A program made the position numbers and the translations under genes. From assembly GCF_963921235.1 (NCBI RefSeq), contig NC_086107.1, forward strand, positions 114,082,001-114,146,000: 64,000 nucleotides of DNA, written 5' to 3'. This document shows positions 1-64,000 of the stretch, piece after piece. The first letter of the stretch is position 1. The number at the start of each line of letters is the position of its first letter. This stretch comes from Mobula hypostoma. Its lineage: Eukaryota. The notes under the pieces are model-generated. The model did no database searches. It saw only the letters and a list, made by a program, of their open reading frames with translations, and was not told the origin of the DNA.

Positions 1-1548
1 GACAGTCCCACTATCCCGGGAATTAACCTTGTGAACCTACCCTGCACTCCCTCAATAGGAAGAATGTCCTTCCTCAAATTTGGAGACCAAAACTGCACAC
101 AGTACTCCAGGTGTGATCTCATTCAATTCCCCTTGTTATGAAGGCCAGCATGCCATTAGCTTTCTTCACTGCCTGCTGTACTTGCATGCTTGCTTTCAGC
201 GACTGATGTACAAGAACACCTGGATCTCATTGTACTTCCCCTTTTCCTAACTTGACTCCATTTAGATAATAATCTGCCTTCCTGTTCTTACCACCAAAGT
301 GGATAACCTCACATTTATCCACATTAAACTGCATCTGCCCACTCACCCAGCCTCTCCAAGTCACCCTGCATTCTCATAACATCCTCCTCACATTTCACAC
401 TGCCACCCAGCTTTGTGTCATCGGCAAATTTGCTAATGTTACTTTTAATTCCCTCATCTAAATCACTAATATATATTGTAAACAGCTGCGGTCCCAGCAC
501 TGAACCCTGCAGTACCCCACTGGTCATCACCTGCCATTCCGAAAGGGACCCGTTAATCACTACTCTTTGTTTTCTGTCAGCCAGCCAATTTTCAGTCCAG
601 GTCGGTACTCTGCCCCCAATACCATGTGCCCTAATGTTGCCCACTAATCTCCTATGTGGGACTTTATCAAAGGCTTTCTGAAAGTCCAGGTACACTACAT
701 ACACTGGCTCTCCCTTGTCCATTTTCACAGTTACATCCTCAAAAAATTCCAGAAGATTAGTCAAGCACGATTTCTCCTTCGTAAATCCATGCTGTCTCGG
801 ACCGATCCTGTTACTGCTATCCAGATGTGTCGTAATTTCATCTTTTATAATTGACTCCAGCATCTTTCCCACCACCAACATCAGGCTAACCGGTCTATAT
901 TTCCCTGTTTTCTCTCTTCCTCCCTTCTTGAAGAGAGGGACAACATCTCCAATCCACGCTCCAATCCACAGGAACTGATCCTGAATCTATAGAACATTGG
1001 AAAATGATTACCAATGGGTCCACGATTTCTAAACCCACCTCCTTAAGTACCCTGGGATGCAGACCATCAGGTCCCTGTGACTTAGCAGCCTTCAGACCCA
1101 ACAGTCTATCCAACACCATTTCCTGCCTAATATAAATATCCTTCAGTTCATCCATTACCCTAGGTCCTTTGGCCACTATTATATCTGGGAGATTGTTTGT
1201 GTCTTCCCTAGTGAAGACAGATCGAAAGTACCTGTTCAACTGCTCTGCTATTTCCTTGTTCCCCATAATAAATTCAGCCGTTTCTGTCTTCAAGGGCCCA
1301 GTTTTGGTCTTAACTATTTTTTTCCTTTTCACATACCTAAAGAAGCTTTTACTATCCTCCTTTATATTCTTGGCTAGTTTATCTTTGTACCTCATTTTTT
1401 CTCCGCGTATTGCCTTTTTAGTTACCTTCTGTTGCTCTTTAAAAGTTTCCCAATCCTCTGGCTTCCCACTCATCTTTGCTATGTTATACTTCTTCTCTTT
1501 TTATTTTTATACTGTTGTTACTTCTCTTGTCAGCCACGGCCGCCCCTT
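1..1548 (-). mobile_element. CR1 LINE ORF2 fragment (RT region), frameshifted, continues past window start
   Basis: ORFs 895..1473 and 324..881 give KSQGPDGLHPRVLKE, QHGFTKEKSCLTNL, YLDFQKAFDKVPH, GVLQGSVLGP, KFADDTKL. Confidence 0.92.
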
Positions 1549-1806
1549 AATTGGGGTCTTTAATGGGAGGAAGATCCTTTCTTTCTCAGAGGTTCCTGAT
1601 GGGGGTCAGATTCCCTCTTTAACTGGTGACACACACACACAATCTATACCCCTCATAATTTTGTATACCTCTATCAAAGTTACTCTCAATCTTCTACATT
1701 ACAAGGTACACAGGCCCTGGTTGTAAAGCTTGTTGATTAATACTGAGGGGATAATAAATTTTTTTTGTCTTTCTCTGTGTCCCTTTCACTTCTGTTTTAT
1801 TGCGAG

Positions 1807-1918
1807 CCTGGGCACTGGGAAAGGCTCAATACATAAAGGATACATCAGTCAGGATGTCAAATTATGCCAGAAGGGTGACATTGAAACTGGCCGGTGACGT
1901 TGATCAAACTTACCTGAC
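1807..1918 (+). other. Candidate internal exon (unverified)
   Basis: Pyrimidine tract ending in AG at 1805-1806, one open frame (WALGKAQYIKDTSVRMSNYARRVTLKLAGDVDQTYL), GTAAGA donor at 1919. No recognised homology. Confidence 0.2.
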
Positions 1919-2153
1919 GTAAGAACCAAATTAAACTGTGTTATTGTAACTGCTTCAAGTGAGAACCAAAGGTTTATCATTTACATTGAGAATGTACAAA
2001 TATGCAGAAATAGACAGGGAAGCAGACTGTCAGCCCTTTCAGTTCTGCTCCAGCAATTCATACAATCATGGCTGATTGTCTGCCTCATGGATACCCATGG
2101 TATCCCCACCTCCCTTCTGTGTCACTAAATCTATCAATGCGTTCGCCTCTCAC

Positions 2154-2290
2154 AATCAAAATCAAGTTTAATATAACCGGCATATGTAGTGAAATTTGTT
2201 AACTTAGCGACAGCAGTACAACGCAATATATGATAAAATAGAGAAAAAAATAAATGTCAATCAATTACAGTAAGTATGCAAAAAAAGGAC
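2154..2290 (-). mobile_element. Rex1/Babar-like LINE 3' UTR fragment
   Basis: Similar to the 3' UTR fragment at 17011-17170 and 25860-26023 (aaatttgttaacttagc...cagcagtacaa). Appears to resume near 2610-2655. Confidence 0.5.
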
Positions 2291-2314
2291 CAATGCTTTT
2301 CCGGCATATATTAT

Positions 2315-2536
2315 GAATAAACTCTTGTTGGGCTTCCAGTTGGGTACAGGTATCGACTGTAACCAACATTTCAATGACAAACTCTGCCATCTTCATCAGG
2401 GATGATGCCTGGGCATGTCTAGTCAGATGGTATTTATACCCCCTTGTCTGTCCCTCCCGATTGGTTAGTCCTCATCTAATCAGGTTTCCGCTCTCTCATC
2501 TTATTTACAATCAAATTCCAGTTATTACGTAGAACC
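2315..2536 (-). mobile_element. Penelope-like element 3' remnant
   Basis: Minus strand has an ORF-end-like LRNNWNLIVNK followed by a hammerhead-like CTGATGA-stem-GAAA motif. Confidence 0.5.
2362..2402 (-). ncRNA. Degenerate minimal hammerhead ribozyme motif
   Basis: Reverse complement reads cc-CTGATGA-a-gatggcag-agt-ttgtcatt-GAAA-tgtt-gg. Stem II can pair; the usual ACGT is ATGT. Confidence 0.5.
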
Positions 2537-2873
2537 TTTGTTTTTGTCTTCATTTTTGGTTTTATGTTTATTTTGGTTTTATTCTTCTAGTTTATTCATA
2601 TTTATATATATATTGAATAGTTAAATTAAAAATAGTGTAAAAACAGAAATAATTTTTAAATTATTTTTAAATTCTAGTGTCTCCTTTCTTTCTCTCTCTC
2701 TCAACCGTCAACCAATTTCCCATCCACCCTGACACAGATGTTGTTCTAACTGATTCAAATCAATTCTTCCTGGTTTTAGTTGGTTTCCACCCAGTACACG
2801 AGACAGGATCTGGACAAACACTTGAATCACCAAGGCATGGAAGGTCATGGACCAAATGGGATCAGCATAGATG

Positions 2874-3297
2874 TGTCACAACCACAGATTCGGCAGCACC
2901 GTAGATACGGCAATTGCTCTTGTGAATATGCACGTGTCAGCTAATTATTATTTAATCGTGATAGTATTTAACTCCATACTTGTCATGGTGCTTGTCGAAA
3001 CTTGGACAGAGCACAGCAACGCTTCGCTGCCTGTTTGCATTCGGCCTTCCTTGAGAAATTGGACTGTTGATTCAACTGACCCTGAAGGTTAGCGGTATTC
3101 GTTTAATGTTTAGAGGTTCTTTTCAGCCGCAGTGTAGGCTTCGTTTTCCATTTGAGAGTTTTAGTTAACGGCCTTGTTTGGCCTCGCATTTATTGTTTTA
3201 TTTTCTCTTTAACACTGTTCACATTAAAGTCTGTGAACTATCGACCTGCTTCAGTGTCTCTCACTCCGTACTTGGGCCAAATCTGAACCTGGTAACA
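2874..3297 (+). mobile_element. Solo LTR (Gypsy-like)
   Basis: TGTCAC...GTAACA termini, 5-bp direct repeat AGATG at 2869-2873 and 3298-3302, ATTAAA near the 3' end. Confidence 0.75.
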
Positions 3298-3414
3298 AGA
3301 TGGGCTCGTTGATGTTTATGCAGAGACGATAAAGTGTGAGCTTCAATTCATTGAGAGTTGTGTAGTGAATTGTCAAACCTAGACCAGTTGATGATTGGTC
3401 AACAAACTCATGTC

Positions 3415-3555
3415 CATCCCTTCCCTCCACTGTTTTATACAGCTAACTTCTCCTCATCTTTCCATCCCGATGAAGGGTCTCTGCCTAATACATCTACTGT
3501 CCAATTCCTTCCACAGATGCTGCCTGACCCATTGAGTTCTTCCAGCTGTTTTGTC
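3415..3555 (+). mobile_element. Penelope-like 3' remnant with mutated hammerhead
   Basis: ccgatgaagggtctctgcctaatacatctactg...agatgctgcctgaccc aligns by eye to 20815-20895; core boxes are mutated. Confidence 0.55.
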
Positions 3556-3606
3556 ACTCGCACCCTGTGGGGTTTTGCCACAATGAGAGGCAGTTTTATT
3601 TTGCAG

Positions 3607-3772
3607 GCAACACTGCCACTCAGTGGTGACCTGCTTGAATGGCAGGTGCTTTTCAGAGAGGGACTGAGTTGCCTCCAGTTCAGTTAACCCTCGCCAGTGA
3701 GGGGAGCCCTCCGGCTGCCCAACGACCAGACAGAGAAACAGATGGAACCACAACATGGAAGGACAAAATAAA
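3607..3772 (+). other. Candidate terminal exon (unverified)
   Basis: ttttattttgcag acceptor, frame QHCHSVVTCLNGRCFSERD-stop (TGA 3665-3667), AATAAA at 3767-3772. Confidence 0.2.
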
Positions 3773-3777
3773 GACAG

Positions 3778-4040
3778 AGGAGAGATTTTAAATGGATTTT
3801 TGCTTCTGTATTTACTCAAGTAGGTGGACACAGAGTTTATAGAACTGAGCCAAAACACTAGTGGGGTCATGGACCACATACAGAATACAGAGGAGGAGGA
3901 GCCTGTTGTCTTGAGGCAAATGAGGGTGGATAAATCCCCAGGGCCTGGCCAGGTGTTCCCTCGGACTGCGCGGGAGGCAAGTGCAGAAATTACGAGGGAC
4001 TTGGAAGAGGTTTTTAAAGCATCATTAGTTACGGGTGAGG
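3778..4040 (+). mobile_element. CR1 LINE fragment
   Basis: VDKSPGPGQVFPRT...AEIT...FKASLVTGEV; related to the CR1 segment at 61340-61610. Confidence 0.75.
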
Positions 4041-4236
4041 TCTCTTTCTGTCCCTTCCTCTTTCTTTCTGTCCCTCTCTCTGACTCTCCCTTTCTGTTTC
4101 TCTCTCCCGTTCAGTCTCTCTCTCTGTCTTTCTTTCTTTCTGTCTCTTCATCTCCCTCTTTATGTCTCTCTCTTTCCCTCTCTCATTGTCTCACTCTTTC
4201 TGGCTGGATTTCTCTCCAGCTCTTTCTGTCTCTCTG
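4040..4236. repeat. TC-rich low-complexity tract
   Basis: Nearly pure pyrimidine run of degenerate TC/TCTG/TTTC units. Confidence 0.85.
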
Positions 4237-4239
4237 ATT

Positions 4240-4509
4240 AAACATAGAGCATGGAACATAGAATACTACAGCACAGGAACAGGCCATTCGGCCCACATTT
4301 GTGCTGAACCAGCTAAAAGGTAATTTAAAACAAACCCCAAAATGAATCCCTCCTACCTACACTATCCATATCCACCAGTGTTCCTCACATCCATGTGCCT
4401 CTCTAAACGTCTCTTAAAAGCCTCTAATGTATTTGCCTCTACCACCACACCAGGCAGCACATTCCAGGCATCCACCTCTCTCTGAGTAAAAACTTACCCC
4501 TCACATCCC
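4240..4509 (-). mobile_element. CR1 LINE 3' end
   Basis: Reverse of a TTCTATG-type tail, ggccgaatggcctgttcctgtgctgta 3' UTR and WNVLPG-like ORF end. Confidence 0.7.
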
Positions 4510-6544
4510 TTTTTTTTTTCTTTTCAAATCTTTTTATTCTATATAGGAAAAATAACATGAGTACATCGAGTAACAACACTTACAATGCCTCAAAAAACCC
4601 ATCATCTTAAAGATTGAAAACAAAATTTTGTGATAACAAAAAAAACCTACTAAGCAGAAAAGTGAGGAAAGAAAAGAACCCATTAGGTGTACAACCCCGG
4701 AGCCATGCGTCATACAAAAAGCTTCTAAAAATAAACATCAAACCACCAGCAAGAAAAGAAAATATACTAAAAGAATCTACAATTAGATCGTGGAAAAATT
4801 ATATCAATTAACTCAAATGATAATAACGAGCAAATGAGCCCCATCTTTTCTCAAAATCAAATAAAGGTTCAAAGGTTTGACTTCTAATTTTCTCCAAACT
4901 AAGACATAGCATCACTTGAGAGAACCATTGTGACAAAGTGGGAGCTGATGTATCCTTCCACTTCAACAAAATGGCCCTCCAAGCTATCAATGTAACAAAT
5001 GCAATAACATGTTAGTCAGACACAGAAATACCATGAATATTCTGAGGAACTATTCCAAAAAGCACAGTTAATTTATTAGGTTGTAAATTAATTTTAAGTG
5101 CTTTAGAAATTGTTGAGAAAACCGACTTCCAGAACTGTTCCAATATAGAACAAGACCAAAACATATGTGTCAGTGTAGCTATCTCAGTTTTACATCTATC
5201 ACAATGACTATCAACATTAGCAAAGATTTTAGAAAGTCTCTCATTTGTCAAATGATAACGATGTACAATTTTAAATTGAATCAATGAATGACTAGCACAA
5301 ATTGAAGAAGAGTTAACCAACTTCAATATCCGCATCCATTCCTCCATCATAAAAGTCAAATTAAGTTCCTTTTCCCAATCCTGTTTAATCTTAGATAAAG
5401 GACACTTATCCCATTGTAATAGCAAATTATAAATTCTTCCAATAGAACCCTTAATCTAAGGATTCATACTCATAAATAGTATCTAACAGGTCAGCCTCCA
5501 ATATGTAAGGGAAATTACTTAAATATTTTTGTAAAAAATATCTAACTTGAAGGTATTGCAGAAAGTGTGAGTATGAAAGAGAATATTTATCAATTAATTG
5601 TTCAAAGGATATCAATCTATCTGCTTTAAATAAATCCAAAAAAGAATTAATACCTTTATTTTTCCAAAGTAAAAAAATTGGATCACTCAAAGAAGGCCTA
5701 AAAAAGTAATTTCGGTAAATTAAACTGCAAAGTTTAAATGTTTTAAGATTAAAAAAATTGCAGAACTGGAGCCAAATTTGTAAAGAATACTTAATCACAG
5801 GATATAGCTTTAAATTAACAACATTACCTAATTGCATAGGTAAAGGAGCTCCCATTAACGAGGTTAAATAAAACTGTTTTACAACTTTTAGTTCCAGGTC
5901 CCCCAAATTGGCTGATCACTCTTATCAACCCAGTATAGCCAAAAAGACATATATCGCAGATTAACAGCCCAATAATACATTCTAAAATTAGGCAAATCAA
6001 GACCTCCATCCTTTTTCAATTTTTGTAAATGACATTTACTAATTCTTGGTCTTTTATTATTCCAAACAAAAGATAAAATAATAGAATCAATCTGATCAAA
6101 AAACTTCCTAGTCAAAAAAACAGGGATATTCTGAAATAAATATAAAAATTTCGGTAGAATCATCATTTTAACTATATGAATACGACCGACAAGTGAAAAT
6201 GTAAGTGGACTCTATCTACTAAATAATTACTTCATAGAGTCTATTAAGGGAACAAAATTAGCTTTATAAAGATCCTTATATTTTTTAGTAATTGTAATAC
6301 CTAAATATCTAAAAGAGTCTGAAACTTTAAAAGGAGTATTATCATATATAGAGACAGAATCATTTAAAGGAAACAATTCACTTTTACTAAAATTTTTTCT
6401 ACCCTGAAAAACCTCCAAATTCATTAAAAAATTTTAGCAAGGCAGGAATGGATTCATCAGGGTTAGATATATAAACCAATAAATCATCAGCATAAAGAGA
6501 GACCTTATGCATGGTCTCATTCACAAAGATCCCATGGACATTTT
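4510..6544 (-). mobile_element. L1-clade LINE, 3' 2 kb
   Basis: YADD region through the CCHC finger (CDRC...HMFWSC), AATAAA and A tail; reverse complement of 9136-11163. Confidence 0.92.
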
Positions 6545-9500
6545 ATGACTGAGGGAAGAAGATAAGGCGATTTGTTCCTTTAATTTAATACTTAGTAGCT
6601 AATTGGTAGATTTTTTCCTACTAATAGGGCTTTTTATATATTTTTTTCTGTTTTATTATAACATTTTATGATTGAATTTAAAGCTTTTTTAGGGAATTAA
6701 TATTAAACTTAAACATGGCGCTGTTTTTTCTCGCTAAGAGATAACATTATTTTGGTTCTTTCTTGTTTATCAGTCGATGGAATGTAAATACCTTTTTTGC
6801 TGAGACTTTATTGTCTTTTTCACAAGGTCACTCCACTTTTTTACTAACTGGGGGGAGGGAAAGAAAACACAGACAGAGCAGTCAGCAGCTTTGAATTCTA
6901 TCGTAGTTCGCTTGCCTCTTTCAGGTTTCGGGGTGTGGGTGGGTGGGTTTAGAGTTAGTTTTTTCCCATTGGGTGGTTCTGGAGCATGCATGATTTTTAT
7001 TTGGTTGTATTCTTCATCACCGCCATCTTTGATCATCCTGCATTGGTATGTGCTTTGTGCATGTATAAAGTAGAATGAAATTATAGTATGCTGTTCAAAT
7101 GGATTAACACAATAAGTTGGAATGTACGTGGTTAGAATCATCCCAGTAAATGAAAGAAGACTTTTAAAATTATTAAACAATTCCAACCTGACATAATTTT
7201 TGCTCAAGAGTCACATATCAGAGCGGGAGATCAAAATAGATTTTTTAGATGGAGGAATGGCTTGCAATTCCACTCTACTTCTCAGAGTAAAACAAAAAGC
7301 GTGTCTATTTTCATTAAACCTAATATATTTATTCAAGATGATATTGAATCAGATTCTAATGGTAGATTTTTAATTGTTAAAGGAACAATCTGTAACAGAA
7401 AAGTTGTTTTGGATAATTTGTATGGTCCTAACTTAGATGATCCTTCTTTTTTAAAAAAGGTATTTGCTTTACTGCCTGACTTAAATGAATATATGCTCAT
7501 AATGGCTGGGGATTTTAATTGTTGTTTAAATCATATGATTGATAAGAGCTCAACCAATCAGCGACTTCCAAATCGATCCGTGTCATTTATTAATTCCTTT
7601 TTGATTGATTTTGGGTTGATTGATTTGTGGAGGTATCTTCATCCCGATAATAGAGAATATTCTTTCTTCTCACACGTTTATAAAAAATATTCGAGGATCG
7701 ATTATATTATAATCAATCCCCGCTTCTTGCCTAGTGTTAAAACTTGCGAATATGACGCTATTGCTACATCTGATCATGCGCCTCTGAGTTTGTCTTTTGA
7801 ATTTGATGATGTCACTCTTGCCCGCCCACCTTGGCTCATGTCTCAGACATTATTGCAAAACTCTGACTTTGTCACTTTCATTGAAACTCAGATAAAAGAA
7901 TTTTTTCTTTTTAATGATATAGGGAGCATGTCTAAATTAGTTATACAGGATGCATTTAAAGCATTTTTACGTGGTCAGATTATTTCTTATTCAGCTAAAC
8001 TTAAAAAACAAACTAAAGCAGAATTAGATAGAATTTCAAAACAAATTAAAGATTTAGATAATATTTATGCAATTTCCCTCAATACTGATTTATTTAAACA
8101 AAGGGTGGAACTTCAATCACAATATAACCTGCTATCAACTCATCCCATTGAAGGTTATTTGCTTAAGTTAAAGAGCCAATTTTATATGTCTAGAGATAAA
8201 AATAATAAACTGCTTGTGTCTCAATTAAAAATGGCTGCAGCCAAAAGGCAAATCATGAAAATTCATAGGAAAGATGGTACCTTAGCTCAGGAATATGAGG
8301 AAATTAATAAGATTTTTCAAGATTTTTATGCTGAGCTATATAAATCTCAATGTCCGTTAGATTCCTCTAAAATGAATGCTTTTTTACGAAAGATTGTTTT
8401 TCCTAAAATCTCGGCTGAGGATCAAAAGATTCTCGATGCTCAAATTACTGAAGCCAAAATTCATGAAGCTATTTTTTCAATGCAATCTGGTAAGTCCCCA
8501 GGACTTGATGGCTATCCCGTAGAATTTTATAAAAAATTTGGAAAGTTGCTCTCTCTGTATATGTTGGAAATGTTTAAAGATTCTTTTGTGAAAGGTGACT
8601 TACCCTCTACTTTTAATGAGGCCTCTATTTCTTTAATTCTTAAAAAAGATAAAGATCCTACTGACTGTGCTTCATATAGACCTATTTCATTAATGAATGT
8701 TGATGCTAAGCTCTTGACAAAGATAATGGCCGATTGGTTGGAGAATATTTTGGGTAAAATTATTTGTAAAGATCAAATAGGCTTTATAAAGGGTTGCTAT
8801 TCCTTTTCCTTTTCAAATGTTCGGAGACTATTTAACATTATATATTCATCCTCATGTAAAATTCCACAATGTGTTGTATCTTTGGATGCTGAAAAAGCGT
8901 TCAACCGAGTCGAATGGAAATATTTATTCAATGTTTTAGAGAAATTTGGCTTTGGTGTTAATTTTAATAATTGGATTAAAATGATATATAAAGCCCTTAT
9001 TGCTACTATTGTCACTAACAATCGTAGGTCTCCTTTTTTTCCAGCTTTCACGGGGGACAAGGCAAGGCTATCAATTAAGTCCTTTGTTGCTTAATTTAAT
9101 ATTAGAACCCCTTGCTATTGCTCTTCGTGAGGCTAAAAATATCCATGGGATATTTGTGAATGAGACCATGCATAAGATCTCTCTTTACACTGATGATTTA
9201 TTGGTTTATATATCTAACCCTGACGAATCCATTCCTGCCCTGCTAAAATTATTTAATGAACTCGGAGGTTTCTCAGGATATAAAATGAATTTTAGTAAAA
9301 GTGAATTGTTTCCTTTAAATGATTCTGTTTCTATATATGATAATACTCCTTTTAAAGTTTCAGATTCTTTTAGATATTTAGGTATTATAATTACTAAAAA
9401 ATATAAGGATCTTTATAAAGCTAATTTTGTTCCCTTAGTAGACTCTATGAAGTATTTATTTAGTAGATGGAGTCCACTTACATTTTCACTTGTTGGTCGT

Positions 9501-11163
9501 ATTCATATAGTTAAAATGATGATTTTACTGAAATTTTTATATTTATTTCAGATTATTCCTGTTTTTGACTAGGAAGTTTTTTGATCGGATTGATTCTATT
9601 ATTTTATATTTTATTTGGAATAATAAAAGACCAAGAATTAGTAAATGTCATTTACAAAAATTGAAAAAGGATGGAGGTCTTGCTTTGTCTAATTTTAGAA
9701 TGTATTATTGGGCTGTTAATCTGCGATATATGTCTTTTTGGTTATACTGGGTTGATAAGAGTGATCAGCCAATTTGAGTAGACCAGGAACTAAAAGTTGT
9801 AAAACAGTTTTATTTAACCTCCTTATTGGGAGTTCCTTTACCTATGCAATTAGGTAAAGTTGTTAATTTAAGCCTATATCCTGTGATTAAGTATTCTTTA
9901 CAAATTTGGCTCCAGTTGCGCAAATTTTTTAATCTTAAAACATTTAAACTTTGGTGTTTAATTTACCGAAATTACTTTTTTAAGCCTTCTTTGAGTGATC
10001 CAATTTTTTTACTTTGGAAAAATAAAGGTATTAATTCTTTTTTGGATTTATTTAAAGAAGATAGATTGATGTCCTTTGAACAATTAATTGATAAATATTC
10101 TCTTTCATACTCACACTTTCTGCAATACCTTCAAGTTAGATCATTTTTACAAAAATATTTAAGTAATTCCCCTTACATATTGGAGGCTGACCTGTTAGAT
10201 ACTATTTATGAGTATGAATCCTTTGATTAAGGGTTCTATTGGAAGAATTTATAATTTACTATTACAATGGGATAAGCATCCTTTGGCTAAGATTAAACAG
10301 GATTGGGAAAAGGAACTTAATTTGACTTTTGTGACGGAGGATTGGATGCGGATATTGAAGTTGGTTAACTCTTCTTCAATTTCTGCCAGCCATTCATTGA
10401 TTCAATTTAAAATTGTACATCGTTATCATTTGACAAAGGAGAGATTTTCTAAAATCTTTCCTAATGTTGATAGTCATTGTGATAGATGTAAAACTGAGAT
10501 AGCTACACTGACACATATGTTTTGGTCTTGTTCTATATTGGAACAGTTCTGGAAGTCGGTTTTCTCAACAATTTCTAAAGCACTTAAAATTAATTTACAA
10601 CCTAATAAATTAACTGTGCTTTTTGGATTAGTTCCTCAAAATATTCATGGTATTTCTGTGTCTGACCAACATGTTATTGCATTTGTTACATTGATAGCTA
10701 GGAGGGCCATTTTGTTGAAGTGGAAGGATACATCAGCTCCCACTTTGTCACAATGGTTCTCTCAAGTGATGCTATGTCTTAGTTTGGAGAAAATTAGAAG
10801 TCGAACCTTTCAAACTTTATTTGATTTTGAGAAAAGATGGGGCTCATTTGCTTGTTATTATCATTTGAGTTAATTGATATAATTTTTCCACGATCTAATT
10901 GTAAATTTTTTTAGTATATTTTCTTTTCTTGCTGGCGGTTTGATGTTTATTTTTAGAAGCTTTTTGTATGACGCATGGCTCCGGGGTTGTACACCTAATG
11001 GGTTCTCTTTTTTCCTCACTTTTCTGCTTAGTAAGTTTTTTTTGTTATCACAAAATTTTGTTTTCAATCTTTAAGATGATGGGTTTTTTGAGGCATTGTA
11101 AGTGTTGTTACTCGATGTACTCATGTTATTTTTCCTATATACAATAAAAAGATTTGAAAAGAA
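6545..11163 (+). mobile_element. L1-clade LINE, 5'-truncated (spacer, ORF2, 3' UTR)
   Basis: SWNVRG, GDFN, SRIDY, SDH endonuclease motifs; KSPGLDG, YRPISL, SLDAEKAF, YTDD RT motifs; CCHC finger; aataaaaagatttgaaaagaaa end. Confidence 0.93.
7088..10873 (+). pseudogene. L1 ORF2 (APE endonuclease-RT-CCHC), multiple frameshifts and stops
   Basis: ORFs 7262..9094, 9000..9572, 9565..9777, 9826..10230 and 10208..10873 are consecutive pieces of one protein. Confidence 0.88.
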
Positions 11164-11164
11164 A

Positions 11165-12121
11165 GATTTTCACAAGGCCTTTGACAACGTACTGCACATG
11201 AAGTTGCTTAACGAGATAAGAGCCCGTAGTACTAGCATGGATGGAAGATTGGCTGACTGGCAGGGGACAAATAGTGGGGATAAAGAGAACCTTTTCTGGT
11301 TGGCTGCTGAATTGATCAGTGTTGGGACTGCTTCTTTTCAGGTTACTTGCCAACAATTTGGATGATGGAATTTGAAAGACAGGTACCGAAGGTGATGAAT
11401 GTCTGCATACGGACTTTAAAAAGAGCCATCAAAATGGTCACAGAGACTGCTGAGCAAGCCTCCAGGTGTCTATGGATCAAGAGGTAAGATCCGTGGACCA
11501 GTGCCACTGGGACACAAGCCAGGTCTGATCACCCCTGTCTGGGTCACCTGGGCAGGGGTGTCTGATGTTGAAAGACCCAACACAAATGATAACCCCAGAT
11601 TACATCACTGTTGATAGGTCCCAGCACATCCCAGGATGTATCTCAGTGTCAAACAGCTTGGATGAATACACAAAGAAGTGAGAGATGGAATATAACGTAG
11701 GGAAGTGCGTGGTCATTCACTTTGGCATAAGGAATAAAGGCAAAATGGAGAGAAAATTCCAAACTCAGAATTGCAAAGGAACTCGGGAGTCGTCGTGTAG
11801 GGTTCCCTAAAGGTTAACTTGCAGGTTGAGTCAGTGGTGAGGAAGGCAAATGCAATGTTAGCATTCATTTTGAGTGGACTGGAATATAAAAGCAAGGATG
11901 TAATGTTGAGGCTTTATAAGGCATTGGTCAGACCACACTTGGAATACTGTGAGCAGTTTCAGCCCCCATATCCAAGAAAACATTTGCTGGCATTGGAGAG
12001 GTTCAGGAGGAGGTTCGTGAGAATGATCTCAGAAAGGAAAGGGTTACCAGATGAGGAGCATTTCATAGATATGGGCCTGTACTTGCTGGAGTTTAGAAGA
12101 ATGAGGGGGAATCTCTTTGAA
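11165..12121 (+). mobile_element. Decayed CR1 RT and 3' fragments
   Basis: DFHKAFDNV at 11165 and LYKALVRPHLEYCEQF in ORF 11819..12172. Confidence 0.78.
11385..11645 (+). mobile_element. Possible R2-superfamily (Hero-like) 3' end
   Basis: AEQASRCLWIKR-like ORF end then gggacacaagcc...ctgatgttgaaagaccc...tacatcactg, resembling fish Hero 3' ends as recalled; interrupts the CR1. Confidence 0.4.
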
Positions 12122-12492
12122 GCCTTCGACAGGGTCGTGGTCGTCTTGGAGGAGAGTCTTTCTTCCCCTTGATGGAAATGTCAGGTACTAGAGGGCATAG
12201 GTTTAGGGTAAGCGGGCAAAGCTGATGGATCGAAGCGCCTGTTCCTTCTGTGTTCTAAAGAAACTCTCTCAATTGGGAGAGTGGAACAGAGATAATGTTT
12301 CAGACCAGGTACTGAAGGGCCTTTAACTGGTAATATTACTTCTGTACCTTCGATGGGGGCACTAGACTTGAGAAATTCAGTCTAGATTGCAGAGTAAATA
12401 TAATGTACAGAGTGTTGATGGGGACGTGGTAGCAGCAGTCGTCACAGCCCAGAGTTGTACTTTGTGAAGAGCTGCTTCACATCACCTTCACA

Positions 12493-12510
12493 GTGTGAGT
12501 GTGTGTGTGT

Positions 12511-12555
<45 letters not shown>

Positions 12556-12620
12556 TGTCTGTCTGTCTGTTTGTACGTGTGTGCGTGTGTGTGTGTGTGT
12601 CTGTCGGTCTGTCTGTGTGT
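12493..12620. repeat. (TG)n/(TCTG)n microsatellite of copy A
   Basis: Directly visible; counterparts at 22574-22623, 27519-27720, 37308-37380 and 49990-50065. Confidence 0.95.
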
Positions 12621-13066
12621 TTGAACATCTACACACATTTCTCTGCCAGTGTTTGAGTGTGTACACCCAGGTCTCTCTGGAGCTCTCAATCTGAGTGACT
12701 GTGTACATTTCGGGTCCTTAAACATCCTTATGAAAATTATATTTCACTGTTCAATTAAAAGAACATTCTAGAGAAGAGATGTGCTCCTGGTAGCAAGAAC
12801 AGTGTTACACCACAGAGAGTGAGTGATGGAGATTGTGATGAGATATCACACTTGCCTGGACTCTGTACAGACTGGGTTCTTGTATCACAACACTCAAAGT
12901 ATCACATATCAGTGTCCTGGCTGAAAGATCAGAAAACTCTCATGGTAGCAATCTCCCCATCAAACCCCTTGTACAGAGGTTTAACCTCAGTAACAAAATG
13001 AAATCACAGCCTTAGAAAGAGGTGACATAAGGTCAGAAGATGTAGAATTGTTGTGGGTAGAGTTAA

Positions 13067-13115
13067 CCAATTTCCCCCAGGATTGATAAATTATGACTAT
13101 GACTATGACTATGAC
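13067..13115 (+). mobile_element. Very short LINE 3' tail with (TATGAC)n end
   Basis: ccaatttcccccaggattgataaattatgactatgac flanked by TAA. Also at 22077-22125 and 27029-27071; empty site ttcttaactctacc near 32315, 43940 and 59560. Confidence 0.6.
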
Positions 13116-13849
13116 TAAGAAACTCCAACGGTGAAAAGACCCTAATGGGATTTATACATTCAGGCCTCAAACAATAGCCGGGTTGTGGGATATAAAATTC
13201 AACAGGAAATAGAAAAGGCTTGTAACAGCGCCTGGAGAGAGGAGTTGGCCACATTTGACTGGAAGGGGATATTAGCAGGGATGATGCCAGAACAACAATG
13301 TCTGGAGTTTCTGGGGGCAATTTGGAAGGAGCAGATCAATCACAATGACGAAGAAGTATTCTGAACGGAATATAATGCAACCATGGCTGACAAGGGAAGT
13401 CAAAGCCAAAAAGAGGACATATAATATAATAAAAAAAGTGGGAAGCTTTTCTGAGGATTTGGAAGATTTTAAAACCAATAGAAAGCAACTAAAAAAAAGT
13501 ATATATATGGAGCAAAAAGATTAAATATGAAACCAAAGAGGATACAAAGGTTTTTCATACATATAAAGAATAAAAGAGCAGATATTGGACCACTGGAAAA
13601 TAATGCTGGAGAAGTGATAATGAGAGACAAAGAAAGGGCTGACAAACTTAATAAATATTTTTCATCAGTCTTCACTGTGGAAAACACTAGCAGAATGCCA
13701 AAAATGCGAGTGTCAAGGGACAGAAGAGAGTGCTTGCGAAGCTGGAAGTTCTGAAGGCAGATAAGTCACCTGGAGCAGATGGACTTCATCCCAGGGTTCT
13801 GAAAGAATTTAGTGAAAAGATTGTGGAGGCATTAGTAATGATCTTTCAA

Positions 13850-16728
13850 GGAGCATTCGTAATAAGGTGGATGAATTGAAAGTGCAGATTGTTATTAATG
13901 ATTATGATATAGTTGGGATCACAGAGACAAGGCTCCAGGGTGACTAAGGATGGGAGCTCAACGTTCAGGGCTATTCAATATTCAGGAGGGATAGACATGA
14001 AGGAAGGGGAGGTGGGGTGCCGTTGCTGGTTAAAGAAGAGATTAACGCAATAGAAAGGAAGGACATTAGCCGGGAAGACGTGGAATCGATATGGGTAGAG
14101 CTGCGTAACACTAAGGGGCAGAAGACGCTGGTGGGAGTTGTGTACAGGCCACCTAACAGTAGTAGTGAGGTCGGAGATGGTATTAAACAGGAAATTAGAA
14201 ATGTGTGCAATAAAGGAACAGCAGTTATAATGGGTGACTTCAATCTACATGTAGATTGGGTGAACCAAATTGGTAAATGTGCTGAGGAAGAGGATTTCTT
14301 GGAAAGTATGCGGGATAGTTTTTTGAACCAACATGTCGAGGAACCAACTAGAGAGCAGGCTATTCTGGACTGGGTATTGAGCAATGAGGAAGGGTTAATT
14401 AGCAATCTTGTCGTGAGAGGCCCCTTGGGTAAGAGTGACCATAATATGGTGGAATTCTTCCTTAAGATGGAGAGTGACATAGTTAATTCAGAAACAAAGG
14501 TTCTGAACTTAAAGAGGGGTAACTTTGAAGGTATGAGACGTGAATTAGCTAAGATAGACTGGCAAATGACCCTTAAAGGATTGACGGTGGATATGCAATG
14601 GCAAGCATTTAAAGGTTGCATGGATGAACTACAACAATTGTTCATCCCAGTTTGGCAAAAGAATAAATCAAGGAAGGTAGTGCACCCGTGGCTGACAAGA
14701 GAAATTAGGGATAGTATCAATTCCAAAGAAGAAGCATACAAATTAGCCAGAGAAAGTGGCTCACCTGACGACTGGGAGAAATTCAGAGTTCAGCAGAGGA
14801 GGACAAAGGGCTTAATTAGGAAGGGGAAAAAAGATTATGAGAGAAAACTGGCAGGGAACATAAAAACGGACTGTAAAAGCTTTTATAGATATGTAAAAAG
14901 GAAAAGACTGGTAAAGACAAATGTAGGTCCCCTGCAGACAGAAACAGGTGAATTGATTATGGGGAGCAAGGACATGGCAGACCAATTGAATAATTACTTT
15001 GGTTCTGTCTTCACTAAGGAGGACATAAATAATCTTCAAGAAATAGTAGGGGACAGAGGGTCCAGTGAGATGGAGGAACTGAGCGAAATACATGTTAGTA
15101 GGGAAGTGGTGTTAGGTAAATTGAAGGGATTGAAGGCAGATAAATCCCCAGGGCCAGATGGTCTACATCCTAGAGTGCTTAAGGAAGTAGCCCAAGAAAT
15201 AGTGGATGCATTAGTGATAATTTTTCAAAACTCGTTAGATTCTGGACTAGTTCCTGAGGATTGGAGGGTGGCTAATGTAACTCCACTTTTTAAAAAAGGA
15301 GGGAGAGAGAAACCGGGGAATTATAGACCGGTTAGCCTAACGTCAGTGGTGGGGAAACTGCTGGAGTCAGTTATCAAGGATGAGATAACAGCACATTTGG
15401 AAAGCGGTGAAATCATCGGACAAAGTCAGCATGGATTTGTGAAAGGAAAATCATGTCTGACGAATCTCATAGAATTTTTTGAGGATGTAACTAGTAGAGT
15501 GGATAGGGGAGAACCAGTGGATGTGGTATATTTGGATTTTCAAAAGGCTTTTGACAAGGTCCCACACAGGAGATTAGTGTGCAAACTTAAAGCATACGGT
15601 ATTGGGGGTAAGGTATTGGTGTGGGTGGAGAATTGGTTAGCAGACAGGAAGCAAAGAGTGGGAATAAACGGGACCTTTTCAGAATGGCAAGCGGTGACTA
15701 GTGGGGTACCGCAAGGCTCAGTGCTGGGACCCCAGTTGTTTACAATATATATTAATGACTTGGATCAGGGAATTAAATGCAGCATCTCCAAGTTTGCGGA
15801 TGACACGAAGCTGGGCAGCAGTGTTAGCTGTGAGGAGGATGCTAAGAGGATGCAGGGTGACTTGGATAGGTTGGGTGAGTGGGCAAATTCATGGCAGATG
15901 CAATTTAATGTGGATAAATGTGAAGTTATCCACTTTGGTGGCAAAAATAGGAAAACAGATTATTATCTGAATGGTGGCCGATTAGGAAAAGGGGAGGTGC
16001 AACGAGACCTGGGTGTCATTATACACCAGTCATTGAAAGTGGGCATGCAAGTACAGCAGGCGGTGAAAAAGGCAAATGGTATGCTGGCATTTATAGCGAG
16101 ACGATTCGAGTACAGGAGCAGGGAGGTACTACTGCAGTTGTACAAGGCCTTGGTGAGACCACACCTGGAGTATTGTGTGCAGTTTTGGTCCCCTAATCTG
16201 AGGAAAGACATCCTTGCCATAGAGGGAGTACAAAGAAGGTTCACCAGATTGATTCCTGGGATGGCAGGACTTTCATATGATGAAAGACTGGATGAACTGG
16301 GCTTGTACTCGTTGGAATTTAGAAGATTGAGGGGGGATCTGATTGAAACGTATAAGATCCTAAAGGGATTGGACAGGCTAGATGCAGGAACATTGTTCCC
16401 GATGTTGGGGAAGTCCAGAACGAGGGGTCACAGTTTGAGGATAGAGGGGAAGCCTTTTAGGACCGAGATTAGGAAAAACTTCTTCACACAGAGAGTGGTG
16501 AATCTGTGGAATTCTCTGCCACAGGAAACAGTTGAGGCCAGTTCATTGGCTATATTTAAGAGGGAGTTAGATATGGCCCTTGTGGCTACGGGGGTCAGGG
16601 GGTATAGAGGGAAGGCTGGGGCGAGGTTCTGAGTTGGAGGATCAGCCATGATCATAATAAATGGCGGTGCAGGCTCGAAGGGCCGAATGGCCTACTCCTG
16701 CACCTATTTTCTATGTTTCTATGTTTCT
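13850..16728 (+). mobile_element. Young CR1 LINE with nearly complete ORF2 and 3' UTR
   Basis: Begins at RSIRNKVDEL and ends in a (TTCTATGT)n tail; empty site atctttcaaaaaccactag at about 26295-26313 (minus). Confidence 0.96.
14017..16632 (+). CDS. CR1 ORF2 endonuclease/reverse transcriptase (871 aa open; frame extends to about 13849 through one TAA at 13945)
   Basis: GVVYRPP, GDFN, SDH, KSPGPDG, NYRPVSLTS, QHGF, YLDFQKAFDKV, GVPQGSVLGP, FADD, LVRPHLEYC. Confidence 0.92.
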   Translation: MPLLVKEEINAIERKDISREDVESIWVELRNTKGQKTLVGVVYRPPNSSSEVGDGIKQEIRNVCNKGTAVIMGDFNLHVDWVNQIGKCAEEEDFLESMRDSFLNQHVEEPTREQAILDWVLSNEEGLISNLVVRGPLGKSDHNMVEFFLKMESDIVNSETKVLNLKRGNFEGMRRELAKIDWQMTLKGLTVDMQWQAFKGCMDELQQLFIPVWQKNKSRKVVHPWLTREIRDSINSKEEAYKLARESGSPDDWEKFRVQQRRTKGLIRKGKKDYERKLAGNIKTDCKSFYRYVKRKRLVKTNVGPLQTETGELIMGSKDMADQLNNYFGSVFTKEDINNLQEIVGDRGSSEMEELSEIHVSREVVLGKLKGLKADKSPGPDGLHPRVLKEVAQEIVDALVIIFQNSLDSGLVPEDWRVANVTPLFKKGGREKPGNYRPVSLTSVVGKLLESVIKDEITAHLESGEIIGQSQHGFVKGKSCLTNLIEFFEDVTSRVDRGEPVDVVYLDFQKAFDKVPHRRLVCKLKAYGIGGKVLVWVENWLADRKQRVGINGTFSEWQAVTSGVPQGSVLGPQLFTIYINDLDQGIKCSISKFADDTKLGSSVSCEEDAKRMQGDLDRLGEWANSWQMQFNVDKCEVIHFGGKNRKTDYYLNGGRLGKGEVQRDLGVIIHQSLKVGMQVQQAVKKANGMLAFIARRFEYRSREVLLQLYKALVRPHLEYCVQFWSPNLRKDILAIEGVQRRFTRLIPGMAGLSYDERLDELGLYSLEFRRLRGDLIETYKILKGLDRLDAGTLFPMLGKSRTRGHSLRIEGKPFRTEIRKNFFTQRVVNLWNSLPQETVEASSLAIFKRELDMALVATGVRGYRGKAGARF

Positions 16729-17664
16729 AAAAACCACTAGAATCTGGAATGGTTCTGGAGGACAGGAAAATTGCAAATGTCACTCCACTCTTCAAGAAGG
16801 GAGAGAGGCAGAAGAAAGGAAATTATAGTCCTGTTAGCCTGACTTCAGTGGTTGGTAAGATATTTGAGTCTATTATTAAGGGTAGGTTTCGAGGTACTTG
16901 GAAGCACATGATAAAATAGGCCAAAGACAGCATGGTTTCCTTAAGGGGAAATCTTGTCTGACAATTCCATTAGAATTCCTTCAGGAAATAACAGGCAGGA
17001 TAGACAAAGCAGAATCAAGTTTATTAACACTGGTATATGTCACAAAATTTGTTAACTTAGCAGCAGCAGTACAATGCAATACATGACAATTCAGAGAAAA
17101 ATAAGTACATCACTGACAGTAAGTATATAGAAGTATATTAAACAGTTAAATTTAAAATAGTGCAAAAACAGAAATAATATGTATTTTAAAGAGTGAGGAA
17201 CTGTTCATGGGTTCAATGTCCATTTAGGAATCAGATAGCAGAGGGGAAGAAGTTGTCCCTGAAACTCTGAGTGTCTGCTTCAGGCTTCTGTATCTCCTTC
17301 CTGACAGTAACAATGAGAAGAGGAAATGTGTTGGGTGATGGGGGTCCTTAATAATGGACACCGCTCCTCGATACCACAGAGGCCTGTGCCCAAGGTTCCA
17401 CACATGAGGCTGCTTAACAAGGTAAGAGCCCATGGTATTACAGGAAAGATATTAGCATGGATAGAACATTGGCTGCCTGGCAGGAGGCAAAGAGTTAGAA
17501 TAAAGGGAGCCTTTTCTGGTTTGCTGCTGGTAACTGATGGTGTTCCACAGGGGTCAGTGTTGTGACAGCTACTTTTCACATGTTATGGCAATGATTTGGA
17601 TGAAGGAGTTGATGGCTTTGTGGCCCAGTCTGCAGATGATATGAAGACAGGTGGAAGGGCAGTT

Positions 17665-17859
17665 TCTGTACACTGACCAGTGTCTCTCAGTCCCTCTCTC
17701 TCAGGGGGAGATCTGTACACTGACCGGTGTCTCTCAGTCTCGCTCTCTCAGAGACAGATCTGTACACTGACCGGTGTCTCTCAGTCCCTCTCTCTCAGGG
17801 GCAGATCTGTACACTGACCGGTGTCTCTCAGTCCCTCTCTGCCTCATGGGCAGACCTGT
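17665..17859 (-). repeat. 47-bp satellite, about 4 monomers
   Basis: Reverse complement of ccggtcagtgtacagatctccccctgagagagagggactgagagaca. Confidence 0.92.
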
Positions 17860-18768
17860 GCCCTCACTGCTGTCTATGTCACTCTGCAGTGGGCTATTTT
17901 AATTTTTCTGTGCCCTGGTTAGTGTTGTGGCCTGGGCTGTTTCGCCCCACACTATCTCCTCTCTCCTGTTGCTCAATTTTGTTTACTTTTAACTTTTCCG
18001 GTGTCACGCTGTAGTTTTTGAGACTTCAGACCTGCTAACCACTGCCTCTGAATTATCGCGCCCCTCAGCACTGCCATTGATGCTGGTAGAGATTAGTTTG
18101 AGGCTGTGCAAATAACTTGTTTTATTTTGAATTTTGTTTTTAAGTCTAACGTTGACTACAAGCTGGTTCTGGGCCCAGGTCACAGGCTTCGGCCTTCTTT
18201 GCTGCTCATTCTCTGCACCCAAGTACACCAGTTGGCAGAACGATCTCCCCTTGAGACTGCTCAGAGCTCTTGTTCTACTCTCAGCCTGACAATCTCCAAC
18301 ATAATCACTTCTTGGCAGTCTCATGTCTGGGCTCACAGCCGTTGTTCTACCCTGAAGCTGACTGTCTCCAGCTCAGCCCAAGTGCTGTTGGGCTGCTCTA
18401 CCCACCTCTCAGTTTTCACTTTATTCGCTCAGAACCCAAAACCTGGATTGGCCGTTGCTGTCTCTGCTGGCCTCGGGACACAGGACTGAAAGCTCCAGTA
18501 CTGATCTCTGGCTTGATCCCCAGTTTGGTCATCAGACAGGTTTGGGCCTAGTGTCCAACATGAGACCTCAGGCCCTGGTCACATTCAGCCAGGTGTCTGT
18601 CCTGTTTCCTGGCTGAGCTGAGCCCACCTGCTTGGGCGTCAGGGAGTGAAATGTTTGTGAGGACCCATAAGGACCCAAAATGTACACAGTCACTCAGATT
18701 GAGAGCTCCAGAGAGACCTGGGTGTACACACTCAAACACTGGCAGAGAAATGTGTGTAGATGTTCAAA

Positions 18769-18799
18769 CACACACACAGACAGACAGACAGACAGACAC

Positions 18800-18850
<51 letters not shown>

Positions 18851-18930
18851 ACACAACACACACACTCACACACACACACAACACAGACACACTCACACAC
18901 ACCACACACACACTCACACACACACACACA

Positions 18931-18974
<44 letters not shown>

Positions 18975-19258
18975 ACACACACACACACAGACCCAGACAC
19001 ACACACAGACAGACACACGCAAACACACACAAACACATATACACACAGTCTCACACACACACACACACACACACACACAACAGTCACACAGGCACACACA
19101 TGCACACACTTACACAAATGCACACAACACATACACACACATAGAGTCTCATACATATACAGAGACCCAAACTCAGATACACACAGACACACACACAGAC
19201 CACATACATGCACACACACAAATACACACAAAACATACACACACAGACACAGACAAAC
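18769..19258. repeat. Expanded degenerate (CA)n microsatellite, left part
   Basis: Directly visible; preceded by the same flank as the other unit copies. Confidence 0.95.
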
Positions 19259-19350
19259 CACCACTCTGCTCCGTCTAGCAGAATTAGTCCTTACTCTTAA
19301 TAATTTCTCCTTTTTGCTCCTCCCATTTCCTCCAAACTAAAGGTGTAGCT

Positions 19351-20520
19351 ATGGGCACCCGTATGGGTCCTAGCTATGCCTGCCTTTTTGTTGGGTTTGT
19401 GGAACAATCTATGTTCCGTGCCTATTCTGGTATCTGTCCCCCACTTTTCCTTCGCTACATCGACGACTGCATTGGCGCTGCTTCCTGCACGCATGCAGAA
19501 CTCGTTGACTTTATTAACTTTGCCTCCAACTTTCACCCTGCCCTCAAGTTTACCTGGTCCATTTCCGACACCTCCCTCCCCTTTCTAGATCTTTCTGTCT
19601 CTGTCTCTGGAGACAGCTTATCCACTGATGTCTACTATAAGCCTACTGACTCTCACAGCTATCTGGACTATTCCTCTTCTCACCCTGTCTCTTGCAAAAA
19701 CGCCATCTCCTTCTCGCAATTCCTCCGTCTCCGCCGCATCTGCTCTCAGGATGAGGCTTTTCATTCTAGGACGAGGGAGATGTCTTCATTTTTTAAAGAA
19801 AGGGGCTTCCCTTCCTCCACTATCAACTCTGCTCTTAAACGCATCTCCCCCATTTCACGTACATCTGCTCTCACTCCATCCTCCCACCACCCCACTAGGA
19901 ATAGGGTTCCCCTGGTCCTCACCTACCACCCCACCAGCCTCCGGGTCCACATATTATTCTCCGTAACTTCCGCCACCTCCAACGGGATCCCACCACTAAG
20001 CATATCTTTCCCTCCCCCTCTCTCTGCATTCCGCAGGGATCGCTCCCTACACAACTCCCTTGTCCATTCGTCCCCCCCATCCCTCCCCACTGATCTCCCT
20101 CCTGGCACTTATCCGTGTAAGCGGAACAAGTGCTACACATGCCCTTACACTTCCTCCCTTACCACCATTCAGGGCCCCAAACAGTCCTTCCAGGTGAGGC
20201 ATCACTTCACCTGTGAGTCGACTGGGGTGATATACTGCGTCCGGTGCTCCCGATGTGGCCTTTTATATATTGGTGAGACCCGACGCAGACTGGGAGACCG
20301 CTTTGCTGAACATCTACGCTCTGTCCGCCAGAGAAAGCAGGATCTCCCAGTGGCCACACATTTTAATTCCACATCCCATTCCCATTCTGACATGTCTATC
20401 CACGGCCTCCTCTACTGTAAAGATGAAGCCACACTCAGGTTGGAGGAACAACACCTTATATTCCGTATGGGTAGCCTCCAACCTGATGGCATGAACATTG
20501 ACTTCTCTAACTTCCGCTAG
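19351..20520 (+). CDS. Penelope RT C-terminal part plus GIY-YIG endonuclease (partial)
   Basis: 389-aa ORF with YIDD and YIGET...RFAEH...EQHLI...GMN; upstream frameshift near 19312 and probable compensating frameshifts at about 19950 and 20017. Confidence 0.88.
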   Translation: MGTRMGPSYACLFVGFVEQSMFRAYSGICPPLFLRYIDDCIGAASCTHAELVDFINFASNFHPALKFTWSISDTSLPFLDLSVSVSGDSLSTDVYYKPTDSHSYLDYSSSHPVSCKNAISFSQFLRLRRICSQDEAFHSRTREMSSFFKERGFPSSTINSALKRISPISRTSALTPSSHHPTRNRVPLVLTYHPTSLRVHILFSVTSATSNGIPPLSISFPPPLSAFRRDRSLHNSLVHSSPPSLPTDLPPGTYPCKRNKCYTCPYTSSLTTIQGPKQSFQVRHHFTCESTGVIYCVRCSRCGLLYIGETRRRLGDRFAEHLRSVRQRKQDLPVATHFNSTSHSHSDMSIHGLLYCKDEATLRLEEQHLIFRMGSLQPDGMNIDFSNFR

Positions 20521-20814
20521 GCCCCACCTTCCCCTCGTACCCCATCTGTTACTCTTTTTTATGCACACATTCTTTCTCTCACTCTCCTTTTTCTCCCTCT
20601 GTCCCTCTGAATATACCTCTTGCCCATCCTCTGGGTCACCCCCCCCCCCGTCTTTCTTCCCGGACCTCCTGTCCCATGATCCTCTCGTATCCCCTTCTGC
20701 CTATCACCTGTCCAGCTCTCGGCTCTATCCCTCCCCCTCCTGTCTTCTCCTATCATTTTGCATCTCCCCCTCCCCCTCCAGCTTTCATATCCCTTACTCA
20801 CTCTTCCTTCAGTT

Positions 20815-20850
20815 AGTCCTGACGAAGGGTCTCGGCCTGAAACGTCGACT
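20815..20850 (+). ncRNA. Minimal type I hammerhead ribozyme motif
   Basis: agtc-CTGACGA-a-gggt-ctcg-gcct-GAAA-c-GTC-gact: stem I agtc/gact, intact core boxes, palindromic ACGT, predicted cleavage after 20846. Confidence 0.8.
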
Positions 20851-20961
20851 GCGCCTCTTCCTATAGATGCTGCTTGGCCTGCTGCGTTCACCAGCAACTT
20901 TGATGTGTGTTGCTTGAATTTCCATCATCTGCAGAATTCCTGTTGTTCACAGACAAACATA

Positions 20962-21841
20962 TGTAACGGTCTGATGCATTATCAATTACTCCAAAAGACT
21001 GGAAGTAGAGTAAATACTGAAAGGCTTTTATTAGCAGTAAATGGACCAACGTCCATGCTGAGTATCTGTCCTGGACTGAGGGAGGAGCAGTGGTACAATC
21101 GCCTTTATTCAGGGCTCTGTGCGAGGAGCCACAGGAGCAGTCAGCAGAGGGGCGTGTCCAGACAGGTAACACAGTTACAACATACATATATGGTTTACCA
21201 CACGGTCTTTGCCCCACTGACTCCTGTTGCCTAGGGTGAACAGCTGTCGACCCCACCAAACAGTGCAAATGCTTTGGTGCGGATAAGGTGTGAGTCGCCC
21301 AATGATCAGCCACGACACAAATATGAAACAATATACAAAGTGCGAGTAAAGAATTATACTTTATAGCAAATTTTTGGTGATGGGTTAGTAGCAACAACTA
21401 AAAGAAAAGGCACCACGAAAGTAACTTATCAGTCTTGTGCACATAATATTTTAATACATTGGAGCTCACACCTCCAATTCCGTCCACAATGTCCTTCCGA
21501 GACTCCGGCCACCCTCCGAAACCCCGAGGTCCGGTATCTGCTGCCCTGGAACCGCTGTCCGTTCCTCACACATCCGTCCTCTCCGCTCGCCTCCCGAAAA
21601 AGCCCACGCTCCTCAACTCAGCACACACATACAAGATAACAGAACATGACTTCCATTGGCTAACAAATGAATACAATTTCCATTATCTTCCTCTATAACC
21701 CAAACATTGCTGTTACAGAGAACCCCTTGCTCAGCAGTTAACAGTACGAGAAGCCATTTTAATATAACACCTCAGAGAAGCCATTTTGGTAATAAGTGAT
21801 TAATAGTTAACAGTCCATCTGGTATTACTGAGAGCCCGACA
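20962..21841 (-). mobile_element. Solo LTR (outer, about 640 bp without its insert)
   Basis: TG...CA termini, CATA repeated at 20958-20961 and 21842-21845, CCAAT on minus, duplicated gagaagccatttt; removal restores the CA tract. Confidence 0.55.
20972..21202 (-). mobile_element. Solo LTR (inner, 231 bp, Gypsy-like)
   Basis: TG...CA termini, 5-bp direct repeat CGGTC at 20967-20971 and 21203-21207, AATAAA on minus strand. Confidence 0.8.
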
Positions 21842-21934
21842 CATACATACACATCCAGACCACATATGCACACACACTTACACAAATACACACAACACAT
21901 GCGCACATACACTCACACACGTACTCACACTCAC

Positions 21935-22030
<96 letters not shown>
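21842..22030. repeat. (CA)n microsatellite, right part
   Basis: Directly visible. Confidence 0.95.
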
Positions 22031-22593
22031 GAACACACCCTAAACCTATGCCCTCTAGTACCGTTGGAGTTTCTTAGTCATAGTCATAGTCATAGTCATA
22101 ATTTATTAATCCCGGAGGAAATTGGTTAACTCTACCCACAACAATTTTACATCTTCTGACCTTATGTCACCTCTTTCTAAGGCTGTGATTTCATTTTGTT
22201 ACTGAGGTTAAACCTCTGTACAAGGGGTTTGATGTGGAGATTGCTTCCATGAAGAGCTTTCTGATCTTTCAGCCAGGACACTGATGTGTGATACTTTGGG
22301 TCTAGTGATACAAGAAACCCAGTCTGTGCAGAGTCCAGGCAAGTGTGATATCTCAACACAATCTCCATCGCTCACTCTCTGTGATCTAACACTGTTCTTG
22401 GTACCAGGAGCGCATCCCTTCTCTAAAATCTTCTTTGAATTGAAGATTGGAATATAATTTTCATAAGGACGCACAAGGACCCAAAATGTACACTGTCACT
22501 CAGATTGAGAGCTCCAGAGAGACCTGGGTGTACACACTCAAACACTGGCAGAGAAATATGTGTAGATGTTCAAACACACAGACAGACAGACAG

Positions 22594-22624
<31 letters not shown>

Positions 22625-22962
22625 GTGAAGGTGATGTGAAGCAGCTCATCACAAAGTACAACTCTGGGCTGTGACGACTGCTGCTACCACGTCCCCATCA
22701 ACACTCTGTACGTTATATTTACTCTGCAATCTGGACTGAATTTCGCAAGTCCAGTGTCCCCATCGAAGTAACAGAATTAATATTCCCAGTTAAAGGCCCT
22801 TCAGTACCTGGTCTGAAACATTATCTCTGTTCCACTCTCCCAATTGAGAGAGTTTCTTTAGAACACAGAAGGAACAGGCGCTTCGATCCATCAGCTTTGC
22901 CCGCTCACCCTAAACCTATGCCCTCTAGTACCTGACATTTCCATCAAGGGGAAGAAAGACTC

Positions 22963-23356
22963 ACCTCCAAGATGACCACGACCCTGTTGAAGGGTTTGGT
23001 AGCTTGCGTGCTCTAATGACCGAGAGAGCTACGCTGGCTGGAGTCAGGGCTTTATGCTTTGGCTCTTGGTGGGGTCACCCATAGCAAACAGGTCAAAGGG
23101 TAGAGGCCAGACTAAGAGTGGTCCACTGACAACCCTGCTGATCAAACAGAACTGTTACAGAAACAGCAGTGAAGAGCCTTTCTACATCTGAGTGCGACGG
23201 TATTCCTGAGTCTCCACCCCGAGACTCGCATGAGTGACAGTAGTGAAAACCGAGAGGAAGCCACCGGCATGATGAAGGAAGCCCTGAACACCACCAGAGA
23301 TGGGGAACCTTCATTGCGGCCTGGAACACCAGTGGTGTAATGGGCAGTCAGTAAGT
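22963..23356 (+). mobile_element. Short non-autonomous RTE-like element
   Basis: RTE-type 5' UTR (gcttgcgtg...aatgac...gagctacgc...ggccagactaagag), (TAAG)n tail, 11-bp direct repeat AAGAAAGACTC at 22952-22962 and 23357-23367 within a CR1 remnant. Confidence 0.65.
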
Positions 23357-23468
23357 AAGAAAGACTCTGACCATGTATCCCATCTACTCTTCCGATGATT
23401 TTATATATTTCTATCAGGTCACCTGTCAGCCTCTGACACTCCGTAGAAAACAACCCAAGGATGTCTAA

Positions 23469-24820
23469 TTAACTTAACGTATTCTACGCAAGATTTGAAC
23501 AGAAGAGGAGCGTTCCCCTCCCTCCAGATGAACAGGACCTGGTGGCATCGAGATTCATCGTCACCGAGGAGGACGTTAGAGGGACCTTCCTGAAGATAAA
23601 TCCAAGGAAGGCGACGGGCCCAGATGGCGTCCCGGGACGGGTTCTCCGGGCCTGTGCAAGCAAGCTAGCTGGAGTGTTTGCTGACATCTTCAACTGCTCC
23701 TTGCTTCAGTCTAAGATCCCCTCGTGTTTTAAGAAGGCAACGATAATCCCAGTGCCGAAGAAGAGCAAGGTGGCATGCCTGAATGACTATCGACCTGTGA
23801 CTCTGACATCAATTGCTATGAAATGCTTCGAGAGACTGGTTATGGCACATATCAACCACAGCCAACCAGTCAACCTCGACGCTTTGCAATTCGCCTACCG
23901 GAGCAATGGGTCAACGGCAGATGCCATCTCTCTGGCCCTACATTCCTCCTTAGAACACCTGGAGAATAAAGACGCATACATAAGGCTCCTTTTCATTGAC
24001 TACAGCTCTGCCTTTAATACCATCATTCAAAATAAACTGATTCCTAACCTCTGGAACCTGGGCCTTAGCACTCAGATCTGCAGCTGGATCTTCAACTTCC
24101 TCACACACAGGACCCAGGCTGTAAAAATAGGGGACAAGCTCTCCTCTACAATCACTCTGAGCACCGGCGCCCCACAAGGCTGTGTACTCGGCCCCCTGCT
24201 GTACTCACTGTACACCCATGATTGTGTAGCCAAGCTTCCATCAAACTCAAAATATAACTTTGCTGATGACACAACAATTGCAGGCCGTATCTCGGGTAAT
24301 GATGAATTTGGGTACAGACAGAAAATTAAGCACCTGGTGGCATGGTGCGAAGACAATAACCTATCTCTCAATGTCAGCAAGACAAAGGAACTGGTTGTTG
24401 ACTTCAGAAGGAATAGCGGACCACAAAACCCAATTTACATCGGTGGTGCGCAAGTGGAACAGGTCAAAAGCTTTAAGTTCCTCGGGGTCAATATCACAAA
24501 TGACCTGACTTGGTCCAACCAAGCGGAGTCCACTGCCAAGAAGGCCCACCAGCGCCTTTATTTCCTGAGGAAAGTGAAGAAATTTAGCCTGTCCTCTAAA
24601 ACCCTCACTAATTTTTATAAATGCACCGTAGAAAGCCTTCTTCTAGGGTGCATCACAACCTGGTATGGAAGTTGCCTTGTCCAAGACCAGAAGAAGCTGC
24701 AGAAGATCGTGAACACGGCGCAACACATCACACAAACCAATCTTCCATCCTTGGACTCACTTGACACCACACGCTCAATTCTAGTATCAATTTTTTGGTG
24801 ACAATAAAGTATAAAGTATA
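23469..24820 (+). mobile_element. Rex1/Babar-clade LINE, 5'-truncated, with 3' internal deletion
   Basis: RT motifs and (ATAAAGT)n tail; absent at the matching sites near 28560 and 38220. Confidence 0.88.
23542..24801 (+). CDS. Rex1/Babar reverse transcriptase (partial)
   Basis: [66 protein letters not shown]. Confidence 0.88.
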
Positions 24821-25642
24821 ACCTCGCCTTTTCCGTGATCTCGCCAACCCAGGCTGCATTCTGGAAAACCTCTTCAGCACCCTCTCCAAAATCTCCACAC
24901 CCTTCTTGCAAATCAGGGCACCAGCACAGCACACCAAATGTGGCCAAACCAAGGCTTTCTATATTTCCTCTGGTGTTTGAGTGTAAGATCAGAGGATGCA
25001 GTCTTAGAATTGAGGGACATCCATTTAGAATGCAGATGAAGAGGAATTTCTTTAGCCAGAAAGTAAGAGAAACTGTGGAATTTGTTGGCACAGGCAGCGG
25101 TGGAGGCCAAGTCTTTATGTATATCAAAGGCAGAGGTTGACAGAGTCCTGACTGGTCAGGGCATGAATTGATACGGGGAGAAGGTAGGAGATTGGGGCTG
25201 AGAGGGAAAATGGATGAGCCATGAAGAAAAGGTGGAGGCGACTCAATAGGCCAAATGGCCTAATTCTGCTCCTATATCTTATGTTCTTAGTATATTCCAT
25301 CTGCCAATTCTCTGCCCATTCTCCCAATCAGTCTAAGAACTTTTTCAGACACCCTGCTTCCTTCACACTACCTGCCCTTTCACCTGTCTTCATATCGTCC
25401 GCAAACTGGGCCACAAAGCCATCAATTGCTTCATCTAAATCATTGCCATAACATGTGAAAAGTAGCTGTCCCAACACTGACCCCTGTGGAACATCATCAG
25501 TTACCAGCAGCCAACCAGAAAAGGCTCCCTTTATTCTAACTCTTTGCCTCCTGCCAGGCAGCCAATGTTCTATTCATGCTAATATCTTTCCTGTAATACC
25601 ATGGGCTCTTACCTTGTTAAGCAGCCTCATGTGTGGAACCTT

Positions 25643-26023
25643 GGACACAGGCCTCCGTGGTATCAAGGAGCGGTGTCCATTATTAAGGACCCCCATCACC
25701 CAACACATTTCCTCTTCTCATTGTTACTGTCAGGAAGGAGATACAGAAGCCTGAAGCAGACACCCAGAGTTTCAGGGACAACTTCTTCCCCTCTGCTATC
25801 TGATTCCTAAATGGGCATTGAACCCATGAACAGTTCCTCACTCTTTAAAATACATATTATTTCTGTTTTTGCGCTATTTTAAATTTAACTGTTTAATATA
25901 CATCTATATACTTAGTGCCATTGATGTACTTATTTTTCTCTGAATTCTCATGTATTGCATTGTACAGCTGCTGCTAAGTTAACAAATTTCGTGACATATA
26001 CCAGTGATAATAAACCTGATTCT
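25643..26023 (+). mobile_element. Old Rex1/Babar-like 3' fragment, part of the unit
   Basis: IIKDPHHPTHFLFSLLLSGRRYRSL ORF end and aataaacctgattct tail; copies at about 17011-17392 (minus), 29375-29755, 39035-39415 and 51085-51465. Confidence 0.75.
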
Positions 26024-27537
26024 CCTTTGTCTATCCTGCCTGTTATTTCCTGAAGGAATTCTAATGGAATTGTCAGACAAGATTTCCCCTTAAGGAAAAC
26101 ATGCTGTCTTTGGCCTATTTTATCATGTGCTTCCAAGTACCTCAAAACCTACCCTTAATAATAGACTCAAATATCTTACCAACCACTGAAGTCAGGCTAA
26201 CAGGACTATAATTTCCTTTCTTCTGCCTCTCTCCCTTCTTAAAGAGTGGAGTGACATTTGCAATTTTCCAGTTCTCCAGAACCATTCCAGATTCTAGTGG
26301 TTTTTGAAAGATCATTACTAATGCCTCCACAATCTTTTCACTAAATTCCTTCAGAACCCTGGGATGAAGTCCATCTGGTCCAGGTGACTTATCCACCTTC
26401 AGAACTTTCAGCTCCCAAGCACTCTCTTCTGTCCCTTGACACTTGCATTTTTGGCATTCAGCAAGTGTTTTCCACAGTGAAGACTGATGAAAAATATTTA
26501 TTAAGTTCATTGGCCATTTCTTTGTCTCTCATTACCACTACTCCAGCATTATTTTCCAGTGGTCCAATATCTGCTCTTTCACTCTTTATATGTATGAAAA
26601 GCTTTTGTATCCTCTTTGATGTTATTGTCTAGCTTGCTTTCATATTCAATCTTTTTATTCTCTATATAAATATTTTTAGTTGCCTTCTGTTGGTTTTAAA
26701 AGCTTTTCACCATTTTTTGTTATATGTCCTCTTTTTGGCTTTGAGTTTCCTTGTCAGCAATGGTTGCATTATCTTCTGCTTAGAACACTTCTTCATCATT
26801 GTGATTGATCTGCTCCTTCCGAATTGCCCCCAGAAACTCCAGATATTGTTGTTCTGGCGTCATCCCTGCTAATGTCCCTTTCCAGTCAAATGTGGCCAAC
26901 TCCTCCCTCAAGGCGCTGTTGCAAACCTTTTCTATTTCCTGTTGAATTTTATATCCCACAACCTGGCTATTGTTTGAGGCCTGAATGTATAAATCCCATT
27001 AGGGTTTTGTCACCGTTGGAGTTTCTTAGTCATAGTCATAGTCATAATTTATTAATCCTGGGTGAAATTGGTTAACTCTACCCACTACAATTTTACATCT
27101 TCTGACCTTATGTCACCTCTTTCTAAGGCTGTGATTTCATTTTGTTACTGAGGTTAAACCTCTGTACAAGGGGTTTGATGTGGAGATTGCTACCATGAAG
27201 AGCTTTCTGATCTTTCAGCCAGGACACTGATGTGTGATAATTTGGGTCTTGTGATACAAGAAACCCAGTCTGTGCAGAGTCCAGGCAAGTGTGATATCTC
27301 AACACAATCTCCATCGCTCACTCTCTGTGATCTAACACTGTTTTTGGTACCAGGAGCGCATCCCTTCTCTAAAATGTTTTTTGAATTGAACATTGAAATA
27401 GAATTTTCATAAGGACGCATAAGGACCCAAAATGTACACAGTCACTCAGATTGCGAGCTCCAGAGAGACCTGGGTGTACACACTCATACACTGGCAGAGA
27501 AATGTGTGAGATGTTCAAACACACAGACACAGACACA

Positions 27538-27580
<43 letters not shown>

Positions 27581-27666
27581 GTACAAACAGACAGACACAC
27601 ACACACACGCGCGTACAAACAGACAGACACACACACACATACACACACACACTCACACTCACACAT

Positions 27667-27714
<48 letters not shown>

Positions 27715-28058
27715 CACACTGTGAAGGTGATGTGAAGCAGCTCATCACAAAGTACAACTCTGGGCTGTGACGACTGCTGCTACCACGTCCCCATCAACAC
27801 TCTGTACGTTATATTTACTCTGCAGTCTAGACTGAATTTCACAAGTTCAGTGCCCCCATCATAGTAACAGAAGTAATATTCCCAGTTAAAGGCCCTTCAG
27901 TACCTGGTCTGAAACATTACCTCTGTTCCACTCTCCCGATTGAGAGAGTTTCTTTAGAACACAGAAGGAACAGGTGCTTCGATCCATCAGCTTTGCCCAC
28001 TCACCCTAAACCTATGCCCTCTAGTACCTGACATTTCCATCAAGGGGAAGAAAGACTC

Positions 28059-28453
28059 ACCTCCAAGCCAACCACGACCCTGTCGAAGGGTTTGGTAGCT
28101 TGCGTGCCCTAATGACCCAGAGAGCTACTCTGGCTGGAGTCAGGGCTTTATGCTTTGGCTCTTGGTGGGGTCACCCATAGCAAACAGGTCAAAGGGTAGA
28201 GGCCAGACTAAGAGTGGTCCACTGACAACCCTGGCTGATCAAACAGAACTGTTACAGAAACAGCAGTGAAGAGCCTTTCTACATCTGAGTGTGACGGTAT
28301 TCCTGAGTCTCCACCCCGAGACTCGCATGAGTGACAGTAGTGAAAACCGAGAGGAAGCCACCGGCATGATGAAGGAAGCCCTGAACACCACCAGAGATGG
28401 GGAACCTTCATTGCTGCCTGAAACACCAGTGGTGTAACGGGCAGTCAGTAAGT
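28059..28453 (+). mobile_element. Short RTE-like element (copy C)
   Basis: Same sequence and AAGAAAGACTC flanks as 22963-23356. Confidence 0.65.
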
Positions 28454-29879
28454 AAGAAAGACTCTGACCATGTATCCCATCTACTCTTCCGATGATTTTA
28501 TATATTTCTATCAGGTCACCTGTCAGCCTCTGACACTCCGTAGAAAACAACCCAAGTTTGTCTAACCTGATCCTGCCAACCCAGGCTGCATTCTAGGGAA
28601 CCTCTTCAGCGACCTCTCCAAAATCTTCACACCCTTCTTGCAAATCAGGGCACCAGCACAGCACACCAAATGTGGCCAAACCAAAGCTTTCGATATTTCC
28701 TCTGGTGTTTGAGTGTAAGATCAGAGGATGCAGCCTTAGAATTGAGGGACATCCATTTAGAATGCAGATGAAAAGGAATTTCTTTAGCCAGAGAGTGAGT
28801 GAAACTGTGGAATTTGTTGGCACAGGCAGCTGTGGAGGCCAAGTCTTTATGTATATTTAAGGCAGAGGTTTACAAAGTCCTTATTGGTCAGGGCATGAAT
28901 TGATAGGGAGAGAAGGCAGGAGATTGGGGCTGAGAGGGAAAATGGATGAGCCATGAAGAAAAGGTGGAGTTGACTCAATAGGCCAAATGGCCTAATTCTG
29001 CTCCTATATCTTATGTTCTTATTATATTCCATCTGCCAATTCTCTGTCCATTCTCCCAATCAGTCTAAGACCTTTTTCAGACACCCTGCTTCCTTCACAC
29101 TACCTGCCCTTCCACCTGTCTTCATATCGTCCACAGGCTGGGCAACAAAGCCATCAATTGCTTCATCTAAATCATTGCCATAACATGTGAAAAGTAGCTG
29201 TCCCAACACTGACCCCTGCAGAACACCATCAGTTACCAGCAGCAAACCAGAAAAGGCTCCCTTTATTCTAACTCTTTGCCTCCTGCCAGGCAGCCAATGT
29301 TCTATCCATGCTAATATCTTTCCTGTAATACCATGGGCTCTTACCTTGTTAAGCAGCCTCATGTGTGGAACCTTGGGCACAGGCCTCCGTGGTATCGAGG
29401 TGCGGTGTCCATTATTAAGGACCCCCATCACCCAACACATTTCCTCTTCTCATTGTTACTGTCAGGAAGGAGATACAGAAGCCTGAAGCAGACACTCAGA
29501 GTTTCAGGGACAACTTCTTCCCCTCTGCTATCTGATTCCTAAATGGGCATTGAACCCATGAACAGTTCCTCACTCTTTAAAATACATATTATTTCTGTTT
29601 TTGCACTATTTTAAATTTAACTGTTTAATATACTTCTATATACTTACTGTCAGTGATGTACTTATTTTTCTCTGAATTGTCATGTATTGCATTGTACTGC
29701 TGCTGCTAAGTTAACAAGTTTCGTGACATATACCAGTGATAATAAACCTGACTCTCCTTTGTCTATCCTGCCTGTTATTCCCTTAAGGAATTCTAATGGA
29801 ATTGTCAGACAAGATTTCCCCTTAAGGAAACCATGCTGTCTTTGGCCTATTTTATCATGTGCTTCCAAGTACCTCGAAA

Positions 29880-31418
29880 CCTAGCCCTGACAGAATATTC
29901 CCCAGGCTGCTCCACGAGGCGAGGGAAGAGATTGCTGAACCTCTGGCTAGGATCTTTATGTCCTCGTTGTCCACGGGAATGGTACCGGAGGATTGGAGGG
30001 AGGCCAATGTTGCCCCTTTGTTCAAAAAAGGTAGTAGGGATAGTCTGAGTAATTATAGACCAGTGAGCCTTACGTCTGTGGTGGGAAAGCTGTTGGATAA
30101 GATTCTTAGAGATAGGATCTCTGGGCATTTAGAGAATCATGGTCTGATCAGGGACAGTCAGCATGGCTTTGTGAAGGGCAGATCATGTCTAACAAGCCTG
30201 ATAGAGTTCTTTGAGGAGGTGACCAGGCATATAGATGAGGGTAGTGCAGTGGATGTGATCTATATGGATTTTAGTAAGGCATTTGACAAGGTTCCACACG
30301 GTAGGCTTATTCAGAAAGTTAGAAGGCATGGGATCCAGGGAAGTTTGGCCAGGTGGATTCAGAATTGGCTTGCCTGCAGAAGGCAGAGGGTGGTGGTGGA
30401 GGGAGTACATTCGGTTTGGAGGATTGTGACTAGTTGTGTCGCACAAGGATTGGTTCTGGGACCTCTACTTTTTGTGATTTTTATTAACGTCCTGGATGTG
30501 GAGGTAGAAGGGTGGGTTGGCAAGTTTGCAGATGACACAAAGGTTGGTGGTGTTGCAGATAGTGTAGAGGATTGTCGAAGATTACAGAGAGACATTGATA
30601 GGATGCAAAAGTGGCAGATGGAGTTCAACCCGGAGAAGTGTGAGGTGGTACACTTTGGAAGGACAAACTCCAAGGCAGAGTACAAACTAAATGGCAGGAT
30701 ATTTGGTAGTGTGGAGGAGCAGAGGGATCTGGGGATACATATCCACAGATTCCTGAAAGTTGCCTCACAGGTGGACAGGGTAGTTAAGAAAGCTTATGGG
30801 GCGTTAGCTTTCATAAGTAGAGGGATAGAGTTTAAGAGTCGCGATGTAATGATGCAGCTCTATAAAACTCTGGTTAGGCCACACTTGGAGTACTGTGTCC
30901 AGTTCTGGTCACCACACTATAGGAAGGATGTGGAAGCATTGGAAAGGGTACAGAGGAGATTTACCAGGATGCTGCCTGGTTTAGAGAGTATGCATGCTGA
31001 TCAGAGATTAAGGGAGCTAGGGCTTTACTCTTTGGAGAGAAGGAGGATGAGAGGAGACATGATAGACGTATACAAGATAATAAGAGGAATAGATAGAGTG
31101 GATAGCCAGCACCTCTTCCCCAGGGCACCACTGCTCAATACAAGAGAATATGGCTTTAAGGTAAGGGGTGGGAAGTTCAAGGGATATTAGAGGAAGGTTT
31201 TTTACTCAGAGATAGGTTGGTGCGTGGAATGCACTGCCTGAGTCAGTGGTGGAGGCAGATACACTAGTGAAGTTTAAGAGACTACTAGACCGGTATATGG
31301 AGGATTTAAGGTGGGGGCTTATATGGGAGGCAGGGTTTGAGGGTCAGCACAACATTTGTGGGCCGAAAGGCCAGTACTGTGCTGTACTATTCTATGTTCT
31401 ATGTTCTATGTTCTATGT
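29880..31418 (+). mobile_element. 5'-truncated CR1 LINE with (TTCTATG)n tail
   Basis: ORF 29859..31190 RT motifs; empty site aaacctacccttaataatagactc at about 26145-26168. Confidence 0.93.
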
Positions 31419-33351
31419 TTAATAACAGACTCAAATAACTTACCAACTACTGAGGTCAGGCTGACAAGCCTATAATTTCCTTTCTTCTGCCTCTCTCCCT
31501 TCTTAAAGAGTGAAGTGACATTTGCAATTTTCCTGTCCTCCAGAACCATTCCAGATTCCAGTGGTTTTTGTAAGATCATTACTAATGCCTCCTCAATCTT
31601 TTCACTAAATTCTTTCAGAACCCTGGGATGAAGTCCATCTGGTCCAGGTGACTTATCTACCTTCAGAACTTTCAGCTTCGCAAGCACTCTCTTCTGTCCC
31701 TTGACACTTGTATTTTTGGCATTCTGCTAGAGTTTTCCACAGTGAAGACTGATGCAAAATATTTATTAAATTCGTTCGCCTTTTCTTTGTCTCTCATTAC
31801 CACTACTCCAGCATTATTTTCCAGTAGTCCAATATCTGCTCTTTTACTCTTCATATGTATGAAAAATCTTTGTATCCTCTTTGATGTTATTGTCTAGCTT
31901 GCTTTCATATTTAATCTTTTTGCTCCATATATATATTTGTTTTTCGTTGCATTCTATTGGTTTTCAAAACTTCCAAATCCTCAGAAAAGCTTCCCACTAT
32001 TTCTTGTTACGTTATGTGTCCTCTTTTTGACTTTGACATCCCTTGTCAGCCATGGTTGCATTATATTCTTTTTAGAATACTTCTTCGTCTTTGTAATCGA
32101 TCTGCTCCTTCCGAATTGCCCCCAGAAACTCCAGACATTGTTGTTCTGGCATCATCCCTGCTAATGTCCCCTTCCAGACAAATGTGGCCAACTCCTCTCT
32201 CCAGGCGCTGTTACAAGCCTTTTCTATTTCCTGTTGAATTTTATATCCCAAAACCCGGCTATTGTTCGAGGCTTATACGTATAAATCCCATCAGGGTCTT
32301 TTCCCCGTTGCACTTTCTTAACTCTACCCATAACGATTCTACATCTTCCGATCTTATGTCACCTCTTTCTAAGACTTTGATTTCATTTTATACCAACAGA
32401 ACAACCCCACCCCGACGTATTACCCACTGGGTTCCAGAGGTGTCTGACTTTCCCAATGTTTCTGACCTCCAGAAACAGCCTGTGAGTCTGGGGAAACGGC
32501 CTGGGGCTGGAAAATTAGCACCATGAATGGACAGCCCGGACCCCACCACACACTCCCTCACTGAGGACTTGACGCTCGAGCAGGTGGGCTCAGCTCGGCC
32601 TGGAAACAAGACAGACACCTGGCTGAAGGTGACCTGGGCCTAAGCTCTCATGTTGGACACTAGGCCCAAACCTGGCTGATGACCAAACTGGGGATCAAGC
32701 CGGAGATCAGTACTGGAGCTTTCAGTCCTGTGTCCCGAGGCCAGCAGAGACAGCAACGGCCAATCCAAGTTTTGGGTTCTGAGCGAATAAAGTGAAAACT
32801 GAGAGCTGGGTAGAGCAGCCCAACAGCACTTGGGCTGAGCTGGAGACAGTCAGCTTCAGGGTAGAACAACGGCTGTGAGCCCAGACATGAGACTGCCAAG
32901 AGGTGATTATGTTGGAGATTGTCAGGCTGACAGTAGAACAAGAGCTCTGAGCAGTCTCAAGGGGAGATCGTTCTGCCAACTGGTGTACTTGGGTGCAGAG
33001 AATGAGCAGTAAAGAAGGCCGAAGCCTGTGACCTGGGCCCAAAATCAGCTTGTAGTCAAAGTTTGACTTAAAAATAAAATTCAAAATAAAACAAGTTATT
33101 TGCACAGCCTCAAACTAATCTCGACCAGCATCAGTGTTGGTGCTGAGGGGCGCGATAATTTAGAGGCAGTGGTTAGCAGGTCTGAAGTCTCAAAAACTGC
33201 AGCATGACACCAGAAAAGTTATAAACAAACAAAAACGAGCAAGGGGGAGAGGAGATAGTGTGGGGCGAAACAGCACCTGGACACAAAAATAACCAGGGCA
33301 CAGAAAGATCAAAATAGCCCACTGCAGAGCAACATAGACAGCAGTGAGGGC

Positions 33352-34891
33352 ACAGGTCTCCCCATGAGGCAGAGAGGGACTGAGAGACACCGGTCAGTGT
33401 ACAGATCTCCCCCTGAGAGAGAGGGACTGGGAGACACCAGTCAGTGTACAGATCTCCCCCTGAGAGAGAGGGACTGAGAGACACCGGTCAGTGTACAGGT
33501 CTCCCCCTGAGAGAGAAGGACTGAGAGACACCGGTCAGTGTACAGATCTCCCCCTGAGAGAGAGGGACTGAGAGACATGGTCAGTGTACAGATCTGTCTC
33601 TGAGAGAGAGGGACTGAGAGACACCGGTCAGTGTACAGATCTCCTGCTGAGAGAGAGGGACTGAGAGACACCGGTCAGTGTACAGATCTCCCCTGAGAGA
33701 GAGGGACTGAGAGACATGGTCAGTGTACAGATCTCCCCCTGAGAGAGAGGGACTGAGAGACACCAGTGAGTGTACAGATCTCCCCCTGAGAGAGAGGGAC
33801 TGAGAGACACCGGTCAGTGTACAGATCTGTCTCTGAGAGAGAGGGACTGAGAGACATGGTCAGTGTACAGATCTCCCCCTGAGAGACAGGGACTGAGAGA
33901 CACCGGTGAGTGTACAGATCTCCCCCTGAGAGAGAGGGACTGAGAGACATGGTCAGTGTACAGATCTGTCTCTGAGAGAGAGGGACTGAGAGACACGGGT
34001 CAGTGTACAGATCTCCCCCTGAGAGAGAGGGACTGAGAGACACCAGTCAGTGTACAGGTCTCCCCCTGAGAGAGAGGGACTGAGAGACACCGGTCAGTGT
34101 ACAGATCTCCCCCTGAGAGAGAGGGACTGAGAGACATGGTCAGTGTACAGATCTCCCCCTGAGAGAAAGGGACTGAGAGACACTGGTGAGAGTACAGATC
34201 TCCCCCTGAGAGTGAGGGACTGAGAGACACCGGTCAGTGTACAGATCTCCCCCTGAGAGAAAGGGACTGAGAGACACTGGTGAGAGTACAGATCTCCCCC
34301 TGAGAGTGAGGGACTGAGAGACACCGGTCAGTGTACAGATCTCCCCTAAGAGAGAGGGACTGAGAGGCACGGGTCAGTGTACAGATCTCCCCCTGAGAGA
34401 GAAGGACTGAGAGACACCGGTCAGTGTACAGATCTCCCCCTGAGAGAGAGGGACTGAGAGACATGGTCAGTGTACAGATCTGTCTCTGAGAGAGAGGGAC
34501 TGAGAGACACGGGTCAGTGTACAGATCTCCCCCTGAGAGAGAGGGACTGAGAGACACCAGTCAGTGTACAGATCTCCCACTGAGAGAGAGAGACTGAGAG
34601 ACACTAGTCAGTGTACAGATCTCCCCCGTGAACGAGGGACTGAGAGACACTGGTCAGTGTACAGATCTCCCCCTGAGAGAGAGGGACTGAGAGACACCAG
34701 TCAGTGTACAGATCTCCCCCTGAGAGAGAGGGACTGAGAGACACCGGTCAGTGTACAGTTCTCCCCCTGAGAGAGATGGACTGAGAGACACAGTCAGTGT
34801 ACAGATCTCCCCTTGAGAGAGAGGGACTGAGTGACACCAGTCAGTGTACAGATTTCCCCCTGAGAGAGAGGGACTGAGAAACACCGGTCAG
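33352..34891 (+). repeat. 47-bp satellite array
   Basis: Tandem ccggtcagtgtacagatctccccctgagagagagggactgagagaca; period 47 (cagtgt at 33395 and 33442) with 46-bp variants. Confidence 0.97.
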
Positions 34892-36291
34892 CATATTTCC
34901 CTCTAAGCTCTGCGTCACACACACGTTTTTCAACCAACGCAGAAAAGAAATTAATGTGCGCACAAAAGGTTTGTTACCTAAAATAATGTCGTAATTAATA
35001 ATTATACTTATTGAGAATAATCTTTTAGCTGACTGTTTCTGTTAGGTAGTTAGTTGGTTTTTCAAATACCACAATGTGCGTCACTAATTTACGTCGCCTT
35101 ACCTTTCCTGTTCTGGTTTGTACAGCTGCATCACGGCGGCAGCCATGTTTGGCGGACAGTGTTCATATTGTAAAGTTTACAAAGATCTGTTTCAAATCCT
35201 GTCGATAGCTCATTATCAGAAAAAATACTGATTCACAAAGTCGAATGCAAAAGAAGCGAAGGGCATGAAGCGCAAAAGAACCGCAAATTTGTTTAAAGTT
35301 GAATGGCTTCACAAAATAGTAGAAACTGCTACACCGAAAGCTCATGAGGTCATGAACATTCAGCTACAAGAAATATTTATGTGTGATTCTGAAACTGGAG
35401 TTATCTGTTTGTATTATCATGATGTGAAAGTTGCTGGGAATTTGCTAGTGGAAAGAAGTGGGATGATATTTGGAAACTTGACTTTTTGAAGCATCATTTG
35501 GCAAGTAAATCGCATTTGGACGGTGTACAAAAGCTCAGGCAACAGAACCTGTCATTACCCCTTACTGGAGTGCTACGCATGTTACAGTTGAGTGCAGATG
35601 AGCGAGAGCGAAAACCTAGAGGAGGTCAAAGTTGACGTTCAAGAATGGTCAGCTTTTGATTCCTTCGCAATTGCAGATTGTGACTTCACATTTGGCGATG
35701 AACCAGTTAATGCCTTATTTCTAAAATATCATGATTTTCTAGCTAAAAATACTGTAATAGTTATATAGTTTAATGATTTCAACTTTTCCGTGCAAGAAAA
35801 AATTAAATCCAAACCAATTTCAAACTATGCTCAAATGGTGGCATTTGTACTTCAAAATGAACAGTTTTGCGACCATGCACAGCTGATGGTCATTGGGGGA
35901 ACCTTTTTTACGTCTAGTGCTGACTGTGAGCGAGTTTATAGCCTAATGAATCAACTCAAAAACAAGCTGAGAAACCTTTTAGGTGAATGTCATTTGGATA
36001 TGTTAATGACAATCAAAAGCTATCAACTGGATGGAAGTTCTATTAGTCGAGATTGAGTTTACAAAGAATGGGTAAATGCCAAAGACAGGAGAGAGATAAA
36101 GTAACTCAGTTACTTAAATATGTAAGTTATTTTCTTGTTATTCTGTGCAGTTTTATGTCAAATATTTTGTAAACCTGCATAAACTGTACCATGTGTGCAT
36201 TCAGTGCGCACATACTGTTGTCACAGGAAAAACATTTGCAAAACATAATATTTTTGCGCACACTGACTACTAAAAATTAGAGTGAACATTG
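34892..36291 (+). mobile_element. Internally deleted hAT DNA transposon
   Basis: 8-bp direct repeat CCGGTCAG (34884-34891, 36292-36299); imperfect TIRs catatttccctctaa / ttagagtgaacattg; C-terminal SSADCERVYSLMNQLKNKLRN hAT dimerisation-like motif. Confidence 0.88.
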
Positions 36292-36665
36292 CCGGTCAGT
36301 GTACAGATCTCCCCCTGAGAGAGAGGGACTGAGAGACACCGGTCAGTGTACAGATCTCCCCTGAGAGAGAGGGACTGAGAGACACCGGTCAGTGTACAGA
36401 TCTCCCCCTGAGAGAGAGGGACTGAGAAACACCGGTCAGTGCACAGATCTCCCCTGAGAGAGAGGGACTGAGAGACACCGGTCAGTGTACAGATCTCCCC
36501 CTGAGAGAGAGGGACTGAGAGACACCGGTCAGTGTACAGATCTCCCCTGAGAGAGAGGGACTGAGAGACACCGGACAGTGTACAGATCTGTCTCTGAGAG
36601 AGAGGGACTGAGACATGGTCAGTGTACAGATCTCCCCTGAGAGAGAGGGACTCAGAGACACCGGT
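36292..36665 (+). repeat. 47-bp satellite array
   Basis: About 8 monomers continuing after the hAT element. Confidence 0.96.
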
Positions 36666-37324
36666 GAATATTTGGCTGCCAGTTGCCACTGGGATTTCTC
36701 CGTCACTTTTTATTTTTGAAAGGCTTTGTCTTTAAAATTGGTGTCTCATGTTGAGTCATTTCACCTTTAAAACAGGCTAACAGTTTCTGGATGGGGAGGG
36801 ATGGATTCTGTAGGAATTCCAGATAGAGCAATGTCTTCTTTCATTGAGATTCTTAATGTGGGACGCGTCTCTTTCAATGGGGTCTCTGTTAATGAGAGTT
36901 CCCATCTTTAATCGGGATATCTTCTGATGTGAAGCCCCGCCTAAACAGGGTTTGTTACTGAGTACAAGGGGTTTGATGTGGAGATTGTTTCAATCAAGAG
37001 TTTTCTGATCTTTCAGCCCAGGACACTGATATGTGATACTTTGAGTGTTGTGATACGAGAACCCAGTCAGTGCAGAGTCCAGGCAAGTGTGATATCTCAT
37101 CACAATCTCCATCGCTCACTCTCTGTGGTCTAATACTGTTCTTGGTACCAGGAGCACATCTCTTCTCTAGAATGTTCTTTGAATTGAACATTGAAATAGA
37201 ATTTTCATAAGGACCTGAAATGTACGCAGTCACTCAGATTGAGAGCTCCAGAGAGACCTGGGTGTACACACTCAAACACTGGCAGAGAAATGTGTGTAGA
37301 TGTTCAAACACACACAGACACACA

Positions 37325-37363
<39 letters not shown>

Positions 37364-37718
37364 ACACACACACTCACACTGTGAAGGTGATGCGAAGCAG
37401 CTCATCACAAAGTACAACTCTGGGCTGTGACTACTGCTGCTACCACGTCCCCATCAACACTCTGTACGTTATATTTACTCTGCAATCTAGACTGAATTTC
37501 ACAAGTTCAGTGCCCCCATCGAAGTAACAGAAGTAATATTCCCAGTTAAAGGCCCTTCAGTACCTGGTCTGAAACATTATCTCTGTTCCACTCTCCCGAT
37601 TGAGAGAGTTTCTTTAGAACACAGAAGGAACAGGTGCTTCGATCCATCAGCTTTGCCCGCTCACCCTAAACCTATGCCCTCTAGTACCTGACATTTCCAT
37701 CAAGGGGAAGAAAGACTC

Positions 37719-38113
37719 ACCTCCAAGCCAACCACGACCCTGTCGAAGGGTTTGGTAGCTTGCGTGCCCTAATGACCCAGAGAGCTACGCTGGCTGGAGT
37801 CAGGGCTTTATGCTTTGGCTCTTGGTGGGGTCACCAATAGCAAACAGGTCAAAGGGTAGAGGCCAGACTAAGAGTGGTCCACTGACAACCCTGGCTGATC
37901 AAACAGAACTGTTACAGAAACAGCAGTGAAGAGCCTTTCTACATCTGACTGTGACGGTATTCCTGAGTCTCCACCCCGAGACTCGCATGAGTGACAGTAG
38001 TGAAAACCGAGAGGAAGCCACCGGCATGATGAAGGAAGCCCTGAACACCACCAGAGATGGAGAACCTTCATTGCTGCCTGGAACACCAGTGGTGTAACGG
38101 GCAGTCAGTAAGT
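37719..38113 (+). mobile_element. Short RTE-like element (copy D)
   Basis: Same sequence and flanks as 22963-23356. Confidence 0.65.
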
Positions 38114-39540
38114 AAGAAAGACTCTGACCATGTATCCCACCTACTCTTCCGATGATTTTATATATTTCTATCAGGTCACCTGTCAGCCTCTGACACTCCG
38201 TAGAAAACAACCCAAGTTTGTCTAACCTGATCTCGCCAACCCGGGCTGCATTCTAGGGAACCTCTTCAGCGACCTCTCCAAAATCTCCACACCCTTCTTG
38301 CAAATCAGGGCACCAGCACAGCACACCAAATGTGGCCAAACCAAAGCTTTCGATATTTCCTCTGGTGTTTGAGTGTAAGATCAGAGGATGCAGCCTTAGA
38401 ATTGAGGGACATCCATTTAGAATGCAGATGAAGAGGAATTTCTTTAGCCCGAGAGTGAGTGAAACTGTGGAATTTGTTGGCACAGGCAGCTGTGGAGGCC
38501 AAGTCTTTATGTATATCAAAGGCAGAGGTTGACAGAGTCCTGACTGGTCAGGGCATGAATTGATAGGGAGAGAAGGCAGGAGATTGGGGCTGAGAGGGAA
38601 AATGGATGAGCCATGAAGAAAAGGTGGAGTTGACTCAATAGGCCGAATGGCCTAATTCTGCTCCTATATCTCATGTTCTTATTATATTCCATCTGCCAAT
38701 TCTTTGCCCATTCTCCCAATCAGTCTAAGACCTTTTTCAGACACCCTGCTTCCTTCACACTACCTGCCCTTCCACCTGTCTTCATATCGTCCACAGGCTG
38801 GGCAACAAAGCCATCAATTGCTTCATCTAAATCATTGCCATAACGTGTGAAAAGTAGCTGTCCCAACACTGACCCCTGCGGAACACCATCAGTTACCAGC
38901 AGCAAACCAGAAAAGGCTCCCTTTATTCTAACTCTTTGCCTCCTGCCAGGCAGCCAATGTTCTATTCATGCTAATACCTTTCCTGTAATACCATGGGCTC
39001 TTACCTTGTTAAGCAGCCTCATGTGTGGAACCTTGGGCACAGGCCTCCGTGGTATCGAGGTGCGGTGTCCATTATTAAGGACCCCCATCACCCAACACAT
39101 TTCCTCTTCTCATTGTTACTGTCAGGAAGGAGATACAGAAGCCTGAAGCAGACACTCAGAGTTTCAGGGACAACTTCTTCCCCTCTGCTCTCTGATTCCT
39201 AAATGGACATTGAACCAATGAACAGTTCCTCACTCTTTAAAATATATATTATTTTTGTTTGTTGCACTATTTTAAAGTTAACTATTTAATATACAACTAT
39301 ATACTTACTGTCATTAATCTACTTATTTTTCTCTGAATTGTCAAGTATTGCATTGTACTGCTGCTGCTAAGTTAACAAGTTTCGTGACATATACCAGTGA
39401 TAATAAACCTGACTCTCCTTTGTCTATCCTGCCTGTTATTTCCTGAAGGAATTTTAATGGAATTGTCAGACAAGATTTCCCCTTAAGGAAACCACGCTGT
39501 CTTAGGCCTATTTTATCATGTGCTTCCAATTACCTTGAAA

Positions 39541-42500
39541 CCTAGCCCTGACAGAATATTCCCCAGGCTGCTCCATGAGGCGAAGGAAGAGATTGCTGAA
39601 CGTCTGGCTAGGATCGTTATGTCCTCGTTGTCCACGGGAATGGTACCGGAGGACTGGAGGGAGGTGAATGTCGTCCCCTTGCTCAAAAAAGGTAGTAGGG
39701 ATAGTCCGGGTAATTATAGACCTGTGAGCCTTACGTCTGTGGTGGGAAAGCTGTTGGAAAAGATTCTTAGAGATGGGATCTATGGGCATTTAGGGAAACA
39801 TGGTCTGATCAGGGACAGTCAGCATGGCTTTGTGAAGGGCAGATCGTGTCTAACAAGCCTGATAGAGTTCTTTGAGGCGGTGACCAGGCATATAGATGAG
39901 GGTAGTGCAGTGGATGTGATCTATATGGAATTTAGTAAGGCATTTGACAAGGTTCCACACGGTAGGCTTATTCAGAAAGTCAGAAGGCATGGGATCCAGG
40001 GAAGTTTGGCCAGGTGGATTCAGAATTGGCTTGCCTGCAGAAGGCAGAGGGTCGTGGTAGAGGGAGTACATTCGGATTGGATTACTGTGACTAGTGGTGT
40101 CCAACAAGGATCTGTTCTGGGACCTCCACTTTTCGTGATTTTTATTAACGACCTGGATGTCGGCGTAGAAGGGTGGGTTGGCGAGTTTGCAGACGACACA
40201 AAGGTTGGTGGTGTTGTAGATAGTGTAGAAGATTGTCAAATATTGAGAGAGACATTAATAGGATGCAGAAATGGGCTGTGAAGTGGCAGATGGAGTTCAA
40301 CCCGGAGAAGTGATAGGTGGTACACTTTGGAAGGACAAACTCCAAAGCAGAGTACAAACTAAATGGCAGGATACTTGGTAGTGTGGAGAAGCAGAGGGAT
40401 CTGGGGGTATATGTCAACAGATCCCTGAAAGTTGCCTCACAGGTGGATAGGGTAGTTAAGAAAGCTTATGGGGTGTGAGCTTTCAGAAGTCAAGGTATAG
40501 AGTTTAAGAGTTGCGATGTACTGATGCAGCTCTATAAAACTCTGGTTAGGCCACACTTGGAGTACAACAATTGTTCATCCCAGTTTGGCAAAAGAATAAA
40601 TCAAGGAAGGTAGTGCACTCGTGGCTGACAAGGGAAATTAGGGATAGTATCAATTCCAAAGAAGAAGCATACAAATTAGCCAGAAAAAGTGGCTCACCTG
40701 AGGACTGGGAGAAATTCAGAGTTCAGCAGAGGAGGACAAAGGGCTTAATTAGGAAGGGGGAAAAAGATTATGAGAGAAAACTGACAGGGAACATAAAAAC
40801 AGACTGTAAAAGCTTTTATAGATATGTGAAAAGAAGAAGATTGGTTAAGACAAATGTAGGTCCCCTACAGACAGAAACAGGTGAAGCAAGGACATGGCAG
40901 ACCAATTGAATAATTACTCTGGTTCTGTCTTCACTAAGGAGGACATAAATAATCTTCCGGAAATAGTAGGGGACAGACGGTCCAGTGAGATGGAGGAACT
41001 GAGGGAAATACATGTTAGTAGGGAAGTGGTATTAGGTAAATTGAAGGGATTAAAGGCAGATAAATCCCCAGGGCCAGATGGTCTGCATCCCAGAGTGCTT
41101 AAGGAAGTAGCCCAAGAAATAGTGGATGCATTAGTGATAATTTTTCAAAACTCTTTAGATTCGGGACTAGTTCCTGAGGATTGGAGGGTGGCTAATATAA
41201 CCCCACTTTTTAAAAAATGAGGGAGAGAGAAACCAGGGAATTATAGACCAGTTAGCCTAACATCGGTGGTGGGGAAACTGCTAGAGTCAGTTATCAAAGA
41301 TGTGATAACAGCACATTTGGAAAGCGGTGAAATCATCGGACAAAGTCAGCATGGATTTGTGAAAGGAAAATCATGTCTGACGAATCTCATAGAATTTTTT
41401 GAGGATGTAACTAGTAGAGTGGATAGGGGAGAACCAGTGGATCTGGTATATTTGGATCTTCAAAAGGCTTTTGACAAGGTCCCACACAGGAGATTAGTGT
41501 GCAAACTTAAAGCACCCGGTATTGGGGGAAAGGTATTGATGTGGATGGAGAATTGGTTGGCAGACAGGAAGCAAAGAGTGGGAATAAACGGGACCTTTTC
41601 AGAATGGCAGGCAGTGACTAGTGGGGTACCGCAAGGCTCAGTGCTGGGACCCCAGTTGTTTACTATATATATTAATGACTTGGATCAGGGAATTAAATGC
41701 AGCATCTCCAAGTTTGCGGATGACACGAAGCTGGGCAGCAGTGTTAACTGTGAGGAGGATGCTAAGAGGATGCAGGGTGACTTGGATAGGTTAGGTGAGT
41801 GGGCAGATTCATGGCAGATGCAATTTAATGTGGATAAATGAGAAATTATCCACTTTGGTGGCAAAAACAGGAAAACAGATTATTATCTGAATAGTGGCCG
41901 ATTAGGAAAAGGGGAGGTGCAATGAGACCTGGGTGTCATTATACACCAGTCATTGAAAGTGGGCATGCAGGTACAGCAGGCGGTGAAAAAGGCGAATGGC
42001 ATGCTGGCATTAATAGCGAGAGGATTCGAGTACAGGCGCAGGGAGGTACTACTGCAGTTGTACAAGGCCTTGGTGAGACCACACCTGGAGTATTGTGTGC
42101 AGTTTTGGTCCCCTAATCTGAGGAAAGACATCCTTGCCATAGAGGGAGTACAAAGAAGATTAACCAGATTGATTCCTGGGATGGCAGGACTTTCATATGA
42201 TGAAAGACTGGATGAACTAGGCTTATCCTCGTTGGAATATAGAAGATTGAGGGGGGATCTGATTGAAACGTATAAAATCCTAAAGGGATTGGACAGGCTA
42301 GATGCAGGAAGATTGTTCCCGATGTTGGGGAAGTCTAGAGCGAGGGGTCACAGTTTGAGGATAAAGGGGAAGCCTTTTAGGACCGAGATTAGGAAAAACT
42401 TCTTCACACAGAGAGTGGTGAATCTGTGGAATTCTCTGCCACAGGAAACAGTTGAGGCCAGTTCATTGGCTATATTTAAGAGGGAGTTAGATATGGCCCT

Positions 42501-43175
42501 TGTGGCTAAAGGGATCAGAGGGTATGGAGGTAAGGCTGGTACAGGGTTCTGAGTTGGATGATCAGCCATGATCATACTGAATGGCAGTGCAGGCTCGAAG
42601 GGCCGAATGGCCTACTCCTGCACCTATTATCTATGTTTATGTGTTTCTATGTACTGTGTCCAGTTCTGGTCGCCTCACTATAGGAAGGATGTGGAAGCAT
42701 TGGAAAGGATACAGAGGAGATTTACCAGGATGCTACCTGGTTTAGAGAGTATGCATTATGATCAGAGATTAAGGGAGCTAGGGCTTTACTCTTTGGAGAG
42801 AAGGAGGATGAGAGGAGACATGATAGAGGTGTACAAGATAATAAGAAGAATAGATAGAGTGGATAGCCAGTGCCTCATCCCCAGGGCACCACTGCTCAAT
42901 ACAAGAGGACATGGCTTTAAGGTAAGGGGTGGGAAGTTCAAGGGGGAAATTAGAGGAAGGTTTTTTACTCAGAGAGTGGTTGGTGCGTGGAATGCACTGC
43001 CTGAGTCAGTGGTGGAGGCAGATACACTCGTGAAATTTAAGAGACTACTGGACAGGTATATGGAGGAATTTAAGGTGTGGGGCTTATATGGGAGGCAGAA
43101 TTTGAGGGTCGGAACAACGTTGTGGGCCGAAGGGCCTGTACTGTGCTGTACTATTCTATGTTCTATGTTCTATGT
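39541..43175 (+). mobile_element. CR1 LINE orthologous to 29880-31418, interrupted by a second CR1
   Basis: Same 5' and 3' junctions as in copy C; ORFs 39520..40281 and 42568..43179. Confidence 0.92.
40566..42650 (+). mobile_element. Nested 5'-truncated CR1 of the 13850-16728 subfamily
   Basis: Closely matches 14633-16728; splits host ccacacttggagtac/tgtgtccag with GTAC on both sides. Confidence 0.93.
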
Positions 43176-44977
43176 TTAATAACAGACTCAAATAACGTAC
43201 CAGCCACTGAGGTCAGGCTAACAGGCATATAATTTCCTATCTTCTGCCTCTCTCCCTTCTTGAAGAGTGGAATGACATTTGCAATTTTCCTGCCCTCCAG
43301 AACCATTCCAGATTCCAGTGGTTTTTGAAAAATCATTACTAATGCCTCCTCAATCTTTTCACTAAATTCTTTCAGAACCCTGGGATGAAGTCCATCTGGT
43401 CCAGGTGACTTATCCACCTTCAAAACTTCCAGCTTCGCAAGCACTCTCTTCTGTCCCTTGACACTTGTATTTTTGGCATTCTGCTAGTGTTTTCCACAGT
43501 GAAGACTGATGAAAAATACTTATTAAGTTCATTGGACATTTCTTTGTCTCTCATTACCACAACTCCAGCATTATTTTCCAGTAGTCCAATATCTGCTCTT
43601 TTACTCTTAATATGTATGAAAAACCTTTGTATCCTCTTTGATGTTATTGTCCAGCTTGCTTTCATATTTAATCTTTTTGCTCCATATACATATATTTTTT
43701 TTGTTGCATTCTATAGGTTTTAAAATCTTTCAAATCTCAGAAAAGCTTCCCAGTATTTGTTCTGGCATTGTTGTTCTGGCATCATCCCTGCTAATGTCCC
43801 CTTCCAGACAAATGTGGCCAACTCCTCCCTCAAGGCGCTGTTACAAGCCTTTTCTATTTCCTGTTGAATTTTATATCCCACAACCTGGCTATTGTTCGAG
43901 GCCTATAAATCCCATCAGGGTCTTTTCCCCGTTGCAGTTTCTTAACTCTACCACAACAATTCTACATCTTACGATCTTATGTCACCTCTTTCTAAGACTT
44001 TGATTTCATTTTTGACCAACAGAGCAACCCCCCCACCCCCACCCATTGCCCACTGGGTTCCAGAGGGCTCTGACTTTCCCAATGTGCCTTTACCCCCAGA
44101 AACAGCCTGTGAGTCTGGGGAAACGCCTGGGGCTGGGAAATTAGCACCATGAATGGACAGCCCAGACCCCACCACACACTCCCTCACTGAGGACTTGACG
44201 CCCGAGCAGGTGGGCTCAGCTCGGCCTGGAAACAAGACAGACACCTGGCTGAAGGTGACCTGGGCCTGAGGTTTCATGTTGGACACCAGGCCCAAAGCTT
44301 GCTGATGACCAAACTGGGGATCAAGCCGGAGATCAGTACTGGAGCTTTCAGTCCTGTGTCCCGAGGCCAGCAGAGACAGCAACGGCCAATCCAGGTTTTA
44401 GGTTCTGAGCGACTGAAGTGAAAACTGAGAGCTGGGTAGAGCAGCCCAACAGCACTTGTGCTGAGCTGGAGACAGTCAGCTTCAGGGTAGAACAACGGCT
44501 GTGAGCCCAGACAGGAGACTGCCAAGAGGTGATTATGTTGGAGATTGTCAGGCTGAGAGTAGAACAAGAGCTCTGAGCAGTCTCAAGGGGAGATCGTTCT
44601 GCCAACTGGTGTACTTGGGTGCAGAGGATGAGCAATAAAGAAGGCCGAAGCCTGTGACCTGGGCCCAGAACCAGCTTGTAGTCAATGTTTGACTTAAAAG
44701 CAAAATTCAAAATAAAACAAGTTATTTGCACAGCCTCAAACTAATCTCTACCAGCATCAGCGGCAGTGCTGAGGGGCGCGATAATTCAGAGGCAGTGGTT
44801 AGCAGGTCTGAAGTCACAAAAACTACAGCGTAACACCAGAAGAGCTGTAAATAAACAAAAACGAGCAGGAGGGGAGAGGAGAGAGTGTGGGGCAAAACAG
44901 CCCAGGCCACAACAATAACCAGGGCACAGAAAAATCAAAATAGCCCACTGCAGAGTAACATAGACAGCAGTGAGGGC

Positions 44978-46523
44978 ACAGGTCTGCCCATGAGGCAGAG
45001 AGGGACTGAGAGACACTGGTCAGTGTACAGATCTCCCCCTGAGAGAGAGGGACTGAGGGACACTGGTCAGTGTACAGATCTCCCCCTGAGAGAGAGGGAC
45101 TGAGAGACACCGGTCAGTGTACAGATCTCCCCTGAGAGAGAGGGAATGAGAGACACCGGTCAGTGTACAGATCTCCCCTGAGAGACAGGGACTGAGAGAC
45201 ACCGGTCAGTGTACAGATCTCCCCTAAGAGAGAGGGACTGAGAGATACCGGTCAGTGTACAGATCTCCCCCTGAGAGAGAGGGACTGAGAGACACCGGTC
45301 AGTGTACATATCTCCCCCTGAGAGAGGGGGGAACTGAGAGACACCAGTCAGTGTACAGATCTCCCACTGAGAGAGGGGGGAACTGAGAGACACCGGTCAG
45401 TGTACAGATCTCCTCTGAGAGAGAGGGACTGGGAGACATGGTCAGTGTACACATCTCCCCATGAGGCAGAGAGGGACTGAGAGACACCAGTCAGTGTACA
45501 GATCTCCCCCTGAGAGAGAGGGACTGAGAGACAGTGGTCAGTGTACTGATCTCCCCTAAGAGAGAGGGATTGAGAGACACCGGTCAGTGTACAAATCTCC
45601 CCCTGAGAGAGAGGGACTGAGAGACACTGGTCAGTGTACACATCTCCCCTGAGAGAGAGGGACTGAGAGACACTGGTCAGTGTACAGATCTCCCCTAAGA
45701 GAGAGGGACTGAGAGACACCGGTCAGTGTACAGATCTCCCCTGAGAGAGAGGGATTGAGAGACACCAGTCAGTGTACAAATCTCCCCTGAGAGAGAGGGA
45801 TTGAGAGACACCGGTCAGTGTACAAATCTCCCCCTGAGAGAGAGGGACTGAGAGACACCGGTCAGTGTACAGATCTCCCCCTGAGAGAGGGGGGAACTGA
45901 GAGACACCGGTCAGTGTACAGATCTCCTCTAAGAGAGAGGGATTGAGAGACACCGGTCAGTGTACAGATCTCCCCCTGAGAGAGAGGGACTGAGAGACAC
46001 TGGTCAGTGTACAAATCTCCCCTGAGAGAGAGGGACTGAGAGACACCGGTCAGTGTACAGATCTCCCCTGAGAGAGAGGGATTGAGAGACACCGGTCAGT
46101 GTACAAATCTCCCCCTGAGAGAGAGGGGAACTGAGAGACACCGGTCAGTGTACAGATCTCCTCTGAGAGAGAGGGACTGGGAGACATGGTCAGTGTACAG
46201 ATCTCCCCATGAGGCAGAGAGGGACTGAGAGACACCAGTCAGTGTACAGATCTCCCCCTGAGAGAGAGGGACTGAGAGACAGCGGTCAGTGTACTGATCT
46301 CCCCTGAGACAGAGGGACTGAGAGACAGCGGTCAGTGTACTGATCTGTCCCTGAGAGAGAGGGACTGAGAGACACCGGTCAGTGTACAGATCTCCCCCTG
46401 AGAGAGAGGGAGTGAGAGACACCGGTCAGTGTACAGATCTCCCCCTGAGCGAGAGGGAGTGAGAGACACCGGTCAGTGTACAGATCTCCCCCTGAGAGAC
46501 AGGGACTGAGAGACACCGGTCAG
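44978..46523 (+). repeat. 47-bp satellite array
   Basis: Tandem monomers with 46-48 bp variants. Confidence 0.97.
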
Positions 46524-47940
46524 CATATTTCCCTCCAAGCTGTGCGCACGCACACACGTTTTTCAACCAGCGCAGAAAGGAAATTAATGTGCGCACAAAA
46601 GGTTTGTTACCTAAAATAATGTCGTAATTAATAATTATACTTATTTAGAATAATCTTTTAGATGACTGTTTCTGTTAGGTAGTTAGTTGGTTTTTCAAAT
46701 ACCACAATGTGCGTCACTAATTTACGTCACCTTACCTTTCCTGTTCTGGTTTGTACAGCTGCATCACGGCGGCAGCCATGTTTGGCGGACAGTGTTCATA
46801 TTGTAAAGTTTACAAAGGTCTGTTTCAAATCCTGTAGATAGCTTACTAAGTCTTTACCTGAAAAAATATTGATTCACAAAGTCGAATGCAAAAGAAGCAA
46901 AGGGAGTGAAGCGCAAAAGAACCGCAAATTTATTTAAAGTTGAATGGCTTCACAAAATAGTAGAAACTGCTACTCCAAAAGCTCATGAGGTCATGAACAT
47001 TCAGCTACGAGAAATATTTACGTATAGTTCTGAAACTGGAGTTATCTGTTTGTATTATCGTGATGTGAAAGTTGCTGGGAATTTGCTAGTGGAAAGAAGT
47101 GGGATGTTATTTGGAAAGTTGACTTTTTGAAGCATCATTTGGCAAGTAAATCGCATTTGGACGGTGTACAAAAGCTCAGGCAACAGAACCTGTCATTACC
47201 CGTTACTGGAGTGCTACGCATGTTACGGTTGAGTGCAGATGAGCGAGAGCGAAAACGATGAAACCCAGAGGAGATCACAGTTGAGGTATAAGAATGGTCA
47301 GCTTTTGATTTCTTCACAATTGCAGATTGTGACTTCACATTTGGCGATGAACAAGTTAATGCCTTATGTCTAAAACATCATGATTTTCTAGCTAAAAATA
47401 TTGTAATAGTTAGACAGTTTAATGATTTCAACTTTTCCGTGCAAGAAAAAATTAAATCCACACCGATTTCAAACTTTGCTCAAATAGTGGCATTTGTACT
47501 GTAAAATGAACAGTTTTGTGACCTTGCACAGCTGATGGACATTGGGGGAACCTTATTTACGTCTCGTGCTGACTGTGAGCCTGGTTTCAGCCTAATGAAT
47601 CAACTCAAAAACAAGCTGAGAAACCGTTTAGGTGAATGTCATTTGGATATGTTAATGACAATCAAAAGCTATCAATTGGTTGGAATTTCGATTAGTCGAG
47701 ATAGAGTTTACAAAGAATGGGTAAATGCCAAAGACAGGAGAGAGAAAAAGTAACTGAGTGACTTAAATATGTAAGTTATTTTGTAGTTATTCCGTGCAGT
47801 TTTATGTCAAATATTTTGTAAACCTGCATAAACTGTACCATGTGTGCATTCAGTGCGCACATACTGTTGTCACAGGAAAAACATTTGCAAAACATAATAT
47901 TTTTGTGCACACTGACTACTAAAAATTAGACGGAACATTA
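46524..47940 (+). mobile_element. Internally deleted hAT transposon (copy D)
   Basis: Matches 34892-36291; CCGGTCAG at 46516-46523 and 47941-47948. Confidence 0.88.
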
Positions 47941-48374
47941 CCGGTCAGTGTACAGATCTCCCCTGAGAGAAAGGGACTGAGAGACACCAGTCAGTGTACA
48001 GATCTCCCCCTGAGAGAGAGGGACCGAGAGACACTAGTCAGTGTACAGATCTCCCCCTGAGAGAGAGGGACTGAGAGACACCGGTCAGTGTACAGATCTC
48101 CCCCTGAGAGAGGGACTGAGAGACACTAGTCAGTGTACAGATCTCCCCCTGAGAGAGAGAGACTGAGAGACACTAGTCAGTGTACAGATCTCCCCCTGAG
48201 AGAGAGGGACTGAGAGACACCGGTCAGTGTACAGATCTCCCCCTGAGAGAGGGACTGAGAGACACCGGTCAATGTACAGATCTCCCCCTGAGAGAGAGGG
48301 ACTGAGAGACACTAGTCAGTGTACAGATCTCCCCCTGAGAGAGAGGGACTGAGAGACACTAGTCAGTGTACAGA
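47941..48374 (+). repeat. 47-bp satellite array (last monomer resumes at 49298-49345)
   Basis: Tandem monomers, many with the actagtc variant. Confidence 0.96.
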
Positions 48375-49297
48375 CAACACACATCAAAGTTGCTGGTGAA
48401 CGCAGTAGGCCAGGCAGCATCTCTAGGAAAAGGTGCAGTCGACGTTTCAGGCCGAGACCCTTCGTCAGGACTAACTGAAGGAAGAGTGAGTAAGAGATTT
48501 GAAAGTGGGAGTGGGAGGGGGAGATCCAAAATGATAGGAGAAGACAGGAGGGGGAGGGATGGAGCCAGAGCTGGACAGGTGATAGGTAAAAGGGATACCA
48601 GGAGATCATGGGACAGGAGGTCCGGGAAGAAAGACAGGTGCGGGGGGAACCCAGAGGATGGGCAAGGGGTATAGTCAGAGGGACAGAGGGAGAAAAAGGA
48701 GAGAGAGAGAAAGAATGTGTGTATAAAAATAAGTAACAGATGGAGTACGAGGGGGAGGTGGGGCATTAGCGGAAGTTAGAGAAGTCGATGTTCATGCCAT
48801 CAGGTTGGAGGCTATCCAGGTGGAATATAAGGTGTTGTTCCTCCAACCTGAGTGTGGCTTCATCTTTACAGTAGAGGAGGCCGTGGATAGACATGTCAGA
48901 ATGGGAATGGGATGTGGAATTAAAATGTGTGGCCACTGGGAGATCCTGCTTTCTCTGGTGGACAGAGCATAGGTGTTCAGCAAAGCGGTCTCCCAGTCTG
49001 CATTGGGTCTCGCCAATATATAAGAGGCCACATCGGGAGCACTGGACGCAGTATATCACCCCAGCCGACTCACAGGTGAAGTGTTGCCTGATCTGGAAGG
49101 ACTGTTTGGGGCCCTGAATGGTGGTAAGGGAGGAAGTGTAAGGGCATGTGTAGCACTTGTTCCGCTTACACAGATAAGTGCAAGGACGGAGATCAGTGGG
49201 GAGGGATGGGGGGACGAATGGACAAGGGAGTCACTAGCAAAGCCAGTCTGCGTCGGGTCTCGCCAATATATAAGAGGCCACATCGGGAGCACCAGAA
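48375..49297 (-). mobile_element. Penelope-like element (same family as 19259-20947), GIY-YIG region and 3' end
   Basis: ORF 48766..49059 IYCVQCSRCGLLYIGET; 12-bp direct repeat TCAGTGTACAGA at 48363-48374 and 49298-49309. Confidence 0.92.
48437..48472 (-). ncRNA. Minimal type I hammerhead ribozyme motif
   Basis: Reverse complement is identical to 20815-20850. Confidence 0.8.
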
Positions 49298-50025
49298 TCA
49301 GTGTACAGATCTGTCCCCGAGGGAGAGACTGAGAGACACCGGTGAATGTTTGGTACTCTGAGTGCAGCCAGTCACCACTGGGATTTCTCCTTCAATTTTC
49401 ATTTTTGAAAGGCTTTGTCTTTAAAATTGGTGTCTCATGTAGAGTCATTTCATCTTCAAAACAGGCTAACAGTTTCTGGATGGGCAGAGATGGATTCTGT
49501 AGGAGTTCCGGATAGAGCAATGTCTTCTTTCATTGGGATTCTTAATGTGGGAGGCGTCTCTTTCAATGGGGTCTGATATGATCTTCTGATATGAAGCCCT
49601 GCCTAAACAGGGTTTGTTACTGAGGTTAAACCTCTGTGCAAGGGATTTGATGTGGAGATTGTTTCCATGAGAGATTTCTGATCTTTCAGCCAGGACACTG
49701 ATGTGTGATAATTTGGGTCTTGTGATACAAGAAACCCAGTCTGTACAGAGTCCAGGCAAGTGTGATATCTCATCACAATCTCCATCGCTCGCTCTCTGTG
49801 GTGTAACACTGTTCTTGCTACCAGGAGCACATCTCTTCTCTAGAATGTTCTTTGAATTGAACATTGAAATATAATTTTCATAAGGACCCATAAAGACCCA
49901 AAATTTACACAGTCACTCAGATTAAGAGCTCCAGAGAGACCTGGGTGTACACACTCAAACACTGGCAGAGAAATGTGTGTAGATGTTCAAACACACAGAC
50001 AGACACAGACACACACACACACACA

Positions 50026-50067
<42 letters not shown>

Positions 50068-50403
50068 GAAGGTGATATGAAGCAGCTCATCACAAAGTAC
50101 AACTCTGGGCTGTGACGACTGCTGCTACCACGTCCCCATCAACACTCTGTACGTTATATTTACTCTGCAATCTAGACTGAATTTCACAAGTTCAGTGCCC
50201 CCATCGAAGTAACAGAAGTAATATTACCGGTTAAAGGCCCTTCAGTACCTGGTCTGAAGCATTATCTCTGTTCCACTCTCCCGATTGAGAGAGTTTCTTA
50301 AGAACACAGAAGGAACAGGTGCTTCGATCCATCAGTTTTGCCCGCTCACCCTAAACCTATGCCCTCTAGTACCTGACATTTCCATCAAGGGGAAGAAAGA
50401 CTC

Positions 50404-50798
50404 TCCTCCAAGACGACCACGACCCTGTGGAAGGGTTTGGTAGCTTGCGTGCCCTAATGACCCAGAGAGCTACGCTGGCTGGAGTCAGGGCTTTATGCTT
50501 TGGCTCTTGGTGGGGTCACCCATAGCAAACAGGTCAAAGGGTAGAGGCCAGACTAAGAGTGGTCCACTGACAACCCTGGCTGATCAAACAGAACTGTTAC
50601 AGAAACAGCAGTGAAGAGCCTTTCTACATCTGACTGTGACGGTATTCCTGAGTCTCCACCCCGAGACTTACATGAGTGACAGTAGTGAAAACCGAGAGGA
50701 AGCCACCGGCATGATGAAGGAAGCCCTGAACACCACCAGAGATGGGGAACCTTCATTGTTGCCTGGAACACCAGTGGTGTAACGGGCAGTCAGTAAGT
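50404..50798 (+). mobile_element. Short RTE-like element (copy E)
   Basis: Same sequence; flanked by AAGAAAGACTC(T). Confidence 0.65.
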
Positions 50799-51872
50799 AA
50801 GAAAGACTCTGACCATGTATCCCATTTACTCTTCCGATGATTTTATATATTTCTATCAGGTCACCTGTCAGCCTCTGACACTCGGTAGAAAACAACCCAA
50901 GTTTGTCTTCCTCACCAATCTAAGCTGCATTCTGGGGAACCTCTTCAGCACCCTTTAAGAAAAGGCTCCCTTTATTCTAACTCTTTGCCTCCTGCCAGGT
51001 AGCCAATGTTCTATCCATGCTAATATCTTTCCTGTAATACCATGGGCTCTTACCTTGTAAAGAAGCCTCATGTGTGGAACCTTGGGCACAGGCCTCCGTG
51101 GTATCGAGGTGCGGTGTCCATTATTAAGGACCCCCATCACCCAAAACATTTCCTCTTCTCATTGTTACTGTCAGGAAGGAGATACAGAAGCCTGAAGCAG
51201 ACACTCAGAGTTTCAGGGACAACTTCTTCCCCTCTGCTCTCTGATTCCTAACTAGACATCGAACCCATGAACAGTTCCTCACTCTTTAAAATACATATTA
51301 TTTCTGTTTTTGCACTATTTTAAAGTTAACTATTTAATATACTTTTATATACTTACTGTCATTGATGTACTTATTTTTCTCTGAATTGTCATGTATTGCA
51401 TTGTACTGCTGCTGCTAAGTTAACAAGTTCCGTGACATACACCAGTGATAATAAACCTGACTCTCCTTTGTCTATCCTACCAGTTATTCCCTTAAGGAAT
51501 TCTAATGGAATTGTCAGACAAGATTTCCCCTTAAGGAAACCATGCTGTCTTTTGCCTATTTTATCATGTGCTTCCAAGTACCTCGAAACCTGGCCCTGAC
51601 GGAATATTCCCCAGGCTGCTCCACGAGGCGAGGGAAGAGATTGCTGAACCTCTGGCTAGGATCTTTATATCCTCGTTGTCCACGGGAATGGTACCGGAGG
51701 ATTGGAGGGAGGCCAATGTTGCCCCTTTGTTCAAAAAAGATAGTAGGGATAGTCTGAGTAATTATAGACCAGGGAGCCTTACGTCTGTGGTGGGAAAGCT
51801 GTTGGATAAGATTCTTAGAGATAGGATCTCTGGGCATTTAGAGAATCATGGTCTGATCAGGGACAGTCAGCA

Positions 51873-52352
51873 ATTGGCTTACCCGAGGATGTTGAGGTTG
51901 GAGACCCTGCAATATTCTTTGCTCAACTTTTAAAAGGTTCGTTCGGTTCAGTTTTTCCCAACGATCCTCCATTACTCGACCGCGCCCATCGTATACCGTG
52001 GATAAAGTCCACAGCGGCTGTTTCTAAACCCAGACCAGTTATTCTTCGGTTCCATTATGTCAATGTTAAAGAACAACTTCTCCAGACTGCTCGTCGACAA
52101 GGGATGATCAAGTATCACCAACATTCCTTCAGGATAGTTCAAGATTACAGTCCCGAAGTGATGAAGGAACGACTGACTTTTAAACCTCTAATGTCGGAAT
52201 GCTATCAAAAAAATCTCAAACCGGCACTATTGTACCCTGCACGACTCAGAATCTCTCTTCCCGATGGAAATCGTCGTGTCTTCCACTCTACAACTGCCGC
52301 TCGAAGCTTTTTGGATGATAATTTCCCATCTGATACAGACACCCTCTCTTAA
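51873..52352 (+). CDS. L1 ORF1 C-terminal half (RRM and CTD)
   Basis: Open frame IGLPE...LDRAHRI...KPRPVILRFHY...QDYSPEV...LLYPARLRI. Confidence 0.85.
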   Translation: MGLPEDVEVGDPAIFFAQLLKGSFGSVFPNDPPLLDRAHRIPWIKSTAAVSKPRPVILRFHYVNVKEQLLQTARRQGMIKYHQHSFRIVQDYSPEVMKERLTFKPLMSECYQKNLKPALLYPARLRISLPDGNRRVFHSTTAARSFLDDNFPSDTDTLS

Positions 52353-53172
52353 TCTGTGTCGGGTGCTTCCAGCACCAATTTTTTTTTTCTTTCTGGTGTT
52401 TTTTTTTAAAATAAACCTTTTACTATCGTGCGATGAAGGTTTTTTATAAGTCCAAGATTTTTGTTCTTTGTTTATTACTGTAGTTGTTATTCTATTACTT
52501 GTATAGAATACTTATCTCCTGTGAATAACATCATTTTCCTTTAGTTAACCTTTTGTTTTAACTTTTCCTTTTTCATTATCATTAATGATCTGATCTGACG
52601 ATCATTTTTGGTTGTATGTTTCCTATTTTTGGTTTTCGCATAATTAAAATGGCCACTTGTCTTTCTTTTTGTATAACCTCCTTTGTTTTTTTTCGGGACG
52701 CCATGTTCTTATGCTTCTTCTTCCCATAGTCCTTTTTCCCTTTTAGAAGCGATTTTTTATTTACTCGTCTATAACTAATTATACGTATTGACTAAGTTTT
52801 TTTTATTTCATATATTTTAGTAATTTTTACTATGTAGACTAATTAATATACTGGTTATTTTTTACATATATTAGTCTCTGGGAGGTCACCTATTTAACAT
52901 TTATTTTTGGAGTTGCCCCCTGAAGAAATGGGGTTAGAGTTAGTTTTAGTTAGAGCTTTCTTCAGCCTTCTTTGGCTTATTTGGGGTTCTTGGGGTTGGG
53001 GGATGGGATAGTCTTTTTCTTTTCTAATTTTTTCTGTTGGGCTGATTTAGAACTACAAAGATGTCCACAGCGTCAAGATTTTCGGTTCCTCTCTAATCAT
53101 GTATTCCTCTTCCGATTTCATGAGAACACATTATGGTTAACCCCTTACTCACCAAAGGGTTAATTCTCAATT

Positions 53173-56100
53173 ATAGCTCATACTATTAATTTTGTCTCTT
53201 GGAATACAAATGGTTTAAACCATCCAATAAAACGGAAAAAGGTTTTCAATGTGTTCCAAAGACTGAATGCTCATATTATTTTTGCACAAGAGACTCATGT
53301 AAGGAAAGAGGACAATCAACGCTTCTTTAAGTTTTGGAAAGCATAACAATACCACTCAAATGCTCAAGCCAAAATTAAAGGCGTTTCAATTTTTATTGAT
53401 CCTTCAATTACATTTATTCATCAAGACATTATTTCGGATCCTAATGGCAGATTTCTGTTCATTACTGGGGTACTTTTTAATAAAAAGGTCGCTATGGTTA
53501 ATGTTTACGCTCCGAATGTGGATTATCCTGAATTTTTTAAACACTGATTCACTTCCTTTCCTAACTTAAACGAGCATATGTTGATAATGGGCGGTGATTT
53601 TAATTTATGTTTGAATCCCATGTTGGACAGATCCATAGCTAGTCCGGCTTTACCGAATAAGTCGGCTACTATTATTAACTCTTTTATGTTGGATTCTGGG
53701 ATTTCAGAAATTTGGAGATTTCTACATCCAAATGATAAGGAATTCTCCTTTTTTTCACATGTTCATCATTCTTTTTCCCGAATTGATTATTTCTTGATTG
53801 ACTCTCGTTTGATTCCATATGTAGTTGATTGTAATTATGACAGTATTGTTATTTCAGATCATGCTCCAATGAAACTTTCCATCAAGTTAATGGACACCTC
53901 TTGTACTAGCAGACAATGGCGATTTAACCCTATTTTGCTTCACGATCAGGACTTTGTCAAATTTATAAAGGAGCAGATTGATTTCTTCTTTTCAACTAAT
54001 GCTACGGAAGAAGTTTCCAATGGAACTGTTTGGGACACCTTTAAAGCTTATATCCAAGGTCAGATTATTTCCTATTCGGCTGGTTTGAAAAGACGTGTTA
54101 ACAATGAAATACTTTTGTTGGTTGATAAAATTAAAGAAGTCGATAAAAAATATGCTATTTCTCCCAGTAAGGAGCTGTACAAACACAGAGTTGAACTCCA
54201 ATTGGAACATAGCTTATTATTAACATCCTCCATCGAAAATCAATTAATGAGAACTAGAAGTGATTTTTATATTCATAGCGATAAATCGGGTAAATTACTG
54301 GCTAACCAATTGAAATTTGATTCGGTTAAACATCAAATTACTAAGATTCGCAAACAGGATGATACTTTCACAGTTGATCATGCTGGGATAAACCAAACCT
54401 TTCAAGAATTTTATACCTCTTTATATCACTCTGATTTTCCTCATGATTCTAATTTCATGCATGATTTTTTAAGTAAATTGAGTTTTCCGAAATTATCACC
54501 TGAAGAGTCCCTATCATTAGAAACTTCCATTTCAGAGGAAGAAATAATAACTGCAATCTCATCATTGAATTCCGGTAAAGCACCCGGTCCGGATGGGTTT
54601 ACAGTGGAATTTTTAAAAATTTTTTCCTCCATTCTTTCTTCTAAGTTGTCTAGAGTATTCAAGGAAGCAATCAGTTTAGGTAAATTACCACAATCGTTTT
54701 ACGAAGCCTCTATTTCCTTAGTTCTTAAAAAGAATAAAGATCCTACTGATTGTGCATCATACAGACCGATATCTCTTCTGAATGTAGATTCTAAAATTTT
54801 TTCAAAAATTCTAGCAACTAGATTGGAGAAGGTGTTACCTCAAATTATTTCTATGGATCAAACTGGATTTATTAAAAATCGCTATTCATCCTTTAATATT
54901 AGGAGGTTAATGAATATTGTTTATACCCCCTCATTTACTACCCCGGAATGTATTATCTCTTTAGATGCTGAGAAAGCCTTTGACAGAGTTGAATGGCCTT
55001 ATTTATTTAATGTTCTTGAGAAATTTAATTTTAATTTGACATTTATATCTTGGATTAAATTGTTATATTACTCCCCGGTAGCCTCGGTTTGTACAAATAA
55101 TTATAGATCTTTTTTTCGTCTTTTTCATGGCACTAGGCAAGATTGCCCTCTTAGTCCTTTACTATTCAATATTGCTCTTGAACCTTTAGCAATTGCTATT
55201 CGTGACTCGCCAAATATTGTTGGTATTACCCGTGGAAACGAAATACATAAATTATCATTATATGCAGATGATTTGTTGTTATACATCTCTAACCCGGAGA
55301 AGTCAATTCCTGCTATCTTAGATCTGTTAGCTCAATTTAGTAACTTCTCTGGTTACAAATTGAATCTTAATAAGAGTGAATTATTCCCTTTAAATAAGCA
55401 TGTACCTACTTATGGACGTTTACCATTTAAATTGGTTACTGATTCATTTATATATTTAGGGATAACAATTACGAAAAAATATAAAGATTTATTTAAAGCT
55501 AATTTTTTACCTTTAATTGATCAGATTAAACTTTTATTTACCAAATGGTCGCCAATCTCTTTATCTTTGATTGGTCGGATTAATGCTACTAAGATGATCA
55601 TTTTGCCCAAATTTTTGTATATATTCCAATCGGTTCCAATTTTCATCCCAAAATCTTTTTTTGATAATGTAGATTCACAAATTTCCTCATATATTTGGCA
55701 GAATAAAAATCCTAGGTTAGGTAAAAGGTATCTACAGAAATCTAAAAAGGAGCGGGAGCTCGCCCTCCCGAATTTTAGATTTTATTACTGGGCAATTAAT
55801 ATTCGATATTTAAAATTTTGGTTACGAGATCTGGAAGTATCTTTAAACCCTCATTGGGTAAATCTTGAATCTAATTCATTACAAGAGTTTTCCTTGGGTT
55901 CGGTTTTAGGAACTTCACTTCCTTTTACTCTTTTACATTATATAAACAAATGAATAACCCAATAGTTAAGCATACTTTACATATATGGTTTCAATTCCGA
56001 AGATTTTTTGGGTTTAATCAATTTATTGTAGCAAGCCCCATTATATCAAATTTTCTTTTTCAACCTTCCACGATGGATCAAGCTTACTTTGATTGGAAAA

Positions 56101-56951
56101 CCAAAGGTATAATATCTTTTCACGATTTATTTTTGGATAATTGTTTTATGTCTTTTGATCAACTCTCTAATAAATATAACTTACCCAGATCTCACTTTTT
56201 TAGATATTTACAGATTAGAAACTTTTTAATTACTGTTTCCCCTAATTTTCCACACCCATATCCAATGGACATTTTGGAAAAAATCTTAGATTTAAATCTC
56301 TCTCAGAAAAGTGTAGTAGCAATTATATATAATATAATTATGAATTTATGTCCTGATGCTTCTAATAAAATTAAAGCTGACTGGGAAAGAGAACTTGAGA
56401 TTAATATACCGACTGATAAATGGGAAGAAATTCTTCAGTTGGTGAATTCATCCTCTGTATGTGCTAAGCATAGGTTGATACAGTTTAAAGTAGTGCACAG
56501 GCCTCATATGTCCAAAGATAAACTATCTCGTTATTACTCTTATATTAATCCAATATGTGACAGATGTCACTCCGAGATAGCTTCTTTAACCCACATGTTT
56601 TGGTCATGTCCTCTGGTGGAGAAATATTGGAAAGATATTTTTGATATTATTTCAACGGTCTTAAATATAGACTTACAACCTCATCCAATTACTGCTATCT
56701 TTGGACTACCAATGATAGACTGAAATAATTTAACCTCTTCATCATGAAGGATGATTGCATTTCTTACTTTAATGGCTAGAAGGTCCATTTTGTTGAATTG
56801 AAAAGAGATCAACCCTCCTAAGGTATTTCATTGGTTTTCACAAACTATGGTGTATTTGAATTTGGAGAAAATTAGAAGTGCAGTTTATGACCCTTCCATT
56901 AAGTTTGAAAAAACTTGGAGGCCATTCATTCAGCATTTTCACTTGATGTAA
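53173..56951 (+). pseudogene. L1 ORF2 with stops and frameshifts
   Basis: SWNTNGLNHPIKRKK, QETH, NVYAPN, GGDFN, SRIDY, SDH, KAPGPDG, YADD and CDRC...HMFWSC; largest piece 53578..55953. Confidence 0.9.
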
Positions 56952-59900
56952 TTTGATCATTTCCAAACTTGTTTTATCTCTCTGTACTGTTGTTGGAGGG
57001 GAATGGAGTCGTCGACACTAAGGTTTTCTTCCTTTCCATTTTTAAGTTGTTAGTTTTGCCCAAGTCTTTTAGTTTAGTTGATTAATTTTGTTTTTTTTGG
57101 GGGGGGATGGGGTTTGTTTTTTTTTGGTTTTGTTTTTTTTTCTTTTTCATGATTTTTTTTCAGTTTTTTTTTGATTTGTATTATCCGTTGTTAGTTCTAC
57201 ATGATTGGGAGCTTTGTTAACTTACACTATTTGATTTTACAATTACTTTTCTTAACTGTAACAATATATCTCCTACTATTTGTATTATTGCTGTTTCGTT
57301 TCTATATTTCAAAATTAATAAAAAGATTGAAAAAGAAAGAAAGATTCTTAGAGATAGGATCTATAGGCATTTAGAGAATCATGGTCTGATCAGGGACAGT
57401 CAGCATGGCTTTGTGAAGGGCAGATTGTGCCTAACAAGCCTAATAGAGTTCTTTGAGGAGGTGACCAGGCATATAGATGAGGGTAGTGCAGTGGATGTGA
57501 TCTATATGGATTTTAGTAAGGCATTTGACAAGGTTCCACACGGTAGGCTTATTCAGAAAGTCAGAAGGCATGGGATCCAGGGAAGTTTGGCCAGGTGGAT
57601 TCAGAATTGGCTTGCCTGCAGAAGGCAGAGGGTGGTGGTGGAGGGAGTACATTCAGATTGGAGGATTGTGACTAGTGATGTCCCACAAGGATCTGTTCTG
57701 AGACCTCTACTTTTCGTGTTTTTTATTAACGACCTGGATGTGGGGGCAGAAGGTTGGGCTGGCAAGTTTGCAGACGACACAAAGGTTGGTAGTGTTGTAG
57801 ATAGTGTAGAAGATTGTCAAAGATCGAGAGAGACGTTGATAGGATGCAGAAATGGGCTGTGAAGTGGTAGATGGAGTTCAACCCGGAGAAGTGTGAGGTG
57901 GTACACTTTGGAAGGACAAACTCCAAGGCAGAGTACAAACTAAATGGCAGGATACTTGGTAGTGTGGAGGAGCAGAGGGATCTCAGGGTACATGTCCACA
58001 GATCCCTGAAAGTTGCCTCACAGGTGGATAGGGTAGTTAAGAAAGCTTATGGGGTGTTAGCTTTCATAAGTCGAGGTATAGAGTTTAAGAGTCACGATGT
58101 ACTGATGCAGCTCTGTAAAACTCTGGTTAGGCCACACTTGGAGTACTGTGTCCAGTTCTGGTCGCCTCACTATAGGAAGGATGTGGAAACATTGGAAAGG
58201 GTACAGAGGAGATTTACCAGGATGCTGCCTGGTTTAGAGAGTATGCATTATGATCAGAGATTAAGGGAGCTAGGGCTTTACTCTTTGGAGAGAAGGAGGA
58301 TGAGAGGAGATATGATAGAGGTGTACAAGATAATAAGAGGAATAGATAGAGTGGATAGCCAGCGCCTCTTCCCCAGGGCACCACTGCTCAATACAAGAGG
58401 ACATGGCTTTAAGGTAAGGGGTGGGAAGTTCAAGGGGGAAATTAGAGGAAGGTTTTTTACTCAGAGAGTGGTTGGTGCGTGGAATGCACTGCCTGAGTCA
58501 GTGGTGGAGGCAGATACACTAGTGAAGTTTAAGAGACTACTAGACAGGTATATGGAGGAATTTAAGGTGGGGGCTTATTTGGGAGGCAGGGTTTGAGGGT
58601 CAGCACAACATTGTGGGCCAAAGGGCCTGTATTGTGCTGTACTATTCTATGTTCTATGTTCTATGTTCTATGTTTAGTAACAGACTCAAATAACTTACCA
58701 ACTACTGAGGTCAGGCTGACAAGCCTATAATTTCCTTTCTTCTGCCTCTCTCCCTTCTTAAAGAGTGGAGTGACATTTGCAATTTTCCTGTCCTCCAGAA
58801 CCATTCCAGATTCCAGTGGTTTTTGTAAGATCATTACTAATGCCTCCTCAATCTTTTCACTAAATTCTTTCAGAACCCTGGGATGAAGTCCATCTGGTCC
58901 AGGTGACTTAGCCACCTTCAGAACTTCCAGCTTCGCAAGCACTCTCTTCTGTCCCTTGACACTCACATTTTTGGCATTCTGCTAGTGTTTTCCACAGTGA
59001 AGACTGATGCAAAATATTTACTAAGTTCGTTCGCCATTTCTTTGTCTCTCATTACCACTACTCCAGCATTATTTTCCAGTGGTCCAATATCTGCTCTTTT
59101 ACTCTTTATGTGTATGAAAAACCTTTGTATCCTCTTTGATGTTATTGTCTAGCTTGCTTTCATATTTAATCTTTTTGCTCCATATATATACTTTCTTTTA
59201 GTTGCTTTCTATTGGTTTTAAAATCTTCCAAATCCTCAGAAAAGCTTCCCACTGTTTTTTATTATATTATATGTCCTCTTTTTGGCTTTGACTTCCCTTG
59301 TCAGCCATGGTTGCATTATATTCCGTTCAGAATACTTCTTCACCTTTGTGATTGATCTGCTCCTTCCAAATTGCCCCCAGAAACTCCAGACATTGTTGTT
59401 CTGGCATCATCCCTGCTAATGTCCCCTTCCAGACAAATGTGGCCAACTCCTCCCTCAAGGTGCTCCTACAAGCCTTTTCTATTTCCTGTTGAATTTTATT
59501 GCTATTGTTCGAGGCCTATATATGTATAAATCCCATCAGGGTCTTTTCACCGTTGCAGTTTCTTAACTCTACCCACAACAAGTCTACATCTTCCGATCTT
59601 AAGTCACCTCTTTCTAAGACTTTGATTTCATTTTATACCAACAGAGCAACCCCACCCCGACGCATTGCCCACTGGGTTCCAGAGGACTCTGACTTTCCCA
59701 ATGTTTCTGACCTTCTGAGTGTGGGGAAACGGGCTGGGGTTCGGAAATTAGCACCATGAATGGACAGCCCAGACCCCACTACACACTCTCTCACTGAGGA
59801 CTTGACGCTCGAGCAGGTGGGCTCAGCTCGGTCTGGAAACAAGACAGACACCTGGCTGAAGGTGACCTGTGCCTGAGGTCTCGTGTTGGACACTAGGCCC

Positions 59901-60583
59901 AAAGCTGGCTGATGACCAAACTGGGGATCAAGCCGGAGATCAGTACTGGAACTTTCAGTCCTGTGTCCCGAGGCCAGCAGAGACAGCAACGGCCAATCCA
60001 GGTTTTGGGTTCTAAGCGAATAAAGTGAAAACTGAGAGCTGGGTAGAGCAGCCCAACAGCACTTGGGCTGAGCTGGAGACAGTCAGCTTCAGGGTAGAAC
60101 AACGGCTGTGAGCCCAGACATGAGACTGCCAAGAGGTGATTATGTTGGAGATTGTCAGGCTGAGAGTAGAACAAGAGCTCTGAGCAGTCTCAAGGGGAGA
60201 TCGTTCTGCCAACTGGTGTACTTGGGTGCAGAGAATGAGCAGCAAAGAAGGCCGAAGCCTGTGACCTGGGCCCAGAACCAGCTTGTAGTCAATGTTTGAC
60301 TTAAAAGCAAAATTCAAAATAAAACAAGTTATTTGCTCAGCCTCAAACTAATCTCTACCAGCATCAGTGGCAGTGCTGAGGGGTGCAATAATTCACAGGG
60401 AGTAGTTAGCACGTCTGAAGTCACAAAAACTACAGCGTGACACCAGAAAAGTTATAAATAAACAAAAACGAGCAAGGGGGAGAGGAGAGAGTGTGGGGCG
60501 AAACAGCCCAGGCCACAACACTAACCAGGGCACAGAAAAATCAAAATAGCCCACTGCAGAGTAACATAGACAGCAGTGAGGGC

Positions 60584-60711
60584 ACAGGTCTGCCCATGAG
60601 GCAGAGAGGGACTGAGAGACACCGGTCAGTGTACAGATCTCCCCTGAGAGAGAGGGACTGAGACACACTGGTCAGTGTACAGATCTCCCCCTGAGAGAGA
60701 GAGACTGAGAG
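60584..60711 (+). repeat. 47-bp satellite array start
   Basis: About 3 monomers before the CR1 insertion. Confidence 0.92.
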
Positions 60712-63071
60712 TGACCAACTAGAGGGGATGCAATATTGGATCTCCTGTTAGGAAACGAATTAGGGCAAGTGACGGAAGTCTGTGTAGGGGAGCACTTTGG
60801 TTCCAGGGATCATAACGCCATTAGTTTCAATTTGATCATGGACAAGGATAGATCTGGTCCTAGGGTTGAGTTTCTGAACTGGAAGAAGGCCAAATTTGAA
60901 GAAATGAGAAAGGATCTAAAAAGCGTGGATTGGGACAGGTTGTTCTGGCAAAGATGTGATTGGTAGGTGGGAAGCCTTCAAAGGGGAAATTTTGAGAGTG
61001 CAGAGTTTGTATGTTCCTGTCAGGATTAAAGGCAAATTGAATAGGAATAAGGAACCTTGGTTCTCAAGGGATATTGCAACTCTGATAAAGAAGAAGAGGG
61101 AGTTGTATGAAATGTATAGGAAACAGGGGGTAAATCAGGTGCTTGAGGAGTATAAGAAGTGCAAGAAAATACTTAAGAAAGAAATCAGGAGGCTAAAAGA
61201 AGACATGAGGTTGCCTTGGCAGTCAAAGTGAAGGATAATCCAAAGAGCTTTTACAAGTATATTAAGAGCAAAAGGATTGTAAGGGATAAAATTGGTCCTC
61301 TTGAAGATCAGAGTGGTTGGCTTTGTGTGGAACCAAAGGAAATGGGGGAGATCTTAAATAGGTTTTTTGCGTCTGTATTTACTAAGGAAGCTGGCATGAA
61401 ATCTATGGAATTGAGGGAATCAAGTAGTGAGACCATGGCAACTGTACAGATTGAAAAGGAGGAGGTGCTTGCTGTCTTGAGGAAAATTAAAGTGGATAAA
61501 TCCCCGGGACCTGACAGGGTGTTCCCTCGGACCTTGAAGGAGACTAGTGTTGAAATTGCGGGGGCCCTGGCAGAAATATTTAAAATGTCGCTGTCTACGG
61601 GTGAAGTGCCGGAGGATTCGAGAGTGGCTCATGTTGTTCCGTTGTTTAAAAAAGGATCGAAAAGTAATCCGGGAAATTATAGGCCGGTGAGTTTAACGTC
61701 AGTAGTAGGTAAGCTATTGGAGGGAGTACTAAGAGACAGAATCTACAAGCATTTGGATAGACAGGGGCTTATTAGAGAGAGTCAACATGGCTTTGTGCGT
61801 GGTAGGTCATGTCTGACCAATCTGTTGGAGTTTTTCGAGGAGGTTACCAGGAAAGTGGATGAAGGGAAGACAGTGGATATTGTCTACATGGACTTCAGTA
61901 AGGCCTTTGACAAGGTCCCGCATGGGAGGTTAGTTAGGAAAATTCAGTCGCTAGGTATACATGGAGAGGTGGTAAATTGGATTGGACATTGGCTGGATGG
62001 AAGAAGCCAGAGAGTGGTGGTAGAAATTGCTTCTCTGAGTGGAGACCTGTGACTAGTGGTGTGCCACAGGGATCAGTGCTGGGTCCATTGTTATTTGTCA
62101 TCTATATCAATGATCTGGATGATAATGTGGTAAATTGGATCAGCAAGTTTGCTGATGATACAAAGATTGGAGGTGTAGTAGACAGTGAGGAAGGTTTTCA
62201 GAGCCTGCAGAGAGACTTGGACCAGCTGGAAAAATGGGCTGAAAGATGGCAGATGGAGTTTAATACTGACAAGTGTGAGGTATTGCACATTGGAAGGACA
62301 AACCAACGTAGAACATACAGGGTTAATGGTAAGGCACTGAGGAGTGCAATGGAACAGAGGGATCTGGGAATACAGATACAAAATTCCCTAAAAGTAGCGT
62401 CACAGGTAGATAGGGTCGTAAAGAGAGCTTTTGGTACGTTGATCTTTATTAATCGAAGTATTAAGTATAAGAGCTGGAATGTTATGATGAGGTTGTATAA
62501 GGCATTGGTGAGGCCGAATCTGGAGTATTGTGTTCAGTTTTGGTCACCAAATTACAGGAAGGATATAAATAAGGTTGAAAGAGTGCAGAGAAGGTTTACA
62601 AGGATGTTGCCGGGACTTGAGAAACTCAGTTACAGAGAAAGGTTGAATAGGTTAGGACCTTATTCCCTGGAGCGTAGAAGAATGAGGGGAGATTTGATAG
62701 AGGTATATAAAATTATGATGGGTATAGATAGAGTGAATGCAAGCAGGCTTTTTCCACTGAGGCAAGGGGAGAAAAAAACCAGAGGACATGGGTTAAGGGT
62801 GAGGGGGGAAAAGTTTAAAGGGAACATTAGTGGGGGCTTCTTCACACAGAGAGTGGTGGGAGTATGGAATGAGCTGCCAGACGAGGTGGTAAATGTGGGT
62901 TCTTTTTTAACATTTAAGAATAAATTGGACAGATACATGGATGGGAGGTGTATGGAGGGATATGGTCCGTGTGCAGGTCGGTGGGACGAGGCAGAAAATG
63001 GTTCGGCACAGCCAAGAAGGGCCAAAGGGCCTGTTTCTGTGCTGTAGTTTCTATGGTTCTATGGTTCTATG
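60712..63071 (+). mobile_element. 5'-truncated CR1 LINE with (TTCTATGG)n tail, inserted in satellite
   Basis: ORFs 60736..60966, 60956..61231, 61216..62052 and 61977..63047; splits gactgagag/acactgg. Confidence 0.94.
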
Positions 63072-64000
63072 GACACTGGTTAGTGTACAGATCTCCCTCT
63101 GAGGGAGAGGGACTGAGAGACACCGGTCAGTGTACAGATCTCCCTCTGAGAGCGAGGGACTGAGAGACACTGGTCAGTGTACAGATCTCCCCCTAAGAGA
63201 GAGGGACTGAGAGACACCGGTCAGTGTACAGAACTCCCCCCAAGAGAGAGGGACTGAGAGACACTGGTCAGTGTACAGATCTCCCCCTGAGAGAGAGGGA
63301 CTGAGAGACACCGGTCAGTGTACAGAACTCCCCCCAAGAGAGAGGGATTGAGAGACACTGGTCAGTGTACAGATCTCCCCCTGAGAGAGAGGGACTGAGA
63401 GACACCGGTCAGTGTACAGATCTCCCCTGAGAGAGAGGGACTGAGAGACACCGGTCAGTGTACAGATCTCCCCCTGAGAGAGAGGGACTGAGAGACACCG
63501 GTCAGTGTACAGATCTCCCCCTGAGAGCGAGGGACTGAGAGACACTGGTCAGTGTACAGATCTCCCCCTGAGAGAGAGGGACTGAGAGACACCGGTCAGT
63601 GTACAGAACTCCCCCCAAGAGAGAGGGACTGAGAGACACTGGTCAGTGTACAGATCTCCCCCTGAGAGACACCGGTCAGTGTACAGAACTCCCCCCAAGA
63701 GAGAGGGATTGAGAGACACTGGTCAGTGTACAGATCTCCCCCTGAGAGAGAGGGACTGAGAGACACCGGTCAGTGTACAGATCTCCCCTGAGAGAGAGGG
63801 ACTGAGAGACACCGGTCAGTGTACAGATCTCCCCCTGAGAGAGAGGGACTGAGAGACACCGGTCAGTGTACAGATCTCCCCCTGAGAGAGAGGGACTGAG
63901 AGACACCGGTCAGTGTACAGATCTCCCCTGAGAGAGAGGGACTGAGAGACACCGGTCAGTGTACAGATCTCCCCCTGAGAGAGAGGGACTGAGAGACACC
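63072..64000 (+). repeat. 47-bp satellite array, open at window end
   Basis: Tandem monomers to the last base. Confidence 0.97.

What the first reader, a model, noticed from the sequence alone, without database searches (positions are those of the whole stretch)
27141..64000. Composite ~10-kb macrosatellite built from TE debris, unassigned blocks and satellite arrays, with insertions recording its history
Seen: three tandem long units plus copies A and B share block order. The RTE-like and old Rex/CR1 pieces are in all copies; the 1.5-kb CR1 is in C, D and E but not A or B; the hAT is in C and D; private inserts mark A (CR1), B (Rex), D (CR1, Penelope) and E (L1, CR1). Inference: a repeatedly amplified segment with a readable insertion chronology. 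Prediction: a third hAT copy flanked by CCGGTCAG lies roughly 0.5 kb beyond the window end. I cannot tell whether the unit has a function or has been described.
Basis: partly seen in the sequence, partly recalled or inferred. Interest (0 to 1): 0.7.

Follow-up and report, generated by a model that had tools for sequence, protein, structure and literature searches.

The report
Low-copy tandem duplication of transposon debris
A roughly 10-kb stretch of old jumping-gene fragments and a short satellite was copied a handful of times side by side in a ray-like fish genome, and later insertions mark part of that history; this is real but an ordinary, already described kind of repeat with no sign of a gene or function.

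Summary
The repeat is real. Three tandem long units (core about 9.7 kb) and two partial copies share block order, and every listed insertion is present. Three corrections. (1) Copy A keeps only 43 of 409 bp of the RTE piece, and A and E lack parts of the old debris. (3) The chronology is only partly readable: AB|CDE has 96% bootstrap, but the blocks are mosaic (C-D 1.2-9.9%; recombination test p=5e-5). Contig depth over the unit-specific blocks is roughly 3-6 times single-locus depth, matching the 4-5 copies in the window. So this is a low-copy, 4-6% diverged, CpG-poor tandem segmental duplication, not a large homogeneous macrosatellite. No Pfam, Rfam, tRNA or credible protein relative was found for the unassigned blocks, and they show no codon bias. 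The third-hAT prediction is plausible but untested. Closest precedent: gene-free TE-composite megasatellites of the human genome (PMC2588610), including one with satellite blocks and an inversion. Low interest.

The parts
27141..36940 (+). Long unit C: U1-(CA)n-U2-RTE piece-old LINE debris-CR1-M3-U3-sat47[hAT]-X; a recombinant whose U1 is of the short-unit type (B-C 3.7%)
36941..49612 (+). Long unit D (core about 9.68 kb plus private CR1 and Penelope)
49613..64000 (+). Long unit E, cut by the window end; deletion of about 640 bp at 50949/50958; private L1 and CR1
22195..27140 (+). Short unit B (period 5096 bp): lacks U3, sat47, X and the 1.5-kb CR1; carries the (TAGTCA)n insert and a private Rex-type LINE
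12120..18641 (-). Inverted copy A: U3 and about 4.5 satellite monomers joined by 6-bp microhomology to M2-M3-U1-U2; ends 43 bp into the RTE piece
18642..22197 (+). Inversion junction (about 18642-18659) and remnant A': U1 piece, (CA)n interrupted by a Penelope and LTR-like pieces, 30 bp of U2, M3 tail
27141..27518 (.). Unassigned block U1 (5 full or near-full copies plus one piece)
   Evidence: no Pfam hit
27720..28039 (.). Block U2 (5 copies plus a 30-bp piece); its right end is a CR1 3' fragment
28050..28458 (+). Short RTE-like element inside a CR1 3' fragment, 11-bp target-site duplication (TSD) AAGAAAGACTC; whole in B, C, D, E. The RTE label rests on recalled sequence style, not on a database hit
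   Evidence: no Pfam hit
29887..31418 (+). 5'-truncated CR1-type LINE shared by C, D (39548-43175, interrupted) and E (51596-58673, interrupted)
32416..33335 (.). Unassigned block U3 (C, D 44045-44961, E 59661-60567, A partial); quiet core at 32676-32976; degenerate 72-bp internal repeat
33336..34891 (+). 47-bp minisatellite array before the hAT in C, about 33 monomers, fading into U3 through a diverged first monomer
34892..36291 (+). 1.4-kb decayed hAT-like element in C, TSD CCGGTCAG
   Evidence: no hAT Pfam hit
36292..36674 (+). 47-bp array after the hAT in C
36675..36940 (.). Unassigned block X (2 copies: here and from 49364)
40565..42651 (+). Private CR1 in D, 4.2% from the private CR1 of A (same family, separate insertion)
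44962..46523 (+). 47-bp array before the hAT in D, with its own variant pattern
46524..47940 (+). hAT-like element in D, 5.5% from the copy in C
48375..49297 (-). Private Penelope piece in D's satellite, 12-bp duplication TCAGTGTACAGA
51873..57340 (+). Private L1 in E, flanked by a 65-bp duplication (51808-51872 and 57341-57405, 2 mismatches)
60718..63071 (+). Private CR1 inside E's satellite
63072..64000 (+). 47-bp array of E, running off the window
13850..16720 (+). Private CR1 in A with an 894-aa open frame
23469..24835 (+). Private Rex-type LINE in B

Best explanation
A low-copy tandem segmental duplication (a small TE-composite 'megasatellite') with no function needed. An ordinary TE-laden segment of about 6.7 kb, containing unique blocks U3, X, U1, U2 and a locus-born 47-bp minisatellite, was duplicated in tandem. 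One lineage lost U3-satellite-X by a 3-bp microhomology deletion and gained a (TAGTCA)n insert (short units A, A', B). The other gained the 1.5-kb CR1 and then the hAT (long units C, D, E; about 9.7 kb). Unequal crossing-over and gene conversion between neighbours multiplied and partly homogenised the copies, and C is a short/long recombinant. Further microhomology deletions and one inversion trimmed A, A' and E. Each satellite array turned over on its own, and six private retrotransposon insertions came last. Shown: anatomy, junctions, shared and private markers, mosaicism. Inferred: the order of events, the recombination mechanism, neutrality.
For: Block map and periods. Reciprocal markers for AB versus CDE and tree support of 96. 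The M3-U3 junction keeps more of the old CR1 than the M3-U1 junction, so the short form is the derived one. Microhomologies TTT, CTGCCC and ACC at deletion junctions. Block heterogeneity (C-D p=3.8e-10) and clustering of compatible sites (p=5e-5). Depth in run X1 of 75-123 over the five U3 bins and 117-127 at U2 sites, against 21-26 for four contigs read as single-locus; TE bins reach 1e4-1e6. No Pfam match at E<0.1 for 20 open frames and 18 read-through frames of the unassigned blocks. No Rfam match at gathering score and no tRNA. No codon-position bias (p 0.61-0.96). Precedent in PMC2588610.
Against: One 240-bp contig at depth 4.3 in a run guessed to be RNA lies on U3. U3 has a 300-bp core with 12 variable columns of 300 against 78 of 783 overall (p=3e-4 within the block), and one minus-strand frame there has 5 silent changes of 12. 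None of nine dated insertions falls in the unique blocks (about 19% of the unit; chance about 0.15 by hand). The tool states that summed contig depth is not a copy number, and the single-locus baseline is my reading of a few contigs. No read or contig spanning a unit junction was seen. The array runs off the window, so its full length is unknown.
Confidence: 0.76

Rival explanations
1. The unit carries a host element (non-coding RNA, regulatory region or decayed exons of an orphan gene) in U3-sat47-X-U1-U2, and the duplication is a small gene or pseudogene cluster.
For: RNA-type contig on U3 32875-33114. Quiet U3 core. A 98-102-codon minus frame open in all 4 copies and a 130-codon frame open in 3 of 4. 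The 47-bp monomer read on the minus strand looks like a branch point plus a pyrimidine tract plus AG (sequence; consensus recalled). U3 is retained in organisms B and C.
Against: Equally quiet 300-column windows occur in TE debris (RTE piece 8-12, M2 12). No codon bias. No structure covariation (0 of 94 pairs). Three word-index protein searches, two Atlas searches and three PDB searches gave nothing credible. The two phmmer hits are summed weak repeats in unrelated proteins. The RNA contig has no joint or loose end and is under depth 5. Organism C has a 2-bp insertion at 33010.
Confidence: 0.12
2. A true macrosatellite of tens to hundreds of units, collapsed in the assembly or continuing far beyond the window, with heterochromatic or centromere-like behaviour.
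For: Head-to-tail C-D-E with a constant core period; the array leaves the window; assemblies commonly under-count such arrays (PMC4063668, passages).
Against: Depth over U2/U3 is only about 3-6 times single-locus depth. Neighbours are 4-6% diverged with private inserts. CpG observed/expected is about 0.3.
Confidence: 0.07
3. Assembly artefact: haplotypes or noisy reads of one locus laid end to end.
Against: Copies differ by substitutions with few indels (C-D U3: 43 substitutions, 2 indels) and by distinct kilobase inserts with target-site duplications. Copy-specific alleles of A and D recur in an independent look at run X1, and the depth is multi-copy.
Confidence: 0.03
4. The unit moves as a composite mobile element, or the hAT targeted the satellite twice independently, so shared inserts do not mean shared descent.
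For: The target CCGGTCAG occurs 54 times on the + strand, all in the arrays.
Against: Both hATs have the same 1.4-kb structure, orientation and array position, and their 5.5% divergence equals that of flanking U3 (5.5%). No terminal repeats or target duplication bounding a unit were seen at the unit junctions.
Confidence: 0.02

Closest known systems
Gene-free TE-composite megasatellites of the human genome (Warburton et al. 2008, PMC2588610, Table 2D class; 12 passages and section 7 read): the ~6-kb 4p11 unit with LINE, LTR and DNA-transposon pieces plus ~1.6-kb ACRO satellite blocks; the 5.4-kb 19q13 unit
   Same: Multi-kilobase tandem unit made of accumulated TE fragments with an embedded satellite block of about 1.6 kb, no gene, and an inversion within the array.
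   Different: Here there are about 4-6 copies by depth, units of unequal length in two lineages, 4-6% divergence, and no evidence of spread to other chromosomes (not tested); the host is a cartilaginous fish.
MaLR LTR arrays of human chromosomes 13, 18, 21 (same paper, passages)
   Different: Those arrays have regular higher-order repeats on many chromosomes; here there is no higher-order regularity, and conversion blurs the order.
Classical macrosatellites D4Z4, DXZ4, NBL2 (PMC5687341, 12 passages; PMC8122249, 3 passages)
   Same: Kilobase-scale head-to-tail units.
   Different: Those span hundreds of kb, are CpG-rich and often transcribed, with 11-150 or 12-100 copies; this array is about 52 kb in view, CpG-poor and low-copy.
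Tandem segmental duplications with non-allelic recombination and microhomology-mediated rearrangement (own knowledge, recalled)
   Same: More than 1 kb, more than 90% identity, few copies, mosaic blocks, microhomology junctions, an inverted copy.
   Different: No gene core was found.

Membership tests
TE-composite gene-free megasatellite (PMC2588610 Table 2D) | At least three similar interspersed repeats at similar spacing of 1.5 kb or more, in tandem | tested here: met
   C, D, E: core period 9660 and 9682 bp; criterion from the paper's methods passage
TE-composite gene-free megasatellite (PMC2588610 Table 2D) | Unit built of a repeating pattern of TE fragments | tested here: met
TE-composite gene-free megasatellite (PMC2588610 Table 2D) | No gene in the unit | tested here: inconclusive
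   All family and homologue searches negative, but one weak RNA-type contig lies on U3 and no annotation was available
Classical macrosatellite (D4Z4/DXZ4/NBL2 type) | Array spanning hundreds of kb, tens to hundreds of copies | tested here: not met
   Depth about 3-6 times single-locus depth (rough, contig-based); the right end of the array is not visible
Classical macrosatellite (D4Z4/DXZ4/NBL2 type) | CpG-rich | tested here: not met
   CpG observed/expected 0.29-0.37 in C, D, E, against 0.37 in the left flank
Classical macrosatellite (D4Z4/DXZ4/NBL2 type) | Frequently transcribed | tested here: inconclusive
   One contig at depth 4.3 in one run guessed to be RNA
Classical macrosatellite (D4Z4/DXZ4/NBL2 type) | Copy number varies between individuals; regulated by methylation | not testable with these tools
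   No population raw reads or methylation data
Tandem segmental duplication (definition recalled) | More than 1 kb and more than 90% identity, low copy | tested here: met
   94.0-95.8% identity over 2.1-7.0 kb of aligned blocks in all 10 pairs; depth
hAT transposon (the 1.4-kb insert) | 8-bp target-site duplication and short terminal inverted repeats | tested here: met
   CCGGTCAG on both sides; 11 of 15 terminal matches in C
hAT transposon (the 1.4-kb insert) | hAT transposase domain | tested here: inconclusive
   No hAT Pfam hit in 4 read-through frames; the C-terminal stretch resembles the dimerisation motif from recall only

The most novel reading that the evidence does not exclude
The unique core U3-sat47-X-U1-U2 is a transcribed host element, apparently near single-copy in one related species, that was amplified to 4-6 copies in two others, with the 47-bp minisatellite grown from its splice-site-like sequence. 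The TE insertions would then date a lineage-specific dosage expansion of an unknown ray gene or non-coding RNA.
Probability: 0.1. Interest if true: 0.5.

Novelty: new member of a known kind. Interest (0 to 1): 0.2.

Why it matters
It is a tidy local example of how TE debris and a minisatellite become a tandem array, and of how conversion limits insertion-based dating. No description of such a locus in a shark or ray turned up in my paper searches. But the class, including satellite blocks, inversion and ordering by insertions, has been described in humans since 2008, and nothing here points to a function. It would matter more only if the unique core proved to be an expressed element.

Tried and rejected
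Whole genome: none held, so flanks, the third hAT and other copies could not be read. Rfam: 0 at gathering score over 64 kb; 0 on U3 at E<=1; 3 chance hits, E 0.67-0.76, on X-U1-U2. tRNA: 0. Pfam on unassigned blocks: best E 0.18-0.36. Word-index protein searches: U1-X frame, near lengths, 0 of 8 candidates; U3 130-aa frame, longer lengths, 0 of 1089; X-satellite frame, 0 of 8000. Only 3 of the many frames could be searched this way. phmmer of the 122-aa U3 frame gave 2 hits, an unnamed protein with many Ig/BNR-type repeats and a BRCA2-repeat protein. They hit different parts of the query, through many weak repeats; rejected as chance. ESM Atlas: no usable hit twice. PDB: best E 0.35. My guesses from recall that the blocks were MHC/Ig, NLR/LRR or PNMA-gag exons found no support. 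RNA structure of the U3 core: 0 of 94 pairs covary. Satellite 36-mer in metagenome contigs: 0. The RNA-type run had no cover on the first U2 bin and on 3 of 5 U3 bins (no evidence). The empty-site joint 29873-31468 appears in three DNA runs but is what any intact member of that high-copy CR1 family gives, so it was not used. Earlier-finding look-ups by place near and by sequence: 0. Paper searches with 0 results. Absolute dating was dropped: only the abstract and outline of PMC10587355 were seen (7e-10 per base per generation in a shark), with no generation time or ray rate.
Full report
Setting. The window is animal DNA dense in CR1-, L1-, Rex- and Penelope-type fragments. Unchecked earlier notes on the same genome call it a devil ray; I did not verify the species. 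A preprint on mobulid genomes (10.64898/2026.10.27.761883; 12 passages seen) reports L2/CR1/Rex as the main LINE family in batoids. It has 0 occurrences of 'segmental duplication', 2 of 'tandem' and 1 of 'satellite'; its supplements were not seen and may bear on repeat annotation. No whole genome is held.

Anatomy. Self-BLAST with satellites masked and a block-by-block map give the unit order U1-(CA)n-U2-RTE piece-old LINE debris (M1, M2)-CR1-M3-U3-47-bp array[hAT]-X. U1, U2, U3 and X are the unassigned blocks, about 1.9 kb together. C, D and E are head to tail. The C-to-D period is 9660 bp and the D-to-E period is 12685 bp, or 9682 bp without D's two private inserts. B is a 5096-bp unit, A is inverted, and between them lie an inversion junction and a further remnant A'. 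The duplicated cluster therefore runs from 12120 to beyond 64000.

Insertions. The 1.53-kb CR1 is in C, D and E, with empty sites in A and B. The hAT-like element sits at the same monomer phase after 1556 bp (C) and 1562 bp (D) of satellite, with the 8-mer CCGGTCAG duplicated. The two copies are 5.5% apart, like the flanking U3, which fits one insertion copied with the unit. D's CR1 and A's CR1 are 4.2% apart but have different insertion sites; D's Penelope has a 12-bp duplication; E's L1 has a 65-bp duplication with 2 mismatches. The RTE piece has an 11-bp duplication in B-E, but A keeps only 43 of its 409 bp, and M1 is in 3 of 5 copies. 'In all copies' is therefore too strong.

Two lineages. 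A, A'/B and B/C share a junction in which M3 runs straight into U1 through a TTT overlap. The long units keep more of the old CR1 before U3, so the short form is a deletion. A, A' and B also share a 46-52-bp (TAGTCA)n insert that is absent from C, D and E. With the CR1, these are reciprocal markers. Other junctions show CTGCCC and ACC overlaps, pointing to microhomology-mediated joining (inference).

How readable is the history? Overall pairwise divergence is 4.2-6.0%. The concatenated tree of the five blocks present in all copies gives (A,B) versus ((C,E),D), with support 96 and 78. The deep split agrees with the CR1. The distance is soft, because each array has its own variant pattern. Against a single tree: divergence is heterogeneous across blocks in 9 of 10 pairs at p<0.05 (C-D from 1.2% to 9.9%, p=3.8e-10). 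Only 16 of 59 informative sites support AB, and 0 of 16 do so in U1 (Fisher p=0.003). Neighbouring sites are more compatible than shuffled ones (0.39 versus 0.57, p=5e-5). The copies are mosaics, and C's U1 comes from the short lineage.

Copy number and age. I laid 27723-33340 only (U2 to U3 of copy C) on four contig sets. In run X1 (organism A, the best holder) the five U3 bins have summed depth 75-123 and U2 sites 117-127. Four contigs that I read as single-locus have depth 21-26, one of them identical to copy C over 155 bp. That is roughly 3-6 copies, against 4 (U3) and 5 (U2) in the window; TE bins reach 1e4-1e6. The tool warns that such sums are not copy numbers, so only the order of magnitude is claimed. 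Organism B has up to 7 contigs at U3 sites. Organism C has one 729-bp U3 contig, 44 differences from C, at a depth (52) like its other listed contigs (42-71), and a contig across the U2-RTE junction. So the segment and its RTE insert predate these species, and the amplification may be later than the split from C (inference, weak). Alleles specific to A and to D recur in X1, and C-D differences are substitutions with few indels, which argues against an assembly artefact.

Is there a gene? No Rfam family at gathering score and no tRNA were found. There is no Pfam match below E 0.18 in 20 open frames and 18 read-through frames of the unassigned blocks. Nothing credible came from three word-index searches, one phmmer search, two Atlas and three PDB searches; these covered only some frames. 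Variable sites show no codon-position bias. For the other side: U3 has a quiet 300-bp core (12 variable columns, p=3e-4 within U3), a minus frame there has 5 silent changes of 12, and one 240-bp contig at depth 4.3 in a run guessed to be RNA lies on U3 and matches none of the four copies exactly at the six sites checked. But TE-derived blocks have equally quiet windows (8-12 per 300), as conversion tracts would give, and the contig shows no joint. CpG observed/expected is about 0.3.

Comparison. PMC2588610 (12 passages and section 7 read) describes gene-free megasatellites made of repeating TE patterns. They include a ~6-kb unit with LINE, LTR and DNA-transposon pieces, ~1.6-kb satellite blocks and an internal inversion, and the paper orders the history of another array by a later LTR insertion and unequal crossing-over. 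This locus meets that paper's detection criterion. It does not meet the size and CpG features that PMC5687341 lists for classical macrosatellites (passages), although the loosest definition, a unit of 100 bp or more (PMC4063668, passages), would admit it. Searches for a shark or ray description returned nothing relevant (listings only, apart from the papers named above).

Verdict. A real, low-copy, mosaic tandem duplication of TE debris with a locus-born 47-bp minisatellite: a new member of a known kind. Interest 0.2. The most novel open reading, an amplified expressed host element, gets probability 0.1.

Noticed in passing
window 4517-6544 and 7154-11164: Two L1 copies of one family face away from each other, 95.8% identical over 2.0 kb; the right one has long open frames. 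No shared target duplication was seen at the outer ends.
   Followed up: partly
window 51808-51872 and 57341-57405: The L1 in E is flanked by an unusually long 65-bp duplication; E is 1.8% from C on the left side of the L1 and 5.7% on the right, so a crossover or conversion boundary lies near it.
   Followed up: partly
window 13948-16632: CR1 with an 894-aa open frame holding endonuclease and RT domains, 4.2% from the truncated copy in D.
   Followed up: partly
window 33336-34891 and the other 47-bp arrays: The monomer read on the minus strand resembles a branch point, pyrimidine tract and AG; each array has its own higher-order variant pattern; three separate insertions (hAT, Penelope, CR1) landed in these arrays.
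   Followed up: partly
window 32841-33033: Degenerate three-copy repeat with 72-81-bp spacing inside U3.
   Followed up: partly
window about 20965-21180 and 21244-21840: Two pieces bounded by short inverted ends (TGTAAC...GTTACA; TGTCG...CGACA) that look like solo LTRs, next to a Penelope copy within an interrupted (CA)n tract; label from recall.
   Followed up: no
window 19288-20912: Penelope-type piece with a 410-aa open frame and a GIY-YIG hit, 6.0% from the copy inserted in D.
   Followed up: partly
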